From NCBI GenBank assembly GCA_038203565.1, contig JBBRDV010000003.1, positions 1 through 61,350 on the forward strand: a stretch of DNA of 61,350 bases, read 5' to 3'. This stretch comes from Atribacterota bacterium. Its GTDB lineage: Bacteria > Atribacterota > Phoenicimicrobiia > Phoenicimicrobiales > Phoenicimicrobiaceae. Under the pieces are notes generated by a model. The model made no database searches and was not told the origin of the DNA. It was given only the letters and a program-made list of their open reading frames with translations. A program made the position numbers and the translations under genes. Below, one piece after another: positions 1-61,350 of this stretch (its first letter is position 1; the number at the start of each line of letters is the position of its first letter).

Positions 1-304
1 TTTTTTGGCAATTTATCTGGATTAATATTCGAATACATTTTGGCAAGCTCCCTGGAACTTCGATTTCTTGCATATCGAAAAGAGGGACTCTATCCCAGCC
101 TAATTCTCGTGCTGCTTGAGCCGGAAAGGCAGCATTTAAATCAGAGGTGGCACTAAAAAAAACACTTACTATATCTTCGATCTTAAAATTATTCTCTTTC
201 TGTAAAGTAATCAGCAATTCTTTGGTGATTTCTATAATCTCTTCTTTAGTATTGCTATTTACAGTTATCGCTCCTCTTATTCCTCTTATTCCTCTTACCA
301 GCAT
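1..304 (-). CDS. aroH: Chorismate mutase, AroH class (runs off the left edge; not in the ORF track)
   Basis: Manual translation from ATG at 304 (SD AGAGGTG): MLVRGIRGIRGAITVNSNTKEEIIEITKELL...SATSDLNAAFPAQAARELGWDRVPLFDMQEIEVPGSLPKCIRIL. Contains the AroH motifs RGIRGA, FPAxAAR, QE and CIR. Confidence 0.93.
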   Translation of the reverse strand, partial: MLVRGIRGIRGAITVNSNTKEEIIEITKELLITLQKENNFKIEDIVSVFFSATSDLNAAFPAQAARELGWDRVPLFDMQEIEVPGSLPKCIRILIQINCQK

Positions 305-336
305 ATTCTCACCTCTTTTGCTAAATTTATTTCGAC

Positions 337-378
337 AAAATAAAAAAGGCCATAGGAATTTAAAAAACCTATGACCTT
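337..378 (-). terminator. Intrinsic terminator (attenuator) upstream of aroH
   Basis: Minus strand AAGGUCAUAGG-loop-CCUAUGGCCUU (11 bp, one G.U) followed by UUUUAUUUU. Confidence 0.8.
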
Positions 379-477
379 TATATATAAACATATAAAGATA
401 TCATAGGCATAAAACCGATGTCTATGCCTATGATATCTTATTTTTTACTTCTAAGATGTTAAGGCATAAACATCGGT
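337..477 (-). promoter_or_regulatory. Ribosome-dependent transcription attenuator with mutually exclusive helices
   Basis: 462-477 pairs with 414-429 (16 bp, one G.U). 423-439 pairs with 395-411 (17 bp, perfect). About 389-407 pairs with 368-382 (antiterminator). 368-378 pairs with 346-356 (terminator). Confidence 0.8.
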
Positions 478-546
478 GGAATAATAGTAATAGTAATAAA
501 AATCAAAGGAATTTATCGATTTAGTAAATTCTCTATTTATTGCCAC
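451..546 (-). CDS. Tyr/Phe-rich leader peptide, 31 aa: MAINREFTKSINSFDFYYYYYYSTDVYALTS
   Basis: GTG at 546 after AAGGAGTAGGTAAG; six consecutive Tyr codons preceded by FDF; TAG at 451-453; lies between a promoter and the terminator in front of aroH. Confidence 0.85.
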   Translation of the reverse strand: MAINREFTKSINSFDFYYYYYYSTDVYALTS

Positions 547-573
547 CTTACCTACTCCTTAACATTTTTTAAA

Positions 574-602
574 ATATTAGCATACTCTTTCGTCTCTGTC
601 AA
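574..602 (-). promoter_or_regulatory. Sigma70-type promoter of the aroH leader
   Basis: TTGACA, 17 nt spacer, TAATAT with an extended -10 TG. Confidence 0.7.
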
Positions 603-605
603 ATT

Positions 606-1628
606 TTATTTAGTGGCAGCTGCTTTTCTTAATCTCTCCATAATAGCAAGACCCAAGCCCCGCTCTTCTAATCCTTCGGTAATAATAATTTCAAACCCTT
701 CTTTATCAAAACTTCTTAAAATAGCGAAGAGATTTGCCGCACATGTCTCTAATTCGGCACCCTTACCTATAACCTTAACCTCAAATCCATTATATTCGTG
801 TTGATTTTCTCCTTTAGCCATTATCCCCACTTTAAATCCTTTTACCTTATATTCAGAAGCCAACTGACGAACTTCTTCTACCTCGGATTCCCCTTTTCCT
901 TCCACTAAAATTAGTTTTGCTTGAGGAGAATAATGACTGTTTAGCATTCCTGGAGAACGAAAACCCTCTTCTAACTCCTTACATATTTTTACCTGGCCAA
1001 TTACTTCTTTTAATTTTTCCACTGATATCCCCCCTGCCCTCAGTACCTGAAAAGGTTTAGCGGTTATATCGAGAACAGTAGATTCTACCCCTACTTTAGT
1101 TTTTCCTCCATCAATAATCATCTCTATTTTACCGTCTAAATCATCGGCTACGTGTTGAGCAGTAGTGGGGCTTGGCCTTCCAAAAAGATTGGCACTGGGA
1201 GCTACTATGGGAGTTTTGGCTTCTCTAATTAAGCTTAAGGCAATATTATCCGCCGGTATTCTTATTGCAATCGTATCTAAACCGGCAGTAACAATACCAG
1301 AAACTAATTCAGATTTTTTTAGAACTAAGGTAAGGGGCCCCGGCCAAAATACTTTAGCTAATTTTAAAGCTACCGGGGGAACTTGCTTGGACAATCTATA
1401 CAATTCTTTTATATCGGCAATATGAGCAATTAAAGGATCATTAAATGGTCTTCCTTTGGCTTGAAATATTTTCGCAACCGCTTTCTCATTGAGGGCATCT
1501 GCCCCCAATCCATAGACTGTCTCAGTAGGAAAAGCCACCAAGTTACCTTTTTTTATTTCTTCTGCAGCTGTTTTTATCTTAGCAAAATTTATTCTTTTGG
1601 GATTTATTTCTAATATTTTGGTTTTCAT
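606..1628 (-). CDS. tsaC: Threonylcarbamoyl-AMP synthase (Sua5-type, with C-terminal domain)
   Basis: FPTETVYGLGA, KGRPxxDPLI, PSANLFGRPSPT and HYSP motifs. Confidence 0.96.
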   Translation of the reverse strand: MKTKILEINPKRINFAKIKTAAEEIKKGNLVAFPTETVYGLGADALNEKAVAKIFQAKGRPFNDPLIAHIADIKELYRLSKQVPPVALKLAKVFWPGPLTLVLKKSELVSGIVTAGLDTIAIRIPADNIALSLIREAKTPIVAPSANLFGRPSPTTAQHVADDLDGKIEMIIDGGKTKVGVESTVLDITAKPFQVLRAGGISVEKLKEVIGQVKICKELEEGFRSPGMLNSHYSPQAKLILVEGKGESEVEEVRQLASEYKVKGFKVGIMAKGENQHEYNGFEVKVIGKGAELETCAANLFAILRSFDKEGFEIIITEGLEERGLGLAIMERLRKAAATK

Positions 1629-2098
1629 TTTAAAATTTTTAATATTTTGTATCTTAATATTCCAATAGGAACTTCAATCTCAACTTCTTCTCCTTCCTGG
1701 TGACCTAAAAATGCCCGTCCTAAGGGAGAACTTATAGATATCTTGTTATGAGTGAAATCTATTTGGTCATCCGGTACAAAGATATATTCAATTTCTTCCC
1801 CAGAACCTAAATTCTTCAGCTTTAGAGTTGTGCCGATACCAATCCCCTCTGAATAACAATCATCTTCTACTACTTTTGCCCGGCTTAACTTCTGTTTCAA
1901 CCTAACAATATTTATTTCGTTCATACGCTGAGCTTCTGAGGCTATATTATACTCTGCATTCTCGGTTATATCTCCATATTCTAATGCCCGGCTAATCTCT
2001 TCTTGTATCTCTTTTCTTTTTGCTGACTCTAAATACGTTATTTCTTCTTTTAAATTCTTCAAGCCTTCTTTGCTTAAAAAAATCTCGTTATTGTTCAC
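1625..2098 (-). CDS. greA: Transcription elongation factor GreA
   Basis: GDITENAEY and ISISSPLGRAFLG motifs. Confidence 0.95.
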   Translation of the reverse strand: MNNNEIFLSKEGLKNLKEEITYLESAKRKEIQEEISRALEYGDITENAEYNIASEAQRMNEINIVRLKQKLSRAKVVEDDCYSEGIGIGTTLKLKNLGSGEEIEYIFVPDDQIDFTHNKISISSPLGRAFLGHQEGEEVEIEVPIGILRYKILKILK

Positions 2099-2211
2099 TT
2101 TTATCCCTCTTTTATCTTGTCAATTTTACCATTTAATACAATATTTCTCTTCAACAATATCAATATAATTTTAGTTATTTTAATTCTCTTTTATGGATTA
2201 CTGTTGATATT

Positions 2212-2237
2212 AAAAAAGCAGGTAGGTAGTTCCTGCT
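2212..2237 (-). terminator. Intrinsic terminator after the tRNA pair
   Basis: Minus strand AGCAGG-loop-CCUGCU followed by a U run. Confidence 0.65.
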
Positions 2238-2267
2238 CAAATTAAATCTATATTTTACTTAAAAAAT

Positions 2268-2342
2268 TGGTAGCGCAAGGGGGAATTGAACCCCCGTTTG
2301 CTGATTGAGAGCCAGCTGAATTAACCACTATTCGATTGCGCC
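2268..2342 (-). tRNA. tRNA-Glu (anticodon CTC)
   Basis: Cloverleaf GGCGCAA...GCTGG CT CTC AA TCAGC...GGGGG TTCAATT CCCCC TTGCGCT A CCA; CCA encoded. Confidence 0.93.
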
Positions 2343-2383
2343 TATTATCAATAAATTAATTTAATATTATAACTATAATGGAA

Positions 2384-2457
2384 TGGCTGAGGGAGGTGGG
2401 GTCGAACCACCGCTCCCAGATCCAGAGTCTGGTGTCCTACCACTAGACGATCCCTCA
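2384..2457 (-). tRNA. tRNA-Gln (anticodon CTG)
   Basis: Cloverleaf TGAGGGA...CCAGA CT CTG GA TCTGG...GGTGG TTCGACC CCACC TCCCTCA G CCA; U1-A72 pair. Confidence 0.95.
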
Positions 2458-2522
2458 ACTCTATAATAATCTTTTCTTTTTTTATTTTATACTAAATCGT
2501 GTTATTTGAAAAGTCTAATTGA

Positions 2523-4019
2523 TTACTTTTTCACTTCTTCCATTTTTTCTATAGCTTCTTTTAAACGTTTAACAGTTTTGTCCTGACCTAATACTACCAT
2601 CACTTCAAACAAACCAGGACCTACTTTTTTACCGCTAAGCGCAACCCGAGTAGGATGGATTATTTGACCGCCTTTTATTTGTAAAGAAGAGGCAACTTCT
2701 CTTACTGCATTTTCAATACTTTCTTCATTCCAATATTCAAGGAAAGAAAGCTTTTCCTTTAAAGCCTGCAAAATACCTGATACACCTTCTTCGCTTAATA
2801 CACTATCAAAAGCTTGAGGTTCAATATCTATTTTATCCACAAAAAAATAATCCGCATAGTCGATAAATTGAGAGAAATTCTTAAACCTTCCCTGCATTAA
2901 TTTTACTACTTCTTCTATGTACTCATTTTTTACCGGAAAAAGACCTTCTTCATTTTCAATATAATTGGCCTCCTTAAGAAAGGGAAGAAGCATTTTGGTT
3001 AGGGAATCGATAGACATAATCTTCAAATATTCACTATTAAACCAATTTAGTTTTTCCATACTAAAAACAGCCGCATGTTTGGAAATTTTATCTAAACTAA
3101 ACTCTTTAATTAATTCTTCTTTTGTGAATATCTCCCTTTCGTCGCCAGAAGACCAACCTAAATGAGTAATATAATTCACTACTGCCTCCGGGATATAACC
3201 CATCTTTTTATATTCCATAACCGAAGTAGCTCCATGACGTTTACTCAGCCTGGTGTGATCTTGCCCCATAATCATAGGGATATGAGCAAATTTTGGCACA
3301 TCAAATCCCAAGGCTTCATATATTACTATCTGTTTAGGAGTATTAGAAATATGGTCATCTCCTCTCATAACGTCGGTAATCTCCATTAAGGAATCATCAA
3401 TGACTACCGCATAATTATAAGTAGGAATTCCGTCTGATTTCATAATTACAAAATCACTTAACAGCCCGCCGTCAAAAGTTACTTCCCCCCTTAATAGGTC
3501 ATCAAAGGCAATTTGCTTGGCAGGAATTTTCAATCTTATGACCGGTTTTCTACCTTCTGCTTCATATCTTTTCTTCTCCTCCTCACTAAGGTTAAAACAA
3601 TGTCTATCATACTTAAGAGATTTATTTTCTCTTGCCTGCTTTTCTCTACTTTTAGCCAGTTCTTCTCTGGTACAATAACAATGATACGCTTTTTTATCTT
3701 TTAAAAGTTTTTCCGTATATTCCTGATAAATGTGTAAGCGCTTCATCTGATAATAGGGACCATATTCCCCGCCTTTCCCGGGTCCTTCATCCCAATTTAA
3801 ATCTAACCATTTCATGCCTTCCAGTATCACATTTACTGCTTCTTCAGTAGACCTTACTTGGTCGGTATCTTCAATACGTAAAACAAAAGTCCCATTATAA
3901 TGTCTGGCATAAAGCCAATTAAATAAAGCCGTTCGGGCTCCTCCAATATGTAAATATCCAGTTGGACTAGGGGCAAACCTAACCCGTATTTTTTTGTCTT
4001 CCATTCTTTCTCTCACCAT
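2523..4019 (-). CDS. gltX: Glutamate--tRNA ligase
   Basis: RFAPSPTGYLHIGG (HIGH) and LSKRHG (KMSKS-like) motifs. Confidence 0.97.
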   Translation of the reverse strand: MVRERMEDKKIRVRFAPSPTGYLHIGGARTALFNWLYARHYNGTFVLRIEDTDQVRSTEEAVNVILEGMKWLDLNWDEGPGKGGEYGPYYQMKRLHIYQEYTEKLLKDKKAYHCYCTREELAKSREKQARENKSLKYDRHCFNLSEEEKKRYEAEGRKPVIRLKIPAKQIAFDDLLRGEVTFDGGLLSDFVIMKSDGIPTYNYAVVIDDSLMEITDVMRGDDHISNTPKQIVIYEALGFDVPKFAHIPMIMGQDHTRLSKRHGATSVMEYKKMGYIPEAVVNYITHLGWSSGDEREIFTKEELIKEFSLDKISKHAAVFSMEKLNWFNSEYLKIMSIDSLTKMLLPFLKEANYIENEEGLFPVKNEYIEEVVKLMQGRFKNFSQFIDYADYFFVDKIDIEPQAFDSVLSEEGVSGILQALKEKLSFLEYWNEESIENAVREVASSLQIKGGQIIHPTRVALSGKKVGPGLFEVMVVLGQDKTVKRLKEAIEKMEEVKK

Positions 4020-4080
4020 TAATTAGTCGTTAGTGAATAGTACTAAACGCTATGCACTATTTTTTATAAGAAACAAGATT

Positions 4081-4109
4081 ATTATAATACAAAAGCATTA
4101 ATAACACAA
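4081..4109 (-). promoter_or_regulatory. Putative promoter of gltX-tRNA
   Basis: TTGTGT, 17 nt spacer, TATAAT. Confidence 0.5.
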
Positions 4110-4128
4110 TTATTTATCAATTAGAAAT

Positions 4129-4176
4129 TAGGACAATCGGGCCTGCCCTCGTGAAAACGGGGGACGCCTGTCCTAC
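4129..4176 (-). repeat. Degenerate GTAG-type REP element
   Basis: Minus strand GTAGGACAGGCGTCCCCC...GGGCAGGCCCGATTGTCCTA; a GC-rich palindromic island in AT-rich intergenic DNA. Confidence 0.45.
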
Positions 4177-4225
4177 AAATATTTATCATTCTATAAATCT
4201 GTCAAGGTGGGGTGAATAGGAAATT

Positions 4226-5143
4226 TTATTTAACTAATTCTGACACCGGGACTATTTCTATACCAGCTTTAATCAATTCAGGAATCATCCTCTTCAATAC
4301 ATAAAAGGTATTTATACGGCTATGGCCAATAGCAATAGCCTCTCCTTCTCTTAAGGCAGTCTCTTGAACTTTCAACATCTGTCTTTTAATATATTCCATA
4401 TCGTTCTCATTATCCAAAAAGACTGACCTTATCGCAGACTTAATTTCCATCTCTTGGGCTGCTTCATAGGCAATAGAATCCTTAGTGGTTATACTATCTA
4501 TGAAAAATAAGTTATATCCTTTAATCTCTTTTAAAATTATCTCCATTATTTCTCTATTTTCGGTAATCTTTGAGCCCATATGATTATTAACCCCTATAAT
4601 ATAAGGGAAATTTAAAATGCAGTCTCTTACAGCTTGTTTAATTTCTTCTTCCGACATATAGGATTTAATAGCGCCAGGTCCGGGGTTAGCAGAAGAATTA
4701 CTGGGTTCCATGGGTAGATGCAACATAATTTCCTGATTATTTTTTCTGCCTTCTTCTGCAATAAATTCAGAATACTGGAGAAAAGGTAATATAGATAGTG
4801 CCACAGGAAATTCTAATTCCATCATTTTCTTCGCCACTTCTGTTTCATATCCTAAATCATCTATTATAAAAGCTGCTTTAGGTGAAAAGCTTATCTCTTC
4901 CTCTGAATAGGCCAAATCATTAATTATTAAATCTGTATATTGTTCGCTGTCATAAGTAGTTTCTTCAGATTCCTTTACTTCTAACTCTATTGTATTAGTA
5001 GTGGTTAGGACAGTATTTTGGGTATTATGAAGGTTGTTTTCTTCCTTAATAGACTTATTGAATAAATTAGAAATACTAAAAGCTATGACCAAAATAATTA
5101 CTAAGGCAATAATATTTATAATTTCTCTTTGGCTCTTTTTCAA
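4226..5143 (-). CDS. Divergent polysaccharide deacetylase family protein (YibQ-like), N-terminal membrane anchor
   Basis: AFIIDDLG, MLHLPMEP, GVNNHMGS, FFIDS, RSVFLDN and AIAIGH motifs. Confidence 0.92.
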   Translation of the reverse strand: MKKSQREIINIIALVIILVIAFSISNLFNKSIKEENNLHNTQNTVLTTTNTIELEVKESEETTYDSEQYTDLIINDLAYSEEEISFSPKAAFIIDDLGYETEVAKKMMELEFPVALSILPFLQYSEFIAEEGRKNNQEIMLHLPMEPSNSSANPGPGAIKSYMSEEEIKQAVRDCILNFPYIIGVNNHMGSKITENREIMEIILKEIKGYNLFFIDSITTKDSIAYEAAQEMEIKSAIRSVFLDNENDMEYIKRQMLKVQETALREGEAIAIGHSRINTFYVLKRMIPELIKAGIEIVPVSELVK

Positions 5144-5217
5144 AATAAAATTCCTTTCAATTTGGTTGGTTAGTTATTTAATTTCTAACCCCTGTTTTCT
5201 TCACGATATGCGATACA

Positions 5218-6447
5218 CTATTTTAATTCCTCTTCCAGTAACTGTATCGCCTTATTTAATTGCATATCCTGTTCATCACCTTCTGCTGCTGGTTCTACTA
5301 ATATATCCGGTTCAATCCCAATATGATTTATTGACCGCTCGTTAGGGGTAAAATATTCAGAAGTGGTAATTGCAATTCCTGAGCCATCATAAAGATTAAA
5401 GACTTGCTGGACTACTCCCTTGCCAAATGTTTTTTCCCCCAACAACTTTCCTCTTCCAGTATCCTGAATTGCTCCAGCTACAATTTCCGAAGCACTTGCA
5501 CTACCCTCATTAACCAATATGAATAAAGGCCATTCGGGGTATTTGTTCCCTTTGGATTCTATAGTAGCTACTATCCCATTTCTATCTTTGATATGAACGA
5601 TCGGCCCTACTTTTATGAATTTACTGGCCACCTCTATAGCACTATCCAATAATCCTCCCGGATTATTGCGTAAATCGAGAATAATCCCATGAATATTACT
5701 ATCTTTTTTAAATTCATTTAAGACTTCTTCTAATTCAGGTTTAGTATTCACATTAAAAGTAGTAATTCGGACATACCCAAGGTTATTGTTCTTACCCATT
5801 ACTTCCTTTTTTACTGCTTTAACCTCGATTATATCTCGAATTATGGAAATTTCTAAAATTTCCTCTACATTTTCTCTCTTAATTCCTAAGATAACTTCGG
5901 TTCCTTTCTCCCCCCTTAAAATATCAACTGCTTCATCTACCCCCATTCCTTCTGTTGATTTTCTATCAATCTCTAATATCTTATCTCCTGCTTTTATTCC
6001 TGCTTCATAAGCTGGGGTATCTTCAATGGGAGAAATTATAGTTAATTGATCATCTTTCATAGAGATAATTATCCCTAACCCTCCAAAACGACCTAAAAAC
6101 ATATCTTCCTGCTCCCTTTTAAGTGCTTGAGGGTCCATGAAACGAGTATAAGGGTCATCAAGGGCTTTAAGCATACCTTTTATAGCCCCCTGAACCACTT
6201 TATCTAAATCTATATCCTTCTTTATGTATTCAAATCTTACCAAATTTAAAGCTTCAAAGAAAGGCTCTAAGTTATCAAAGATTTCCTCTTGGTTAGTCTT
6301 TCCATTTGCCCGAACGTTGTAAAATAAAAATCCACTTATTATAGAAACCAATACAAAAATCGAAATTAAAGTAATTATTCTCTTTCTTTTTATATTTATC
6401 AAAATTTTCACCGTCCAATTTTTTAGAATGTTTATATTTATAGCCAA
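5218..6447 (-). CDS. ctpA: Carboxy-terminal processing protease, S41A family (true start possibly TTG at 6402)
   Basis: LDDPYT, PDZ domain, ILDLRNNPGGLL, SASASEI and TFGKG motifs. Confidence 0.93.
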   Translation of the reverse strand: MAININILKNWTVKILINIKRKRIITLISIFVLVSIISGFLFYNVRANGKTNQEEIFDNLEPFFEALNLVRFEYIKKDIDLDKVVQGAIKGMLKALDDPYTRFMDPQALKREQEDMFLGRFGGLGIIISMKDDQLTIISPIEDTPAYEAGIKAGDKILEIDRKSTEGMGVDEAVDILRGEKGTEVILGIKRENVEEILEISIIRDIIEVKAVKKEVMGKNNNLGYVRITTFNVNTKPELEEVLNEFKKDSNIHGIILDLRNNPGGLLDSAIEVASKFIKVGPIVHIKDRNGIVATIESKGNKYPEWPLFILVNEGSASASEIVAGAIQDTGRGKLLGEKTFGKGVVQQVFNLYDGSGIAITTSEYFTPNERSINHIGIEPDILVEPAAEGDEQDMQLNKAIQLLEEELK

Positions 6448-7652
6448 TTCATAGGGTCAGTAGGTTTGCCTTCCACCCTAACTTCAAAATGCAGCCTGGT
6501 GGAAGAAACGCCGCCACTATCACCCACCTGACCTATAGATTGTCCCTTTTTCACTTTGTCTCCAATATCTATTAAAATTTTAGAAAGATGAGCATATAGA
6601 GTAGTAGTCCTTCCACCATGATCGATAATTATTATCTGCCCATATCCTTTTATATTTCCAGTATAAATTACCTCTCCTGAACCGGCTGCACGAACTACCT
6701 CCCCAAGGGGGGCGCTAATATCTATTCCAGAATTAAAAGTATCAGTATTAAATTCAATATTTTTTTGTCTTCCATACCCGGAAATTAATTTACCCTGAAT
6801 AGGTAGGGCTAAAATTCCCTTTTTAGGTTGCAGGGCAACCGTTGGGACTTCCTTTGGGGAAGTCTTTTTAGATTCCTCTTCCTGCTGCTTATAAATTCTT
6901 TCTATTATATTCTTTATTTCTTGAGAAGATTGCTCTAACTCTTTTAAAGACTTTAGGTATGTTTCTTTTTGAGAGTCTATCTTATCAATGATGGACTTTT
7001 TGGCTTTAATAGAAAACTCAATATTTTCTTTCTCTTTCTCTACCTCTTTTTTTAACAAACTTAATATCTCTTCCCTGTTCTCCAGGTTTATTTTATTTTC
7101 TTCTATTTTTTTCATCTGCTGGCGAATATCGTTAATCACTTTGGCATCTAAAGACAAAATATTTTTTATATATCTGAACCGTGTAAGAAAATCAGAAAAG
7201 CTTTGACTATTGAATATAATTTCCAGGTAACCAGTTAGACTGTGTTTATATATCTCCCTTAATCTGCTTTCTAATAGCTTAGTCTTTTCCTTTAGCTTTT
7301 CTTTTTCAATAACAACTTCATCTTTTGCTGTTTTTATCCCTTTTTGAACAAGCTCTAAATCTTTTTCTATAGTTTGCAATTCTTTCCCTGCATCTTGTAA
7401 AAGTTTTTCTATTTTATGAAGTGTTTCTAAATAACCAATTTCTTTTTTTTGTAAATTATCAATTTCCTCTTTAACACTTTTAATCTGTTGTTCTATTTTT
7501 TTTAATCTCTGGTTTTCCTCGTTTATCTTTTGACTATTGTCTCCACTACTATCACCATAACTAAAAATCACAACAAATAAGATGAAGGTTAAAATCAATA
7601 TAAAAATAGGAAATATTTTCTTATTTATTAAAACTAATCTCTTTTCATACAT
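6438..7652 (-). CDS. envC: Murein hydrolase activator EnvC-like protein (coiled coil plus degenerate M23 domain)
   Basis: Signal/TM segment, long coiled coil, M23 domain with NSGIDI (Zn ligand missing), YAHLS and RLHFEVR; adjacent to ftsEX. Confidence 0.85.
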   Translation of the reverse strand: MYEKRLVLINKKIFPIFILILTFILFVVIFSYGDSSGDNSQKINEENQRLKKIEQQIKSVKEEIDNLQKKEIGYLETLHKIEKLLQDAGKELQTIEKDLELVQKGIKTAKDEVVIEKEKLKEKTKLLESRLREIYKHSLTGYLEIIFNSQSFSDFLTRFRYIKNILSLDAKVINDIRQQMKKIEENKINLENREEILSLLKKEVEKEKENIEFSIKAKKSIIDKIDSQKETYLKSLKELEQSSQEIKNIIERIYKQQEEESKKTSPKEVPTVALQPKKGILALPIQGKLISGYGRQKNIEFNTDTFNSGIDISAPLGEVVRAAGSGEVIYTGNIKGYGQIIIIDHGGRTTTLYAHLSKILIDIGDKVKKGQSIGQVGDSGGVSSTRLHFEVRVEGKPTDPMNWL

Positions 7653-8529
7653 TTAAATATTTTCCTACTGAAAACATACTCCCTAAAATTCCCACTAAAC
7701 TCCCTAACAGTACAATGGCTATACCTATGGGTAACAAATCTACATTGTCCACCACTAATGGCAAAAAAGGAATGGCTTGATGTACTTTATTTATTGCAAA
7801 AAAATAAAAATTATATAAAATTATGGTGGAAAGAACGCTTGAGATAAAGCCCTGCAAAAAGCCCTCAATTATAAAGGGCCACTTAACAAACCAGGAAGTA
7901 GCTCCAACTAAGCTCATTATTTCAATTTCATTTCTTCTGGCATATACAGTGATTTTTATTATATTAGATATAATCAAAATAGAAGCAAAAACCAGAAGAG
8001 CTAATATTAACATTCCCGCTCTCCTAAATATATAAGTAAAATTTAGCAATCTTCCAGCTGTTTCCCGGCCGTATTCAACTTCTTCTACTTTTTCAAACTT
8101 AGTTATCTGATTAGCAATTTGCTCAATCGTTTTAGGATCTTTTATCTGTACCTCAAAAGAAGCAGGAAGCGGGTTTACTTCAATAGCACCGAGTATATCC
8201 TTTTGTGCTCCCAAATCTTTTGATAAACGCTGGTAAGCCTCCTCTTTAGATATAAATTTTACCTCTTTTATCCCATCTATTGAGGTGATGTTGCTTTTTA
8301 AATTGTCTAGCTCAACCTTGGGAATATTATCTTCTAAATAAACTATAATCTCTAATTGAGATTCTAAATTTTCTAAAAAAAGATTTAAATTTACAGATAT
8401 TAATAGAAAGACACCAACAATAAGTAAAATTGTAGTGATGCTTAATATTGCTGCTATACTCATTAAAGCACTTCTTCTAAAACTGAGTAAAGCTTCTCTA
8501 AAATAAAATCCTATATTCTCAAAAATCAT
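7645..8529 (-). CDS. ftsX: Cell division permease FtsX
   Basis: NPLPASF, ARRNEIEIMSLVGAT and PFIIEG motifs; next to ftsE. Confidence 0.95.
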   Translation of the reverse strand: MIFENIGFYFREALLSFRRSALMSIAAILSITTILLIVGVFLLISVNLNLFLENLESQLEIIVYLEDNIPKVELDNLKSNITSIDGIKEVKFISKEEAYQRLSKDLGAQKDILGAIEVNPLPASFEVQIKDPKTIEQIANQITKFEKVEEVEYGRETAGRLLNFTYIFRRAGMLILALLVFASILIISNIIKITVYARRNEIEIMSLVGATSWFVKWPFIIEGFLQGFISSVLSTIILYNFYFFAINKVHQAIPFLPLVVDNVDLLPIGIAIVLLGSLVGILGSMFSVGKYLNV

Positions 8530-8530
8530 C

Positions 8531-9205
8531 TTAATATATCCCTCTTTGGGTATCTTCTATTATTCGTCCTCGCTCCAACCTCACTACCCGCTTCTTAGCT
8601 TTATCTACCATAAGTTTATCATGGGAAGCCATTATAATAGTAGTCCCCCGTATGTTTATATGAAATAGAAGTTTCATAATCTCCCAGGAAGTGTAAGGAT
8701 CTAAATTACCAGTTGGTTCATCGGTAAGTAATATTAATGGTTCGTTAGCAATAGCCCGGGCAATACATAATTTTTGCTGCTCTCCTCCAGATAATAAATG
8801 TGGTTTTACCTTCCTTTTATTTTCCAGTCCTACTAAATTAAGGACCTTCTTAACTTGCTGTCTTATCTCAAAATTAGTTGCTCCAATCGCCTTTAAACCA
8901 AAGGAAATATTTTCATATACCATTCTATCATACAGTAATTTAAAATCTTGAAAGACAATGCCTATGTTCCGCCTCAGATAAGGTATGTAACCGGGCTTAA
9001 GTCGAGCTATATTTATCCCATCGACAATTACCTGTCCCTTGGTAGGAACAATCCCCCGGTAAATCAATTTTAGAAAAGTACTTTTCCCTGCCCCGGTAGC
9101 ACCTACTAAAAAAACAAATTCACCCTTTTTTATATGGATATTGATATCTCGTAAGGCCTGAATTTTATTGGGATAATTTTTATATACATGAAACATTCTA
9201 ATCAT
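8531..9205 (-). CDS. ftsE: Cell division ATP-binding protein FtsE (start reassigned to ATG 9205)
   Basis: GATGAGKST, VFQDFKLL, LSGGEQQ and DEPTGNLD motifs. Confidence 0.95.
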   Translation of the reverse strand: MIRMFHVYKNYPNKIQALRDINIHIKKGEFVFLVGATGAGKSTFLKLIYRGIVPTKGQVIVDGINIARLKPGYIPYLRRNIGIVFQDFKLLYDRMVYENISFGLKAIGATNFEIRQQVKKVLNLVGLENKRKVKPHLLSGGEQQKLCIARAIANEPLILLTDEPTGNLDPYTSWEIMKLLFHINIRGTTIIMASHDKLMVDKAKKRVVRLERGRIIEDTQRGIY

Positions 9206-9226
9206 ATTAAATAGTAACCTCAAAGG

Positions 9227-10357
9227 CTATGGTTTTAAAAATTTATAAACTAATTCATTATTAGCAAGAGCTTTTTCTTCTAAATTATTTACTTTTTTGA
9301 GTAAAATATCTTTTATCTTATCATTATTTTCTCTAACATATTCTATCTTTTCTTGAATATTTTTTAAAGAGATACCTTCATCTATTTCTAACAGCAACTC
9401 AGGCAATCCCAAATCTTCTACAAAATATTTCACTTTAGGATCATAATTAAAAGCTATAAAAGGAATATTAGCCATACTGGAAAATATAATTGAATGAAGT
9501 CTCACCCCAACCAGCAAAGATAATCGAGACAGAATAGAAAGTAATTCTTCAGGCTCAAGTTTTATTTTTAATACCTCGGCCTTATTCTTCATTAAAGATA
9601 ATATTTCTTCACTAATATGCACATCTTCATCAAATTTAAAGGGAAGAAAAATTATTTTTGCCTGGTAATTTTTAATTAAATAATCAGCTACTTGGGCAAA
9701 TATTCTTATTAAATCTGATCCATAGTTTTTATATTCTCTAACCGAAACCCCGATTAAGGGACGACTACTTTCATTAATCAATTCCTGAATATAAGGATAA
9801 CTATCTATGGTATGGTTAATATTTTTTTTCTTTAACAAAAAGACGGGATCAGAATTTACATATATTGATGGTTTCACCACTCCTAAATTTTCTAGTAATT
9901 CTTTAGAGGAGTTATCTCTTACGGTAATTAAATCAACATTATTTAAAATCCACTTCATTAACTTTTTGTTAATCTGCTTATTTACCGGACCGATACCCTG
10001 GGCATAAATCATAACCGGCACTTTGACTATTTTTGCTACCAATATCAACCCCAAGTAATATAATATGCTCCAGCCTTTTCCGGTTGAATCTTGGAGCAAT
10101 CCCCCACCCCCGCTAATAAAAAGATTAACATTTCGCAAACAACACATAATGCTAATTAGGTGCAGCCGGTTTATGGCTTTTACCTGATAAGTTCGGGAGG
10201 TCTGCAAAGGATTATGGGAAAGAACTGTTATCTTTATTTGAGGTATCTTTTCTTTAAAGGCTCCAACCATAGATTTAAGAATGGCTTCATCTCCGGTATT
10301 ATCAAAACCATAATAACCGGAGATCATTATCTTTACCATGGTTTTAGACTTTTTCAT
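9227..10357 (-). CDS. csaB: Polysaccharide pyruvyl transferase CsaB
   Basis: SGYYGFDNTGDEAIL, GGGGLLQDST, QGIGP, ITVRD and RLHS motifs. Confidence 0.93.
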   Translation of the reverse strand: MKKSKTMVKIMISGYYGFDNTGDEAILKSMVGAFKEKIPQIKITVLSHNPLQTSRTYQVKAINRLHLISIMCCLRNVNLFISGGGGLLQDSTGKGWSILYYLGLILVAKIVKVPVMIYAQGIGPVNKQINKKLMKWILNNVDLITVRDNSSKELLENLGVVKPSIYVNSDPVFLLKKKNINHTIDSYPYIQELINESSRPLIGVSVREYKNYGSDLIRIFAQVADYLIKNYQAKIIFLPFKFDEDVHISEEILSLMKNKAEVLKIKLEPEELLSILSRLSLLVGVRLHSIIFSSMANIPFIAFNYDPKVKYFVEDLGLPELLLEIDEGISLKNIQEKIEYVRENNDKIKDILLKKVNNLEEKALANNELVYKFLKP

Positions 10358-12356
10358 AGTTAATTCTTTTCCTAAATATTTTTACCAGATAATAAAATAC
10401 AATAACTACTATCAATCCTAGTACCAGGCCTAACCATGCTCCATTAAAGGTGCGTAACATTGAAAATAAAAAGGGAGTGTGAATATGACAGAAGGTATTA
10501 ATTAAAGTAACCGGACCTATAGTCCCAACAACAATTATCGGAATCTTAAATTCTTTTATTTTTAAGTAATTCATACTTATCGCTAATAATAGAGCGGGAT
10601 AACCGACTAAAAACTCTTTATTTCGGGGTCGGGCAATTAAAGTCTTTTCTAAGAAGATCCTTATCTTCTCCTCAATACTCAAAACAGGGAGAAAAGAAAA
10701 ATTCCCTGAACGAGAGATATAGATTACCAAAAATAACGCAAAGAAAACCATTATAATTACATGTTCAATCAGGATGGGCTTCTTGATATTTTCCAAAATC
10801 ATTAATTTTCCCTTATTCACCTTTAACCACATTATTGCCAGGACCAAAAGAAGCGGAACCAGATAAGAAATCTTTATTCCGCTAAACTGTTCTATCCCCA
10901 ACATAAATTTATTATTGCTTAATAAAGCTGCTATTAAAAGAGCGCCGGATAAAGAAATTAAAATTATCCTGAAAAATCCGGATAAAACCTTTTTTATCAT
11001 CTCATTAAAACTGGGATTATTTTTAGAAAAATCTTGGTCATCTTTAAATTTAGAATTATTATTTCCCAAAAAATACCTTTCGTTATTAATGATTGCCAAA
11101 GTAGGAAATATTATAGCTGCCAGTAAAGCCATCAATTTTATTAAAAATATTTCTCGATTTAAAAAGAAGAGGAATAGAGAAAATAAGATTCCTAAAAATA
11201 ACAGAGAATATTCTTGATATTTTTTTAAGTTGAAAACTTTTTTTAAGAGGATTAATCCCCCGGAAATAACTCCCAGGATTAATAAAAGAATAAATATTTT
11301 TGGTTCTTGGTAGGGAGCAGAAAGAATACTGGCTTTTCCTGTCTTAAAACCATTAGCTTTCAACTCTTCTTTTATGGTTGTAATATAAGCTAAATTTTCC
11401 TCGATAAGATCAGAATCAGACTTCATAAAAGGGTTAATATAAAAAATCCTCACCTTTCTTTCTTTAGCTGCCCTAATCCATCTTTCTGTGGCTTTTTGTT
11501 TAGAAATAATGTCCATTTCTTCTTTGGTAATACTATGAACTCTGGCTGCTAATTCGCTTGCTTGATGAGCGACTGTTTCAATCCCTTTTTGATCAGCAAA
11601 TTCTATAATTCCGAAAGAATATTCTTTTAATTTTAGAAGTTCTGCGGTATGAATTAAGTTTTCTTTTGAAGGGTAACCTAAAGCTGTTTCCCCATCAAAA
11701 ATTATTCCCGAAATCTTTCCGGCCTTATCACTTTCTTTAAATTTAAACTCTACATCTTCCTTATTAATTTGAGGAAAATTTTTAAGACGTAAAATGACCT
11801 GAAAGCCCAAATTTCTTACCAGCTCAATATCTTCTTCTGAAAATCCTAAACCTAAATCAGCAAGTTTTTCTTCACTCCCTTTCACTTTTAAACCTATATA
11901 AGGAAGAAAACCAAGATCTCTTACTAAATCTTCGCCTAATTGTCTTTGTAAATTTTCCTTTATACGAAGATAATCATTTTTATCATTGAATATAATATAA
12001 GCTTCTCCTGGCGAAGGTTGAAATTTTTCAAAGGGATCAATCGATCTTAAGAAGAAATTTAATTTATTAAGTTCTTCATTAGAAAAATAGAGTATCTTTC
12101 CAGAAAAAACGAGATTTTCCAGGATATCTTCATGAATGGCTATTGAATTAATCCCGGAGTGTTTTATTTTAGCCAACAGTTCAATTTCATCATGGCCTTC
12201 CTGATAAGATAATTCTCGTAATTCATTCAGGCTCATTACCAATTCTACTTGTTTAAAATTACTCTCTAAGCGGGAACGATGAAAAGTAATAATCCCGGCA
12301 ACTACTAAAGCGATAATAATAAAAAAAATCAAAACCGAATAAGATTTTTTAAGCAC
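10344..12356 (-). CDS. DUF5693-like membrane protein (N-terminal TM, large extracytoplasmic domain, multi-TM C-terminus)
   Basis: GTG at 12356 after GGAAAAGGAG. Motifs RVHSI, ERWIRAAKERKVR, RPRNKEFLVGYP and NTFCHIHTP match my recollection of the family that usually neighbours csaB. Confidence 0.72.
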   Translation of the reverse strand: MLKKSYSVLIFFIIIALVVAGIITFHRSRLESNFKQVELVMSLNELRELSYQEGHDEIELLAKIKHSGINSIAIHEDILENLVFSGKILYFSNEELNKLNFFLRSIDPFEKFQPSPGEAYIIFNDKNDYLRIKENLQRQLGEDLVRDLGFLPYIGLKVKGSEEKLADLGLGFSEEDIELVRNLGFQVILRLKNFPQINKEDVEFKFKESDKAGKISGIIFDGETALGYPSKENLIHTAELLKLKEYSFGIIEFADQKGIETVAHQASELAARVHSITKEEMDIISKQKATERWIRAAKERKVRIFYINPFMKSDSDLIEENLAYITTIKEELKANGFKTGKASILSAPYQEPKIFILLLILGVISGGLILLKKVFNLKKYQEYSLLFLGILFSLFLFFLNREIFLIKLMALLAAIIFPTLAIINNERYFLGNNNSKFKDDQDFSKNNPSFNEMIKKVLSGFFRIILISLSGALLIAALLSNNKFMLGIEQFSGIKISYLVPLLLVLAIMWLKVNKGKLMILENIKKPILIEHVIIMVFFALFLVIYISRSGNFSFLPVLSIEEKIRIFLEKTLIARPRNKEFLVGYPALLLAISMNYLKIKEFKIPIIVVGTIGPVTLINTFCHIHTPFLFSMLRTFNGAWLGLVLGLIVVIVFYYLVKIFRKRINYEKV

Positions 12357-12450
12357 AATGATATCTCCTTTTCCTTCACTCAATATCTGGTAAACTGAAA
12401 ATATTTTAGCATATTTGTAATAAGAAGTAAAAAACAATCGGTAAAAATAT

Positions 12451-12661
12451 AGTATCGAGTATCGAGTATCGAGTTAAGAAAGAAAAAGAAAAGATGGAAA
12501 AAAAGTAGCATTCTTCTTTATTATTTAACTAACCGTACTGAAGTTCATGCTGATAAAAAAGTATCGAGTTTGAAAAACTAAAGAAAAAAGAATATAAAAA
12601 CAAAAGCAAACACTATTCTCCGCTTTCTTATCTATATACTTTATACTCGATACTCGATACT
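12451..12661. repeat. Composite intergenic element bounded by inverted AGTATCG/CGATACT heptamer arrays
   Basis: (AGTATCG)3 at 12451-12471 and the inverse array at about 12644-12661; internal blocks shared with 41986-42064. Confidence 0.7.
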
Positions 12662-12664
12662 GCT

Positions 12665-14206
12665 TTATACGCCATATCCTTCTTCATCATAATTATTGTT
12701 ACCATTTAATATTTCAATACCTAAGTGATATTTTTTAGCAATTTTCTTCTTCAGAAAATCTCTGGCTACTTCCGGAAATAAAATATAAGATAAAATATCT
12801 TCTATATTTTCGGTAAAATATGGTGCTTCCTTTTTAACTTTTTCAATAGAAGGTTCTAATAAATCAGCAGGTCGGCATTTAATTATATCACTTTTATTAA
12901 TCTTTGCCTTCTTAAAAATTTTTGGGTCAATAGGAGCAGGCGGCCGACCATAAAATCCCCTAATATATTTACGAACTTCTTCCGGAATCATCTTATAACG
13001 TTCCTTTAAAATAACATTTAAGGTCGCTTGAGTTCCTACAATCTGACTGGTAGGAGTAACCAGTGGCGGATAGCCTAATTCCTTTCGAACTTGCGGAATC
13101 TCTTTCAAAACTTCTTCATATTTATCTTCAGCTTTCTGTTGTTTTAGTTGAACAGATAAATTAGACAGCATTCCTCCCGGAATCTGATAAGTTAATACTT
13201 GAGTATCAATTCCTGGAATATTTGATTCCATATCTTTGTGATTTTCTCTCACTTTTTTAAAGTAAGCGGCAATTTCATAGGCTAATTTCAAATCTAACCC
13301 GGTATCACGAGATGTTCCTCTCAAGGTTTCCACCAAAGGTTCCACGGCAGGTTGGGAGGTTTGAAGAGCTAAAGAAGATATCGCTGTATCTACCACATCT
13401 ACTCCAGCTTCTACAGCTTTTAAGTAAGCCATCATCCCCATTCCACTAGTAAAATGACAATGCAGTTGAAGGGGTATTGAGACAACTTCTTTAATAGCTT
13501 TAATTAAAGCAAAAGCTTCATAAGGAGAAATTAAGCCGGCCATATCTTTTATGCAAATCGAATCTGCTCCCATCTGCTCCATTTCTTGAGCCATTTTTAC
13601 GAAGGCATCATGGGTATGAACTGGACTTATAGTATAACAGACAGCTCCTTGAATATGAGCACCCTCTGATTTAACCACTTTAAAAGCAGTCTCCATATTA
13701 CGAATATCGTTCAGAGCATCAAAAATGCGGATAATGTCTAATCCATTAGCTATTGCTCTTTTTATAAATTCGGTTACCACATCATCAGAATAATGTTTAT
13801 AACCTAATATATTCTGTCCCCGTAATAACATTTGAAGCTTAGTATTAGGAAGATGCTTTCTTAAAATTCTCAATCGCTCCCAAGGGTCTTCATTAAGAAA
13901 CCGCAGGCAACTATCAAAAGTAGCCCCTCCCCAGATTTCCATGGAATAAAATCCCACTGCGTCTAATTTATCACAGATAGGCACCATCTCCTCGATAGTC
14001 ATCCGAGTAGCTATTAATGATTGTTGGGCATCTCTTAATGTTGTATCTGTAATTTTAAGCGGTTTTTTTAGCTGTGATTTTTCTTTTAAAAGTATATCCT
14101 GGGGAGTATTGTCTTTTTTTAAAGAAATGTTTCCTTCTAAAGCACTGTCATTTATTATTTTTATATCAGAATCTGCTATTTTTATTAATGTTGCATTTTC
14201 TCCCAT
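12665..14206 (-). CDS. Pyruvate/oxaloacetate carboxyltransferase (OadA / transcarboxylase 5S-like, no biotinyl domain)
   Basis: TLRDAQQSLIATRM, WGGATFD, EDPWERL, IKDMAG, HCHFTSG, QIPGGM and LVTPTSQIVG motifs; about 45 aa N-terminal extension. Confidence 0.92.
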   Translation of the reverse strand: MGENATLIKIADSDIKIINDSALEGNISLKKDNTPQDILLKEKSQLKKPLKITDTTLRDAQQSLIATRMTIEEMVPICDKLDAVGFYSMEIWGGATFDSCLRFLNEDPWERLRILRKHLPNTKLQMLLRGQNILGYKHYSDDVVTEFIKRAIANGLDIIRIFDALNDIRNMETAFKVVKSEGAHIQGAVCYTISPVHTHDAFVKMAQEMEQMGADSICIKDMAGLISPYEAFALIKAIKEVVSIPLQLHCHFTSGMGMMAYLKAVEAGVDVVDTAISSLALQTSQPAVEPLVETLRGTSRDTGLDLKLAYEIAAYFKKVRENHKDMESNIPGIDTQVLTYQIPGGMLSNLSVQLKQQKAEDKYEEVLKEIPQVRKELGYPPLVTPTSQIVGTQATLNVILKERYKMIPEEVRKYIRGFYGRPPAPIDPKIFKKAKINKSDIIKCRPADLLEPSIEKVKKEAPYFTENIEDILSYILFPEVARDFLKKKIAKKYHLGIEILNGNNNYDEEGYGV

Positions 14207-14279
14207 AAATTTAAATCAAAACCTCCTTGAGTAATTTTAATACTCTATTCGATGAATAAATCGAATTCTATATATAAAC

Positions 14280-14301
14280 AACGCAGGCTAAAACCTGCGT
14301 T
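14280..14301. repeat. REP-like hairpin AACGCAGG-CTAAAA-CCTGCGTT
   Basis: Perfect 8-bp GC-rich inverted repeat between mmdB and the carboxyltransferase gene. Confidence 0.5.
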
Positions 14302-14350
14302 ATAAAAAACTAAATATTGCGAATATTGATATATAACATATGTAAAAAGG

Positions 14351-14407
14351 GTAGGGGGCGGATTTATCCGCCCCGATTTTTACGGGTTTGATAAATCAAA
14401 CCCCTGC
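14351..14407. repeat. REPIN (two inverted GTAG-type REPs)
   Basis: GTAGGGGGCGGATTTATCCGCCCC ... GGGTTTGATAAATCAAACCCCTGC. Confidence 0.75.
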
Positions 14408-14467
14408 ACATCACTCATCACATATTATTATTTTCTTCACGATATACGATATACTCGATACAAAATT

Positions 14468-15586
14468 TTATTGTAATAAAGTCAACATCACTCCAGCAGC
14501 AACTGCGGTTCCTATTACTCCTGCTACATTAGGACCCATAGCATGCATTAATAAAAAATTTCTTGGATCTGCTTCCCTGCCTACTTTCTGAACCACTCTG
14601 GCAGCCATAGGTACAGCCGACACTCCGGCAGCGCCAATCAAAGGATTAATATTTCCCCCGGTAATTTTATTTAATAATTTAGCAAATAAAACTCCCCCGG
14701 CTGTCCCAAAACCAAAAGCGATTAAACCTAAGATTATTATTTTAATAGTATTAACGGTCAAAAAATATTCAGCTTGCATGGTTGCTCCTACAGAAGTAGA
14801 TAAAAATATGGTGACGATATTGATTAATTCATTTTGAGCTGTCTTAGATAATCTGTCCACTACTAAACTTTCTCTAAATAAGTTTCCCAGCATTAACATC
14901 CCGATAATGGGGACCGAAGCTGGTAATAAAAGGCCGATTAAAACAGTCGAAATAATGGGAAAGACTATCTTCTCTGACCGGGATACTGGCCTTAGTTGTT
15001 TCATCACTATTTTTCTTTCCTCTATGGTAGTTAATAATTTCATTATGGGAGGCTGAATTATAGGAACCAATGACATATAAGAATATGCCGCCACCGCTAC
15101 AGCTCCCAGTAATTGAGGAGCCATTTTAACGGTAAGATAGATTGCGGTTGGTCCATCTGCTCCGCCAATAATTCCTATAGAAGCTGCTTCCTGTATATTA
15201 AATCCCAAAAGCACTGACCCAATTAAAGCTATAAATACACCTACTTGAGCAGCTGCACCCAAAAGGAAGGTTATCGGATTGGCTAATAAAGGACCGAAAT
15301 CAGTCATTGCTCCAATCCCCAGAAATATTAAACAGGGATATACTTCATGTTTTATTCCCCACGAAATAAAATATAAAAGACCGCCCTCTTCCATTATTCC
15401 GGTTATGGGTAAATTTACTAATATTGCTCCAAAGCCGATAGGTACAAGAAGTAAGGGTTCACATTTCTTTACGATGGCAAAATACAATAATACTCCACCC
15501 ACAATAAGCATTATTATATTACCTACAGTAAGTTCAGCAAATCCTGAAAGGGTAAATAAGGAAAGGACTTTCATTAAAAGATCCAT
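14468..15586 (-). CDS. mmdB: Na+-transporting carboxybiotin decarboxylase beta subunit
   Basis: [26 protein letters not shown] and [12 protein letters not shown] motifs. Confidence 0.95.
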
Positions 15587-15605
15587 TTAAATTCTCCTTT
15601 CTATT

Positions 15606-16019
15606 CTAACCTATTACCATTAAGACATCGCCAGTATCTACCATATCATTTGCGGCTACATTTATTTTTTTTATATTTCCAGAAACATTGGCTATAATTT
15701 CATTTTCCATCTTCATTGCCTCTAAGATTAATAAAGTATCTCCCTCTTTTATAATATCTCCTTCCGATACTTTTAGCTGGAGTATCTTACCCGGCATAGG
15801 TGCTACTACTTCTTCTCCAGCTACCGCTGCAGTTGGTGCTTTGGAAGGAGCTGGATTAGATGAAGGCTTAACTAGTTTTTGACTTGCCGGCTCTTCCTTT
15901 ATTTTAGTTGCAACCGATTGAGGAACAGAAATAGTTCCCGCTGATGATTCATTTCCTCCTACTTCTTCTACTTCTACTTCATATACTTTACCGTCTACTT
16001 TAATTTGAAATTTTCTCAT
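15606..16019 (-). CDS. mmdC: Biotin carboxyl carrier (gamma) subunit
   Basis: Ala/Pro linker and EAMKM biotinylation motif. Confidence 0.93.
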   Translation of the reverse strand: MRKFQIKVDGKVYEVEVEEVGGNESSAGTISVPQSVATKIKEEPASQKLVKPSSNPAPSKAPTAAVAGEEVVAPMPGKILQLKVSEGDIIKEGDTLLILEAMKMENEIIANVSGNIKKINVAANDMVDTGDVLMVIG

Positions 16020-16059
16020 TTTACTTACTCTTCTCCTTTTTCTTCAATATTAATATTTA

Positions 16060-16419
16060 TTATCTTTTTTCTAACCTTAATTCTTGTCTCCCCATAGCAG
16101 CCCAGGGAGTAATCAAAGATGTTTGATATTTTTTAATACTCAGTATTTTAAATTTACTTTTCGGTTTTTCTAAACATGTAGCTACCGCTGCAGTAATTAA
16201 TGCTACTAATTTGCCTTCAACTTCTTCTTTTTCTTTTATTTTGACAGTACTTATTGTTGGAGGGACAATCATAGTTTCCTTAGTTGTCTTCTTTGTTTCG
16301 TTAATTCCTATGATATTCTTTAATAATACCATAACTAAAGCTAATCCACCCAGAACTGCAAATACTAAAATCATATCTATAATTGCTATCTGTATAGCTC
16401 CATTGATACCTTCAAACAT
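16060..16419 (-). CDS. mmdD: OadG/MmdD family decarboxylase subunit
   Basis: Single N-terminal TM, LVALITAAV, C-terminal WAAMGRQE; located between mmdA and mmdC. Confidence 0.85.
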   Translation of the reverse strand: MFEGINGAIQIAIIDMILVFAVLGGLALVMVLLKNIIGINETKKTTKETMIVPPTISTVKIKEKEEVEGKLVALITAAVATCLEKPKSKFKILSIKKYQTSLITPWAAMGRQELRLEKR

Positions 16420-16528
16420 ATTTATTCTATCCTCCTTCTTTAATAGTCGTTAGTCGTTAGTGAATAATATATAGTTAAAAGCTAAAAGCTAAAAACCATA
16501 ACCTAAAACTTTCTTTGTATTGTTTGTT

Positions 16529-16601
16529 GTAGGGGTCGAATTTATTCGACCCGAATTATTTCGATAATTTTTCTTGCGGGCTTGATAAATCAAGCCCCTA
16601 C
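16529..16601. repeat. REPIN
   Basis: GTAGGGGTCGAATTTATTCGACCC ... GGGCTTGATAAATCAAGCCCCTAC. Confidence 0.8.
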
Positions 16602-16624
16602 TTCTGTTATTTCCGCATTTTTAT

Positions 16625-16648
16625 GTCATTCCCGCGGAAGCGGGAATC
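16625..16648. repeat. dRS3-like palindrome ATTCCC-N8-GGGAAT
   Basis: GTCATTCCCGCGGAAGCGGGAATC. Confidence 0.65.
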
Positions 16649-16691
16649 TATTCTTGACAGCTGAAACGCTCGCTCTACGTTTACTTATCTC

Positions 16692-16716
16692 GGGCAGACA
16701 CAAGGTCTGCCCCTAC
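16692..16716 (-). repeat. REP GTAGGGGCAGACCTTGTGTCTGCCC
   Basis: Identical 25-mer at 16692, 23139, 37388 and 61166. Confidence 0.85.
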
Positions 16717-16737
16717 CACAAACGACTATATACTAAT

Positions 16738-18294
16738 TTAAACTGGGAAATTACCGTGTTTCTTTGCTGGTCTACTTTCTCTTTTTGTAGATAGCATTTC
16801 AAAAGTTGTTATAAGACGTGGCCTGGTTTCCCGAGGGTCAATAACCATATCAACATAACCTCGTTTGGCCGCTTCATAAGGGTTAGAAAATTTTAGTTGA
16901 AACTCATCAATCTTTTCTTGACGAACTTTTTCAGGATTTTCCGCTTTTTCAATTTCTTTTCTAAAGATGATATTAGCAGCCCCTTGAGAACCCATTACCG
17001 CAATTTCCGCTGTAGGCCAGGCGATTACCTGATCTGCTCCTAAATCCCTGCTACACATTGCCAGATAAGCTCCTCCGTAAGATTTACGAACAATCAAAGT
17101 AATTTTGGGAACAGTAGCTTCGGAATAAGCATAAAGCAATTTTGCTCCATGCCGGATAATCCCCCCATATTCTTGAGCAGTCCCTGGTAAAAATCCCGGA
17201 ACATCTACTAAAGTTAGGATGGGAATATTAAAAGCATCGCAAAATCTGATAAAACGAGCAGCTTTATCAGAAGCATCAATATCTAAACAGCCCGCTAAGA
17301 CTTTTGGTTGATTAGCGATTATACCTAGGGATTGGCCATTTAATCTGGCAAACCCGGTAAGCATATTGGTTGCAAAATAAGATTGGGATTCAAAAAAGTC
17401 TCCTTCATCCACAATATATTTTATTACATCTTTCATTTCATAAGGTTTATTGGGATCTGTAGGTACAATATTTAAAAGAGCCTCTTCCATCCGATTAGGA
17501 TCATCATTACATTCCATTTGGGGAGTATTTTCCATATTATTAGAGGGTAAATAACTGATTAATTTTCTTACCATTTGGTAAACTTCTTCTTCGTTCTCAG
17601 CAGCAAAATGAGCCACTCCACTCTTCCTATTATGAGTCATAGCTCCCCCTAATTTTTCGGAAGTAACTACTTCTCCGGTAACTGCTTTAATCACATCTGG
17701 TCCGGTAATATGCATTATACCCACATTCTTTACCATAAATACAAAATCCATTATGGCAGGAGAGTAGACTGCTCCTCCAGCAGCTGGACCAGCAATGATT
17801 GATATCTGAGGGATTACTCCTGATGCAATGGTATTACGATAAAATATTTGACCATAACCACTTAGGGAATCTACTCCTTCTTGAATGCGAGCTCCACCAG
17901 AATCGTTTATCCCGATACATGGTGCACCCATTTTCATAGCCATATCCATTACCTTACATATCTTCTTAGCGTGCATTTCCCCCAATGAACCGCCCATAAC
18001 GGTAAAATCCTGAGCAAAAACATAAATCAACCTTCCATCGATAGTTCCATAACCAGTTATAACTCCCTCACCAGGCGCTTCCATTTTATCCATTCCAAAG
18101 TTGCTACATCTGTGCTCAACTAACATATCAAGTTCCACAAAGCTATCTTTATCTAAAAGAAGGTCAATCCTTTCCCGAGCAGTAAGTTTACCTTTTTCAT
18201 GTTGAGCTTGTATTCTTTTCTTTCCTCCAGCTGCTTTTACTTTTTCTTCTCTTTCTCTTAAATTTTTCATTAACTCATCAATTGATAATTTCAT
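16738..18294 (-). CDS. mmdA: Methylmalonyl-CoA carboxyltransferase / decarboxylase alpha subunit
   Basis: [36 protein letters not shown] and KKHGNFPV motifs. Confidence 0.95.
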
Positions 18295-18342
18295 TAATTT
18301 ATCTTACCACCTTTCTCTGGTCTTTTTATAAGTAATCAAGCA

Positions 18343-18411
18343 TCCAGAATCCAGGAGTCAGAAGAATTTTTAATACAACTTCTGGTTTCTGGATTCTGAC
18401 TACTGACTTCT
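18343..18411. repeat. Inverted heptamer arrays (CCAGAAT / TTCTGGA type) forming a hairpin
   Basis: TCCAGAATCCAGGAGTCAGAAG ... CTTCTGGTTTCTGGATTCTGACTACTGACTTCT. Confidence 0.55.
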
Positions 18412-18418
18412 ATTTTTT

Positions 18419-18823
18419 CTATTCATTTCTTTCACTTAGTTCAATTAGAATGCCATTAGTATCCTTAGGATGTAAGAAGGCCATCTTAGCTCCGCCTGCT
18501 CCATACCTCGGCTTTTCGTCAATTAACCTAACTCCTTCCTTTTTTAATTTCTCTAGTGCTTTCTCGATATTATCAACTCTAAAGGCAATATGTTGAATCC
18601 CTTCACCTTTCTTCTCAATAAATTTGGCAATCGGACCCTCGGGTGAAGTGGATTCTAATAGTTCTAATTCACTATCACCTAAAGGCAAAAAAGCAACTTT
18701 AACTTTCTGCTCTTCTACAATCTCTTCGCCAGCAACTTTCAACCCCAGTATGTTGCTAAAAAGCTCACTGGTTTTTTCAATACTTCTTACCGCGATTCCA
18801 ATATGATCAATCTTTTCTATCAT
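18419..18823 (-). CDS. mce: Methylmalonyl-CoA epimerase
   Basis: IDHIGIAV, ELELLE, GEGIQHIAF, FLHPK and LIELSE VOC-fold motifs. Confidence 0.95.
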   Translation of the reverse strand: MIEKIDHIGIAVRSIEKTSELFSNILGLKVAGEEIVEEQKVKVAFLPLGDSELELLESTSPEGPIAKFIEKKGEGIQHIAFRVDNIEKALEKLKKEGVRLIDEKPRYGAGGAKMAFLHPKDTNGILIELSERNE

Positions 18824-19778
18824 TTTTTATACCTCCCTGTGTATAAGAATGCACTAATATACTTGACAATTTCTCTACAGCAGTATAAGGATCTTCTTCC
18901 CGTTTTACTATTTTAGTTACTATCTTATCTAAAAATCCGTTATCAATAAAAGTTGAAAGTATTTCTTTCCATTGTTCCCGAATAAGGTCAAATATCTCTT
19001 TCTTGGCACTATCCCGGCGTCTTTGTTCTAACTCCCCACTTTCCTTTAGAAATTTAATATGTCGATCAATCTCTTCCAAAAGTTTTTTAATACCGACATT
19101 GTCTGTAGCTATAGTCTTTAGAACCGGAGGACGCCATCTGCTATTTTGATTTAAATCTAACATCATTTCTATCTCAGTAGCTAAACGTTCACAACCTTCT
19201 TTGTCTGCTTTGTTAATTACAAAAATATCTCCTATTTCCATTATCCCGGCTTTTATAATCTGGACATCGTCTCCCATTCCCGGCATGCTTATCAATACGA
19301 CTGTATCAGCTACTTTAACTATATCTACTTCTGATTGACCTACGCCTACTGTTTCAATAATTATTATATCCTTACCCAGCGCATCTAATATCTTAACCGT
19401 TGCCTGGGTAGCTTGAGAAAGTCCCCCCAGATGCCCTCGAGTACTCATGCTTCTAATAAAAACACCTTTATCTAAACTAAGATCCTGCATGCGAATTCTA
19501 TCCCCTAACAATGCGCCGCCGGTAAATGGACTAGCCGGGTCTATGGCAATAATTCCAACGGTTTTTCCCTGTCCACGTAAAATTTTGGTAATTTTATCAG
19601 TGACAGTGCTTTTCCCTGAACCGGGGGGGCCGGTTAAGCCTATTACCAGGGCCTTTCCGGTATAATTATAGAGCTTTTTTAAAATCTCTTGAGCTTGGTT
19701 AAAGTTATTTTCTACTAAAGTTATCAGCTTAGCAGCTGCTCTGCGGTCACCATTGGTTATTTTTTCTACAATTTCCAT
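18807..19778 (-). CDS. meaB: Methylmalonyl-CoA mutase-associated GTPase
   Basis: GPPGSGKST, GGALLGDRIRM, ETVGVGQSE and NKAD motifs. Confidence 0.95.
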   Translation of the reverse strand: MEIVEKITNGDRRAAAKLITLVENNFNQAQEILKKLYNYTGKALVIGLTGPPGSGKSTVTDKITKILRGQGKTVGIIAIDPASPFTGGALLGDRIRMQDLSLDKGVFIRSMSTRGHLGGLSQATQATVKILDALGKDIIIIETVGVGQSEVDIVKVADTVVLISMPGMGDDVQIIKAGIMEIGDIFVINKADKEGCERLATEIEMMLDLNQNSRWRPPVLKTIATDNVGIKKLLEEIDRHIKFLKESGELEQRRRDSAKKEIFDLIREQWKEILSTFIDNGFLDKIVTKIVKREEDPYTAVEKLSSILVHSYTQGGIKNDRKD

Positions 19779-19788
19779 TTAATTTACC

Positions 19789-20184
19789 CTATTTTACTTT
19801 CTCCCGAATAAACTTAATTATATCATGAGTATCAGTTCCCGGGGTGAATATTCCTGCTATACCCACCTTTCTTAATTCAGGAATATCTTCTTCAGGGATT
19901 ACTCCTCCACCAATAACGACTATATCTTCAATATTATTTTCTTTTAGAAGTTCCATTATTTTGGGAAAAAGATGGGTATGAGCTCCTGATAAAATACTCA
20001 ATCCAATAACATCTACATCTTCCTGGATAGCAGTTTCCACAATCTGCTCAGGAGTCTGTCGCAATCCAGTATAAATTACTTCCATCCCAGCATCCCTTAA
20101 GGCTCTTGCTACAACCTTTGCCCCTCGGTCATGACCATCAAGCCCGGGTTTAGCTATTAATACTCTAATTTTTTTTCCTTCCAT
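19789..20184 (-). CDS. Methylmalonyl-CoA mutase B12-binding subunit
   Basis: [12 protein letters not shown] (DxHxxG) and SILSGAH motifs. Confidence 0.95.
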
Positions 20185-20203
20185 TCTTTCATTCCTCCAC
20201 TTT

Positions 20204-21883
20204 TTAAAGCTTTACAGACTCTTTATATTCACCAAAGACACTTCTTAACACATCACAAATTTCACCCAATGTAGCATAAGATTTTACACAATCTAATATT
20301 AAAGGCATTAAATTTGCATCTGTTTTAGCAGCCTTTTCTAATAATTTTAAATTTTCTTTTACTTTATAGTTGTCTCTTTCCTCTTTTAACTTCTTAAGTT
20401 CCTCAATTTGCTTACGGCCAACTTCCGGATTAACCTTCAAAAGACCCTTTGGTGATCCTTCGTTTATCTTGAATTTATTAACACCTACTACTATCCTTTT
20501 ACCCTCTTCAATATCTTTCTGGTATTGATAAGCACTATTTTGGATCTCCTGCTGGATAAATCCTTTTTCAATGGCTTGAGTAACGCCACCCAATTTATCA
20601 ATTCTTTCAATATATTCTAAAGCTTGTTTCTCAATTTCATTGGTTAAGGTTTCTACATAGTAGGAACCGGCCAACGGATCAACTGTTTCTGTTACCCCAC
20701 TTTCATAAGCTAAAACTTGTTGAGTTCTAAGGGCAATCCTTACCGAATCTTCAGCAGGTAGAGCCAGAGCTTCATCTCTTGAATTTGTATGGAGAGATTG
20801 GGTGCCACCCAATACTGCCGCTAATGCCTGGATGGTAACTCGAGCAATGTTATTATCCGCTTGCTGAGCAGTTAAAGTACATCCGGCTGTCTGGGTATGA
20901 AATCTAAGCATTAAAGATTTTTCATTCTTAACTCCAAATCTTTCTTTCATGATTTTAGCCCACAACCTTCGCGCTGCTCTAAATTTTGCTACCTCCTCTA
21001 ATAAATCATTATGAGCATTAAAGAAAAAAGATAATCTTGGTGCAAAATCATCAACTTTCAATCCGATTTTTATTGCGGCATCCACATAAGCTATTCCATC
21101 TGCCAAAGTAAAAGCCACTTCTTGAACTGCTGTGGCTCCAGCTTCTCGGATATGATAGCCGCTTATACTAATGGTATTCCATAGAGGCATTTCTTTAAAA
21201 CAAAATTCAAAGATATTGGTAATTAATCTCATTGAAGGGGCTGGAGGAAAGATATAAGTTCCCCGAGCAATGTATTCTTTTAATATATCGTTTTGAATAG
21301 TCCCCTTTAGTTTATCGGGAGAAATTCCTTGTTTTTCTGCTACTGCTATGTACATGGCTAAAAGCACAGTTGCCGGAGCATTTATTGTCATTGAAGTACT
21401 TACTTTATCAAGAGGAATCCCATTAAATAACATCTCCATATCCTTTAAAGAATCTATGGCTACTCCTACTTTTCCCACTTCACCTAATGACATAGTATGA
21501 TCTGAATCATAACCAATTTGTGTGGGTAGGTCAAAAGCAACACTTAATCCGGTTTGTCCTTGATCTAATAGGTATTTATAACGCTTATTAGATTCTTCTG
21601 CTGTGCCAAAACCGGCATATTGGCGCATAGTCCAAAATCGGCCTCGATACATAGTGGGTTGTACCCCACGGGTATAAGGGTATTGCCCAGGGAAATTCAA
21701 CTCTTTGTTATAGTCAGACCCTTCTAAATTTACAGGAGTATATAGACGCTCAACCTCTTTCCCTGAACCGGTAACAAGTTTATTTTTTCTTTCAGGAAAA
21801 CGTTCAAGAGTTTTCTGTACAACATTATTTTCCCATTCTTTCTTTAATTGTTTAATTTTTTTCATTTCTTCTTTATCCAACAT
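20204..21883 (-). CDS. Methylmalonyl-CoA mutase catalytic subunit
   Basis: [10 protein letters not shown] (specificity Tyr), SGYHIREAG and [11 protein letters not shown] motifs. Confidence 0.95.
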
Positions 21884-21901
21884 CTTACACCTCTTTAATT
21901 C

Positions 21902-22091
21902 CGTATTTCGTATATCGTATTTCGTATATCGTTCAGATTTATTTGGACAAACTTCTATGTCTATCTATTTTTAAGGGTTTAATGAATAAAATCTCCGCCC
22001 AAACTCATCACATATCGTTATTTATTTCTGAATACTGGTTTCTAGCTCCCAACTACTATTCTTTTCGCGATATACGATATACGATATACGA
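21902..22091. repeat. Intergenic region bracketed by inverted CGTAT(A/T)T / ACGATAT heptamer arrays
   Basis: CGTATTTCGTATATCGTATTTCGTATATCG on the left; CGATATACGATATACGATATACG on the right. Confidence 0.7.
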
Positions 22092-22093
22092 GT

Positions 22094-22903
22094 TTAGTAT
22101 TTTAAATTATAAACAAAAATATTGATTGAAATGACATTTATGCCGGTTATATATTCTAATTCCTTTTTGAGGCTTTTTTGAATTTTTAATCCAACTTGGG
22201 GAATATTTTCCCCATATCTAAGCACTAAACTAATATTTATTAGAATACCTTCTTCTTTAATGCTGATTTGGGATTTACCCAATTTTACAACTTCTTTAAA
22301 ATCTTTAAGTGTATAAATAATTATATCTAAAATTGCATTTTCAGAAACGTACAATTTCCCATAATAACTAAAAGGCGGCCTTACTATTGCTCTCTCACCA
22401 ATTTTCCTTTTACTATATCTTTTCTTATAAAATATCTCCAATGATTCTAATATATTTACCGGGAATTTTCTTTGTATTTCAATCCCAGGCAAGGGGATAA
22501 CATGTTTCCCTTCTTTTAATCTAACGGATTTTGCTTCCTCAATTTCCTTGTCAGTGGAAATATCTCCAATCTGTAAAATTTTTTTAGGAGGTGGTAATTC
22601 TAAAGTTTTAATAATTTTGTCAATCATCCTAACCGATGTTCCAATAACCAATATTTTAGTTGGTTTAGCTTTTTTTATTACCTCTATTACTTCATGAGCA
22701 TGGGAAGTCTCCTCAAAAATAGCTGTCCTAATAGCTTGAATTCTGTTCTTATCTTTTTTTGCAGAATGTCCAGCTAATATTTTATCTTTCCTTATTAAAA
22801 GACCATCATCGATTATATAATTTATATTATATTTATGAGCAGTTAATAAGGCTTTATGACTTTTACCAGTTCCGCTCTCTCCTATTAAAGCAAATATATC
22901 CAC
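22094..22903 (-). CDS. P-loop NTPase domain fused to a C-terminal Asp23/Gls24-like domain
   Basis: N-terminal GESGTGKS and IIDDGLL; C-terminal GKLYVSENAILDII...YGENIPQVG...ITGINVISINIFV. Confidence 0.72.
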   Translation of the reverse strand: MDIFALIGESGTGKSHKALLTAHKYNINYIIDDGLLIRKDKILAGHSAKKDKNRIQAIRTAIFEETSHAHEVIEVIKKAKPTKILVIGTSVRMIDKIIKTLELPPPKKILQIGDISTDKEIEEAKSVRLKEGKHVIPLPGIEIQRKFPVNILESLEIFYKKRYSKRKIGERAIVRPPFSYYGKLYVSENAILDIIIYTLKDFKEVVKLGKSQISIKEEGILINISLVLRYGENIPQVGLKIQKSLKKELEYITGINVISINIFVYNLKY

Positions 22904-22930
22904 TTTTGATTACCTTCTCCCAGCATTTTT

Positions 22931-23283
22931 CGTATCTCGTATCTCGTATCTCGTGATGCGTATTGCGTTTGTTTCCCCCTCACTTTAACCCTCTCCGCCG
23001 AAGGGGAGAGGGAATAAAGAGGATGAATATATATTCTAAAATCTTTCTTGTAGGGGGCGGATTTATTCGCCCCGAGTTATTTGGTAATTTTTCAGGCGGG
23101 TTCGATAAATCGAACCCCTACAGCACAATATTTATTACGGGCAGACACAAGGTCTGCCCCTACTTTTCTCTCTCTTATTTTCTTAACCAGCTAACAAGGT
23201 AACTAACTATTTCTTAACGAGATACGATTTTTAGCTTCTGGCTTCTATTTTTTTCACGATATACGATATACGATATACGATAT
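22931..23283. repeat. Repeat-rich spacer: (CGTATCT)3, CCCTCTCC..GGGAGAGGG palindrome, REPIN 23050-23121, REP 23139-23163, (ACGATAT)4
   Basis: All components read directly from the sequence. Confidence 0.75.
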
Positions 23284-23284
23284 A

Positions 23285-24589
23285 CTATTTCTTAGGTTTT
23301 ACCCAACCTCTACCTTCTACTGCTTTCGCTACACGCTGAATCGCGATTAAATAAGCAGCATCACGGGTATAACATTTTTTCTCGACAGCCAAATCCGCTA
23401 CCGCGTTGAAGGCATTAGTCATAATACAATCGAGTTTTTCTAGAACTTCATCTTTGGGCCAGTAGTAATTCATATTATTCTGAACTTCTTCAAAATAAGA
23501 AACGGTTACTCCACCAGCATTACAAATGAAGTCAGGAATCATATAGACATTTTCCGCTTTTAATACTTCATCTGCTTCTAAAGTAGTAGGAGTATTGGCT
23601 GCTTCTGCATAAATCTTAACTGTATCAAAATTGATATCATTTACATTATCCTGAGTAACTGCCTGCCCTAAAGCAGCAGGTATAAGAACATTAACCTTTT
23701 TCTTTAACCAGGCATCTCCGTCTTCTTGTTTCCAGCCAAAAGATTTAGCTTTTTCTGGATCGATAGTTCCGAATTTATCCAAAGTACCTGGAGCAAGTAA
23801 GTCTTTAGGGTCAATTCCTTTTTCGCAACTGTAAGTATAGGCTTTTTTGTTTTTAGAATCCCAGCAAGATATGGCTAATGCTTTACCACCATATTGAACG
23901 AATTTTTCACAAGTATATTGAGCAACATTACCAGCACCTTGAATAGAAGCGGTAGTACCTTTAAAATCAATACCTAACCTCTTTAATGCTTCTCGAATAC
24001 AGTAAACCACACCATAACCAGTAGCTTCTGTTCTCCCCAGTGAACCACCTACTCCCACTGCTTTACCAGTAACAAAGCCGGGTTTTCTATTTCTATTAAT
24101 AGTATCATACTCGTCCATTATCCAGAGCATATCCTGAGGATTAGTGCCTACATCTGGGGCAGGAACATCTATTTCCGGACCAACTATATCATAAACTTTT
24201 CTCACCCAACCACGACAAAGTCTTTCTGTTTCTCTTTCGGACAATTTTCTGGGATCAACAATAATTCCACCTTTGCCTCCACCTAAAGGAATATCCACCA
24301 CCGCACATTTCCAGGCCATCATCATTGCTAATTGTTTTACCATATCAATGGTCTCATCTTCTGCAAAACGAAGACCACCTTTTGCTGGCCCACGAGCGGT
24401 AGAATGTTGGACTCTAAAACCGGTAAATGTTTTGGTGGTACCATTATCCATATCTATCGGAATGGTAAATTGCATAGCTCTTTCTGGCTCTCTCATAAAT
24501 TCCCGCAAAGCAGGATCAAGATTAAGTAATTCTGCATTATGATCAAATTGGGCTTGTACTAATTTAAAAGGGTTCATTTCCTTAGACAT
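23285..24589 (-). CDS. gdh: Glutamate dehydrogenase
   Basis: AKGGLRF, GGGKGG, PAPDVGT, GRTEATGYG, GAGNVA and NAGGVTVSYFE motifs; glutamate-binding Lys and Ser present. Confidence 0.92.
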   Translation of the reverse strand: MSKEMNPFKLVQAQFDHNAELLNLDPALREFMREPERAMQFTIPIDMDNGTTKTFTGFRVQHSTARGPAKGGLRFAEDETIDMVKQLAMMMAWKCAVVDIPLGGGKGGIIVDPRKLSERETERLCRGWVRKVYDIVGPEIDVPAPDVGTNPQDMLWIMDEYDTINRNRKPGFVTGKAVGVGGSLGRTEATGYGVVYCIREALKRLGIDFKGTTASIQGAGNVAQYTCEKFVQYGGKALAISCWDSKNKKAYTYSCEKGIDPKDLLAPGTLDKFGTIDPEKAKSFGWKQEDGDAWLKKKVNVLIPAALGQAVTQDNVNDINFDTVKIYAEAANTPTTLEADEVLKAENVYMIPDFICNAGGVTVSYFEEVQNNMNYYWPKDEVLEKLDCIMTNAFNAVADLAVEKKCYTRDAAYLIAIQRVAKAVEGRGWVKPKK

Positions 24590-24672
24590 TTTACAAAATC
24601 CTCCTAAATAATTTTTTTAATTCTACTTAAATATAATTCTTACTAAAACCAAAATTCTATTTTCTTTATTAT

Positions 24673-26133
24673 TTACCTTCTTATTTTGAAATTATTCTGA
24701 TTATTATTTTTCCTTAAACTACCTCCGGAATTAAGATAGTGATTAATTGCCCGAGCTGCTACTTTACCATCTCCTACTGCTGAGATTACTGTAGCCGAAC
24801 CTCTGACAATATCTCCTCCGGCAAATATCCCTTCTTTGGTAGTAGTTTTGGTGTTATCATCTATAATGAAATAACCCCACTGGTTAACCTCAACTCCGGT
24901 AGCGCTTCGAGCTACAATGGGATTAGCAGAAGTCCCGATGGCATCTATGACCATATCTACTTCGATTACAAAATTAGAAACGGGAATAGGAATAGGTCTC
25001 TTTCGACCCGAATCATCCGGTTCACCTAATTTCATCTTCAGACATTCCATTCCGCTAACATTACCCTTATCATCACCCAATACTTTAATAGGAAGAGTAA
25101 GAAAATGAAAGATAATCCCCTCTTCTTCAGCATGATGAACCTCTTCTGCCCGAGCTGGAACTTCTTTTCGGGACCTGCGATAGACGATATAGGACTTCTC
25201 TGCTCCTAACCTTAAGGCAGTACGTGCTGAATCCATGGCTACGTTTCCTGCTCCAATAGTAGCTGTCCTTTTGCCTATCTTAATCGGAGTATCATATTCT
25301 GGGAAGAGATAGGCTTTCATTAAATTAGAACGAGTTAAAAATTCATTGGCTGAATAAACATCATTTAAGTTCTCTCCGGGGATGTTCATAAACCGAGGGG
25401 CACCTGCACCATTGGCTAAGAAGATGGCATCAAATTCTTGAGTTAAGTTATCTACACTTTTAATAGTCCCTACTACAAAATCGGTTACTACTTTCACCCC
25501 TAATTTTTCAATTTCTTTTACTTCGTATTCTACTATCGATTTAGGGAGTCGAAATTCAGGAATACCATAGACTAAAACTCCTCCGGGTCGGTGTAAGGCT
25601 TCAAAGATAGTAACTTCATAACCCAATTTAGCTAAATCAGCAGCACAGGTAAGTCCGGCAGGACCAGAACCTACTATGGCTACTTTCTGTTCTCTTTTAC
25701 TAATTTTTGGTAACTTTCCGTGAATATTATTTTCGCGAGCCCAATCAGCCACAAATCGTTCTAATCGACCGATAGCTATCGGTTTTCCCTGTTTTTCTAA
25801 AATACAAACCTGCTGACACTGTTCTTCTTGAGGGCATACCCTTCCGGTTATCGCCGGAAGGTCATCAGTCTTTAATATTTCCAGATAAGCACCGGCAAAA
25901 TCTTCCTCAACAATTTTTTTAATAAATTGAGGAATATTAATCTCCGCCGGGCAGCCTGGAACACATTTAGGATTTTTACACTGCAGGCATCTTTGAGCTT
26001 CATATATTGCTTGTTCTTTAGTATAACCCAAGGGTACTTCCTTAAAGTTGTGGCTCCTCTCTTGAGGTTTTTGTTCGGGCATAGGGATCTGCTCTCTTTG
26101 CATTCTTTCTTTGGGGGGTATCATTTTAGCCAT
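24673..26133 (-). CDS. nfnB: Electron-bifurcating transhydrogenase large subunit (GltD/SudA family); start reassigned to ATG 26133
   Basis: EAQRCLQCKNPKCVPGCP, TGRVCPQE, GSGPAG and GAGNVAMD motifs; adjacent to nfnA; no glutamate synthase large subunit in the window. Confidence 0.88.
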   Translation of the reverse strand: MAKMIPPKERMQREQIPMPEQKPQERSHNFKEVPLGYTKEQAIYEAQRCLQCKNPKCVPGCPAEINIPQFIKKIVEEDFAGAYLEILKTDDLPAITGRVCPQEEQCQQVCILEKQGKPIAIGRLERFVADWARENNIHGKLPKISKREQKVAIVGSGPAGLTCAADLAKLGYEVTIFEALHRPGGVLVYGIPEFRLPKSIVEYEVKEIEKLGVKVVTDFVVGTIKSVDNLTQEFDAIFLANGAGAPRFMNIPGENLNDVYSANEFLTRSNLMKAYLFPEYDTPIKIGKRTATIGAGNVAMDSARTALRLGAEKSYIVYRRSRKEVPARAEEVHHAEEEGIIFHFLTLPIKVLGDDKGNVSGMECLKMKLGEPDDSGRKRPIPIPVSNFVIEVDMVIDAIGTSANPIVARSATGVEVNQWGYFIIDDNTKTTTKEGIFAGGDIVRGSATVISAVGDGKVAARAINHYLNSGGSLRKNNNQNNFKIRR

Positions 26134-26137
26134 TAGT

Positions 26138-26989
26138 TTACCCCCTTCCACAGCTACATAGGTGAGTAGGTTCGTGGTAGAGATCCCAGGATTTTTTCTC
26201 CGCATCTTTATAACGGGAAAGACGATTCATAAACTCTACCCAGTCTACTAATTGTCCATTAAATTCCGGTCCATCAGTACAGGCAAATTTGCTCTCTCCT
26301 CCGATGGTAACCCTGCAGGAACCACACATTCCGGTACCATCTACCATAATACTATTTAGACTGACTATAGTTTCTACCGGATAAGGTTTGGTGGTTTCAC
26401 AGGTTACCTTCATCATAATAGCCGGACCGATAGCCCATACCTTTTTAATTGATTTATCCTTATCTAACAACTCTTTTAAAACTTGAGTGACAAATCCTTT
26501 TCGTCCATAACTGCCATCATCAGTGGTGACCATCAATTTTGAGGAGGCTTTCTTAATCTCCTCTTCCATGATAATCAATTCCTTGTTTCGGGCTCCGATT
26601 ATGGAAATGACTTCGTTTCCGGCTTCTTTTAAGGCACGAGTAATCGGATGGATGCAGGCGATCCCGGTACCTCCGCCTACAGTTATTACTTTTCCATAGT
26701 TTTCAATCTCGGTCTTTTTACCTAAGGGTCCGATAAAGGAGAATAGTTTATCTCCTTCTTCCAGGGTAGAAAGTTCCTCACTGGTCTTGCCCACTATCTG
26801 AAAGACAATGCGGATTAAGCCTTTATCTCGGTCAAAATCGGCAACAGTTAAGGGGATTCGTTCTCCTTTCTCCTTAATCATTAGAATAATAAACTGTCCG
26901 GCTTGAACAGATTGGGCTACTTCTGAGGCTTCTATCCACATTGAGTAGATAATTTCATGTAATCTTTCCTTATTAATTACTTTGTACAT
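26138..26989 (-). CDS. nfnA: Electron-bifurcating transhydrogenase small subunit
   Basis: GERIPLT, GGGTGIA and MVDGTGMCGSCR...CTDGPEF [2Fe-2S] motifs. Confidence 0.9.
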   Translation of the reverse strand: MYKVINKERLHEIIYSMWIEASEVAQSVQAGQFIILMIKEKGERIPLTVADFDRDKGLIRIVFQIVGKTSEELSTLEEGDKLFSFIGPLGKKTEIENYGKVITVGGGTGIACIHPITRALKEAGNEVISIIGARNKELIIMEEEIKKASSKLMVTTDDGSYGRKGFVTQVLKELLDKDKSIKKVWAIGPAIMMKVTCETTKPYPVETIVSLNSIMVDGTGMCGSCRVTIGGESKFACTDGPEFNGQLVDWVEFMNRLSRYKDAEKKSWDLYHEPTHLCSCGRG

Positions 26990-27018
26990 TTTACCTCCTA
27001 AATTTTGCCAAAATACTA

Positions 27019-28245
27019 CTATAGGTTTGCTGAAATTTCTGCTGTATCTTTAGCAATCATTAACTCCTCGTTAGTAGGAATTACCATAACTTTTACTCTT
27101 GAATTATTATTACTTATAATGGCTTCCTTGCCATGAACTTTATTTTTCTCCGGGTCAATTTTTACTCCTAAAAATTCCAATCCTTCACATGCTTCCGCTC
27201 TGGTTTCTTTGGAATTTTCTCCAATACCCGCTGTAAAAACAATTACATCAAGTCCGCCCATAGCTGCTGCATAGGCTCCTATGTATTTTTTTATACCGTA
27301 AGTGAAGACAGATATAGTTCTTATAGCTCTTTCATCACCCTTATTTGCCCTCTCTCTTAAATCTCTCTTATCACTTGAAATTCCTTCTGATAGACCCAAG
27401 AATCCACTTTCTTTATAGATAATTTTATTAATTCCTTCAACGGTGAGTTTTTCTTTATCCATTAAAAAGGGGATGATTGCCGGATCAAGATCTCCACAAC
27501 GGGTTCCCATTATTATGCCGGCAACTGTACCAAATCCTAAACTGGTATCTAGGGAAACTCCGTTTTTTACAGCAGTAATACTTGAGCCATTCCCTAAGTG
27601 GCAAGTAATTATTTTAAGCTCTTCCAGGGATTTTTCTAAAATTTTAGCTGCTCTTTGAGCTACAAATTTATGAGAAGTTCCATGGAATCCATATCTTCTC
27701 ACTTTATACTTCTTGTAAAATTTATAAGGAATACCATAGAGATAAGCGCATTCCGGAATAGTCTGATGAAAAGCAGTATCGAATACTCCCACTTGGGGTA
27801 CTCCGGGCATTAGCTCTTTACAGACTTCTATCCCTAAAATGTTAGGCGGGTTATGTAAAGGAGCAAGTTCAATACATTCTTTTAAGGCGTCCATAACTTC
27901 ATCGGTAAGTAAAACTGAGTCAGAAAATTTTTCCCCAGCATGAACTACCCTATGGCCTACTGCTACTATTTCAGAGATATCCTTAATTACACCATAATTT
28001 GAATGAAGTAAGGCATCCATCATTAATTTAATCCCAACCCTATGGTTAGGAATATCCTGATGGGTTATAACCGGTTCCCTGCCGGAAGGATAATGATTAA
28101 TAATTGAATCAGAAATTCCAATCCTCTCCACTAACCCCTTGGCCAGAACCGACTCATCAGTCATGTCGAATAACTGATATTTTATAGATGAACTGCCGCT
28201 ATTAACCACTAAAACTTTCATTTTATTCTTAATCTCCTTTTTCAC
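27019..28245 (-). CDS. ackA: Acetate/propionate kinase family protein with a variant acyl pocket
   Basis: NSGSSSIK, HRVVH, APLHNP, FDTAFH, YGFHGTSH, CHLGNG, TAGIGEN and TNEE motifs. Confidence 0.92.
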   Translation of the reverse strand: MKKEIKNKMKVLVVNSGSSSIKYQLFDMTDESVLAKGLVERIGISDSIINHYPSGREPVITHQDIPNHRVGIKLMMDALLHSNYGVIKDISEIVAVGHRVVHAGEKFSDSVLLTDEVMDALKECIELAPLHNPPNILGIEVCKELMPGVPQVGVFDTAFHQTIPECAYLYGIPYKFYKKYKVRRYGFHGTSHKFVAQRAAKILEKSLEELKIITCHLGNGSSITAVKNGVSLDTSLGFGTVAGIIMGTRCGDLDPAIIPFLMDKEKLTVEGINKIIYKESGFLGLSEGISSDKRDLRERANKGDERAIRTISVFTYGIKKYIGAYAAAMGGLDVIVFTAGIGENSKETRAEACEGLEFLGVKIDPEKNKVHGKEAIISNNNSRVKVMVIPTNEELMIAKDTAEISANL

Positions 28246-28250
28246 AAATT

Positions 28251-28829
28251 TTAATTTATCTTATTGACTGATTTCTTATTTTTTACTTTTAAATCTTTAG
28301 CAATATCAAACCCCAAGAATAAGGCTTTCTCGTTTACTTCCTTTGCTTTAACCGGAACCCTAGAACACACTGCCTTTTGAATAGCTTCTTGGGAAACCAC
28401 TTCAGTTAACCCTACAATTATACCCAAAGAAATAATATTGGTAACTAATTTCGTTCCACATTTTTTTTGAGCGGTTTCAGCAATAGGAAATAAATATATT
28501 TTATTTGAGATATTAGGAATCTCTGTTACTAATGTAGAATCAGCAACCAGGATACCGTCTTTATTTAGATTTTTGACATATTTATCGCAAGCAGTCTGAG
28601 TTAGAGCTAAAAGGATATCTGATTTTATCACTTTAGGATAATCTATAGCACTATTACTTATAACTACTTCTGATCTACTGGCTCCTCCTCGGGCTTCGGG
28701 TCCGTAAGACTGGGTTTGAACCGCTTCTTTTCCATCATATATGCCGGCTGCTTCGGCTAAAATTATTCCAGCCAAAATTAGCCCCTGGCCTCCGGAACCA
28801 CTTAAACACATTTCGATTCTTTCTTTCAT
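28251..28829 (-). CDS. korC: 2-oxoacid (likely 2-oxoglutarate):ferredoxin oxidoreductase gamma subunit
   Basis: GSGGQG and QSYGPEARGGASRSEV motifs. Confidence 0.9.
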   Translation of the reverse strand: MKERIEMCLSGSGGQGLILAGIILAEAAGIYDGKEAVQTQSYGPEARGGASRSEVVISNSAIDYPKVIKSDILLALTQTACDKYVKNLNKDGILVADSTLVTEIPNISNKIYLFPIAETAQKKCGTKLVTNIISLGIIVGLTEVVSQEAIQKAVCSRVPVKAKEVNEKALFLGFDIAKDLKVKNKKSVNKIN

Positions 28830-29656
28830 TACTTATTAACTCCCCTTTCCTGAGCCTTTTTGATAATCTCTTCATATAGTTCAGTATAGTCTGGTCTATC
28901 TTTGTTTAAAAACTCGCCTACAGCATATTTTTCCTTTTTTTCACCAGGGGAAAGCCCTTCCCATATTTTTTTAGAAACAGTTATATCTTTTATCCACTTT
29001 AACATATCTACCGGTGATTTCATTTTATTCATTCTACCATAAGATACGGGGCAATCAGATATTATTTCTACTACTGAAAACCCTTTTTTGTCTAAAGCCT
29101 TTTTTATTAAAGAGATTAATTGCCGAACATTGTAAACCGTTCCTCGAGCCACATAACTTGCACCCGCTGCAATCGCCAGTTCAACCAAATCAAAAGATTG
29201 GTCAATATTCCCATAAGGAGCAGTAGAACCAAACTTTCCAGTTGGAGTAAGGGGCGAATATTGACCTCCGGTCATTCCATAAATCATATTATTAATAATT
29301 ATAGCGGTTAAATCGATATTACGCCGTGCTGCGTGGATAAAATGGTTTCCACCAATTGCTGAACAATCGCCATCTCCCATAACTACAATTACCTTTAAAT
29401 CAGGATTAGCCATTTTTATGCCAGTAGCAAAAGGCAAAGCTCTTCCGTGGGTGGTATTCATAGTACAAAAATCTACATATTCGGTAATTCGGCTGGAGCA
29501 GCCTATACCAGAAACCGCTACAATTTCATCTTTATCCCAACTTAAATCATCTATAGCTCTTATTATAGCTCCTAATACAATGCCATTTCCGCATCCCGGA
29601 CACCACATATTGGGAAACATCTCTTTTCTAATATACTCATCAATTACTGTCTTCAT
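28829..29656 (-). CDS. korB: 2-oxoacid:ferredoxin oxidoreductase beta subunit
   Basis: WCPGCG, SGIGCS, HGRA, GDGD and YGMTGGQ motifs. Confidence 0.92.
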   Translation of the reverse strand: MKTVIDEYIRKEMFPNMWCPGCGNGIVLGAIIRAIDDLSWDKDEIVAVSGIGCSSRITEYVDFCTMNTTHGRALPFATGIKMANPDLKVIVVMGDGDCSAIGGNHFIHAARRNIDLTAIIINNMIYGMTGGQYSPLTPTGKFGSTAPYGNIDQSFDLVELAIAAGASYVARGTVYNVRQLISLIKKALDKKGFSVVEIISDCPVSYGRMNKMKSPVDMLKWIKDITVSKKIWEGLSPGEKKEKYAVGEFLNKDRPDYTELYEEIIKKAQERGVNK

Positions 29657-30807
29657 TGCTTTATCTCCTCCCCAATCTTCCCTAATATCTCTATAGGATT
29701 AATTAATTCACCATCTACTCGATTATAAGGTACAACCCGACATTTTCCTTGAGCAGCTCTCTCTACTTCTAAAACCATTTGACCTAAATTCATTTCCGGA
29801 ACTATAATTAAATCTACCTGTTGAGCCAACCTATTTACTTCTTCAAAACAGAAAGGCCAAATAGTCAATAACTTTAATAGACCTACTTTTAACCCTTCTT
29901 CTCGTGCTAGTTTTACTGCTCTCTCAGCAGCTCTTGCCACTGAACCATAGGCAATTAAAGCAATTTTTGCATCATCTAAAGAATATTTTTCGTAAATTAT
30001 TATATCTTTAATATTCTTCTGAATCTTATTATGTAAACGCCTTATAAAAGCATCTATTTCTTGGGAGTTAGAAGTAGGTAAACCTTTATAATTATGAATC
30101 AAACCGGTTATATGATAACGGTATCCTTCTCCAAAGTTGGCCATAGGAGGAACTCCGTCTTCATCAGGCTTAAAGGGTAAATATTTTTCAGGGAGAACAG
30201 TAGGTTTTTTTCGGTTTATCACTTCAATGTCTTCCAGAGCAGGTATCTCTACCTTTTCCCGCATATGGGCGATTACTTCGTCAAGAAGTAAAATGACTGG
30301 TATTCTATATTTTTCACTAAAATTAAATGCTTTGATAGTTAAGGTAAGTATCTCATGAACGGTGGAAGGGGCGAGGGCTATAATAGGATGATCTCCATGA
30401 GTTCCCCATCTTGCCTGCATCATATCACCCTGAGATGGTTTAGTAGGTAATCCGGTACTCGGCCCTCCTCTTTGAGCGTTAACTACTACACAGGGTATTT
30501 CGTTAATAATAGCAAAACCTAAATTTTCTTGTTTCAAGCACATTCCGGGACCCGAAGTAGCAGTCAGAGATTTTAGCCCAGCTATAGAAGCCCCAATTAC
30601 TGCTGCCATACTGGCAATTTCATCCTCCATCTGTATAAATTTCCCGCCAATTTTAGGTAATTTACGCGCCATATTTTCAGCTATCTCTGAAGAGGGAGTT
30701 ATGGGATAACCGGCAAAAAATTTAACTCCGGCTAATAATGCTCCTTCGGCACAGGCTTCATTTCCTTGTAATAATTTTATATTTTTTTTCTTTTCTAAAT
30801 TATTCAT
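29653..30807 (-). CDS. korA: 2-oxoacid:ferredoxin oxidoreductase alpha subunit
   Basis: GYPITPS, QMEDEI, ATSGPG, QRGGPSTG and PEMNLGQ motifs. Confidence 0.92.
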   Translation of the reverse strand: MNNLEKKKNIKLLQGNEACAEGALLAGVKFFAGYPITPSSEIAENMARKLPKIGGKFIQMEDEIASMAAVIGASIAGLKSLTATSGPGMCLKQENLGFAIINEIPCVVVNAQRGGPSTGLPTKPSQGDMMQARWGTHGDHPIIALAPSTVHEILTLTIKAFNFSEKYRIPVILLLDEVIAHMREKVEIPALEDIEVINRKKPTVLPEKYLPFKPDEDGVPPMANFGEGYRYHITGLIHNYKGLPTSNSQEIDAFIRRLHNKIQKNIKDIIIYEKYSLDDAKIALIAYGSVARAAERAVKLAREEGLKVGLLKLLTIWPFCFEEVNRLAQQVDLIIVPEMNLGQMVLEVERAAQGKCRVVPYNRVDGELINPIEILGKIGEEIKQ

Positions 30808-31042
30808 CTTTCTCTTTCACTCCTTCTACTTTAATAGCAAAATCCGGACATCTCAATTCACAAAGGCCGCATTTTATACAAGCATCAATATTTTCAGGGA
30901 TGGGTTTCTCCTGATCATCAGGGACTAATACATCCTTAGGACAAAATTCAACACAGATACCGCATGATTTACACCATTCTCTGCGAACTGATATCTTTAC
31001 TGAATTATTTTGATAAACTTCAAATAATTTTTCCTGCTTCAT
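30800..31042 (-). CDS. korD: 2-oxoacid:ferredoxin oxidoreductase delta subunit (2x[4Fe-4S])
   Basis: CKSCGICVEFCP and CIKCGLCELRCP. Confidence 0.92.
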   Translation of the reverse strand: MKQEKLFEVYQNNSVKISVRREWCKSCGICVEFCPKDVLVPDDQEKPIPENIDACIKCGLCELRCPDFAIKVEGVKEKDE

Positions 31043-31047
31043 TTCTT

Positions 31048-32037
31048 TTATAATATGCCTCCTTCTCTTTTAATGTCTAAAATGGCTAATTTTAACATAC
31101 TCATAGAACCTTTATCGGGAATATAAACAAACTCAATGAGGGGAATTTGAAGAGAAATTAATTTTTCTACTTCTTTCTTTCTTCCAGGAGAAGTTATTAC
31201 TATATCTGTGTTAATCAAAAATTTCTTTACTTCATCTTTATCATGAGAGATGGTAAATTTAAAGCTTGAGAATTTTATTCCTGCCTGTTTTATAGATTGG
31301 AAAACCCTTTGGGCAAATTTATCGGTAATGCATACCAAACCAATACTTTTCTCTTTGGAAGATAAATGAGCAATATTTACCATGGTTTCCATTAAGGGAT
31401 CTAAGGCAATGGCGAGAACCCTCTGTTTTTGATCGGCAAGAAATTTTTTAACTTCATCAGAGTGAAAAAAGGTAGTAACTACTAAATCTATAGATTTGAT
31501 TTTTTCTCTAAAAATATCTGGTTCTTTATAGATCTCATCTATTAAGATGGGAATTATGGAAATGCCTGTTCCTAATTCTATCCCTTTGGAAAAAAAATAC
31601 AATTGTTCCTGATTACATTCAATAAAAGCGATATTAATATTTTTTAATAATTTTTCTTTTTCTTTTATTTTATTATTTACTATTTTTTTAAACTCACCTA
31701 ACTCAAAATTTAACTCGAGGGCTTCATTAATAGTAACATCGATAATTTCTTCTATTTTTGATAGATTATTATTCATTTTAGATTTGGTAGGCTTAGAGGT
31801 TTTCGGATTAGGAAAAGTTCCCCGCCCCGGGATAGATAATATTATATCCTCCAAGACTAATTCTTTGTAGGCCATACTTACTGTATTTCTGCTAACCTGC
31901 AAACTTTCTGATAAATCTCTTTCGGTAGGCAGTTGCTCCCCTTCCTTTAAATTTCCATCTTCTAACAATTTCTTAATCTGGTGTTTTATCTGGATATATA
32001 AAGGAATCCCACTCTTCTTATCAATCTCAATTTTCAT
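31048..32037 (-). CDS. GntR-family transcriptional regulator with a long C-terminal effector domain
   Basis: PLYIQI...LPTERDLS...VSRNTVSMAY...GRGTF winged HTH; C-terminal TTFFH motif. Confidence 0.9.
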   Translation of the reverse strand: MKIEIDKKSGIPLYIQIKHQIKKLLEDGNLKEGEQLPTERDLSESLQVSRNTVSMAYKELVLEDIILSIPGRGTFPNPKTSKPTKSKMNNNLSKIEEIIDVTINEALELNFELGEFKKIVNNKIKEKEKLLKNINIAFIECNQEQLYFFSKGIELGTGISIIPILIDEIYKEPDIFREKIKSIDLVVTTFFHSDEVKKFLADQKQRVLAIALDPLMETMVNIAHLSSKEKSIGLVCITDKFAQRVFQSIKQAGIKFSSFKFTISHDKDEVKKFLINTDIVITSPGRKKEVEKLISLQIPLIEFVYIPDKGSMSMLKLAILDIKREGGIL

Positions 32038-32077
32038 AAAAGACTTCCTCTTTAAAAAGATAAATTTTTATTCTAAT

Positions 32078-32140
32078 ATTGGACTAATGGACTGATTGAT
32101 TAATCTTTTTAAATAATACCATATATTTTTAGAAAAGCAA
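32078..32140 (-). promoter_or_regulatory. Promoter of the gntR-kor operon with downstream 8-bp direct repeats (candidate operator)
   Basis: TTGCTT, 16 nt spacer, TATTAT with TG extension; AGTCCA repeated at an 8-bp period at 32080-32093. Confidence 0.5.
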
Positions 32141-32170
32141 TAAATTTTTCCTTATTTTTTGCCTTGAAAC

Positions 32171-32209
32171 AAAAAAAATGGGGAGACAATTCTAAACCTA
32201 TCTCCCCAT
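32171..32209 (-). terminator. Intrinsic terminator after the cyclodeaminase gene
   Basis: Minus strand AUGGGGAGAUA...UGUCUCCCCAU followed by a U run. Confidence 0.8.
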
Positions 32210-32269
32210 ACAGTAAACTATTTATTAATTTTTATTTTAACTTGACCTTAATCTTCGAAGTATCTCTTT

Positions 32270-32896
32270 TTATTCTATTTTCCCTTCTACTATTTCTAAT
32301 ACTTTTTCCTTCTGACCTTTTTCTTTAAATAATATTTCTTTTATAAAAGAGGAAAGTTCTGTTCTTACTTTCTCATCTTTAATCATTCTCAAATTTATCT
32401 TCACATTTAATATGGCACTCTCCAATGCTGCTTCTGCCATTAAGACAGCGACTCCCGCATCGCTTACCACATTAATGTTACCTTTTTCAGCAACCTCTTT
32501 AGAAAGACATAGTATGTCCAGACATTTGTAAGCTACTTTAAGAGGAACTTTTGCTGCTTTAATTAGTGATTCTTGCATCTTCTCTGCCCTTATCTTTTTT
32601 TCGTCTTCAGTCTCATTAGGCATCTTGTAAGTAGCCATAAAATTATTAAAAACTTTAACATCCTCTTCTATTAGTTGACTTAATTCATAGCGCAATTTTT
32701 CCGAAGAGCTTATAATTTTCTTAATATCTTCTTCTACATCTTCATATTTCTTCTTGCCTATCGTTAAATTGCCAACCATAGAAATTAAAGCTGCTCCCAG
32801 TGCACCAGCTAATGCAGCTACACTCCCACCACCAGGAGTTGGTGAATTAGAAGCTAATTCGTCCAAAAAATTGTTAATTTTTTTGTCGATTAACAT
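32270..32896 (-). CDS. Formiminotetrahydrofolate cyclodeaminase / cyclohydrolase family
   Basis: LASNSPTPGGGSVAAL, GNINVVSDAGVA and NVKINL motifs. Confidence 0.9.
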   Translation of the reverse strand: MLIDKKINNFLDELASNSPTPGGGSVAALAGALGAALISMVGNLTIGKKKYEDVEEDIKKIISSSEKLRYELSQLIEEDVKVFNNFMATYKMPNETEDEKKIRAEKMQESLIKAAKVPLKVAYKCLDILCLSKEVAEKGNINVVSDAGVAVLMAEAALESAILNVKINLRMIKDEKVRTELSSFIKEILFKEKGQKEKVLEIVEGKIE

Positions 32897-32966
32897 TAAT
32901 CTACCTCCTTAATTTATTCGTATATAGCTTTAAGTTCCTTGCGATATATGATATGCGATATACGCT

Positions 32967-33359
32967 TTATTTTATCAATTCAGGATTTTCGTTTTTTATA
33001 TATTCTATTAATTTAGTTAAATCAATAGTATTAATTAATACCTTTCTGCCCTTCCACCCCCTCATAAAATATACTATAGATTTTTCTGCACCCTCTCTAA
33101 TCTCTACAGAGTCCATTTCTTTAAAATTAAGTCTATCTTTTCTTTTCATTAAAAATAAAGTCGTAGTAGTTATCACTATTCCTTTATTATTAATAATTAT
33201 TTCAGTTTTATTAGACACAACCAATATAAAGAAGAAACCTAAAACTAATAAAATGATTTGATGGCTGATAACCCCCCATATTATTAAAATAACTCCCACC
33301 AATAAAGAAGAATATTCCAACCACTTCTTGGTTTCTTTAGGATTATAAGTTTTAATCAT
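32967..33359 (-). CDS. Hypothetical membrane protein (2 TM plus a predicted bacterial PH-like beta domain)
   Basis: Strong SD (AAGGAGGGGAG); two hydrophobic helices followed by a beta-rich domain. Confidence 0.7.
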   Translation of the reverse strand: MIKTYNPKETKKWLEYSSLLVGVILIIWGVISHQIILLVLGFFFILVVSNKTEIIINNKGIVITTTTLFLMKRKDRLNFKEMDSVEIREGAEKSIVYFMRGWKGRKVLINTIDLTKLIEYIKNENPELIK

Positions 33360-33528
33360 TCTCCCCTCCTTTAAGCTAATGCACTGGTTTGCCGGTAGCC
33401 AGTTTGCCTGTTAACCGTTTGAATAATTAATGAAAAGATGAGAAGAAGTAACCAACCCGTATCAACAACAGCTCAAGAACCATTATTTGTTACTTGTGGA
33501 TGAATTTGCCCTACCTTAGCTATATAAT

Positions 33529-34630
33529 TTAATCTTTTTTCTTGCTCTTTAAATAGGCTTCAATAAAGCAATTGATTTCGCCATCCATAATTGCCTTTAA
33601 ATTTCCGCTTTCCACTTCTGTCCGATGGTCTTTCACCATCTGATAGGGGTGAAATACATAAGAACGTATCTGGCTTCCCCAGGCAATGTCTTTCTTTTTG
33701 CCTCTAACCTCTTTTAAATCTTTTTCTTTTTCTTGCTGGTAATTTTCAAACAATCTTGCCCGTAAAATTTTCATTGCTGTCATTTTGTTACTGTATTGAG
33801 ATCTTTCATTTTGGCATTGTACTACAATATTGGTGGGCAAATGGGTTATTCTTACCGCAGAATCAGTGGTGTTAACATGCTGACCCCCTGCTCCTGTGGC
33901 TCGATAAGTATCTATCCTTAAATCTGATTCCTTAATCTCAATCTCTACTTCTTGATCAATTTCAGGGATAACCTCCACCGAGGCAAAAGAAGTGTGTCTT
34001 CTTCTGTTAGCATCAAACGGAGAAATTCTAACCAGACGATGTATTCCTTTTTCTGCTTTTAAATATCCAAAAGCATGGTTTCCATTAATAGTGAAAGTAA
34101 CATTCTTTATCCCGGCTTCCTCACCGGGTGAGATCTCTATTATCCTGGTGATATACCCATTTTTCTCTGACCATCTCAGATACATCCTCAGTAACATTTC
34201 AGCCCAATCCTGAGATTCTGTGCCACCGGCACCTGATCGAATGGTAACTATAGCATTATTAGTATCATATTTACCATCAAACAAAACAATTAATTCTTTT
34301 TTTTCAATATTTTTTTCTAAAACCTTTACTTTTTGCTCTATCTCTTCCCAAATTTCTTTCCTGTCTTCGTCCAGATTGAGCTCTAAGAGTATTACTAATT
34401 CTTCTAAGTTGTCTTTTAACTCCTTAAATTCGCCTATAGTGTTTTTTAGTTCCTTAACTTTTTTAGTAACCTCCTGGGCATTTTCTTGATCAGACCAGAA
34501 AGATCCTTGGGACATTTCTTTTTCTATTTTTTTTACTTCGCTCTCTTTTTCAGATAAGTCAAAGATAAGTCCCCATTTCGTCAATTTTTTTACGAAGTTG
34601 CTCCAGCTTATTTTGTAATTCCTCTATCAT
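33529..34630 (-). CDS. prfB: Peptide chain release factor 2 with programmed +1 frameshift (about 366 aa)
   Basis: ORF1 [23 protein letters not shown] ends in CTT TGA C (34564-34558); the +1 frame continues DLSEKE...; SPF and GGQ motifs present. Confidence 0.96.
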
Positions 34631-34813
34631 TTTAGCTGCCTTCCTTTCTATTTCCTACTTCTCTTAATTTTAATCTTTTAGTGCTGGTAAATTTTTCTCA
34701 CTTTTACTTAAAATAAAATTAGATTACTTCGCCATTAAAATTCTGATAAATAATTTAATTTATAATTTTTCCATTAGGCGAAATAATCGCAAAAAGATTT
34801 TTATCTAATTGTA

Positions 34814-37366
34814 TTATGTATTTTTTCCGCAACAATGTTTATACTTTAATCCACTACCACAAGAGCAAGGGTCATTTCTCCCTATCTTTTTCTTCTTTTG
34901 CCCTTTTTCTTCTTCTAATCCTTTCCTTTTAATAAAAGGTGATTTTTTTGTTTGACTGCTAACTATAGGAGCAGGTGTTTCTCTTCTTTCCTGGCGAGCC
35001 CCTTGAGACTCTTCTTTTTTAAGCTTGACTTTATAAATAAATTTTACTACTTCTTCTTTTATACTGCTGATCATTTCTTGAAACATATTGTGGGCTTCAA
35101 AATGATATTCCATCAAAGGGTCTTTCTGTCCATAGGCCCTTAGACCTATGCCCTGTTTTAATTCATCTAAACGTCGTAGATTATCTTTCCATTCCCGATC
35201 TACCACCCGAAGAACAATCATCGTTTCAATTTGTCTCATCAAAGGTGCTGTAAATTCTTTTTCCTGTAATTCATATATTTCAAAAGCTTTTTCTGTTAAA
35301 ATGTCCTGTAATTTAGGGACAGATAACTTAGGGATTTCTTCCTTGGGAATAATCAATGAAATAGAGAAGATTTGCATACAATGATCTTTAAGCCCTGACC
35401 AATCCCATTCTTCAGGATAAATTTCTTTATTGATATAATTCTTCAAGATATTTTCGATAGTGTCTTTTGACATTTCGCAAATATGTTCTTTAACATCTTT
35501 GCTCTCTAATACCATCCTCCGTTGTTCGTAGATTACCTTCCTCTGGTATTCCATTTCATTATCAAAATCTAAAAGCTGTTTTCTTATCTCAAAATTTCTT
35601 CCCTCTACTTTTTTCTGAGCATTCTCTATCGATCTGGTAACTAAAGGATGCTCAATGGGAATATCTTCCTCCATACCTAGCTTTTCCATAATTCCAGAAA
35701 TCCGATCAGAACCAAAGAGCCGCATGAGGTCATCTTCTAAAGAAAGAAAAAAACGAGAAGACCCGGGGTCACCCTGTCTTCCTGATCTACCTCTTAACTG
35801 ATTATCAATACGCCTGCTTTCATGTCTTTCCGTTCCAATTACATGCAAACCTCCCAATTTAGCTACCCCTTCACCCAAGACAATATCAGTTCCTCGTCCA
35901 GCCATATTAGTAGAAATAGTTACATTCCTTCCTTGCCCTGCTTTAGCTACAATCTCTGCTTCTCTTTCGTGATTTTTTGCATTCAAGACATTGTGTTCAA
36001 TATTCTCTTTTTTTAATAATCTACTTAGTTTTTCTGATTTATCAATCGATACTGTTCCTACTAAAATAGGCCTTCCCATCTTGTGAACTTCAACTATCTC
36101 TTTGATAACTGCTTTAAACTTTTCTATTTCAGTCCTATAGATAACATCTGTATAATGATGTCTGTTTAATTTTTTATTAGGAGGTATAACCACTACCGGT
36201 AGATTGTAGATATGGATAAATTCCTCTTCTTCAGTCTTGGCAGTACCGGTCATACCACTAAGTTTCTTGTATAATCTAAAATAATTCTGGAAAGTTATAG
36301 TAGCCAAGGTCTGATTTTCCCGAGCGACTACTACCCCTTCTTTTGCCTCAATAGCCTGATGAAGTCCATCACTGTATCTTCTCCCAAACATTAATCTTCC
36401 AGTAAATTCATCTACAATGATCACCTCTCCATTTTTTACTATATAATCAACATCTCTTTTAAATAATTTTTGTGACTTTAAGGCTTGAATAATATGATGT
36501 TGTACATTTATATTTTTCTCATCATATAGATTATTTATCTGCAACAACCCTTCGATGCGGCTAACCCCTTCTTCTGTTATAGTAATCGTCTTTTCCTTTT
36601 CATATATTTTGTAATCTGCCTCTTTCTGTAATTGAGTAGCAATTTTGTTTGCTTGCTGGTACATTTTGGTCGACTCCTCAGAAGGACCAGAAATAATCAA
36701 AGGAGTCCTGGCTTCATCGACTAAAATACTATCCACTTCGTCAACAATAGCAAAATGATAACCTTTTTGAACCACATCTTCCAGACGAACTGCCATATTA
36801 TCTCTTAAGTAATCAAAACCAAATTCATTATTAGTCCCATAGGTTATATCTGCTTCATAAGCTTCCTTCCGTTCATCGATTCTCATGTCATGCTGGATTA
36901 AACCTACTTTTAATCCTAAGGACTCGTAAATTCCACCCATCCAATATCTATCCCTTTTAGCCAAGTAATCATTTACAGTAACGATATGTACACTTTCACC
37001 ATTTAAGGCATTTAGGTAAGCGGGCATGGTAGCCACTAAAGTTTTACCTTCTCCGGTAGCCATCTCGGCAATCTTTCCCTGATGCAATACAATCCCTCCA
37101 ATAAGTTGAACATCGAAAGGCCTCATCTTGGTAACTCGTTTAGCTGCTTCCCGAACAACTGCGAAAACTTCAGGGAGAATATCATCCAGAGTTTCCCCTT
37201 TGTCTAGTCTCTCTCTAAATTCAGGAGTCTTGTTTTTTAATTCCTCATCATTTAATTTTAAAATATCTGATTCGAAACTATTAATCTTTTCTATAATAGG
37301 TTGCAGTCTTTTTAATTCCTTTTCGTCAGGGTCACCAAATATCTTTTTGGTCCAATCAAACATCAT
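34814..37366 (-). CDS. secA: Protein translocase subunit SecA (start at ATG 37366/37363)
   Basis: [21 protein letters not shown] and C-terminal [19 protein letters not shown] motifs. Confidence 0.97.
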
Positions 37367-37387
37367 TAGTAATTCCTTCCTCATTAC

Positions 37388-37412
37388 GGGCAGACACAAG
37401 GTCTGCCCCTAC
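37388..37412 (-). repeat. REP GTAGGGGCAGACCTTGTGTCTGCCC
   Basis: Exact copy of the 25-mer. Confidence 0.85.
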
Positions 37413-37447
37413 TTTTTATTTCTATTTTACGCGATACTCGATACTAA

Positions 37448-38014
37448 TTAGGTTTCTGGATTCAGTTCTTTTTTCAACATTGCATTTTGAAATAAACTAA
37501 ATACTCCAAAAAACATTAAAAAATCTCCAAAGCTTACTACTGAAGGATCGGGAAAGGGGGACGGTAAAGGAATAACATCTGCTAAAAATCTAAATAAGGT
37601 TTTTTCAGTTATCAGAGTATGAGTAACATAGGTACCTTCTTTTAATACCAGGGCAAAATCATTTAATCCTGCTTTATATAAACTGCTCAATAATACCGGC
37701 ATATGACCGCCATTTACTACAATAACTATAAAATTAAAGATTATCCCCAAAGAGATAAAATTTATTCCTTTTAAATTTTTATTATACCAGACTGCTAATA
37801 GGAGCACAATATAAGAGAAAATTATCATATAAGAACTGTAATCAAGAATAAATTTAATTTTTTTTGATCCCAGAAAGATCAATCCAGCTTGAATTAAGCA
37901 GGCTAATACTATTAATTCTATTCTCATTAGCGAAATCTGACTCAAACTGCTTAATTTACCATTACGAAGCAGTCCTATTATAATAGAAATAATTATTATG
38001 TAGACATATAACAT
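37448..38014 (-). CDS. DUF5317-like multi-pass membrane protein
   Basis: About 5 hydrophobic segments; NGGHMPV, THTL, FLADVI and SFGDFLM motifs (family recalled, not searched); starts immediately after the HD-GYP stop. Confidence 0.75.
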   Translation of the reverse strand: MLYVYIIIISIIIGLLRNGKLSSLSQISLMRIELIVLACLIQAGLIFLGSKKIKFILDYSSYMIIFSYIVLLLAVWYNKNLKGINFISLGIIFNFIVIVVNGGHMPVLLSSLYKAGLNDFALVLKEGTYVTHTLITEKTLFRFLADVIPLPSPFPDPSVVSFGDFLMFFGVFSLFQNAMLKKELNPET

Positions 38015-39253
38015 TTATTTTTCTCTTTCTCTATCAAGAACCGAAATAAGAGCTTTAACTACTTCGGGATCAAACTGTTTCCCGGATTGGTCCTTTAGCT
38101 CCTTTAATATTTTATCTTTATTTAACTTTTTTCTGTAAGGACGATCAGAACCCATGGCATCATAAGCATCGGCTACGGCAATTATTCGAGCTAATATAGG
38201 TATATCTTCACTCTTTATTCCATCCGGATAACCTTTGCCATTATACTTTTCATGGTGATGATAAATCGCCTGATAAGAATTTTTCAAAAAATCTACCGGT
38301 TCTATAATCTTAGCTCCCATAATAGGATGTTCTTTTATTTTATCGAACTCCTCATTAGTTAAACTACTATTCTTGCCTAAGATGTTATCCGCTATGCCAA
38401 TCTTTCCTATATCATGCAGTAAAGCAGTATATTCTATATTCTCAATGTCCCGACCGGGCAAATTCAATTCTTTAGCTATAGCTATAGAGGTTTCCGACAC
38501 TCTTTCTGAGTGACCTTTAGTGTAAGGGTCTTTGGCATCGATAGCCGCTGCTAAAGCTCGGATAGTATCCAGGTATACTTTGCGCATTTTAGTATATAAT
38601 TCAAAAGAACTACGAGCCAACATTAAAGGAAGAAAGAATAACAAAATACCCAATACTCCAGCTTGTACATATATAACAGCCATAAGAAAACCAAGAGGGG
38701 CTTCTGCTATATAACTAGGTAATATCCCTTTAAAGTTGATTCGCCAAACTGCAGTAATCCTACCCCCTTGGGATAAGGATATAACTATAGAAACTAATAT
38801 TAAATTTATAAGACAGTAAGAAAAGGCGCATAAGGTAGCAGGTAATAAATATTTAAAAAAGTTTTGAAAACCTACAATTCCCCCAATATATTGATAAGTG
38901 AGTCCTGCTATTCCAACAGATAAAGCATATTGAGAGGCATTGAAAACTATTTTGTACCAAGAATTTTTTTTCTCTAATATTTCATGAATAACCGCACTGA
39001 TAGCAGAAATCAACATTGCTAAAGCTGGACCATATACCAAAATTACCACAAAGTCTACAGGAAAACCGATGGAAATGCTCCCTACCATAGGTAAATCAAC
39101 TGGTATAAATTCAACAAAGACAGATAGAATAAGAAAAAAAGCAAATATTACCCATATATTAGGAATTAAAAATAGTTCAGGGAACAAATATATAAATAGA
39201 GCCATAGCTAAAATAGCTACCACAGCAACGTATACTTTTAGTTTTACAGGCAA
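38015..39253 (-). CDS. HD-GYP cyclic-dinucleotide phosphodiesterase with an N-terminal multi-TM sensor
   Basis: About 220 hydrophobic residues, then DAKDPYTKGHSERV, LLHDIGK, HHEKYNGKGYP and VADAYDAM; TTG start after GGAGG. Confidence 0.92.
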   Translation of the reverse strand: MPVKLKVYVAVVAILAMALFIYLFPELFLIPNIWVIFAFFLILSVFVEFIPVDLPMVGSISIGFPVDFVVILVYGPALAMLISAISAVIHEILEKKNSWYKIVFNASQYALSVGIAGLTYQYIGGIVGFQNFFKYLLPATLCAFSYCLINLILVSIVISLSQGGRITAVWRINFKGILPSYIAEAPLGFLMAVIYVQAGVLGILLFFLPLMLARSSFELYTKMRKVYLDTIRALAAAIDAKDPYTKGHSERVSETSIAIAKELNLPGRDIENIEYTALLHDIGKIGIADNILGKNSSLTNEEFDKIKEHPIMGAKIIEPVDFLKNSYQAIYHHHEKYNGKGYPDGIKSEDIPILARIIAVADAYDAMGSDRPYRKKLNKDKILKELKDQSGKQFDPEVVKALISVLDREREK

Positions 39254-39275
39254 ATTACTTCCTCCAATAAATAAT

Positions 39276-39534
39276 AAAAATTAGGTCAGTAAGCCTTTGT
39301 TTTATTTCAATTTATATTACCATCTAACTTTAGCGCCACCAGCTAATAACAGAGCCATGACACTAATTAACAGGCTGACTAATTTTGCCTTATTAATCTT
39401 CATCTTTAGCACCTCCACGGTATTTATTTGTCTTTTGGACATTTAAAACCGCTTCGCTTCGCTCGATGATATTGCTTGCTACAGCTTTTATTATATTATT
39501 AGTTCTAAATAAGGGCCTCACCGACCTAATTTTT
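39276..39534 (-). other. Long-range RNA helix (about 18-20 bp) enclosing the small peptide ORF
   Basis: mRNA arm AAAAAUUAGGUCGGUGAGGCC (39534-39514) pairs with GGCUUACUGACCUAAUUUUU (39295-39276); deviations are two G.U pairs and one bulge. Confidence 0.7.
39317..39403 (-). CDS. Unannotated 28-aa peptide MKINKAKLVSLLISVMALLLAGGAKVRW
   Basis: SD GGAGGT 7 nt before ATG; basic N-terminus, hydrophobic core, GGA, short Trp-terminated tail; TAA stop. Confidence 0.85.
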   Translation of the reverse strand: MKINKAKLVSLLISVMALLLAGGAKVRW

Positions 39535-39537
39535 TAT

Positions 39538-40245
39538 TTATTTTTCTTTTGTAAAAATTCTACGATTAGTAGCTTGAAGGACTGCTTTTACTACTGCCTT
39601 ATTGAAGTCGTCTTTAATTACCGTAGAACCTACTAAGTTTTCCTTTCTTTTTGAATCGATTAGATTAATAAAAACTACTATTATCTCTTTACTATTTAAC
39701 TCAATCTTTTTTATTTCATCTACTTGAAAGAAAATTGAACCCTCTAAACAAGAACTTATCCCCTCTAAAGCAGCTTTAGCCACTAAATATTCCCGATTTT
39801 CTTCCCAGTTTTTTCCAGATACTTTACCTTCATATATTTTTCCGTTATTTTCTAATTTTACACAAACTTCAAATTGATTTCCGATAACTCCCACTTTAAT
39901 ATCAGAGAATTTAATTCTTAAAGAAGATTCTGATTCTTCTTCCTTTATCTGCGCATCTTCTATTTCTTTATCCTTTACTTGTGCTATACTAATTTTTCTA
40001 TAATCTACTTGAATATTATATTTGGCTAATAAAAACGATTCAATATCCCGGGTAATTCTTTTGGGGTTAGCAGAATCTTTAGTAATGATGTGAATCTCTT
40101 TTATATCTCCGTCCTCTGACAATACCATTTTAGCAAATAGAATATCGTTCAGATCTTTTAACGATTTTTCTATATCTTCTACTTCGTAATTAAAGCGTCG
40201 GGGAATTATAAAATTACGAAATGTATGTAATTTATTTTTCTCCAT
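39538..40245 (-). CDS. Conserved hypothetical cytoplasmic protein (start at ATG 40245, 235 aa)
   Basis: SD AAGGAGG; N-domain EIHIITKDSANPKRITRDIES; C-terminal KAVVKAVLQATNRR. Confidence 0.8.
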   Translation of the reverse strand: MEKNKLHTFRNFIIPRRFNYEVEDIEKSLKDLNDILFAKMVLSEDGDIKEIHIITKDSANPKRITRDIESFLLAKYNIQVDYRKISIAQVKDKEIEDAQIKEEESESSLRIKFSDIKVGVIGNQFEVCVKLENNGKIYEGKVSGKNWEENREYLVAKAALEGISSCLEGSIFFQVDEIKKIELNSKEIIVVFINLIDSKRKENLVGSTVIKDDFNKAVVKAVLQATNRRIFTKEK

Positions 40246-40255
40246 AGATTCCTCC

Positions 40256-40795
40256 TTAAAATTCCGGCTCAATCAGCCCGAAATTCCCGTCTTTTCTTTT
40301 ATACAGAACATTTACTTTATTTGTATTATCATTAGCAAAAACAAAAAAATTGTGTCCCAATAAATCCATTTGCATTGCCGCTTCTTCTACTGACATCGGT
40401 TTAATAGCAAATCTTTTAGTCTTTACAATTTTAACAATCCTATCCGGCTCACTATCTTCAACATTAACTCCTTCATTTAGCAACCCTTTTCTTCCTGAGC
40501 CGGGGTGAGGTTTCTGAAAATATTTTTCTTTATACTTCTGTATCTGTCTTTCTAATTTATCTACTACTTTATCTATGGAAGCATACATATCATCTGTTTC
40601 TTCTTCTGCTCTAATCAAAGCTCTACTTGCCTGCAAGGTTGCTTCAACAATTTGTCTATTTTTCTCTACGCTTAAAGTTACTATTACTTCTAAGATATGA
40701 TCAAAATGTCTATCGACCTTGTTTAACCTTTTTTCTATATAACTACGCATCGCATCTGTCACTTCAATATGTTTTCCTTTGAAAGTAATTTTCAT
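40256..40795 (-). CDS. hpf: Ribosome hibernation promoting factor, long form (RaiA/YfiA family)
   Basis: GKHIEVTDAMRSYIEKRL, DMYASID, KPMSVEEAAMQM and YKRKDGNFGLIEP motifs. Confidence 0.95.
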   Translation of the reverse strand: MKITFKGKHIEVTDAMRSYIEKRLNKVDRHFDHILEVIVTLSVEKNRQIVEATLQASRALIRAEEETDDMYASIDKVVDKLERQIQKYKEKYFQKPHPGSGRKGLLNEGVNVEDSEPDRIVKIVKTKRFAIKPMSVEEAAMQMDLLGHNFFVFANDNTNKVNVLYKRKDGNFGLIEPEF

Positions 40796-40961
40796 ATCTC
40801 TTCCCTCCTTAGTAATAGTTTATTTTCCTTAATATATATATTCTCCGTCTAAACGAAAAACCCTTTTTTATTTTGAATTTTTTTTAAAAATATTATTAAT
40901 TTAATTTATCCCTTTATCTTCTAAGTATTTTCTCTTCATTAACTATTTAAATATATTTTAT

Positions 40962-41190
40962 CCGCCTTTCCTTAGACTGACCTGGTCTTTGCCCCCACAC
41001 TCGCCTGCTGAGAGGTTTGCTCAGGAAATTTGTCCTTCACTACTACTCTTCTCTTATTGTTCTAACCTGTTAGGGTTAAGGCAGGACTTACTCCAAAGCC
41101 GCACCATGCTCAGTAACCAAAGTTACCTTACGTGGGTCGTTTCGCCTGCGACTGGCTTCGACTTTCAACCACAGCTCTAAGGAGAGGCGG
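40962..41190 (-). ncRNA. raiA motif RNA
   Basis: Minus strand ...AAGTCGAAGCCAGTCGCAGGCGAAACGACCCACGTAAG...TGAGCATGGTGCGGCTTTGGAGTAAGTCCTGCC...CAGCAGGCGAGTGTGGGGGCAAAGACCAGGTCA. Matches the recalled consensus, has the canonical comF-raiA position, and a 14/15-bp closing stem. Confidence 0.88.
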
Positions 41191-41200
41191 TATATAAGCT

Positions 41201-41956
41201 TTATACAGTTCGGGCTAAAGTTAAAACAAATACATTATTAGCTCGAGATTTTATTAATTCTTTAGCACATTCTTCTACGGTAGCTCCGGTAGTAAACACA
41301 TCATCTAAAATCAGAATATTTTTCCCATTAATTTCTTCTGGTTTTTCTACCGAAAAAGCTTCAAGAATATTTTTCTCCCTTTCTTTCTTGGATAAATTAA
41401 CCTGAAAAGGGGTTATCTTTTTCTTTATTAAAACACTTTCTCCAACCGGGATAGAAAAATAATCTCCTATGATTTTGCTCAGTAAAACACTCTGATTAAA
41501 TCCCCTTTTCTTTAAATCATTCTTATGTAAAGGAACAGGAATAATTAAGTCAAATTTACTTTCAAATTCATTATTTTTTAATAAATAATCCACCATTAAC
41601 TTTCCTAATGGTTTAGCCAACTTTTTCTCTCCGTAGTATTTAAGGAGATGAATACATTTTTTTAACACCTTATCGAATATTCCCGTAGAACGAGAGAATT
41701 CAAAGGAATATTTTTTTCTTTTACAATCAAGGCAAAAGATTTCTCTGTTTTGTTCAAAAAAATCGGTAAGTAGTAAAGGTTTTCCACACTTTATACAATA
41801 TGGATGTTCGATTAATTCAATAGTTTTAAAACAATCCTCACAGATTGAATATCCCATAGATTCTCGGATAGGCTTTCCACATATCTTACAATCTAAGGGA
41901 AAAACAAAATTAAACATCCCTTCTGTTATATATTCTATCATACTTTGATTATTCAT
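41201..41956 (-). CDS. comF: ComF family protein (double zinc ribbon plus PRTase-like domain)
   Basis: CxxC pairs, PVPLH, RGFNQ and LDDVFTTGAT motifs. Confidence 0.92.
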   Translation of the reverse strand: MNNQSMIEYITEGMFNFVFPLDCKICGKPIRESMGYSICEDCFKTIELIEHPYCIKCGKPLLLTDFFEQNREIFCLDCKRKKYSFEFSRSTGIFDKVLKKCIHLLKYYGEKKLAKPLGKLMVDYLLKNNEFESKFDLIIPVPLHKNDLKKRGFNQSVLLSKIIGDYFSIPVGESVLIKKKITPFQVNLSKKEREKNILEAFSVEKPEEINGKNILILDDVFTTGATVEECAKELIKSRANNVFVLTLARTV

Positions 41957-41985
41957 ACTAACCTTAATTCGTAAAACTCCTAATA

Positions 41986-42243
41986 TAGTATCGAGTATAT
42001 AGTATCGAGTATCGAGTTAAGAAAGAGAAAAAAGGGAGTGAAAAACAAAAGCAAAAACTATTCTTTTCTTTCTTTTCAGAGTAGAGATTGAACTCTTTCG
42101 ATTTGAATTATTTCGATAATTTAATAGCGGGCTTGATAAATCAAGCCCCTACTACCTCTACGCTATACGCTATACGCTCGAATACTATTCACTATTCATA
42201 TATCACTTATCACTGCATTTTTTACGCGATACGCGATACGAGT
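41986..42243. repeat. Composite repeat region: AGTATCG arrays, degenerate REPIN 42081-42152, TACGCTA and CGATACG arrays
   Basis: Shares blocks with 12451-12620 and with REPIN 16529-16601. Confidence 0.7.
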
Positions 42244-43499
42244 TAGGTTCCCATCTGCCAGGAAGAAAGATATCTTTCTTGTTCTTCGGTAAGTTTATCA
42301 ATCTTTATTCCCATCGATTCTAATTTTAATCTGGCAATCTCCTTATCAATAACCTCGGGAACGCAATAAACCTTTTTCTGTAAATTTTCCCCTTCTTTTA
42401 CCAAATATTCAGCGGATAAAGCTTGGTTGGCAAAACTCATATCCATCACACTTGCCGGATGCCCTTCAGCAGCAGATAAATTCAGCAGTCTTCCTTCTGC
42501 TAAAAGATTTATTTTCTTTCCATTTTTTAAAGTATATTCCTCTATGTATTCTCTAATCTTCTTTCTACCTACTGCTAAACTTTTTAAAGCGTCTATGTTA
42601 ATCTCTACATTAAAATGTCCTGAATTAGCCAAAATTGCTCCATCTTTCATTAAGGGAAACTCTTCTGTTGATATTACGTTTATATCACCGGTCAGAGTTA
42701 TAAAAATATCTCCGACTTTGGCTGCCTCTTTTATGGACATAACCTGGTAGCCGTCCATTACTGCTTCCAATGCTTTCATGGGATCGACTTCAGTAATTAT
42801 CACCTGAGCTCCCATACCATTAGCTCTCATCGCTAAACCTCGAGCACACCAGCCATATCCACAAATAACAAATTTTTTACCGGCGACTAAAATATTAGTT
42901 GCTCTTAGTAGACCATCAATGGTGCTCTGTCCGGTACCATATCTATTATCGAAGAGATATTTAGTCTGAGCATCATTTACCGCAATAATCGGATACTTTA
43001 AAGCTTTATCTTTTTCCATACTTCTTAATCGAATAACTCCGGTAGTGGTTTCTTCCGTACCAGCAATAATGTCTTTAATTAGCTCTTTCTTTTGAGAATG
43101 AATAGTTGAAACCAGATCAGCCCCATCATCCATAGTGATATTAGGCTTACAGGTTAGCACTTTTTCAATATGCTGATAATAAGTATCTTTATCCTCTCCC
43201 TTGATAGCAAATACAGAAATTCCAAAATCTTTTACCAGGGAAGCTGCTACATCATCCTGAGTGCTTAGAGGATTAGAAGCACATAGAGACACTTCTGCAC
43301 CTCCTTCTTTTAAAGTTCTCACCAGATTAGCTGTCTCGGTAGTTACATGTAGGCAAGCGGATATTCTAATTCCCTTTAGAGGTTTTTCTTTACTAAATCT
43401 TATTCTTATATTTGAGAGAACAGGCATCTGTTTTTCAGCCCATTCAATTTTATCCTTCCCCTTATTAGCCAAATCAATATCTTTTATTCCATAATTCAT
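42243..43499 (-). CDS. ahcY: Adenosylhomocysteinase
   Basis: [38 protein letters not shown] and [12 protein letters not shown] motifs. Confidence 0.97.
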
Positions 43500-43601
43500 T
43501 TTTTATCCCCCTCTTTTTTAAAATTTGTTAATTATATTTATATAGCTCGCTAATAGATGGACGAGATATTTATCCTGCTAACGACTAATTTAATTGGTCA
43601 A

Positions 43602-44225
43602 TTAAATATATGGATTTGTTCTTCTCTCCTTACCTATCGTCGAATCCGAGCCATGCCCAGGATAAATTATCTTATCATCACCCAAAATCAATAATTTTTC
43701 CTTAATTGATTTTATTAAATCTTGGTAAGAACCACCGGGTAGGTCGGTTCGACCAATACCCCCGGCAAATAAAGTATCACCCGTAAAGACAATATTATTT
43801 GAAACAAGAGAAATTCCTCCCAGGGTATGACCCGGTGTGTGAATTACTATTAAATTTAATGTGCCTAAAGATATCTCGTCTCCCTCTTCTAAAAGCTTAT
43901 CTGCGGGAGGTGAGCATATTTCTTTACCCATAAAGGAAGAAAAATTTTTATTGGCATTAACTAACATATCAGCATCTAACCTATGGATTAATAATAAAGC
44001 TTCGGTCTTAGCTTTAAGCAAATTATTACCAGCAATGTGATCGATATGCCCATGGGTATTTATAATATATTTCAAATCAAAATTATTTTTCTGTAAAAGA
44101 TTTAAAATTAAATCTACCTCATCTTCTCCTCCTGGATCAATTACCGCTGCTTTTTTAGTCTTTTTACAACTAATTAAATAACAATTAGTTTCTAACGCTC
44201 CCACTACTAATCTTTTTAGAAACAT
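43602..44225 (-). CDS. MBL-fold metallo-hydrolase (glyoxalase II / YcbL-like)
   Basis: THGHIDH, TPGHT, TGDTLF and PGHG motifs. Confidence 0.92.
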   Translation of the reverse strand: MFLKRLVVGALETNCYLISCKKTKKAAVIDPGGEDEVDLILNLLQKNNFDLKYIINTHGHIDHIAGNNLLKAKTEALLLIHRLDADMLVNANKNFSSFMGKEICSPPADKLLEEGDEISLGTLNLIVIHTPGHTLGGISLVSNNIVFTGDTLFAGGIGRTDLPGGSYQDLIKSIKEKLLILGDDKIIYPGHGSDSTIGKERRTNPYI

Positions 44226-44317
44226 TTCTTTTGCAATCCTTTCGTTTAGTAGAATCCTCTATAAACAACTCAAATTATTAAAACAGTTTTCATCTTCTCA
44301 GATAGAAAAATCCTTTA

Positions 44318-45322
44318 TTAAAAATCTTCTAAAACAGATTGTATTGCTTTGCTTATTTTTTTTAGAATCTGAGGATAATTAGTAATAATTCCATCTACTC
44401 CATATAAAATAAAGCGTACCATATCTATATCTCTATCGACCGTCCATACATACACTATTTTATCCAGCTGATGTAAATAAGAAACAAGTTTTTCTTTACA
44501 CAAAAAGGCATATGGATTTAACCCATCCAACCCATTAATATATCTTTTGGGATTTATCCATTTATTAGCATATAGTCCATTTGCTTTAAGCTCAGGATAT
44601 CTCTCTTTTAGCAAGATTACCGTATCTCTATCAAAAGATGAAAAAAGAATATTATTATATCCAAAACTCTCTGTTTCTTTTACTAATTTATCTATAATAC
44701 CCGGATAAATCTTCTCCCCTCCCTTAATTTCTATATTTACAGACAATTTTCCCTTCAATATTTTAAGTACATCCCTAAGCAAAGGTATCTGTTCATGGTG
44801 ATACTTCCTCCCATTGCCTTTTTCAAAGTCAAGTATGTCCCTCTTCTTAATTTTTAATTGTTTGAAGCAAACCTTCTTTCCATCATTTCTTGAGAAAAAA
44901 AGTTTTTTAACTACATCAAAGCGCTTACCATCCCGATGTAAATAAAAACTAATTTTCTTCCTAGTTAATTGCTCATAAATATTCAGATAAAACGAATTAG
45001 CTTGAATTGTTCTTAATTCTAAAAAATATTTCTTCTCTTCCGGCAATTTCTCCATAATTTTTTCTTGATTTTTAGTAAAAAATTTAGAAATGTCGTATTT
45101 TTTTAATTCTTTAAAGGTAAGCTGCTTAATGGGAATTCTTAATCCGGTTAACCTTTTTAAATCTATATCATGGATTACAATTAATTCTCCATCTTTAGTA
45201 AGGTGCACATCTAATTCTATTCCATCTATTCCTAACTCTACTGCTTTTTTAAAACCAGAAAGGCTATTTTCGGGAGCAATTCCTTTTGCTCCTCTATGTC
45301 CAATAATAAGAGGAAATTTCAT
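44318..45322 (-). CDS. Glycerophosphodiester phosphodiesterase family protein with a ~90-aa insertion
   Basis: GHRG, PENS, IELDV, HD, NIEIK, SSF, WTVD and GIITNYP motifs. Confidence 0.88.
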   Translation of the reverse strand: MKFPLIIGHRGAKGIAPENSLSGFKKAVELGIDGIELDVHLTKDGELIVIHDIDLKRLTGLRIPIKQLTFKELKKYDISKFFTKNQEKIMEKLPEEKKYFLELRTIQANSFYLNIYEQLTRKKISFYLHRDGKRFDVVKKLFFSRNDGKKVCFKQLKIKKRDILDFEKGNGRKYHHEQIPLLRDVLKILKGKLSVNIEIKGGEKIYPGIIDKLVKETESFGYNNILFSSFDRDTVILLKERYPELKANGLYANKWINPKRYINGLDGLNPYAFLCKEKLVSYLHQLDKIVYVWTVDRDIDMVRFILYGVDGIITNYPQILKKISKAIQSVLEDF

Positions 45323-45354
45323 TATAATTTCTCCCTAAAAAGGTAAATTTATTT

Positions 45355-45804
45355 CTAAATTAACTTTTCACTATCCAAGAGAATGGTAACCGGGCCATCA
45401 TTAAAAATTTTTACCAACATCATGGCTTGAAATTTTCCGGTTTCAATTTTAAGACTATAATTTTTTATATATTTTACAAAATAATCATATAATTTTGCTG
45501 CTCTATCAGGAAGAGCTGCAGAAATAAAACTCGGGCGCCTTCCTTTTTTACAATCCCCATATAAAGTAAATTGAGATATGACCAAAATCTGGCCATTTAT
45601 ATCTCTCACGGAAAGATTCATCTTCCCTTCTTTATCTTCAAATATACGTAAATTTACTATTTTTTCAGCCAGGTATTCTGCATCTTTTTCTCCATCATTT
45701 TGACCCACTCCTAAAAGGATTACCAAACCCTTTTCTATTTTTCCTATTTCTTCTTCTTTAACCTCTACTGACCCTTTTTTTACTCTCTGTACTACTGCTC
45801 TCAT
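45355..45804 (-). CDS. dtd: D-aminoacyl-tRNA deacylase
   Basis: [23 protein letters not shown] and NDGPVT motifs. Confidence 0.97.
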
Positions 45805-45847
45805 TATTTATTCCTTAGATAAAAGATTTTTCTTCCTAATTTATCGA

Positions 45848-47995
45848 CTAAAAAGTTGTTACTCTCTTTACAATTAATACGCTTTTTATTTTTTTTATTT
45901 TCTGTATTATTTCTTGAAGCTGATCAAGATTGGTGATAGAGATTGTTACATCTATATTAGCAATATTATTTTTATCAGTTCTGGCATTTACGGCACTAAC
46001 TGTAATTTTAAGGCTGGGAAAAATTAACATGATATCAGATACTAAATTCGGACGGTCATCAGCAATTATTTTTATCTTTACCGGGTAAAATAGCTCTTCT
46101 GTCTTTATCCACTCTACTTTAACCAACCGATCTTTTTCGGCAGAAACAAAATCTACATTAGAACAATCTGCCTTATGTATAGATACCCCTCTCCCCCTGG
46201 TAATATAACCAATTATTTCATCACCGGGAACCGGATTGCAGCATCGAGAAAATCTTATCATCATATCATTAATCCCTTGAACTCTTATTCCTTGATCAAT
46301 TCTTTTTTTCGGTTTAACCAAGGGGATAATTGGAGAAATTTTGTCTTGGGGGATTACTTTAGATAAAACCTGATAAGGAGTCAATTTCCCGTACCCAATA
46401 TTTTCAAACATTGATTCTGATTCGGTAAAACCTAATTCAATACTTACTTCTTTTAACTTTTTAGTAAGCTCGGAGGAGGTTTCAATTTTATATTTTCCCA
46501 TCTCTTTTTCAAAAAGTTCTTTTCCTTTTTGAATATTTTCCTCTTTCATCTCCTTTTTAAACCAGATTCTAACCCTATTTTTTGCCCCTGATGTCTTAGC
46601 TATCTTTAGCCAATCTCTACTGGGGCCTCGGCTTGATTTGGAAGTTAATATCTCTATAATATCTCCACTCTTCATTTTATAATTTAAGGGAACTATCTTT
46701 TTATTAACTTTAGCCCCCACACAACTATGCCCTACATCTGTATGGATAAGATAGGCAAAATCTATAGGCGTAGAACCAGAGGGTAATATCTTCACATCAC
46801 CTTTGGGAGTAAAAATAAAAACTTCATCCTGAAAAAGACCAATCTTTAAGTTTTCCATAAATTCTTTGGGATCTTTCAAATCTTTCTGCCATTCCAATAT
46901 CTGTCTTAACCAGGAAAGCCTATCTTCTAATTTCTTATCCTTTTTTAAATCAACCTTCTCCTTATATTTCCAATGAGCAGCTATTCCATATTCAGCAGTT
47001 TTATGCATCTCCCAGGTGCGGATTTGTATTTCTAAAGGCTCGCCTTTAGAAGTAATCACTGTAGTATGCAAAGACTGATACATATTTGATTTAGGCATAG
47101 CAATATAGTCTTTAAATCTACCGGGCATAGGTTTCCAAATTGAATGTAATAATCCCAAAACCGCATAACAATCCCTGACAGAATTGCAAATTATTCTAAT
47201 TGCAATTAAATCATATATCTGGAAAAAATCTTTTTCCCCTTTTTCCATCTTTTTATAGATGCTATAGATATTTTTAGGTCGACCTTTAATCTCCGCCTTA
47301 ATCTTTACCTCTTGTAACTCTTTTTGTATAATCTCTTTTATCGATTCAACATATTTCTCTCTTTCCAATCGATTTTTTGCAATCCTACTAACTACCGTTT
47401 TATATTTTATTGGTTCTAAATAAAGTAAAGAAAGGTCTTCTAATTCCCACTGAATCCTGGAAATACCCAATCTATTGGCAATGGGAACGTAAATTTCCAG
47501 TGTTTCTTGAGCTACTTTTAATCTCTTGTGGGAGGGTATATACTGTAGAGTTCTCATGTTGTTCAAGCGATCTGCTAACTTTATCAGAATAACTCTTACA
47601 TCTTCTGCCATAGCCAAAAACATTTTACGAAAATTTTCAGCTTGTTGTTCTTCTTGTGTTTTAAAAGAAATTCTACTTAATTTAGTGACACCATTAACTA
47701 ACATGGCTATTTCTTCGTCAAATTCTTCTTTAATGGTAGATAATGAAGTATCAGTATCCTCAATTATGTCATGCAAAATCCCCGCTGCAATAGTAATTAC
47801 ATCAAGCTCTAAATCAACCAATATTTTAGCTACTTCTAAAAGATGCGAGGTGTAAGGTTCTCCAGAATACCGCTTTTGTTCCCGGTGGGCTTTTACAGAA
47901 TATCTGTAGGCTTTTTTTACAAAGCTCAAATCAGCTTGAGGGGCATATTGGGATATTCTTTTTAAGATATATCTTATTAAAGTGAATTGAGAAAT
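45848..47995 (-). CDS. rel: Bifunctional (p)ppGpp synthetase/hydrolase; start extended to a non-canonical ATT
   Basis: SGEPY, LHD, KLADRLNNMRT, GRPKNIYS, YQSLHT, TGS, RCCNPVPGD and ACT domain. The frame is open to 47998 with no NTG before 47929; SD GAAGGTG at 48008-48002. Confidence 0.93.
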   Translation of the reverse strand: MSQFTLIRYILKRISQYAPQADLSFVKKAYRYSVKAHREQKRYSGEPYTSHLLEVAKILVDLELDVITIAAGILHDIIEDTDTSLSTIKEEFDEEIAMLVNGVTKLSRISFKTQEEQQAENFRKMFLAMAEDVRVILIKLADRLNNMRTLQYIPSHKRLKVAQETLEIYVPIANRLGISRIQWELEDLSLLYLEPIKYKTVVSRIAKNRLEREKYVESIKEIIQKELQEVKIKAEIKGRPKNIYSIYKKMEKGEKDFFQIYDLIAIRIICNSVRDCYAVLGLLHSIWKPMPGRFKDYIAMPKSNMYQSLHTTVITSKGEPLEIQIRTWEMHKTAEYGIAAHWKYKEKVDLKKDKKLEDRLSWLRQILEWQKDLKDPKEFMENLKIGLFQDEVFIFTPKGDVKILPSGSTPIDFAYLIHTDVGHSCVGAKVNKKIVPLNYKMKSGDIIEILTSKSSRGPSRDWLKIAKTSGAKNRVRIWFKKEMKEENIQKGKELFEKEMGKYKIETSSELTKKLKEVSIELGFTESESMFENIGYGKLTPYQVLSKVIPQDKISPIIPLVKPKKRIDQGIRVQGINDMMIRFSRCCNPVPGDEIIGYITRGRGVSIHKADCSNVDFVSAEKDRLVKVEWIKTEELFYPVKIKIIADDRPNLVSDIMLIFPSLKITVSAVNARTDKNNIANIDVTISITNLDQLQEIIQKIKKIKSVLIVKRVTTF

Positions 47996-48149
47996 AATTT
48001 ACACCTTCTTTAATTGAAGTGTTGTTGGTTAGTTATTTGGTTAACTAGTTAGCTAGTTTGATATTCATTCATCACTAACTAACCAGGTAACCAACTAACC
48101 AAATAGGTTACACACTATACGCTAGAATATGAGGTACGATATTGGTCAA

Positions 48150-48668
48150 TTAATCATACTGCACCAAAGAAAAAATATCATATCCCTCTAATTTTTCTCG
48201 AGGATTTAAAAATGCAAGTTCAACTATAAAGGAAGCACCTATAACCTTTCCTCCTAATTTTTCAATTAGTTTAAATACTGCAGCCGTGGTGCCGCCTGTA
48301 GCGAGAAGGTCGTCAACAACCATGATCTTGTCTCCGCTATCTATAGCGTCTTTATGTATTTCCAAAATATTTTCCCCATATTCTAACTCGTAAGATATCT
48401 TCTCCACTTCACTGGGTAATTTTTCTGGTTTTCTTACAGGCAAAAACCCAATCCCTAATTGATAAGCTACGGGAGCACCTATAATAAAACCACGAGCTTC
48501 TATTCCAGCAATATAATCAATTTGGTATTTACTGCAATGCTTGGTTATTTCATCAATACTATATTTAAATGCTTCTCTATCTTTTAATAGAGTGGTAATA
48601 TCTTTAAATTGTATGCCTTTTACTGGAAAATCTGGAATATTTCTAATTTTTTCTTTTAAGTCTATCAC
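48150..48668 (-). CDS. apt: Adenine phosphoribosyltransferase
   Basis: IPDFP, EARGF, RKPEKLP, LEYG and VDDLLATGGT motifs. Confidence 0.97.
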   Translation of the reverse strand: MIDLKEKIRNIPDFPVKGIQFKDITTLLKDREAFKYSIDEITKHCSKYQIDYIAGIEARGFIIGAPVAYQLGIGFLPVRKPEKLPSEVEKISYELEYGENILEIHKDAIDSGDKIMVVDDLLATGGTTAAVFKLIEKLGGKVIGASFIVELAFLNPREKLEGYDIFSLVQYD

Positions 48669-48681
48669 TTTTATCCGCCTC

Positions 48682-50379
48682 CTAAAAAATAGTTTTTATA
48701 TCTTTTATATTTAATTGAACATTTTCCGTTCCATTCCACTTATTGAGTTCGATATTAAAAGCTAAATCTACTACTTTGTTTTTGGAAAATATTTGGTTTC
48801 CTATTCTGCTTAATTTAAACCCTATTCCTTCTAACGTTCTGTTCCCTTCCTTAATTTTTATTTTTAGGTGCTCCCTCTTTTCACCAACCATCCTCCAATC
48901 AGATATTATGTTTTTGTAACTACAAAAGACGGGCTGAGGGTTCCCAGTCCCAAATGGTTCTAAAGTATTAATATCTTTTACCAATCCAAAATTAATATTG
49001 CTTAGTGAAATTTGAGCGTCTATTTTTAATTCTGGATTTAGATCATCTTCTTTAATGAAATCTTGAGATATTTCATTTATCCTTGATTTAAACTCAGGAA
49101 TTTTATTAGAATCTATAGTAATACCTGCGGCTAACTCATGCCCACCAAAATTTATTAAAATATCCTGGCACGATTCTAAAACGTTATATAAATGAAAACC
49201 TTTAATACTCCTTCCTGAACCTTTTGCTATGCCATCTTTTTTGGAAATAATAATTGCGGGACGATTAAATTCATCTACTAATCTGGAGGCTATTATGCCG
49301 ATTACCCCTTGATTCCAATTTTCTGATGCAAGAACCAATACTTTATTATCTTCTTCTTTTACTTGTATAGAAGCAAATTCCCTGGCTTCTCTTAAAATAT
49401 TATCTCCAATTTCCTGTCTATGTTTGTTTATTTCACTTAATTTTCGGGATAAATGTATAGCCTTATACTCAGAATCAGTTAGCAACAATTCTAAGGCTAA
49501 TTTAGAATCATCTAACCTCCCTGCTGCATTTATTCGGGGAGCAAGGGCAAAATTAACTTCTTTAGTACCTAAATTACCATAATTTACTCCACTCTCCATT
49601 ATTAACGCCTTCAAACCCTCTTTCTTGGTTTGATTAAGTGTCTTTAATCCGTATTTTATTAAAATACGATTTTCATCGATAAAAGGAACGGAATCAGCAA
49701 TCGACCCCAATGCAACGTAATCAAGCAGGTTTTGTAAATCATCCTGGTTTTTTCCCAATTTTAAATATAAAGCTTGAGCCACTTTAAAACTTACTCCTAC
49801 CCCTGCTAATTCCTTAAAAGGATAATTTGTATCGCATTTGGGGTTTATTATTGCTATTGCAGAAGGAATGTCTTTTTGGGGTTGGTGATGATCGGTAACT
49901 ATCACATCTATACCATAATTATTTGCTCTCTCTACTTCAGAAATAGAACTAATTCCACAATCAACGGTAATAATTAATTTAATATTATTTTTAAAAGCAA
50001 TATCTATGGCCTCTTCATTTAGTCCATATCCCTCTTGAAAGCGATTAGGTATATAGTAGTACAAATTGTTGGTAAATTCTCTCAATATTGAAAACAATAA
50101 GGCAACGCTGGTGATTCCATCGACATCGTAATCTCCGTAGATCAATATTCTTTCATTGTTATTTATAGCTCTTAATATTTTGTCAACAGCTTTCTCCATA
50201 TCTTGAAAGATATAAGGATCCCTCAAATCTTTAAGATCTGCCTTTAAGAATCTTCTCGCACTAATAACTTCCTTTGTTCCTCTGTTTATTAGTAATTGAG
50301 CTAAAATTGGAGAGATATTTAATTCTTTGGACAACTCTGATTGCAATTTTTTATCTTCTTTTGATATACACCACTCTAT
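48682..50379 (-). CDS. recJ: ssDNA exonuclease RecJ; start probably a non-canonical ATA upstream of the track's TTG 50346
   Basis: GDYDVDG, PNRFQEGYG, TVDCG, TDHH, APRINAAGR, GSGRS and GGHELAAG motifs. Confidence 0.92.
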   Translation of the reverse strand: MEWCISKEDKKLQSELSKELNISPILAQLLINRGTKEVISARRFLKADLKDLRDPYIFQDMEKAVDKILRAINNNERILIYGDYDVDGITSVALLFSILREFTNNLYYYIPNRFQEGYGLNEEAIDIAFKNNIKLIITVDCGISSISEVERANNYGIDVIVTDHHQPQKDIPSAIAIINPKCDTNYPFKELAGVGVSFKVAQALYLKLGKNQDDLQNLLDYVALGSIADSVPFIDENRILIKYGLKTLNQTKKEGLKALIMESGVNYGNLGTKEVNFALAPRINAAGRLDDSKLALELLLTDSEYKAIHLSRKLSEINKHRQEIGDNILREAREFASIQVKEEDNKVLVLASENWNQGVIGIIASRLVDEFNRPAIIISKKDGIAKGSGRSIKGFHLYNVLESCQDILINFGGHELAAGITIDSNKIPEFKSRINEISQDFIKEDDLNPELKIDAQISLSNINFGLVKDINTLEPFGTGNPQPVFCSYKNIISDWRMVGEKREHLKIKIKEGNRTLEGIGFKLSRIGNQIFSKNKVVDLAFNIELNKWNGTENVQLNIKDIKTIF

Positions 50380-50439
50380 TTTATTTATGCTCCTTTCTCG
50401 TATATCGTATATCGTATCTTTTATCTTATAAGAAAAAAA

Positions 50440-51354
50440 TTACTTTTTACCCTTTTCCCTGGAAATTTTAGTGCCTTTTTGGTGTATCTTAAATATTTTA
50501 TTCCACTCTAATAATAATGGGCTGGCAATAAAAATTGAAGAATAAGTCCCGGCAACCATTCCTATAAACAAGGCTAAAGCAAAATCAGAAAGGATATTCC
50601 CTCCGAAAAAATATAAGGTTAAAATGGGAATAATAGTAGTTAAGCTTGTGTTTATCGTTCTGGACAGAGACTGATTAATACTCATATTTATTAAATTTTC
50701 AAACGGTTCCCTGGTTTTAAACTTCATATTTTCCCTAAGTCTATCTAAAATTACAATGGTATTATTTATAGAGTACCCTACAATAGTCATTACTGCTGCT
50801 ATTATTGAAATAGTTATTTCCTTCTGCAATAAAGAAAAGATGCCCAAAACAATTAAGCAGTCATGGCAAAGCGCTAAAATTGAAACAATAGAAAACTTAA
50901 ACTCAAATCTAACAGTAATATATAGAATGATTCCTATAAAAGCAAAAAGTAAAGCATAAAAAGCTGACTTTTTTAAATTTTCTCCAATAACCGGTCCTAC
51001 TGTTTCTACACGCAATACCTCCAAATCAGTTAGTTTCTCTTTAAAAGCGGTAAATATTTCCACTCTTTGCTCTGAATCAATTTTCCCTATCCGTATTATA
51101 AATTCATTCTCTGATAATTTTTGAATAGTACTTTGACTTAAATTAAATTCTCCTAACACATTTCTAACCTCTGCGGTGGAAACTGGTTTATTAAATCTTA
51201 TTTGGAGTAAAGTCCCCCCGGCAAAATCGATTCCAAGATTAAATCCCTGAAAAATAATTGAAATCAAGCCAACCAGAATAATAATTACAGGGATAATATA
51301 TGCTATTTTTCTATTTTTAATAAAATCGAACCTCTTTTTTCCAATTAGATCCAT
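50440..51354 (-). CDS. secF: Protein translocase subunit SecF
   Basis: GIDFAGG, VGPVIG, GYSINNTIVILDRLRE and GTYSSIFIA motifs. Confidence 0.95.
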   Translation of the reverse strand: MDLIGKKRFDFIKNRKIAYIIPVIIILVGLISIIFQGFNLGIDFAGGTLLQIRFNKPVSTAEVRNVLGEFNLSQSTIQKLSENEFIIRIGKIDSEQRVEIFTAFKEKLTDLEVLRVETVGPVIGENLKKSAFYALLFAFIGIILYITVRFEFKFSIVSILALCHDCLIVLGIFSLLQKEITISIIAAVMTIVGYSINNTIVILDRLRENMKFKTREPFENLINMSINQSLSRTINTSLTTIIPILTLYFFGGNILSDFALALFIGMVAGTYSSIFIASPLLLEWNKIFKIHQKGTKISREKGKK

Positions 51355-51378
51355 TATACATATCCTCCTTAATTAGGT

Positions 51379-52575
51379 CTATAATAAAGCTTTAGAACTA
51401 AACTTAACAGCTACTACTTCTAACACAATCTTGGTTACTAGAATTGCGGTAAACATACTGGCTAAAACACCTATGCTCAAAGTAACCGCAAACCCTTTGA
51501 TTGGACCCGAGCCAAAATAAAATAAGGCAAGAGCTGCAATTAAAGTAGTAACATTGGCATCAAATATAGTACGGAAAGCCTTGTTGAAACCTGCATCAAT
51601 AGAAGCTCGAAAAGTTTTTTCCAATCTTAATTCTTCTTTTATCCTCTCAAAGATCAGGATATTAGCATCTACTGCCATACCAATCGTAAGAATTATTCCA
51701 GCTATTCCGGGTAAAGTTAAAGTCGCCTTTAAACCGGCCAAAGCTCCCACAATTAGTATCATACATACTACCAAAGCAAAATCTGCTACTAACCCAAAAC
51801 CCTTATAATAAATCAGCATAAATATTAATATCAATATTAATCCTACTATCCCGGCTTTTATCCCCTTGGAGATGGAGTCTTTTCCTAAGGTTGGCCCAAC
51901 TGACCTATTTTCCAAAATCTCCACTTTTACCGGAAGAGCACCAGCCCGCAAAAGTATGGCTAAATGATTTGCACTCTCTACAGTAAATTTCCCGGTAATC
52001 TGGGCTTTTCCGTCGAGAATAGGTTCCTGGACTACCGGAGCAGATATTTCTTTCCCATCCAAAGTAATGGCTAAAACTTTCCCCACATTATTTTTAGTTG
52101 CTTCTCCAAATTCTTTAGCGCCAATTTTATCAAATTCAATGGAAACAACAGATCGACTGAATTGGTCAAAGGATGATTTAGCATCTATTAAATGGGCTCC
52201 GGTTAGCTGGGTTTCTCCTTTCTCATTTTTAAATTCCAGGAGAGCAGTTTTACCAATTAAATCTACGGCTGCTTCCGGATCTACTACACCAGGTAACTGA
52301 ACTAAGATTCGAGTTGCGCCTTGTCTCTGAATTACCGGTTCTGAAACCCCTAATTGGTCAATGCGGTTTCTTATTATTTCTAAGACTCTGTTCACCGCAT
52401 CGTTGTCCACTAGTGCATTAGGAGTATCAACACACTCTAAGATAACGTGAGAACCTCCTTGTAAATCCAGACCTAAATTTATCTTCTCGTTTAGAGGAAA
52501 TGATAAAAAAATTGCAATAAATATTACTACAAAAACGCTGGTTACCCTTAAGGTTTTAGTCCAATTTATATTCAT
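51379..52575 (-). CDS. secD: Protein translocase subunit SecD
   Basis: LGLDLQGG, RIDQLGVSEP, VGPTLG and GMAVDANILIFERI motifs. Confidence 0.96.
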   Translation of the reverse strand: MNINWTKTLRVTSVFVVIFIAIFLSFPLNEKINLGLDLQGGSHVILECVDTPNALVDNDAVNRVLEIIRNRIDQLGVSEPVIQRQGATRILVQLPGVVDPEAAVDLIGKTALLEFKNEKGETQLTGAHLIDAKSSFDQFSRSVVSIEFDKIGAKEFGEATKNNVGKVLAITLDGKEISAPVVQEPILDGKAQITGKFTVESANHLAILLRAGALPVKVEILENRSVGPTLGKDSISKGIKAGIVGLILILIFMLIYYKGFGLVADFALVVCMILIVGALAGLKATLTLPGIAGIILTIGMAVDANILIFERIKEELRLEKTFRASIDAGFNKAFRTIFDANVTTLIAALALFYFGSGPIKGFAVTLSIGVLASMFTAILVTKIVLEVVAVKFSSKALL

Positions 52576-52654
52576 ATAAAAATCCTCTCTTTCTAACTTT
52601 TCTTACCTTTTATCTTTTTTATTATATATTACTATAAAATTCTTTAACTTTATC

Positions 52655-52684
52655 ATTATAATATTATAGTATTTTCTTTGTCAA
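52655..52684 (-). promoter_or_regulatory. secDF promoter
   Basis: TTGACA, 18 nt spacer, TATAAT. Confidence 0.65.
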
Positions 52685-52725
52685 CGAGAATGCTTAATAA
52701 AATACTTCTTCAGCTAATATACTAA

Positions 52726-52765
52726 AATTTAAAGGCAGGTATAAATAAATACCTGCCTTTAAATT
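52726..52765 (-). terminator. Terminator hairpin after yajC
   Basis: Perfect 17-bp inverted repeat AATTTAAAGGCAGGTAT / ATACCTGCCTTTAAATT. Confidence 0.75.
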
Positions 52766-52821
52766 ATTATCGCTATTTTTATCTCTATATTTTCTTTCCT
52801 TTTTAAAAAATACTTGCGGTA

Positions 52822-53082
52822 TTATTTTTCCCTTTTTACCCCGATAGCATTGCGCGTAGTATTTATAACTACATCTTTGGCAACCTCTAAGGTTAAAGTT
52901 TCGCCTTTGATTTCTCTGATTATACCATATATACCCCCAATGGTAATCACTTTGTCCCCCTTTTGTATACTATCCAGCATTAATTTATGTTTTTTTTGTT
53001 TTTGTTGTTGAGGACGAATAAGGATAAAATAAAATATACCAAATATAATAATCAAAGGTAAAAATTGTTGAAGAGCTTCCAT
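52822..53082 (-). CDS. yajC: Preprotein translocase subunit YajC
   Basis: FYFILIRPQQ and GDKVITIGGIYG motifs. Confidence 0.95.
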   Translation of the reverse strand: MEALQQFLPLIIIFGIFYFILIRPQQQKQKKHKLMLDSIQKGDKVITIGGIYGIIREIKGETLTLEVAKDVVINTTRNAIGVKREK

Positions 53083-53218
53083 TTTTATAATCACGCCTTT
53101 CTTTTTAATTTTAAAAAATATCTTCTAAATTATACATAATTTTATTTTATTTAGCAAGTGTAATTTTTTGTATCTTCTAAATTTTAGATACTTGCTTATG
53201 ACTTCTTTCGTTAAATAT

Positions 53219-54346
<1,128 letters not shown>

Positions 54347-54436
54347 CTATATGCTATACGCTCTACGCTATAATACAAGATATAATTCACGAAATTCGAG
54401 ATACGAATTAGACTCAGGTATTCTAAATTTTCTGAA

Positions 54437-55465
54437 CTATATAATAATCATCGCGTCTCCAAAACTGTAAAATCTATATCTTTCCCTTATTGCTTCTTGG
54501 TAGGCCTTAAAAAGAAAATTCTTTCCGGCAAAAGCTGCAGCAAGCATTAAAGGGGTCGATTGGGGGAGATGAAAATTAGTAATTAACACATCTACTACCT
54601 TGAATTTATACCCGGGATAGATAAATATATCACTCCAATAGCTTCCACTTACAATTCTATCTTGATTAAAATCAAAAGCAGATTCCAGGGACCGAGTTGT
54701 GGTAGTTCCTACCGAAATAACCCGCCTTTTTTCACTCCGAGCTTGATCTATTTTTTGGGCAACGCCAGAAGAAATAGAATAAAACTCTGAATCCATTTTA
54801 TGTTCTTCTACTTTTGAAGTTCTTATAGGTTCAAAAGTTCCTCGACCCACGTGTAAAGTTAAATAAACTATTTCGATTCCTTTGTGGGTAAGCTCCTCTA
54901 ATAAAGATTTGGTAAAATGAAGCCCAGCAGTAGGAGCAGCAATTGAGCCATCTTGAGCAGCATAAACTGTTTGATAGTCGTTTCCTGTCTTTAATTCCTC
55001 TTTAATGTAAGGAGGAGTAGGCATTTGTCCTATTTTATTTAATATTTCTTTAAAATTGCCCTTAAAATTAAATTGTATAAAATAACTACCCTTTTCTTCG
55101 TTTTTACCTTCTACTATCCCCTCTAATTCGGGTCCAAAAATTATTTTAGTATCCGTATGAACAATCTTTCCTGGCCTTACTAATACTTCCCAATATCTAT
55201 CCTTTTTAGATTCAAGAAGTAATATTTCTACTTTTCCTTTGGTTTTTTCTTTAAAACCATATAACCTTGCTGGTAAAACCTTAGTATTATTTAAAACTAA
55301 AAGGTCACCTTTTTTAAGATAATCTTTAATGTCTTTAAAAATTTTGTGTTGAATTTCATCCCTGGACCGATTCAGAACCATCAAACGGCTACGATCTCTT
55401 GGCTTAATCGTCTTTTGGGCAATAAAGCCCGAAGGAAGATAATAATCAAATTCTTCTAATTCCAT
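54437..55465 (-). CDS. queA: SAM:tRNA ribosyltransferase-isomerase
   Basis: NNTKVLPARL, YQTVYA, AAPTAGLHF, TNFHLP and YRFYSFGDAM motifs. Confidence 0.97.
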   Translation of the reverse strand: MELEEFDYYLPSGFIAQKTIKPRDRSRLMVLNRSRDEIQHKIFKDIKDYLKKGDLLVLNNTKVLPARLYGFKEKTKGKVEILLLESKKDRYWEVLVRPGKIVHTDTKIIFGPELEGIVEGKNEEKGSYFIQFNFKGNFKEILNKIGQMPTPPYIKEELKTGNDYQTVYAAQDGSIAAPTAGLHFTKSLLEELTHKGIEIVYLTLHVGRGTFEPIRTSKVEEHKMDSEFYSISSGVAQKIDQARSEKRRVISVGTTTTRSLESAFDFNQDRIVSGSYWSDIFIYPGYKFKVVDVLITNFHLPQSTPLMLAAAFAGKNFLFKAYQEAIRERYRFYSFGDAMIII

Positions 55466-55486
55466 TTTCCACTCATCTGTTAATTT

Positions 55487-56884
55487 TTAATATTTTTTGA
55501 TAATCTCTATTCCCTGATAATAATATTTTAGAATATCTTGATATCTGGATCCTTGAAGTGTCATACCATATGCACCCCATTGGGACATTCCAACCCCATG
55601 CCCATTTCCTGAACCAGAAAATATAAAGGTTAAAGGAGTGTTTGATTTCACAATTTCTACTTTAAGTACTTTCTCTTTTTTTTTCTCTTCCCTTTCTTCT
55701 TTATTTTTCTTCATTAATTCGAGCAATTCCTTAATGCTCCAATTTTTCCTTTGTTCTAAAATTTCCTTTATTGGCTCTTTTTGCTCTTCTTTGTCCTCGA
55801 TTTCCTTTTTATCTTCGGTATCTTCCGTAATATTCGATTCTTTCCCGATTACTTCGATATTAAAAAAGGTACTCCTGATTAAATCTACCCCTATTAAACT
55901 TCTAAAATCATTAGTTTTCATATTAATAACTTTATTATTGTCAGCAGTAAAAACTAACTCGCCTGTCCTGCCGGTTTCACTCTTTCTAACTGGTTTAATA
56001 GAAACAATTGAATTTATTTTATGACCTTGTTTTTGTAGTTTTTCTGTTAAATCCTTTTCGTTTATAGAGTAAGACCAGGTGTGATACGGAGGAGAAACTT
56101 TTTCTTCAAATTTTGATTTTACACTTCTTAAATAAGGCAAAAAACTCCCCCAAACATTCTCACTATCCTCGGTATATCCTCCACTATCGGAATGATAAAC
56201 TGCGTTGATGGGATCGCCTTTATAGACCATAATTATTCCTCGAGTCTCATCGACAGCTTTATTAGTCAAGGGGTCTTCGTGGTTCACCCCTCCGTAAGCT
56301 TGACTGTTGGTAGAAGCACAAATATTATAACCTTTAGCAATATATTTATTCATATTAAAGATAGCGAAAGTTCTTGCTGCAACTGCTTGAGCTTTTAAAG
56401 CTTCTGACGGCCAACCAGGGGAAATTTCTTTTTTTAAAACCCCGTAAAGATATTCCTCAATGCCGATGATATTGATGACATTCAATTTTCTATGTTCTTT
56501 ATCAATATCTATCTCTATGTTTCCTCGATAGCGATATTTTTGTCCATTAAATATAACTATAATTTTAGTGTTTCCCACCGGAATTATTTCTATGGGACCA
56601 GAATAAACACCTTTTCCCAAAATCTCTATTCCTTTGTTATGCGGTAATAATTTAACTACCCTATTGCCTTCTTCACTTATAAGAACATTTGATTTTAAAT
56701 TATAAATCTTAAAAGTGCCATCTCCACTTATACTGGTCTCAGTTTGATCTAAGAATATACCCACTCGAAGCATTGGCTGTTTTACTGCTGCTAAGACAAT
56801 ATTAGTAAATATAAGCAGTGAAAAAACACATATTCCTAAAAATAAAAAAATTTTATTAACTTTTCCTATATTTAACTTTATCAA
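55487..56884 (-). CDS. SpoIID/LytB-domain lytic transglycosylase family protein
   Basis: YRGNI, EEYLYGVLKKEI, ALKAQAVAART, SQAYGG and GHGVGMSQWGA motifs. Confidence 0.9.
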   Translation of the reverse strand: MIKLNIGKVNKIFLFLGICVFSLLIFTNIVLAAVKQPMLRVGIFLDQTETSISGDGTFKIYNLKSNVLISEEGNRVVKLLPHNKGIEILGKGVYSGPIEIIPVGNTKIIVIFNGQKYRYRGNIEIDIDKEHRKLNVINIIGIEEYLYGVLKKEISPGWPSEALKAQAVAARTFAIFNMNKYIAKGYNICASTNSQAYGGVNHEDPLTNKAVDETRGIIMVYKGDPINAVYHSDSGGYTEDSENVWGSFLPYLRSVKSKFEEKVSPPYHTWSYSINEKDLTEKLQKQGHKINSIVSIKPVRKSETGRTGELVFTADNNKVINMKTNDFRSLIGVDLIRSTFFNIEVIGKESNITEDTEDKKEIEDKEEQKEPIKEILEQRKNWSIKELLELMKKNKEEREEKKKEKVLKVEIVKSNTPLTFIFSGSGNGHGVGMSQWGAYGMTLQGSRYQDILKYYYQGIEIIKKY

Positions 56885-56967
56885 TCAACCTATCTCCTTT
56901 TTTAAATTCTTCGCTCATATTTCTTACCTCGATTCGCTAAGCGTTATATACTATATACTAACTTTTT

Positions 56968-57987
56968 CTATAACAATTTACCCTGAACATCCCTTTTTTT
57001 GCCAAAATATTTATAAGTTAAATCTGTTGCTACTCTTCCCTTGGGAGTTCGATGAAGAAAACCCTTTTGCAAAAGATACGGTTCATAAAAGTCACAAATA
57101 GTGTCCGTATCTTCGCTGATGGAGGCAGCTAATGTTTGCAAACCCACTGGACCGCCAGAAAATTTTTCTACTATAGTAAGTAATAATTTTCTATCTATAT
57201 TGCACAAACCAAAATCATCAATCTCCATCATTTCTAAACCATAATCAGCGATTTCTTCGTTAATAACTCCTTCACCTTTTATTTGAGCATAATCACGAAG
57301 TCTTCTTAAAAGTGTATTGGCAATACGAGGTGTACCTCTTGACCTTAGAGAAATCTTTTTTGCTGCTTCTTCGGTTATTTTAACTTTTAATATTTTAGAA
57401 GATCTTATTACTATCTGTTCAAGCTCATTTTCCTGATAATAACCAACTCGAGTTATAACTCCGAATCGGCTTCTTAGGGGTGAAGTAATTAGCCCTGTAC
57501 GAGTTGTGGCTCCAATAAGAGTAAATTTTGGCAAACTTATACGTATAGAACGAGCACTTGGACCTTTACCGATTAGAATATCCAATTCATAATCTTCCAT
57601 AGCTGGATATAGTATTTCTTCTACTGCTCGATTTAGTCGATGAATTTCATCAATAAATAAAACATCATTTTCCTGCAAATTAGTAATTATAGCTGCTAAG
57701 TCTCCTGCTCTTTCAATAACTGGGCCGGAAGTCATCTTAATATTGACTCCCATCTCATTAGATATTATATAAGCTAAGGTAGTTTTGCCTAAACCGGGGG
57801 GACCATATAAAAGAATGTGATCAATGGCTTCTCCCCTTTTTCGGGCAGCACTTATATATATATTAAAATTTTTTTTAATATTTTCTTGTCCAATAAATTC
57901 ATTAAAAAATTTAGGCCTTAAGTTTATATCTAAATCCGGTTCTTCTTTCCTTAATCCTAAATCAATAGCTTTTTCTTTAAATTCCAT
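56968..57987 (-). CDS. ruvB: Holliday junction branch migration helicase RuvB
   Basis: [21 protein letters not shown] and RGTPRIA motifs. Confidence 0.97.
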
Positions 57988-58074
57988 CTATTACTCCATT
58001 ACATATTAAAACAAAACATTTTTAAAATCAGCAACTACAATTGTAAAAAAATGTTAGTAAGCTAAAATTAATAA

Positions 58075-58665
58075 TTACCGCATAACCTTCAGAGATTCTC
58101 GAACTAACTCTTCCACTGTTAATTCCCCTTTAAATATTTCTTGAGTTTTTTCCACTGCAGACTTTGCATTTTTATAAGTATATCCTAACGATTTAAGAGC
58201 ATCTATAGCATCATTTATATTTTCAGATTTAAAGGTTTTCTCTATACCTACTTCCAGGAAAGTGATTTTGCTTATTTTTTCTTTTAATTCTAACACAATT
58301 TTTTTAGCTAACTTATTCCCGATCCCTGATATCGCCATAATTGAATCTAAATCTTCTTGGAGAATTGCTTTGCTAAAATCATCAGGAGTCATCTTAGATA
58401 AGATATTTAAGCCTACTTTTGGACCAACTCCCGGTGTACTAATCAGCAATTCAAAGAAATTTTCTTCTTTTTTAGTTAAAAATCCATAAAACATTATTCT
58501 GTCTTCTCTTAAATATAAATAAGTATAAATTTTAGTTTTATCACCGGCTTTCAAAGAAAGATTATTATAAGCAGGAATATTAATTTGATACCCTATACCG
58601 TTTGTATTTAATACAAGATAATTTACGCCAACTGTATCAACTCTTCCTTCTAAAAAAGATATCAA
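58075..58665 (-). CDS. ruvA: Holliday junction DNA-binding protein RuvA (start TTG 58665)
   Basis: ISFLEG, GIGY, LYGF-like MFYGF, GVGPK, GIGNKLAKKIVLELK motifs; SD GGAGG. Confidence 0.95.
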   Translation of the reverse strand: MISFLEGRVDTVGVNYLVLNTNGIGYQINIPAYNNLSLKAGDKTKIYTYLYLREDRIMFYGFLTKKEENFFELLISTPGVGPKVGLNILSKMTPDDFSKAILQEDLDSIMAISGIGNKLAKKIVLELKEKISKITFLEVGIEKTFKSENINDAIDALKSLGYTYKNAKSAVEKTQEIFKGELTVEELVRESLKVMR

Positions 58666-58852
58666 ATTTAAACCTCCAAAATGATTTTCAAGCGAAAAAC
58701 GAAAAACCGTCATTCAAAACTCAAAACTTTTTCTCTTAATTTTTAATTTTGAGTTACAGTTTTGCATTTCGCACTTTTTATTTTTCGTTTTATTACTAAA
58801 TACTATTCACTATATACTATCCTACACTCTAAACGCTATACGCTCCACGCTA

Positions 58853-59323
58853 TTAATATTTTGTATGTATATGGCAAATTGCCACTGCTAAAGCATCTGC
58901 AGCATGGTCTGGCTGAGGAATTTCAGATAAATTGAGCAGGATTTTAACCATAGATTGAACTTGATGTTTTTCCGCTCTTCCATTTCCCACAGTAGCTTGT
59001 TTAATCTGTAATGGGGTGTATTCATAAAGTTCCAGCCCCATTAAAGCAACAGTTATAGCTACCATGCCATGAACCTTACTGACTGTAAGTGCACTTCGAA
59101 CATTCTTATTAAAAAATATTTCCTCAATAACAACTTCATGAGGATTATATTTTTCTATAAGTTCTTTTATTTTATAATATATTTTTTTTATTTTAAGACT
59201 AAAAGTATCTTGCTTGTAAGCTAATACACATCCGTAATCAATTAATTCAATTTTCTTTTTCTCATACTTGATTAAACCATAACCGGTATTATTAAGTCCA
59301 GGGTCGATACCTAAAATAATCAC
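58853..59323 (-). CDS. ruvC: Crossover junction endodeoxyribonuclease RuvC
   Basis: LGIDPG, EEIFF, EYTP and DHAADALAVAICH motifs. Confidence 0.96.
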   Translation of the reverse strand: MIILGIDPGLNNTGYGLIKYEKKKIELIDYGCVLAYKQDTFSLKIKKIYYKIKELIEKYNPHEVVIEEIFFNKNVRSALTVSKVHGMVAITVALMGLELYEYTPLQIKQATVGNGRAEKHQVQSMVKILLNLSEIPQPDHAADALAVAICHIHTKY

Positions 59324-60084
59324 GGTTTATCCTTATTGGCTGATATCTCTTCCATAATTTCATCAGCAATATTAAAATTAGCATAAACTTTCTGCACATC
59401 ATCCTGGTCTTCCAACTGTTCCATTAAATTTAGCATTTGCATTGCTTTTTTACCTTCTAAATCTACAGTAGTTTTGGGAATTAAGGTAACTTCGCTAAGT
59501 AAACAATCAATATTTTGTTCCTTTATTAAATTACTAAATTTCTTATAATTTTCAGGTGGAGTCATAACTTCAATATTTTCACTATCACTTTTTACGTCTT
59601 CGGCTTCTGCTTCAAGTGCTAAACCTACAATAGTATCTTCATTAACTTTAGTAATCTCGAAGATAAAATATCCTCTTTTGTCAAACATCCAGGCAACACA
59701 ACCATTTTCACCTAAGCTGCCTGCATTTTTGGAAAAAATCTTTCTAACCTCCGGAGTTGTTCTATTCTTATTGTCAGTTAAAGCTTCTATTAAAACTGCA
59801 ACCCCTCCTGGTCCATAACCTTCGTAAATTATTTCTTCATAAGAAACTCCATCGGCTTCACCGGTTCCTCGTTTAATAGCTTTTTCAATATTTTCGTTAG
59901 GCATATTGTTATCTTTGGCCAATTGAATTGCAACTTTTAATTTTACATTAGTCTCAAGATCTCCTCCTCCTGAACGAGCAGCAACAGTTATCACTCGAAT
60001 TATTTTGGTAAATATTTTTCCTCTCTGTGCATCCGCTTTACCTTTTTTTCTTTTAATAGTACTCCACTTTGAATGTCCAGACAT
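59320..60084 (-). CDS. yebC: YebC/PmpR family protein
   Basis: MSGHSKW, YEGYGPGG, TDNKNRT and DDVQKVYANF motifs. Confidence 0.96.
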   Translation of the reverse strand: MSGHSKWSTIKRKKGKADAQRGKIFTKIIRVITVAARSGGGDLETNVKLKVAIQLAKDNNMPNENIEKAIKRGTGEADGVSYEEIIYEGYGPGGVAVLIEALTDNKNRTTPEVRKIFSKNAGSLGENGCVAWMFDKRGYFIFEITKVNEDTIVGLALEAEAEDVKSDSENIEVMTPPENYKKFSNLIKEQNIDCLLSEVTLIPKTTVDLEGKKAMQMLNLMEQLEDQDDVQKVYANFNIADEIMEEISANKDKP

Positions 60085-60143
60085 AATTTATTTCTCCTTA
60101 AATATAAAATTATTTTAACTTTAACTGTGATTAATTTTTACTA

Positions 60144-60172
60144 ATTTTAACATATTAAAAGGGCAGTTTCAA
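60144..60172 (-). promoter_or_regulatory. yebC-ruvC promoter
   Basis: TTGAAA, 17 nt spacer, TAAAAT with TG extension. Confidence 0.6.
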
Positions 60173-60266
60173 TAAATTAGTCGTTGGTCGTCGGTCGTTA
60201 CTATTTAGGTAAGAAAATACAAAATTCCAAAATACGAGAGATAAAAAACGTAAAACCATCCACCCT

Positions 60267-60289
60267 AAAAACAGGCGTCTCACCTGCCT
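60267..60289 (-). terminator. Possible terminator after nadE
   Basis: Minus strand GGCAGGUG-AGA-CGCCUGUU followed by UUU. Confidence 0.45.
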
Positions 60290-60396
60290 ATTTCGGATTT
60301 CAATTCATTGTTGGTTCTTGATGGTAAGTATTAAGTGGTAAAGACATAGGAAGAAATATTGCAATGATAAGATATAAAAATATGATATATATATTT

Positions 60397-61119
60397 TTAA
60401 AAAGGGGGTTTTGCAGGGATAGTTCGTTTATGCGCACTTTGAGTTATTTTGTTTTGAATTTTTTTTTCTATTATTTTATTTTCTATTTTTCCTGTCTTTA
60501 GATACTTATCTAACTGATTATAACTTATGCCAATTTCTTCTTCATCAGTCTGACCTTCCCAGAGACCTGCAGAAGGAGGTTTATTTATAATTTTTTTGGG
60601 AATACCTAAATATTCTGCTAATTCTTTAACCTGATTCTTTAATAAATTACCTAAAGGTAAAATATCTGCTCCTCCATCACCGTATTTAGTAAAATATCCT
60701 ATCGTTAACTCACTTTTATTCCCGGTTCCCACAACCAAATAATTTAATTTATTGGCAAAATAGTATAAAGTTATCATTCTTAATCGTGGTTTTATATTTG
60801 CCTCTGCTAATTTAAAACTTCCCTCTTTTTCTTTATCATCTAACAAATAAACGAACGAATCATACACTGTTGATAAATCAATTATTTTATAAGAAACGTT
60901 AAATTTATTGATAAGATCTATGCCATCATTAGTATCGGTTTCAAGATTATGGCAAGGCATAATTATAGCTAAGGTATTTTTTGGAAATACTTTTATGCTT
61001 AAGGCTGCCACCACAGCGGAATCTATACCTCCACTTAAGCCAAATACTACTCCCTCAGCTTTTGCTTTAGTTACTTTATTTCCAATCCAATCACATAATT
61101 TTAGCACTAAAGTTTCCAT
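60397..61119 (-). CDS. nadE: NH3-dependent NAD+ synthetase
   Basis: GLSGGIDSA, NIKPRLRM, GYFTKYGDG, PPSAGLW and QTDEEEIG motifs; no glutaminase domain. Confidence 0.96.
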   Translation of the reverse strand: METLVLKLCDWIGNKVTKAKAEGVVFGLSGGIDSAVVAALSIKVFPKNTLAIIMPCHNLETDTNDGIDLINKFNVSYKIIDLSTVYDSFVYLLDDKEKEGSFKLAEANIKPRLRMITLYYFANKLNYLVVGTGNKSELTIGYFTKYGDGGADILPLGNLLKNQVKELAEYLGIPKKIINKPPSAGLWEGQTDEEEIGISYNQLDKYLKTGKIENKIIEKKIQNKITQSAHKRTIPAKPPF

Positions 61120-61162
61120 AAATTAATCCTCCAAGTCTCCAATCCTCCAATTAACTAGTCGA

Positions 61163-61190
61163 TAGGGGCAGACACAAGGTCTGCCCCTAC
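61163..61190 (-). repeat. REP GTAGGGGCAGACCTTGTGTCTGCCCCTA
   Basis: Copy of the 25-mer with an extended palindrome. Confidence 0.85.
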
Positions 61191-61220
61191 ATTATACAAT
61201 AAAATCCAGAAAATAAAAAA

Positions 61221-61335
<115 letters not shown>

Positions 61336-61350
61336 AAATTAAAGAGATGT

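Follow-up and report, generated by a model that had tools for sequence, protein, structure and literature searches.

The 61,350-nucleotide stretch of Atribacterota DNA analyzed here (the window; 27% G+C) carries, ahead of the chorismate mutase gene aroH, an element that most likely acts as a ribosome-mediated leader-peptide transcription attenuator of the aro operon, reading how much charged tRNA-Tyr and tRNA-Phe is available. This core reading is strongly supported by comparative and thermodynamic analysis, and all sequence-testable features of a classical attenuator were found: an upstream open reading frame (uORF) with its ribosome binding site (RBS), a cluster of cognate codons, a terminator and alternative helices. 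A leader-peptide attenuator with his-like logic before aroH had already been proposed in a sequence-only reading of the window. Conservation, covariation in three of its four helices (2:3, 3:4 and 4:5) and folding energetics now back that proposal, which had missed an additional pairing between the start of the uORF (segment 0) and its 3′ end (segment 1).

Leader architecture and genomic context

All leader elements, which span positions 337-602, and the 5′ part of aroH are located on the minus strand. The sigma-70-type promoter (574-602) consists of a −35 element TTGACA (602-597), a 17-nt spacer and a −10 element TAATAT (579-574) extended by a TG at 582-581, from which we infer a transcription start near position 567. 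A Shine-Dalgarno (SD) sequence, AAGGAG (560-555), lies 8 nt 5′ of the GTG at 546. The leader ORF (451-546) starts with this GTG (546-544), comprises 31 codons, ends with a UAG stop (453-451) and encodes MAINREFTKSINSFDFYYYYYYSTDVYALTS. Its regulatory codon cluster (481-507) contains Phe codons at 507-505 and 501-499 and six consecutive Tyr codons at 498-481, which read UAU UAC UAU UAC UAU UAU in the 5′ to 3′ direction. Promoter, SD and the 31-aa ORF with its six Tyr codons are thus all present as first described. Outside the known RNA genes of the window, no other intergenic short ORF combines a preceding SD with a comparable run of one residue, and we found neither further copies nor other leader-type attenuators in the window. 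Candidates at 61288 and 41030 proved to be parts of the 5S rRNA and the raiA RNA, respectively, and a further one at about 12529-12613 is located in a TCGATAC-repeat spacer.

Comparison of the pairing possibilities shows that the leader RNA can be divided into six segments predicted to adopt two mutually exclusive folds, namely 0:1 + 2:3 + 4:5, which includes the terminator, and 1:2 + 3:4, which precludes it. Segment 0 (543-565) comprises the leader RBS and the GTG start and pairs with segment 1 (479-456) in the minimum free energy (MFE) structure. Segment 1 (456-479) forms the 3′ end of the ORF (codons T-D-V-Y-A-L-T-S) and has segment 2 (414-439) as its alternative partner, via a helix 1:2 of 16 bp including one G·U (477-462/429-414). 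Segment 2 can instead form the anti-antiterminator hairpin with segment 3 (390-413) through the 19 bp of helix 2:3 (439-421/413-395). The antiterminator, helix 3:4, comprises 16 bp with a 2-nt bulge (407-390/383-368), and segment 4 (368-383) provides its 3′ arm (383-368) as well as the 5′ arm of the terminator (379-368). Together with the U-tract, segment 5 occupies 337-356; its terminator 3′ arm (356-345) completes the 12 bp of helix 4:5 (379-368/356-345) and runs into UUUUUUAUUUU (347-337), a tract of the form U6AU4. We checked these four helices base by base, which verified the five segments and the U run of the sequence-only reading. Positions 429-421 are common to helices 1:2 and 2:3, positions 407-395 to 2:3 and 3:4, and positions 379-368 to 3:4 and the terminator. 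The region separating the leader ORF from aroH thus contains an intrinsic terminator and a mutually exclusive antiterminator. As segment 1 is part of the ORF, the choice of the upstream helix would depend on the position of the ribosome.

The RBS and 5′ part of aroH occupy 2-316, with the RBS AGAGGUGAG at 316-308 and the ATG at 304, 33 nt 3′ of the U-tract, followed by 101 codons up to the window end. The product is an AroH-type chorismate mutase (Pfam CM_1, E = 1e-38), the fragment of which has more than 1,100 homologues; full homologues are 124-131 aa long. Its closest homologues carry the labels Atribacterota, Caldatribacteriota or Atribacteria, and the nearest genome, Candidatus Sediminicultor sextus, has an almost identical leader. 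On these sequence relationships we therefore assign the lineage to Atribacterota (Ca. Sediminicultor; JS1-type class Phoenicimicrobiia) and not to Firmicutes, and an earlier contrast drawn with the T-boxes of Firmicutes consequently does not apply. No T-box (RF00230) match was obtained at E ≤ 10 within positions 1-1200 or at the gathering score across the window, and no known RNAs were found upstream of aroH in Firmicutes relatives.

The gene upstream of the leader is tsaC/Sua5 (606-1628), and the sole other contig with this exact tsaC likewise ends within aroH. In a syntenic relative, gltX, tRNAs, greA and tsaC precede the leader, matching the window. The operon in relatives reads aroH-aroF-aroA-aroE-aroC-aroK-aroB-aroQ(-tyrA), with several genes overlapping or abutting; aroF (DAHP synthase), aroA and tyrA (prephenate dehydrogenase), which had been anticipated near aroH, are thus located downstream of it in relatives. 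In the syntenic relative, a spacer of 227 nt separates aroQ from tyrA. A second leader was not found in this 227-nt spacer of L083, which contains no uORF and no motif but only a G-rich repeat.

Conservation and covariation across Atribacterota

Among 22 Atribacterota genomes, the leader element was found directly 5′ of aroH in every locus with enough flanking sequence, and exact-motif searches recovered one copy of the core motif per locus, always upstream of aroH. A metagenome scan enlarged the set to 61 distinct sequences that fall into two deep clades, with aroH proteins about 70% identical. The promoter is kept upstream of the leader in both clades as TTGACA-17-TGnTAnAAT. The OP9-type clade has a different gene at the upstream position (serS in L021), and the leader is still attached to aroH there. 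Public runs labelled RNA or “metagenomic RNA-Seq” contributed fragmentary Logan contigs of related strains; the ends of these contigs, considered as possible transcript ends, were instead attributable to differences between strains and to an insertion resembling a MITE.

The uORF is intact, in frame and equipped with an SD and a start codon in all homologous leaders read (52/52; the survey covered leaders up to L134 and excluded L010, which comes without upstream sequence). JS1-type leader ORFs start with GTG, OP9-type ones with ATG. The length of the leader peptide ranges between 26 and 38 codons, and its N-terminal half diverges between the clades. Of the eight codons preceding the two-codon linker before segment 1, five to eight specify Phe or Tyr in the homologues read. 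The composition of the run spans F1Y6 to F5Y1, and both exchanges between Phe and Tyr and synonymous changes occur (TAT 63, TAC 26, TTT 52 and TTC 11 across homologues); between related strains, the length of the Tyr run varies by an in-frame deletion of 3 nt. Comparison of the homologues shows a dense run of Phe/Tyr codons to be the only conserved coding feature of the leader peptide, as judged at the sequence level. Since its composition varies to this extent, the conserved signal appears to be Phe plus Tyr, and the Tyr6 of the window one variant of it. The expectation that orthologous leaders keep a Tyr run was therefore borne out for the uORF and for an aromatic run, which is mixed (F:Y 1:6 to 5:1) and not composed of Tyr alone. 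Such a signal fits an operon making chorismate and prephenate, because chorismate mutase and the common pathway serve both amino acids. In several Anaerolineae, aroH is preceded by unrelated uORFs with Phe/Tyr runs and, 3′ of these uORFs, by strong terminators, which we take as convergent support for the attenuator reading.

Next to the coding signal, both folds are conserved. For the termination fold (2:3 + 4:5), 98.1% of 1891 cells in the 61 sequences are paired, compared to just 33-60% when the partner is slid, and changes on both sides occur in 11 pairs (71 cells), a count that none of 500 shuffles reached. The anti-termination fold (1:2 + 3:4) is paired to 98.3%, versus 32-48% when slid, with three covarying pairs that all fall within helix 3:4. 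Overall, compensatory changes affect six pairs in 2:3, five in 4:5 and three in 3:4, and helix 4:5 is 99.7% paired over the same set. Columns common to 2:3, 3:4 and 4:5 change jointly, for example from U-A/A-U/U-A to C-G/G-C/C-G; this chained covariation is what alternative pairing would predict. Helix 1:2 is 98.2% paired over the 61 sequences, in which it shows one-sided, wobble-compatible changes only and no compensatory double substitution. Accordingly, the covariation expected among orthologous leaders was detected in 2:3, 3:4 and 4:5 and not in 1:2. The lack of double changes can be explained by the triple constraint on segment 1, which has to code and to pair with both segments 0 and 2. 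In this comparison, helix 1:2, the link of translation to the RNA fold, is nevertheless the weakest link.

The pairing of segments 0 and 1 is supported separately. In 14 JS1-type leaders, the 0:1 duplex reaches −20 to −30 kcal/mol (RNAduplex), values equaled by 0-4 of 200 shuffles. The corresponding helix of the OP9-type clade is shorter and contains the AUG, with UUAAGG/CCUUAA replaced by CUAAGG/CCUUAG.

Covariation confined to the helices downstream of 1:2 could also be read as an attenuator under the control of a ligand or protein (riboswitch-like or TRAP/PyrR-like) that sets the 2:3 hairpin or the 3:4/4:5 switch, with the uORF being incidental or modulatory. The best Rfam match of the leader points in the same direction: hairpin 2:3 and the terminator half match the trpB motif (RF04312) over its full length, scoring 34.5 bits in the window and 45.6 and 48.4 bits in relatives (L021 and L022), all below the gathering score of 59. 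This motif consists of a hairpin, an A/U-rich linker and an intrinsic terminator, where the 3′ shoulder of the hairpin can antiterminate (Narunsky et al. 2024, PMC11109978). Over 900 examples of it are described from Firmicutes and Fusobacteria, in the 5′ UTRs of ABC transporters and trpB (PMC11109978). The aro leader likewise shows a hairpin, a linker and a terminator in the 5′ UTR of an amino-acid-related gene, including the arrangement of hairpin 2:3, antiterminator 3:4 in the right shoulder of P1 and terminator 4:5, whereas the RF04312 model includes no leader ORF and the aro leader scores sub-threshold. The authors class the orphan trpB motif as a strong riboswitch candidate and note that a classic attenuator is possible (PMC11109978). 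Against control by a ligand or protein, the stems of the aro leader covary freely, no conserved internal loops or bulges are available for a ligand pocket, and the invariant bases are those common to two or three alternative helices. Furthermore, this explanation does not account for a universal uORF that keeps its SD, start, frame and Phe/Tyr run despite a drifting peptide. We consider it very unlikely.

Folding energetics and the proposed mechanism

The 246-nt leader has an MFE of −71.8 kcal/mol, compared to −40.9 ± 3.8 for 200 dinucleotide shuffles (z = −8.1). The individual helices contribute −24.1 (1:2), −25.2 (2:3), −15.1 (3:4) and −16.1 kcal/mol (4:5), resulting in −39.2 kcal/mol for 1:2 + 3:4, −41.3 for 2:3 + 4:5 and −58.9 for 0:1 + 2:3 + 4:5. 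In the model, the termination and read-through folds are thus nearly isoenergetic and the switch is predicted to be balanced.

Masked folding was performed with a textbook ribosome footprint (assumed A-site +15/−12) in a model that disregards sterics. When no ribosome is placed on the leader, 0:1 + 2:3 + 4:5 is optimal. With a ribosome on the stop codon, masked and growing-transcript folding both yield 2:3 and then 4:5. When the ribosome is placed on Tyr codon 2 with the RBS occupied, the MFE optimum of the growing transcript is 1:2 and then 1:2 + 3:4 for 3′ ends at 376-352, a range that in the model corresponds to the polymerase on the U-tract and hence to the terminator decision window. In the same stalled state, the terminator fold is favoured only after its full 3′ arm has been freed. 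A ribosome on Tyr codons 1-3 with segment 0 unconstrained still allows 0:1 to form in the model, and one stalled on Tyr codons 5-6 masks half of segment 1. At full length, equilibrium folding slightly favours termination even with segment 1 free. In addition, positions 439-430 are unpaired in the 1:2 state and complementary to 404-395, so that they could seed the displacement of 1:2 by segment 3 via a pseudoknotted intermediate. We rejected a purely thermodynamic switch, as a stalled ribosome with a free segment 0 still gives the terminating fold at equilibrium. Since termination is favoured at equilibrium, anti-termination would have to be kinetic.

Based on these data, we propose that transcription from the conserved promoter yields a leader of about 230 nt, on which the decision would be taken kinetically, as in classical attenuators. 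If Phe and Tyr are plentiful, the ribosome would reach the UAG (453-451) and cover segment 1, whereupon 2:3 would pair, 4:5 and the U-tract would form, and RNA polymerase would terminate before aroH. If Tyr-tRNA or Phe-tRNA is scarce, the leading ribosome would stall in the run, most effectively on its first codons (507-490), so that segment 1 stays accessible; segment 0 is assumed to be kept off it by trailing ribosomes or steric hindrance. Helix 1:2 would then form once segment 2 has been made, segment 3 would capture segment 4, no terminator would arise and the operon would be transcribed. If no ribosome loads at all, 0:1 would form and sequester the RBS, making termination the default.

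The same RNA switch might serve a different sensor. The uORF could sense general translational capacity or coupling, or a tnaC-type arrest at its C-terminal heptapeptide DVYAL(T/V)S could be caused by free aromatic amino acids. This heptapeptide is the best-conserved part of the peptide, and 0:1 links the default state to ribosome loading itself. However, the codons of DVYAL(T/V)S coincide exactly with the pairing-constrained segment 1, so that RNA constraints suffice to explain the conservation. A C-terminal arrest would moreover cover segment 1 and terminate, and an arrest induced by aromatics would therefore merely duplicate repression by charged tRNA. Finally, 5-8 codons for the end products of the pathway are a hallmark of charging-sensitive leaders. 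We therefore regard sensing of this other kind as very unlikely, much like control by a ligand or protein. That the element arose by chance, as an AT-rich spacer with a TAT/TAC tandem repeat and an ordinary tsaC terminator of no regulatory role, has almost no probability and is effectively refuted: although the leader lies just downstream of tsaC, and Phe, Tyr, Asn, Ile and Lys codons as well as hairpins are common in such an AT-rich genome, the fold z-score is strongly negative, the terminator is preceded by a dedicated promoter, the uORF and every helix have, like this promoter, been retained phylum-wide with compensatory changes, and the OP9-type leader stays with aroH although the upstream gene differs.

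Relation to known attenuators and meaning for Atribacterota

In the his leader of Salmonella and E. coli, segments pair as A:B, C:D and E:F when terminating and as B:C and D:E in read-through. It contains a long run of regulatory codons, and an untranslated leader leads to termination by default. The layout of the aro leader (0:1/2:3/4:5 versus 1:2/3:4) resembles this arrangement. It differs in the position of the regulatory codons, which lie within segment A in his and occupy the loop that separates segments 0 and 1 in the aro leader, and in its segment 0, which consists of the SD and start codon of the leader ORF. The two leaders also differ in amino acids, operon and phylum, and they share no sequence similarity.

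Comparing our results to previous studies on aromatic amino acids, the closest parallel in terms of the controlled enzyme is pheL-pheA of Enterobacteria, where an aromatic-codon leader peptide governs a chorismate mutase gene by transcription termination (PMC11802643, PMC3082878). The aro leader, too, has aromatic regulatory codons before a chorismate mutase gene. While pheL contains Phe codons only and controls a bifunctional AroQ-type chorismate mutase-prephenate dehydratase, the aro leader is mixed Phe/Tyr (Tyr-dominated in the window) and precedes a monofunctional AroH-type enzyme in a 9-gene operon. In Corynebacterium glutamicum, the leader peptide aroR with the sequence Phe-Tyr-Phe precedes the aroF (DAHP synthase) operon and acts by ribosome stalling (Neshat et al. 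2014, as summarised in PMC11802643); aroR has only three regulatory codons, and only Phe limitation is reported to act. Both systems combine Phe and Tyr codons in a leader peptide before an aro operon containing a DAHP synthase gene. The aro leader differs by its 6-10 Phe/Tyr codons, often with a Tyr majority, by aroH as the first gene, and by its phylum and RNA architecture. As a mixed Phe/Tyr leader of an aro operon, aroR-aroF (PMC11802643) is a precedent, and the suggestion that the element is an undescribed type was overstated. In the literature searched, coverage of which is incomplete, neither a Tyr leader peptide nor attenuation in Atribacterota was found beyond pheL and aroR.

Judged by its Rfam scores, the aro leader belongs to no curated RNA family. 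None of the Rfam leader families (Phe_leader RF01859, His_leader, Trp_leader, Thr_leader, Leu_leader and the leu/phe leader) matched positions 1-1200 at E ≤ 10. Among the relatives, RF01859 matched in L019 alone, with an insignificant score of 27.6 bits (gathering score 55, E = 1.8). Searches of positions 1-1200 by E-value and of the whole window at the gathering score likewise yielded no riboswitch at the site other than the sub-threshold trpB motif. Matches to miRNA and snoRNA families were dismissed as noise from AU-rich hairpins.

Members of the Atribacterota abound in subsurface sediments, and almost none of them have been cultured. A cis-regulatory mechanism described for this phylum was not found in the literature searched. 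The element reveals no new regulatory principle; it is very probably a classic mechanism, here in a new lineage and with a new codon signal. In this reading, leader-peptide attenuation would extend to a Tyr-dominated codon signal, of which no characterised example was found in the literature searched, and a his-type six-segment design would have arisen outside Proteobacteria. A bolder proposal, which we consider unlikely, is that a phylum-wide dual Phe/Tyr six-segment attenuator is the main control of the shikimate/chorismate mutase/tyrA operon and that, in addition, the similarity to the trpB motif reflects a real relationship. If this were true, the trpB-motif riboswitch candidate would be the downstream half of leader-peptide attenuators.

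For the biology of Atribacterota, a single switch sensing Phe and Tyr appears to control several parts of the costly aromatic pathway, namely its common branch, chorismate mutase and (in relatives) tyrA. As a compact and nearly isoenergetic RNA switch, it would be amenable to in vitro study without culturing, and the leader may serve as a sequence-readable marker of aromatic-pathway control in this phylum.

Likeness of the aroH leader to the trpB motif

The trpB motif (RF04312), an orphan riboswitch candidate in Rfam, matched the leader as a full-length but sub-threshold hit, and did so consistently across the window (336-434, minus strand; 34.5 bits) and two relatives, L021 (2858-2954; 45.6 bits) and L022 (1668-1765; 48.4 bits), the gathering score of the family being 59. 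This likeness, which concerns the half of the leader formed by hairpin 2:3 and the terminator 4:5, may reflect either a genuine relationship or mimicry of architecture.

The aroH start and its 5' untranslated region

Near the 5' end of aroH, the window carries a tandem duplication of 9 nt (GGAATAAGA twice; 275-292, minus strand), because of which the N-terminus of the encoded chorismate mutase reads MLVRGIRGIRGA. All homologues, including one that is 98% identical, read MLVRGIRGA at this position, and the 9 nt are absent from one related contig.

In many relatives (L003, L005, L006, L008, L010, L012-L015, L096 and L132), the aroH 5' UTR contains a MITE-like insertion of 100-200 nt, GC-rich and hairpin-rich, in whose sequence GGGGCTCGATTCATCGAGCCC ... 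GTCATTGCGAGC ... GGCAATCTCAAAT are found. It is located 3' of the attenuator, between the leader terminator and the aroH RBS; the window is without it.

Intergenic repeats and other RNA genes

Tandem TCGATAC heptamers were found in intergenic spacers of the window (~12455-12482 and ~12640-12665, minus strand) and, in L007 and L009, upstream of the leader promoter; the repeat is an intergenic motif recurring in Atribacterota. In a relative, L083, the 227-nt aroQ-tyrA spacer (16985-17212) holds a G-rich palindromic repeat (CCCTCTCCCCTCGGAGGGAGAGGGTTAGGGTGAGGGGG) but showed no second leader peptide. Sequences similar to this repeat lie in L004, L011 and L017 in the stretch from the leader terminator to aroH.

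Also on the minus strand of the window are a raiA RNA (RF03072; 40968-41184), matched strongly at 172.7 bits, tRNA-Glu(CUC) and tRNA-Gln(CUG) (2268-2457), and, at the window edge, a 5S rRNA (61221-61334).

Possible Phe/Tyr-run leaders in Anaerolineae

Unrelated ORFs with Phe/Tyr runs, such as FFYFYFAYA, YFYYY and FFFYY, lie upstream of aroH in six Anaerolineae sequences (L040, L044, L048, L064, L067 and L070) and in L148. Each is followed by a strong GC-rich terminator immediately 5' of aroH. This arrangement suggests that aroH in Chloroflexota is subject to convergent Phe/Tyr leader attenuation.

Follow-up and report, generated by a model that had tools for sequence, protein, structure and literature searches.

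The gene cluster at 12665–32037 is best read as a catabolic module by which glutamate (and 2-oxoglutarate) would be fermented oxidatively to propionate, with ATP gained via an acyl phosphate and Na+ exported by Mmd, and we consider this reading fairly probable. The cluster lies on the minus strand, as do all features given below, in the window, the 61,350-nucleotide stretch of DNA that was analysed, whose source phylum had correctly been named as Atribacterota. The organism is of the JS1 type, an abundant, uncultured sediment bacterium. All 19 ORFs of the cluster were confirmed in coordinates and order, each matching its named family: GntR, KorDABC, an acetate/propionate-family kinase, NfnAB, glutamate dehydrogenase (GDH), a P-loop/Asp23 protein, a split B12 mutase, MeaB, an epimerase, MmdA-D-C-B and a biotin-less OadA/5S carboxyltransferase. 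This bears out the gene list and order of the initial annotation, from gntR to the carboxyltransferase.

The family assignments agree with the enzymatic logic proposed there, which leads from GDH over KOR and the mutase and epimerase to the Na+ pump Mmd and has NfnAB beside this chain. GDH would convert glutamate to 2-oxoglutarate and NAD(P)H, and KorDABC would form succinyl-CoA and reduced ferredoxin by oxidative decarboxylation. From succinyl-CoA, the B12 mutase, which MeaB loads, and the epimerase would make (S)-methylmalonyl-CoA, and MmdADCB would convert this to propionyl-CoA, coupled to Na+ export. Pta, PduL or Ptb, encoded elsewhere, and the specialised kinase of the cluster may then yield propionate and ATP. 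NfnAB would equilibrate NADPH, NADH and ferredoxin, and the electrons would leave as H2 via an [FeFe] hydrogenase; a hydrogenase is encoded in the genome. A measured precedent is Thermanaerovibrio acidaminovorans, which makes propionate when it ferments glutamate, 2-oxoglutarate or succinate. Activities of GDH, 2-oxoglutarate oxidation, propionate kinase and hydrogenase are found in this bacterium; succinate thiokinase, fumarate reductase and SDH are absent from it (PMC3035242).

As far as the sequence tells, the KOR belongs to the Oor/KGOR type rather than to the pyruvate or branched-chain type, which agrees with the substrate first assigned to it. The alpha subunit of this four-subunit 2-oxoacid:ferredoxin oxidoreductase, korA (29653–30807; POR_N/PFOR_II), matches PRK08659 with 590 bits (cut-off 411), as compared to 419 for the Oor alpha model, 316 for VorB and 119 for PorA, and its top PDB matches are 1yd7 and 8ys5 ('2-oxoglutarate synthase alpha'). 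The TPP-binding beta subunit korB (28829–29656; TPP_enzyme_C) matches PRK09628, '2-oxoglutarate ferredoxin oxidoreductase beta', with 344 bits (cut-off 364) and has 8ys5_C as its top PDB match, 296 bits. The gamma subunit korC (28251–28829) matches PF01558 (POR gamma) and PRK08537 (207 bits), and korD (30800–31042), the 2x[4Fe-4S] delta subunit with Fer4 families and two CxxCxxCxxxCP motifs, has OGOR_delta as its top NCBIfam match, 60 bits, under the cut-off of 125. Since the beta and delta scores, and that of the Oor alpha model (NCBIfam equivalog), fall under their cut-offs, the 2-oxoglutarate specificity rests on the rank order and the closest solved structure. A separate VorB-type enzyme adjoins ptb-buk elsewhere in the genome, which also carries a two-subunit OFOR, a point that counts against our reading.

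The kinase gene ackA (27019–28245; Acetate_kinase 518 bits, TIGR00016 520 bits, cut-off 293) is a second paralogue, as there is a canonical pta-ackA pair on another contig (C1). The pta-linked kinase is 48% identical to that of the cluster and keeps the canonical acyl pocket GFTPLEG, in place of which 17 of the 18 cluster orthologues have GFGT[VI][AS]G; the exception reads GFTPVPG (locus L090). Similar changes of the acyl pocket are seen in ackA genes adjoining mcm in other phyla, and the cluster kinase is a probable propionate kinase. The small subunit of the NADH-dependent ferredoxin:NADP+ oxidoreductase, nfnA (26138–26989), matches PRK06222 (413 bits) and the PDB entries 5jca_S and 4ylf_A. 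The large bifurcating subunit nfnB (24673–26205; TIGR01316 614 bits) is closest to the solved T. maritima NfnAB structure (4ylf_B, 607 bits) and probably starts at Met25, near 26133. The GDH of the cluster (23285–24589) has ELFV domains and the motifs GPAKGG, WKCAV, GGGKGG and GGVTVSYFE, and its top PDB matches are all GDHs (1gtm, 408 bits).

The catalytic subunit of the methylmalonyl-CoA mutase (20204–21883; MM_CoA_mutase 792 bits, TIGR00641 843 bits) has the motif RQY89AGF, and the B12-binding subunit (19789–20184; TIGR00640 184 bits) a DGHDRG (DxHxxG) motif. They are followed by the G-protein chaperone MeaB (18807–19778; TIGR00750 378 bits, cut-off 241) and the methylmalonyl-CoA epimerase (18419–18823; TIGR03081 168 bits, cut-off 115). 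The 12S-type carboxyltransferase mmdA (16738–18294; PF01039 702 bits) has TIGR01117 mmdA as its best match, 916 bits against a cut-off of 999. The OadG-like membrane anchor mmdD (16060–16419; PF04277, OAD_gamma, 37 bits) has one N-terminal TM segment, and mmdB (14468–15586; OAD_beta 531 bits, TIGR01109 518 bits, cut-off 191) is the multi-spanning beta subunit of a Na+-translocating decarboxylase. The biotin carboxyl carrier mmdC (15606–16019; PF00364, EAMKM motif) is the only one in the genome with a significant match. What had been listed simply as a final carboxyltransferase does belong to that family, and can be refined to an OadA/PycB/5S-type subunit lacking the biotin domain (12665–14206; HMGL-like and PYC_OADA; PRK12331 726 bits, cut-off 718; 5S model PRK12330 594 bits). 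Where present, it may allow the one biotin carrier to act in oxaloacetate decarboxylation or methylmalonyl-CoA:pyruvate transcarboxylation as well. The gene is accessory: among the loci extending to this end of the cluster, 8 have it and 10 lack it, with absences even within the same genus. The claim that the whole route is clustered therefore needs two corrections: GDH, KOR, mutase and epimerase, Mmd and NfnAB are together, but this last gene is patchy, and the candidate genes for the phosphotransacylase (pta, pduL and ptb) are found on other contigs.

The direction of the route had been left open, and the genome content favours, as we infer, the oxidative one from glutamate to propionate. 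The 99%-complete, 1.97-Mb genome was surveyed, and in it no succinyl-CoA synthetase (SCS), fumarate reductase/succinate dehydrogenase (FRD/SDH), ScpC/Cat1-type CoA-transferase, Si-citrate synthase (PF00285) or Rnf/Nqr was found. The sole Succ_DH_flav_C match was rejected as FRD/SDH, the gene being NadB within a nadABC cluster, and FrdA/SdhA above cut-off occurs in 0 of 52 genomes of the order. Succinyl-CoA has no outlet besides the mutase route in this genome; a sucC-like gene is found patchily, in about a third of the genomes of the order, so that some relatives may connect succinyl-CoA with succinate. The absence of Rnf/Nqr makes Mmd plausible as the main Na+ pump. The gene content does not support the published view, in which JS1 is a classical propionate oxidiser, and since the enzymes of classical propionate oxidation are missing, the JS1-type lineage is probably a maker and not a consumer of propionate.

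It is unlikely, in our view, that the route runs in reverse. Kinase and Pta would then activate propionate, either Na+-driven Mmd or 12S/5S transcarboxylation with oxaloacetate as donor would carboxylate it, and after isomerisation to succinyl-CoA the KOR would carboxylate reductively to 2-oxoglutarate. The end product would be glutamate by amination (for assimilation, as osmolyte or as nitrogen store) or, through IDH, aconitase and citrate cleavage, acetyl-CoA. The enzymes are all reversible in principle, which counts against any fixed direction; Nfn is commonly a maker of NADPH for biosynthesis, and the OadA/5S-type subunit, IDH and aconitase are encoded here. Moreover, the literature credits JS1 with propionate use and, in the part of it considered here, calls these genes propionate catabolism after Nobu et al. 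2016, which speaks against our reading, and for Cloacimonadota a form of propionate oxidation that is linked to KOR has been suggested (PMC13082233). As catabolism, however, the reverse direction has no oxidative exit with FRD/SDH and SCS absent, and loading two CO2 and reducing power onto propionate would consume ATP, reduced ferredoxin and Na+ gradient. A Re-type synthase that cleaves citrate is only putative, the 5S subunit for an energy-neutral carboxylation is absent in about half of the relatives, and the membrane subunit of the Na+ pump and the kinase fit energy conservation best. An anabolic route is also already given by a separate cluster (C21) with an ANTAR regulator, gdh2, an HMGL-type synthase, aconitase (990 bits) and an IDH-like gene, which can supply anabolic glutamate, so that the KOR-linked GDH is not required for biosynthesis.

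Only tentatively can an amphibolic use be suggested, oxidative at low H2, and reductive to 2-oxoglutarate or glutamate at high H2 and CO2 with propionate available, NfnAB and the Na+ gradient setting the direction. The reversible chemistry, the redox-balancing Nfn within the cluster and the glutamate reported as an Atribacteria osmolyte are consistent with it, as are the small free-energy change of glutamate fermentation to propionate and H2 and its stimulation by methanogens (PMC3035242). Against it stand the dedicated anabolic cluster and the single repressor-type promoter, which suggests substrate-induced catabolism over dual use.

Judged from the sequence, the arrangement is far beyond chance. 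Synteny of the array extends over 27 Atribacterota loci of three families, with the order kept down to 72–75% mutase identity, and in its full form it is found in at least 13 genera of two families. In the basal third family, f7, it is a compact gntR-korDABC-asp23-mcm-meaB-mce-mmdADCB operon with short gaps throughout and without ackA-nfnAB-gdh. The segments stay together in all the relatives that were examined, a point on which the initial annotation had staked its reading. The protein that it labelled ATPase/Asp23 (22094–22903, 269 aa) does have an N-terminal Walker A, GESGTGKS, a motif without a Pfam match, and an Asp23 domain at residues 213–267, and its gene follows gdh (or korC) and precedes mcmA in 27 of 27 loci. 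It is very improbable, and already disfavoured by the synteny, that the kor, ack, nfn-gdh and mcm-mmd modules are merely adjacent on the leading strand. The co-orientation is indeed no special mark, since in the 61-kb window all ORFs of at least 110 aa are on the minus strand, the sole exception being embedded in a minus-strand gene. The five cluster junctions with gaps of 124–381 bp, several bearing hairpins, the mcm-mmd half, which many phyla have as a module of its own, and the unrelated gene context of the P-loop/Asp23 homologues in Sporomusaceae would also fit mere adjacency. Against this, besides the kept order and the f7 operon, Spirochaetota likewise have korDABC directly upstream of mcm, the flanks of the cluster are unrelated housekeeping genes, and there is just one conserved promoter/operator.

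This promoter, of sigma-70 type (32113–32140), lies upstream of gntR and has a -35 TTGCTT (32135–32140), a 16-nt spacer and an extended -10 TGgTATTAT (32113–32121). The extended -10 is TGGTATTCT, TGGTATTAT or TGGTATAAT in most loci, with GTTATTAT-type variants in several loci of family f1. Directly downstream of the -10 is a putative GntR operator (32080–32103) of three tandem 8-bp boxes, TTAATCAA, TCAGTCCA and TTAGTCCA, the only multi-box site in promoter context when the 1.97-Mb genome was scanned. Of 16 loci from f1, f2 and f7, 15 keep both the box array and the extended -10 with a TTGACA-like -35; the sole exception for both is L101, whose upstream region differs. The regulator (31048–32037, 329 aa) has a winged HTH (PF00392, 57 bits) and a two-lobed alpha/beta effector domain, which would bind its ligand; in homologues this C-terminal domain bears the precomputed label PF27163. 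The AF2 model has a pLDDT of 82.6, and the fold search gave a confident match for the HTH only. GntR may bind the triple-box operator and probably represses transcription, which would start from the one conserved promoter. Upstream, an intrinsic terminator of the FTCD_C gene (32171–32207; stem GGGGAGA...TCTCCCC, then T8) marks the cluster boundary.

The suggestion of one regulon is partly supported, by this single site, unique in the genome, and by the gap-free operon of f7, and the ancestral state of the cluster may have been a single operon. In the present genome, however, sub-blocks could be transcribed independently, given the long spacers and, from mmdB to oadA, a terminator-like hairpin (14278–14303; 11-pair stem, then a T-rich tail). 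The 381-nt spacer from gdh to the P-loop/Asp23 gene (22904–23284) has three GC-rich REP-like hairpins, with inverted heptad repeats (UAUAUCG)4 / (CGAGAUA)3 as a clamp, and a predicted RNA fold of -121 kcal/mol (z = -7.0); in many relatives this junction is only 19–83 nt. A clamp of inverted heptad repeats, about 25 bp, is also seen in the 210-nt spacer at 21884–22093 (fold z = -4.9). Three REP-like hairpins, with TAGT-type heptad repeats at both ends, are found in the 318-nt spacer from mmdA to mmdD (16420–16737). The 227-nt spacer at the downstream boundary, before DUF5693 (12438–12664), has an (AGUAUCG)n / (CGAUACU)n clamp with a fold z of -5.2.

Profile searches found 19 ORFs on the minus strand between 12665 and 32037, and these match the gene families and the gene order named in the initial annotation. 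The array starts with a GntR regulator, followed by KorD-A-B-C (a 2-oxoacid:ferredoxin oxidoreductase, KOR), an acetate/propionate-family kinase, NfnA, NfnB, a glutamate dehydrogenase (GDH) and a 269-aa Asp23-domain protein. It continues with the catalytic and B12 subunits of a mutase, MeaB, methylmalonyl-CoA epimerase, and the methylmalonyl-CoA decarboxylase (Mmd) proteins MmdA, MmdD (OadG-like), MmdC (biotin carrier) and MmdB (membrane), and ends with a 513-aa OadA/PycB/5S-type carboxyltransferase in which the biotin domain is absent. The gene names agree with the closest solved structures in a PDB comparison. The genome carrying the window, which is its contig C3, is 1.97 Mb in 218 contigs and estimated to be 99% complete, and its placement in the Atribacterota was right, since the cluster mutase is 94–96% identical to the mutases of Atribacterota MAGs, for instance RBG_19FT_COMBO_35_14. 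Upstream of the array a strong terminator (32171-32207, minus strand) ends an FTCD_C gene, 5' of which lie bPH, prfB and secA, and the downstream neighbours are DUF5693, a pyruvyl transferase, ftsEX, an M23 peptidase and a Ctp protease. Across the whole window (1-61350) all ORFs of at least 110 aa but one are on the minus strand, and the GC skew is uniformly negative over the 61 kb; the co-orientation of the array is therefore uninformative on its own.

Synteny in relatives had been proposed as a check on the cluster, and the gene order was found to be identical in 27 Atribacterota loci. Of 86 species genomes of the Atribacterota, 49 encode the mutase, comprising nearly all of families f1 and f2, which form one order, and the basal family f7, and it is absent from families f3-f6 of the same set. 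The full array is kept in 13 or more genera of f1 and f2, with mutase identity down to 72%, and ackA is missing from it in one genus. The f7 loci (L099 in genome G034 and L107 in genome G033) have an essentially spacer-free operon of 14 genes, gntR-korDABC-asp23-mcmA-B12-meaB-mce-mmdA-D-C-B, without ackA-nfnAB-gdh and with an ATG22-like MFS transporter gene directly upstream of gntR. Because KOR, mutase and Mmd occur there without ackA-nfnAB-gdh, they are the core of the array, and ackA-nfnAB-gdh are a later insertion. It is very unlikely that the genes lie side by side by chance, given the synteny and the gap-free f7 operon. The OadA-type gene is accessory; it is present in 8 and absent in 10 of the loci that reach the array end, and varies inside a genus.

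The median distance between neighbouring genes does not exceed 33 bp between gntR and gdh; it is 83–210 bp at the gdh/asp23, asp23/mcmA, mce/mmdA and mmdA/mmdD junctions. Dispersed hairpins rich in GC, of GTAGGGG...CCC families with about 15–50 matches each in the genome, occupy the long spacers in this genus, and such hairpins were located in 22904-23284, 21884-22093, 16420-16737, 14207-14467 and 12438-12664. Spacers are also bracketed by inverted tandem heptamers, e.g. (TATATCG)n/(CGATATA)n, that fold into stems some 25 bp long (z = -5 to -7 in RNA folding), and the heptamer unit at the same junction varies between related genomes. There are 37 paired period-7 arrays genome-wide, three of them in or beside the cluster, which makes up 1% of the sequence. 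The clamped hairpins may serve RNase III-type processing or RNA stabilisation; alternatively, they may represent a MITE-like element. No riboswitch or other known RNA was found in the spacers by an Rfam search of 12000-33000 at E up to 0.1.

Of 16 loci in three families, 15 share a regulatory region 5' of gntR, the exception being L101, where the upstream region differs. It consists of a -35 box, an extended -10 box and, directly after the -10, three tandem 8-bp boxes TTARTCMA. The extended -10 is TGGTATTCT, TGGTATTAT or TGGTATAAT in most loci, and several f1 loci have GTTATTAT-type variants. The box array occurs a single time in the genome, 5' of gntR, and has the look of an operator through which a repressor would act on the block's only promoter. 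A generic promoter scan was uninformative, since the 63 promoter-like sites were no more than the 67 in shuffled sequence. A fold search did not yield a ligand for the GntR effector domain; the matches were dominated by the HTH, and those to the two-lobe alpha/beta part were weak (carbamoyltransferases and glutamate racemase, TM about 0.2–0.3).

The simplest reading of the array is an oxidative fermentation of glutamate to propionate. We infer the direction of the flux, the Na+ coupling, the specificity of KOR and the co-transcription of the array alike from the genes. In the first step GDH would convert glutamate to 2-oxoglutarate. The residues binding the gamma-carboxylate of glutamate, together with the catalytic lysine, are K89, K113, K125 and S380 in Clostridium symbiosum numbering, and the cluster GDH retains the glutamate-binding lysines and the serine in the motifs GPAKGG, WKCAV, GGGKGG and GGVTVSYFE. 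All its top PDB matches are GDHs, the closest being the Pyrococcus and Thermococcus enzymes. KOR would then oxidise 2-oxoglutarate to succinyl-CoA and reduced ferredoxin. It is a delta-alpha-beta-gamma set with a TPP-binding beta subunit (Pfam) and two CxxCxxCxxxCP motifs in KorD, a delta subunit with two [4Fe-4S] clusters. The ranking of the models (beta, PRK09628 344 bits against 64 for VOR; alpha, Oor 419 against 316 for VorB and 119 for PorA) favours an Oor/KGOR enzyme with a predicted specificity for 2-oxoglutarate, with the Oor-specific models all scoring under their cut-offs (344 against 364, 419 against 579 and 60 against 125 bits). The closest solved chain to KorB, 8ys5_C, was deposited as the beta subunit of 2-oxoglutarate ferredoxin oxidoreductase, and a true VorB, at 558 bits, is found elsewhere in the genome beside ptb-buk. 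The adjacent NfnA (FAD/2Fe-2S; PRK06222, 413 bits, cut-off 220) and NfnB (2x[4Fe-4S]/FAD/NADPH; TIGR01316, 614 bits, cut-off 472) form a pair of the electron-bifurcating transhydrogenase type, and bifurcation itself is predicted. The best PDB match of NfnB is Thermotoga maritima NfnAB (4ylf_B, 607 bits), and those of NfnA are Pyrococcus furiosus NfnI (5jca, 323 bits) and also 4ylf. By linking NADPH, NADH and ferredoxin, Nfn would allow the hydrogenase to release H2.

Succinyl-CoA would be rearranged by the mutase, MeaB and the epimerase to (R)- and then (S)-methylmalonyl-CoA. The models for this system all score above cut-off (TIGR00641 843 bits, TIGR00640 184, TIGR00750 378, TIGR03081 168), and the small subunit has the B12-binding DxHxxG motif as DGHDRG. 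A tyrosine in RQYAGF marks the methylmalonyl-CoA mutase (MCM) type, and a phenylalanine there isobutyryl-CoA mutase; the catalytic subunit reads RQY89AGF, of the Tyr type, and scores 701 bits with the MCM model as compared to 361 with the IcmF model. Mmd would decarboxylate methylmalonyl-CoA to propionyl-CoA, and this step is predicted to be coupled to Na+ export. MmdB is a multi-spanning integral-membrane beta subunit of the Na+-decarboxylase family (TIGR01109 518 bits, cut-off 190.6; PF03977 531 bits), MmdC is a separate biotin carrier (PF00364) with an EAMKM motif, and MmdD is an OadG-like anchor (PF04277 37 bits, cut-off 27). The best match of MmdA, a 12S-type carboxyltransferase alpha subunit with a predicted specificity for methylmalonyl-CoA, is TIGR01117 mmdA at 916 bits, under its cut-off of 998.8, and it has 702 bits with PF01039. 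By tblastn, which is a weak test, MmdC (15606-16019) was the sole biotin carrier and MmdA the sole carboxyltransferase found in the genome, and the same weak test showed no parts of an acetyl-CoA carboxylase genome-wide.

The final steps would be the conversion of propionyl-CoA to propionyl phosphate by Pta, PduL or Ptb, all encoded outside the array, and of propionyl phosphate to propionate and ATP by the cluster kinase (27019-28245). This protein belongs to the acetate/propionate kinase superfamily (TIGR00016, 520 bits) and is 48% identical to the pta-linked AckA of the same genome. In the acetate kinase of Methanosarcina Pro232 lines the acetate pocket, and the canonical acyl-pocket segment is GFTPLEG. 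The pta-linked paralogue has this segment; the cluster kinase reads GFGTVAG instead, and its orthologues read GFGT[VI][AS]G in 17 of 18 cases, with GFTPVPG in L090. Judged by its pocket, the cluster kinase is not a typical AckA, and the replacement of GFTPLEG by GFGT[VI][AS]G is a sign of a different acyl substrate, propionate being the simplest candidate. In three loci from Bacillota and unclassified MAGs (L014, L018, L026) an ackA homologue directly upstream of mcmA reads GF[ST]TMCG, without TPLEG, which suggests that a mutase-adjoining kinase with a noncanonical pocket is a recurrent type.

The rest of the genome bears on where succinyl-CoA can come from or go to. Succinyl-CoA synthetase (SCS) was not found; TIGR01016 yields only a 30-bit fragment, which is instead an ADP-forming acyl-CoA synthetase (ACD)-like fragment at a contig end. 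Neither was succinate dehydrogenase or fumarate reductase (SDH/FRD), the only Succ_DH_flav_C match being no fumarate reductase but NadB, within a nadA-nadB-nadC cluster. A ScpC/Cat1-type CoA-transferase is absent by a PF13336 search, and the genome likewise has no Rnf/Nqr. With no SCS, SDH/FRD or ScpC/Cat1-type CoA-transferase, the only source or outlet of succinyl-CoA in this genome would be 2-oxoglutarate, given the families searched. Among 52 genomes of the order, FrdA/SdhA (TIGR01812 above cut-off) was found in none, and sucC-like genes in about 18, or about a third. Outside the array the genome carries one [FeFe] hydrogenase and a two-subunit 2-oxoacid:ferredoxin oxidoreductase (OFOR), as well as pduL and a pta-ackA pair of the canonical kind; of its two ptb-buk pairs, one precedes a VorB-type OFOR. 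The VorB-type cluster, ptb-buk-(P-loop protein)-vorDABC on contig C32 (517-5875), is typical of branched-chain amino-acid fermentation, and brings the OFORs of the genome to at least three, in distinct contexts.

The reverse route, from propionate to glutamate or beyond, is chemically possible, and it agrees with what the JS1 (Atribacterota) literature assumes and with a proposal made for Cloacimonadota in 2026 (PMC13082233). As catabolism it has no oxidative exit in this genome, and as anabolism it would duplicate a cluster on contig C21 (7991-14854), which encodes a GAF/ANTAR regulator, a second GDH (gdh2), an HMGL-type synthase, aconitase (990 bits) and an IDH-like dehydrogenase, followed by ilvD-ilvBN-ilvC. 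The second GDH is 43% identical to the cluster GDH and nearer to the archaeal GdhA model, and the synthase is of a kind that includes Re-citrate synthases. The C21 cluster probably gives this genome, where Si-citrate synthase is absent, an anabolic way of its own to 2-oxoglutarate and glutamate. That the array is used in both directions, depending on the conditions, we consider unlikely. More speculative still, and rather improbable, is that it is a reversible converter between glutamate and propionate plus two CO2, poised by H2 and the Na+ gradient. At low H2 JS1 would ferment glutamate from necromass to propionate; at high H2, CO2 and propionate the enzymes would run backwards, Mmd as a carboxylase driven by Na+, KOR as a 2-oxoglutarate synthase and Nfn towards NADPH, fixing two CO2 onto propionate, with glutamate as an osmolyte or nitrogen store and the long transcript cut at the heptad-repeat RNA clamps into pieces of differing stability.

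The fermentation of glutamate to propionate has an enzymatic precedent in Thermanaerovibrio (Selenomonas) acidaminovorans of the Synergistota, which makes propionate from glutamate, 2-oxoglutarate and succinate and on which methanogens have a stimulating effect (PMC3035242; the enzymology is from Guangsheng et al. 1992, as summarised there). The likeness, which is at the gene level only, includes GDH, a 2-oxoglutarate-oxidising enzyme, the methylmalonyl-CoA route, propionate kinase and hydrogenase, together with the absence of succinate thiokinase, fumarate reductase and SDH (PMC3035242), and H2 would be the electron sink in both. The precedent rests on enzyme assays and not on a gene cluster, and the Synergistota loci we retrieved have mcm-mce-mmd only, without kor or gdh. 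T. acidaminovorans uses a propionyl-CoA:succinate CoA-transferase, whereas no ScpC/Cat1-type (PF13336) homologue was found here, and Nfn is not reported for it, whereas nfnAB lies inside the array.

The eight genes mcmA-B12-meaB-mce-mmdA-D-C-B form the Na+-pumping succinate-to-propionate module of Propionigenium and many anaerobes. In the array they have the same order and are 60–77% identical to loci of Clostridia, Fusobacteriota, Synergistota, Spirochaetota and others. Here the module stands behind gntR-korDABC-(ackA-nfnAB-gdh)-asp23, which suggests that its succinyl-CoA comes from 2-oxoglutarate and not from succinate. In four Spirochaetota loci (L023, L024, L027, L017) the mutase and Mmd genes likewise follow directly after a four-subunit KOR, with 47–60% KOR identity; these operons differ in having a divergent IclR-type regulator and no ackA, nfnAB, gdh or P-loop/Asp23 gene. 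Spirochaetota are thus a second phylum in which KOR and the propionate module are joined. In L023 (4272-17185) korDABC-mcm-meaB-mce-mmdA..mmdB is preceded by the divergent IclR and a 580-aa OadA-like carboxyltransferase.

The classical methylmalonyl-CoA (mmc) pathway of syntrophic propionate oxidisers needs succinate dehydrogenase, fumarase and malate dehydrogenase, as well as either SCS or a CoA-transferase. The array has the mutase, the epimerase and 12S/5S/1.3S-type carboxyltransferase parts in common with the mmc cluster of Pelotomaculum thermopropionicum and Syntrophobacter, but SDH/FRD is missing from all 52 genomes of the order that were compared and SCS from the own genome, and a membrane Na+ pump subunit takes the place of a soluble transcarboxylase. 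A KOR-linked "alternative mmc pathway" was proposed for Cloacimonadota (ISME J 2026, PMC13082233), where KOR genes also adjoin epimerase and mmd, GDH is present, SCS and SDH are missing and fumarase is listed as missing, and succinyl-CoA is likewise joined to 2-oxoglutarate and glutamate. Unlike ours, that proposal is in the propionate-oxidising direction, with an exit via aspartate aminotransferase; it concerns another phylum, and gntR, nfnAB, gdh and ackA are not reported in one array (PMC13082233).

The enzyme families and the overall chemistry are all known already. Among the bacteria of anoxic marine sediments, oil reservoirs and gas-hydrate zones, JS1 Atribacterota belong to the most abundant. 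Since 2016 the JS1 literature has described them as secondary fermenters that oxidise propionate by means of the methylmalonyl-CoA pathway; their mutase and carboxylase genes have also been cited as an argument for alkane degradation. Here these genes are seen to sit in a deeply conserved block under one regulator, where the only succinyl-CoA partner is a 2-oxoglutarate-type ferredoxin oxidoreductase beside GDH, Nfn and a specialised acyl kinase, and the enzymes taking succinyl-CoA on to oxaloacetate are missing order-wide (FrdA/SdhA 0/52; sucC-like in about 18/52). In the papers compared we found no earlier conserved, regulator-led array in which mutase-Mmd is joined to KOR, Nfn, GDH and a specialised acyl kinase, nor the promoter/operator of the array or the order-wide FRD/SDH absence; part of the cluster may already be shown by Nobu et al. 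2016. As far as gene content can tell, these three features speak against propionate oxidation of the classical kind in JS1. Should the oxidative reading hold, JS1 is a fermenter of glutamate (amino acids) that supplies propionate, H2, CO2 and ammonium and not a propionate sink, which would change models of deep-biosphere carbon flow. Glutamate or 2-oxoglutarate with an H2 scavenger would then be a cultivation strategy for the lineage, of which no marine-sediment isolate is reported in the JS1 literature searched.

The protein between gdh and the mutase genes (22094-22903, minus strand) had been named ATPase/Asp23, and the ATPase half of the name is borne out by a Walker A motif, GESGTGKS, at its start, fused to the Asp23 domain. 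In Foldseek its AF2 model (pLDDT 73) matched only in the ferredoxin-like C-terminal domain, which resembles the CTD of CDF transporters; the P-loop domain had no specific Foldseek match and no Pfam model match. The fusion belongs to a wider family, with 47–50% identity in Sporomusaceae (L109-L112), and its database name is only "Asp23/Gls24 envelope stress protein". A role as a general mutase accessory factor was dropped because the Sporomusaceae homologues adjoin miaB-mutS-mutL and not mcm. The gene lies there after an 89-aa ORF and before TauE, miaB, mutS and mutL.
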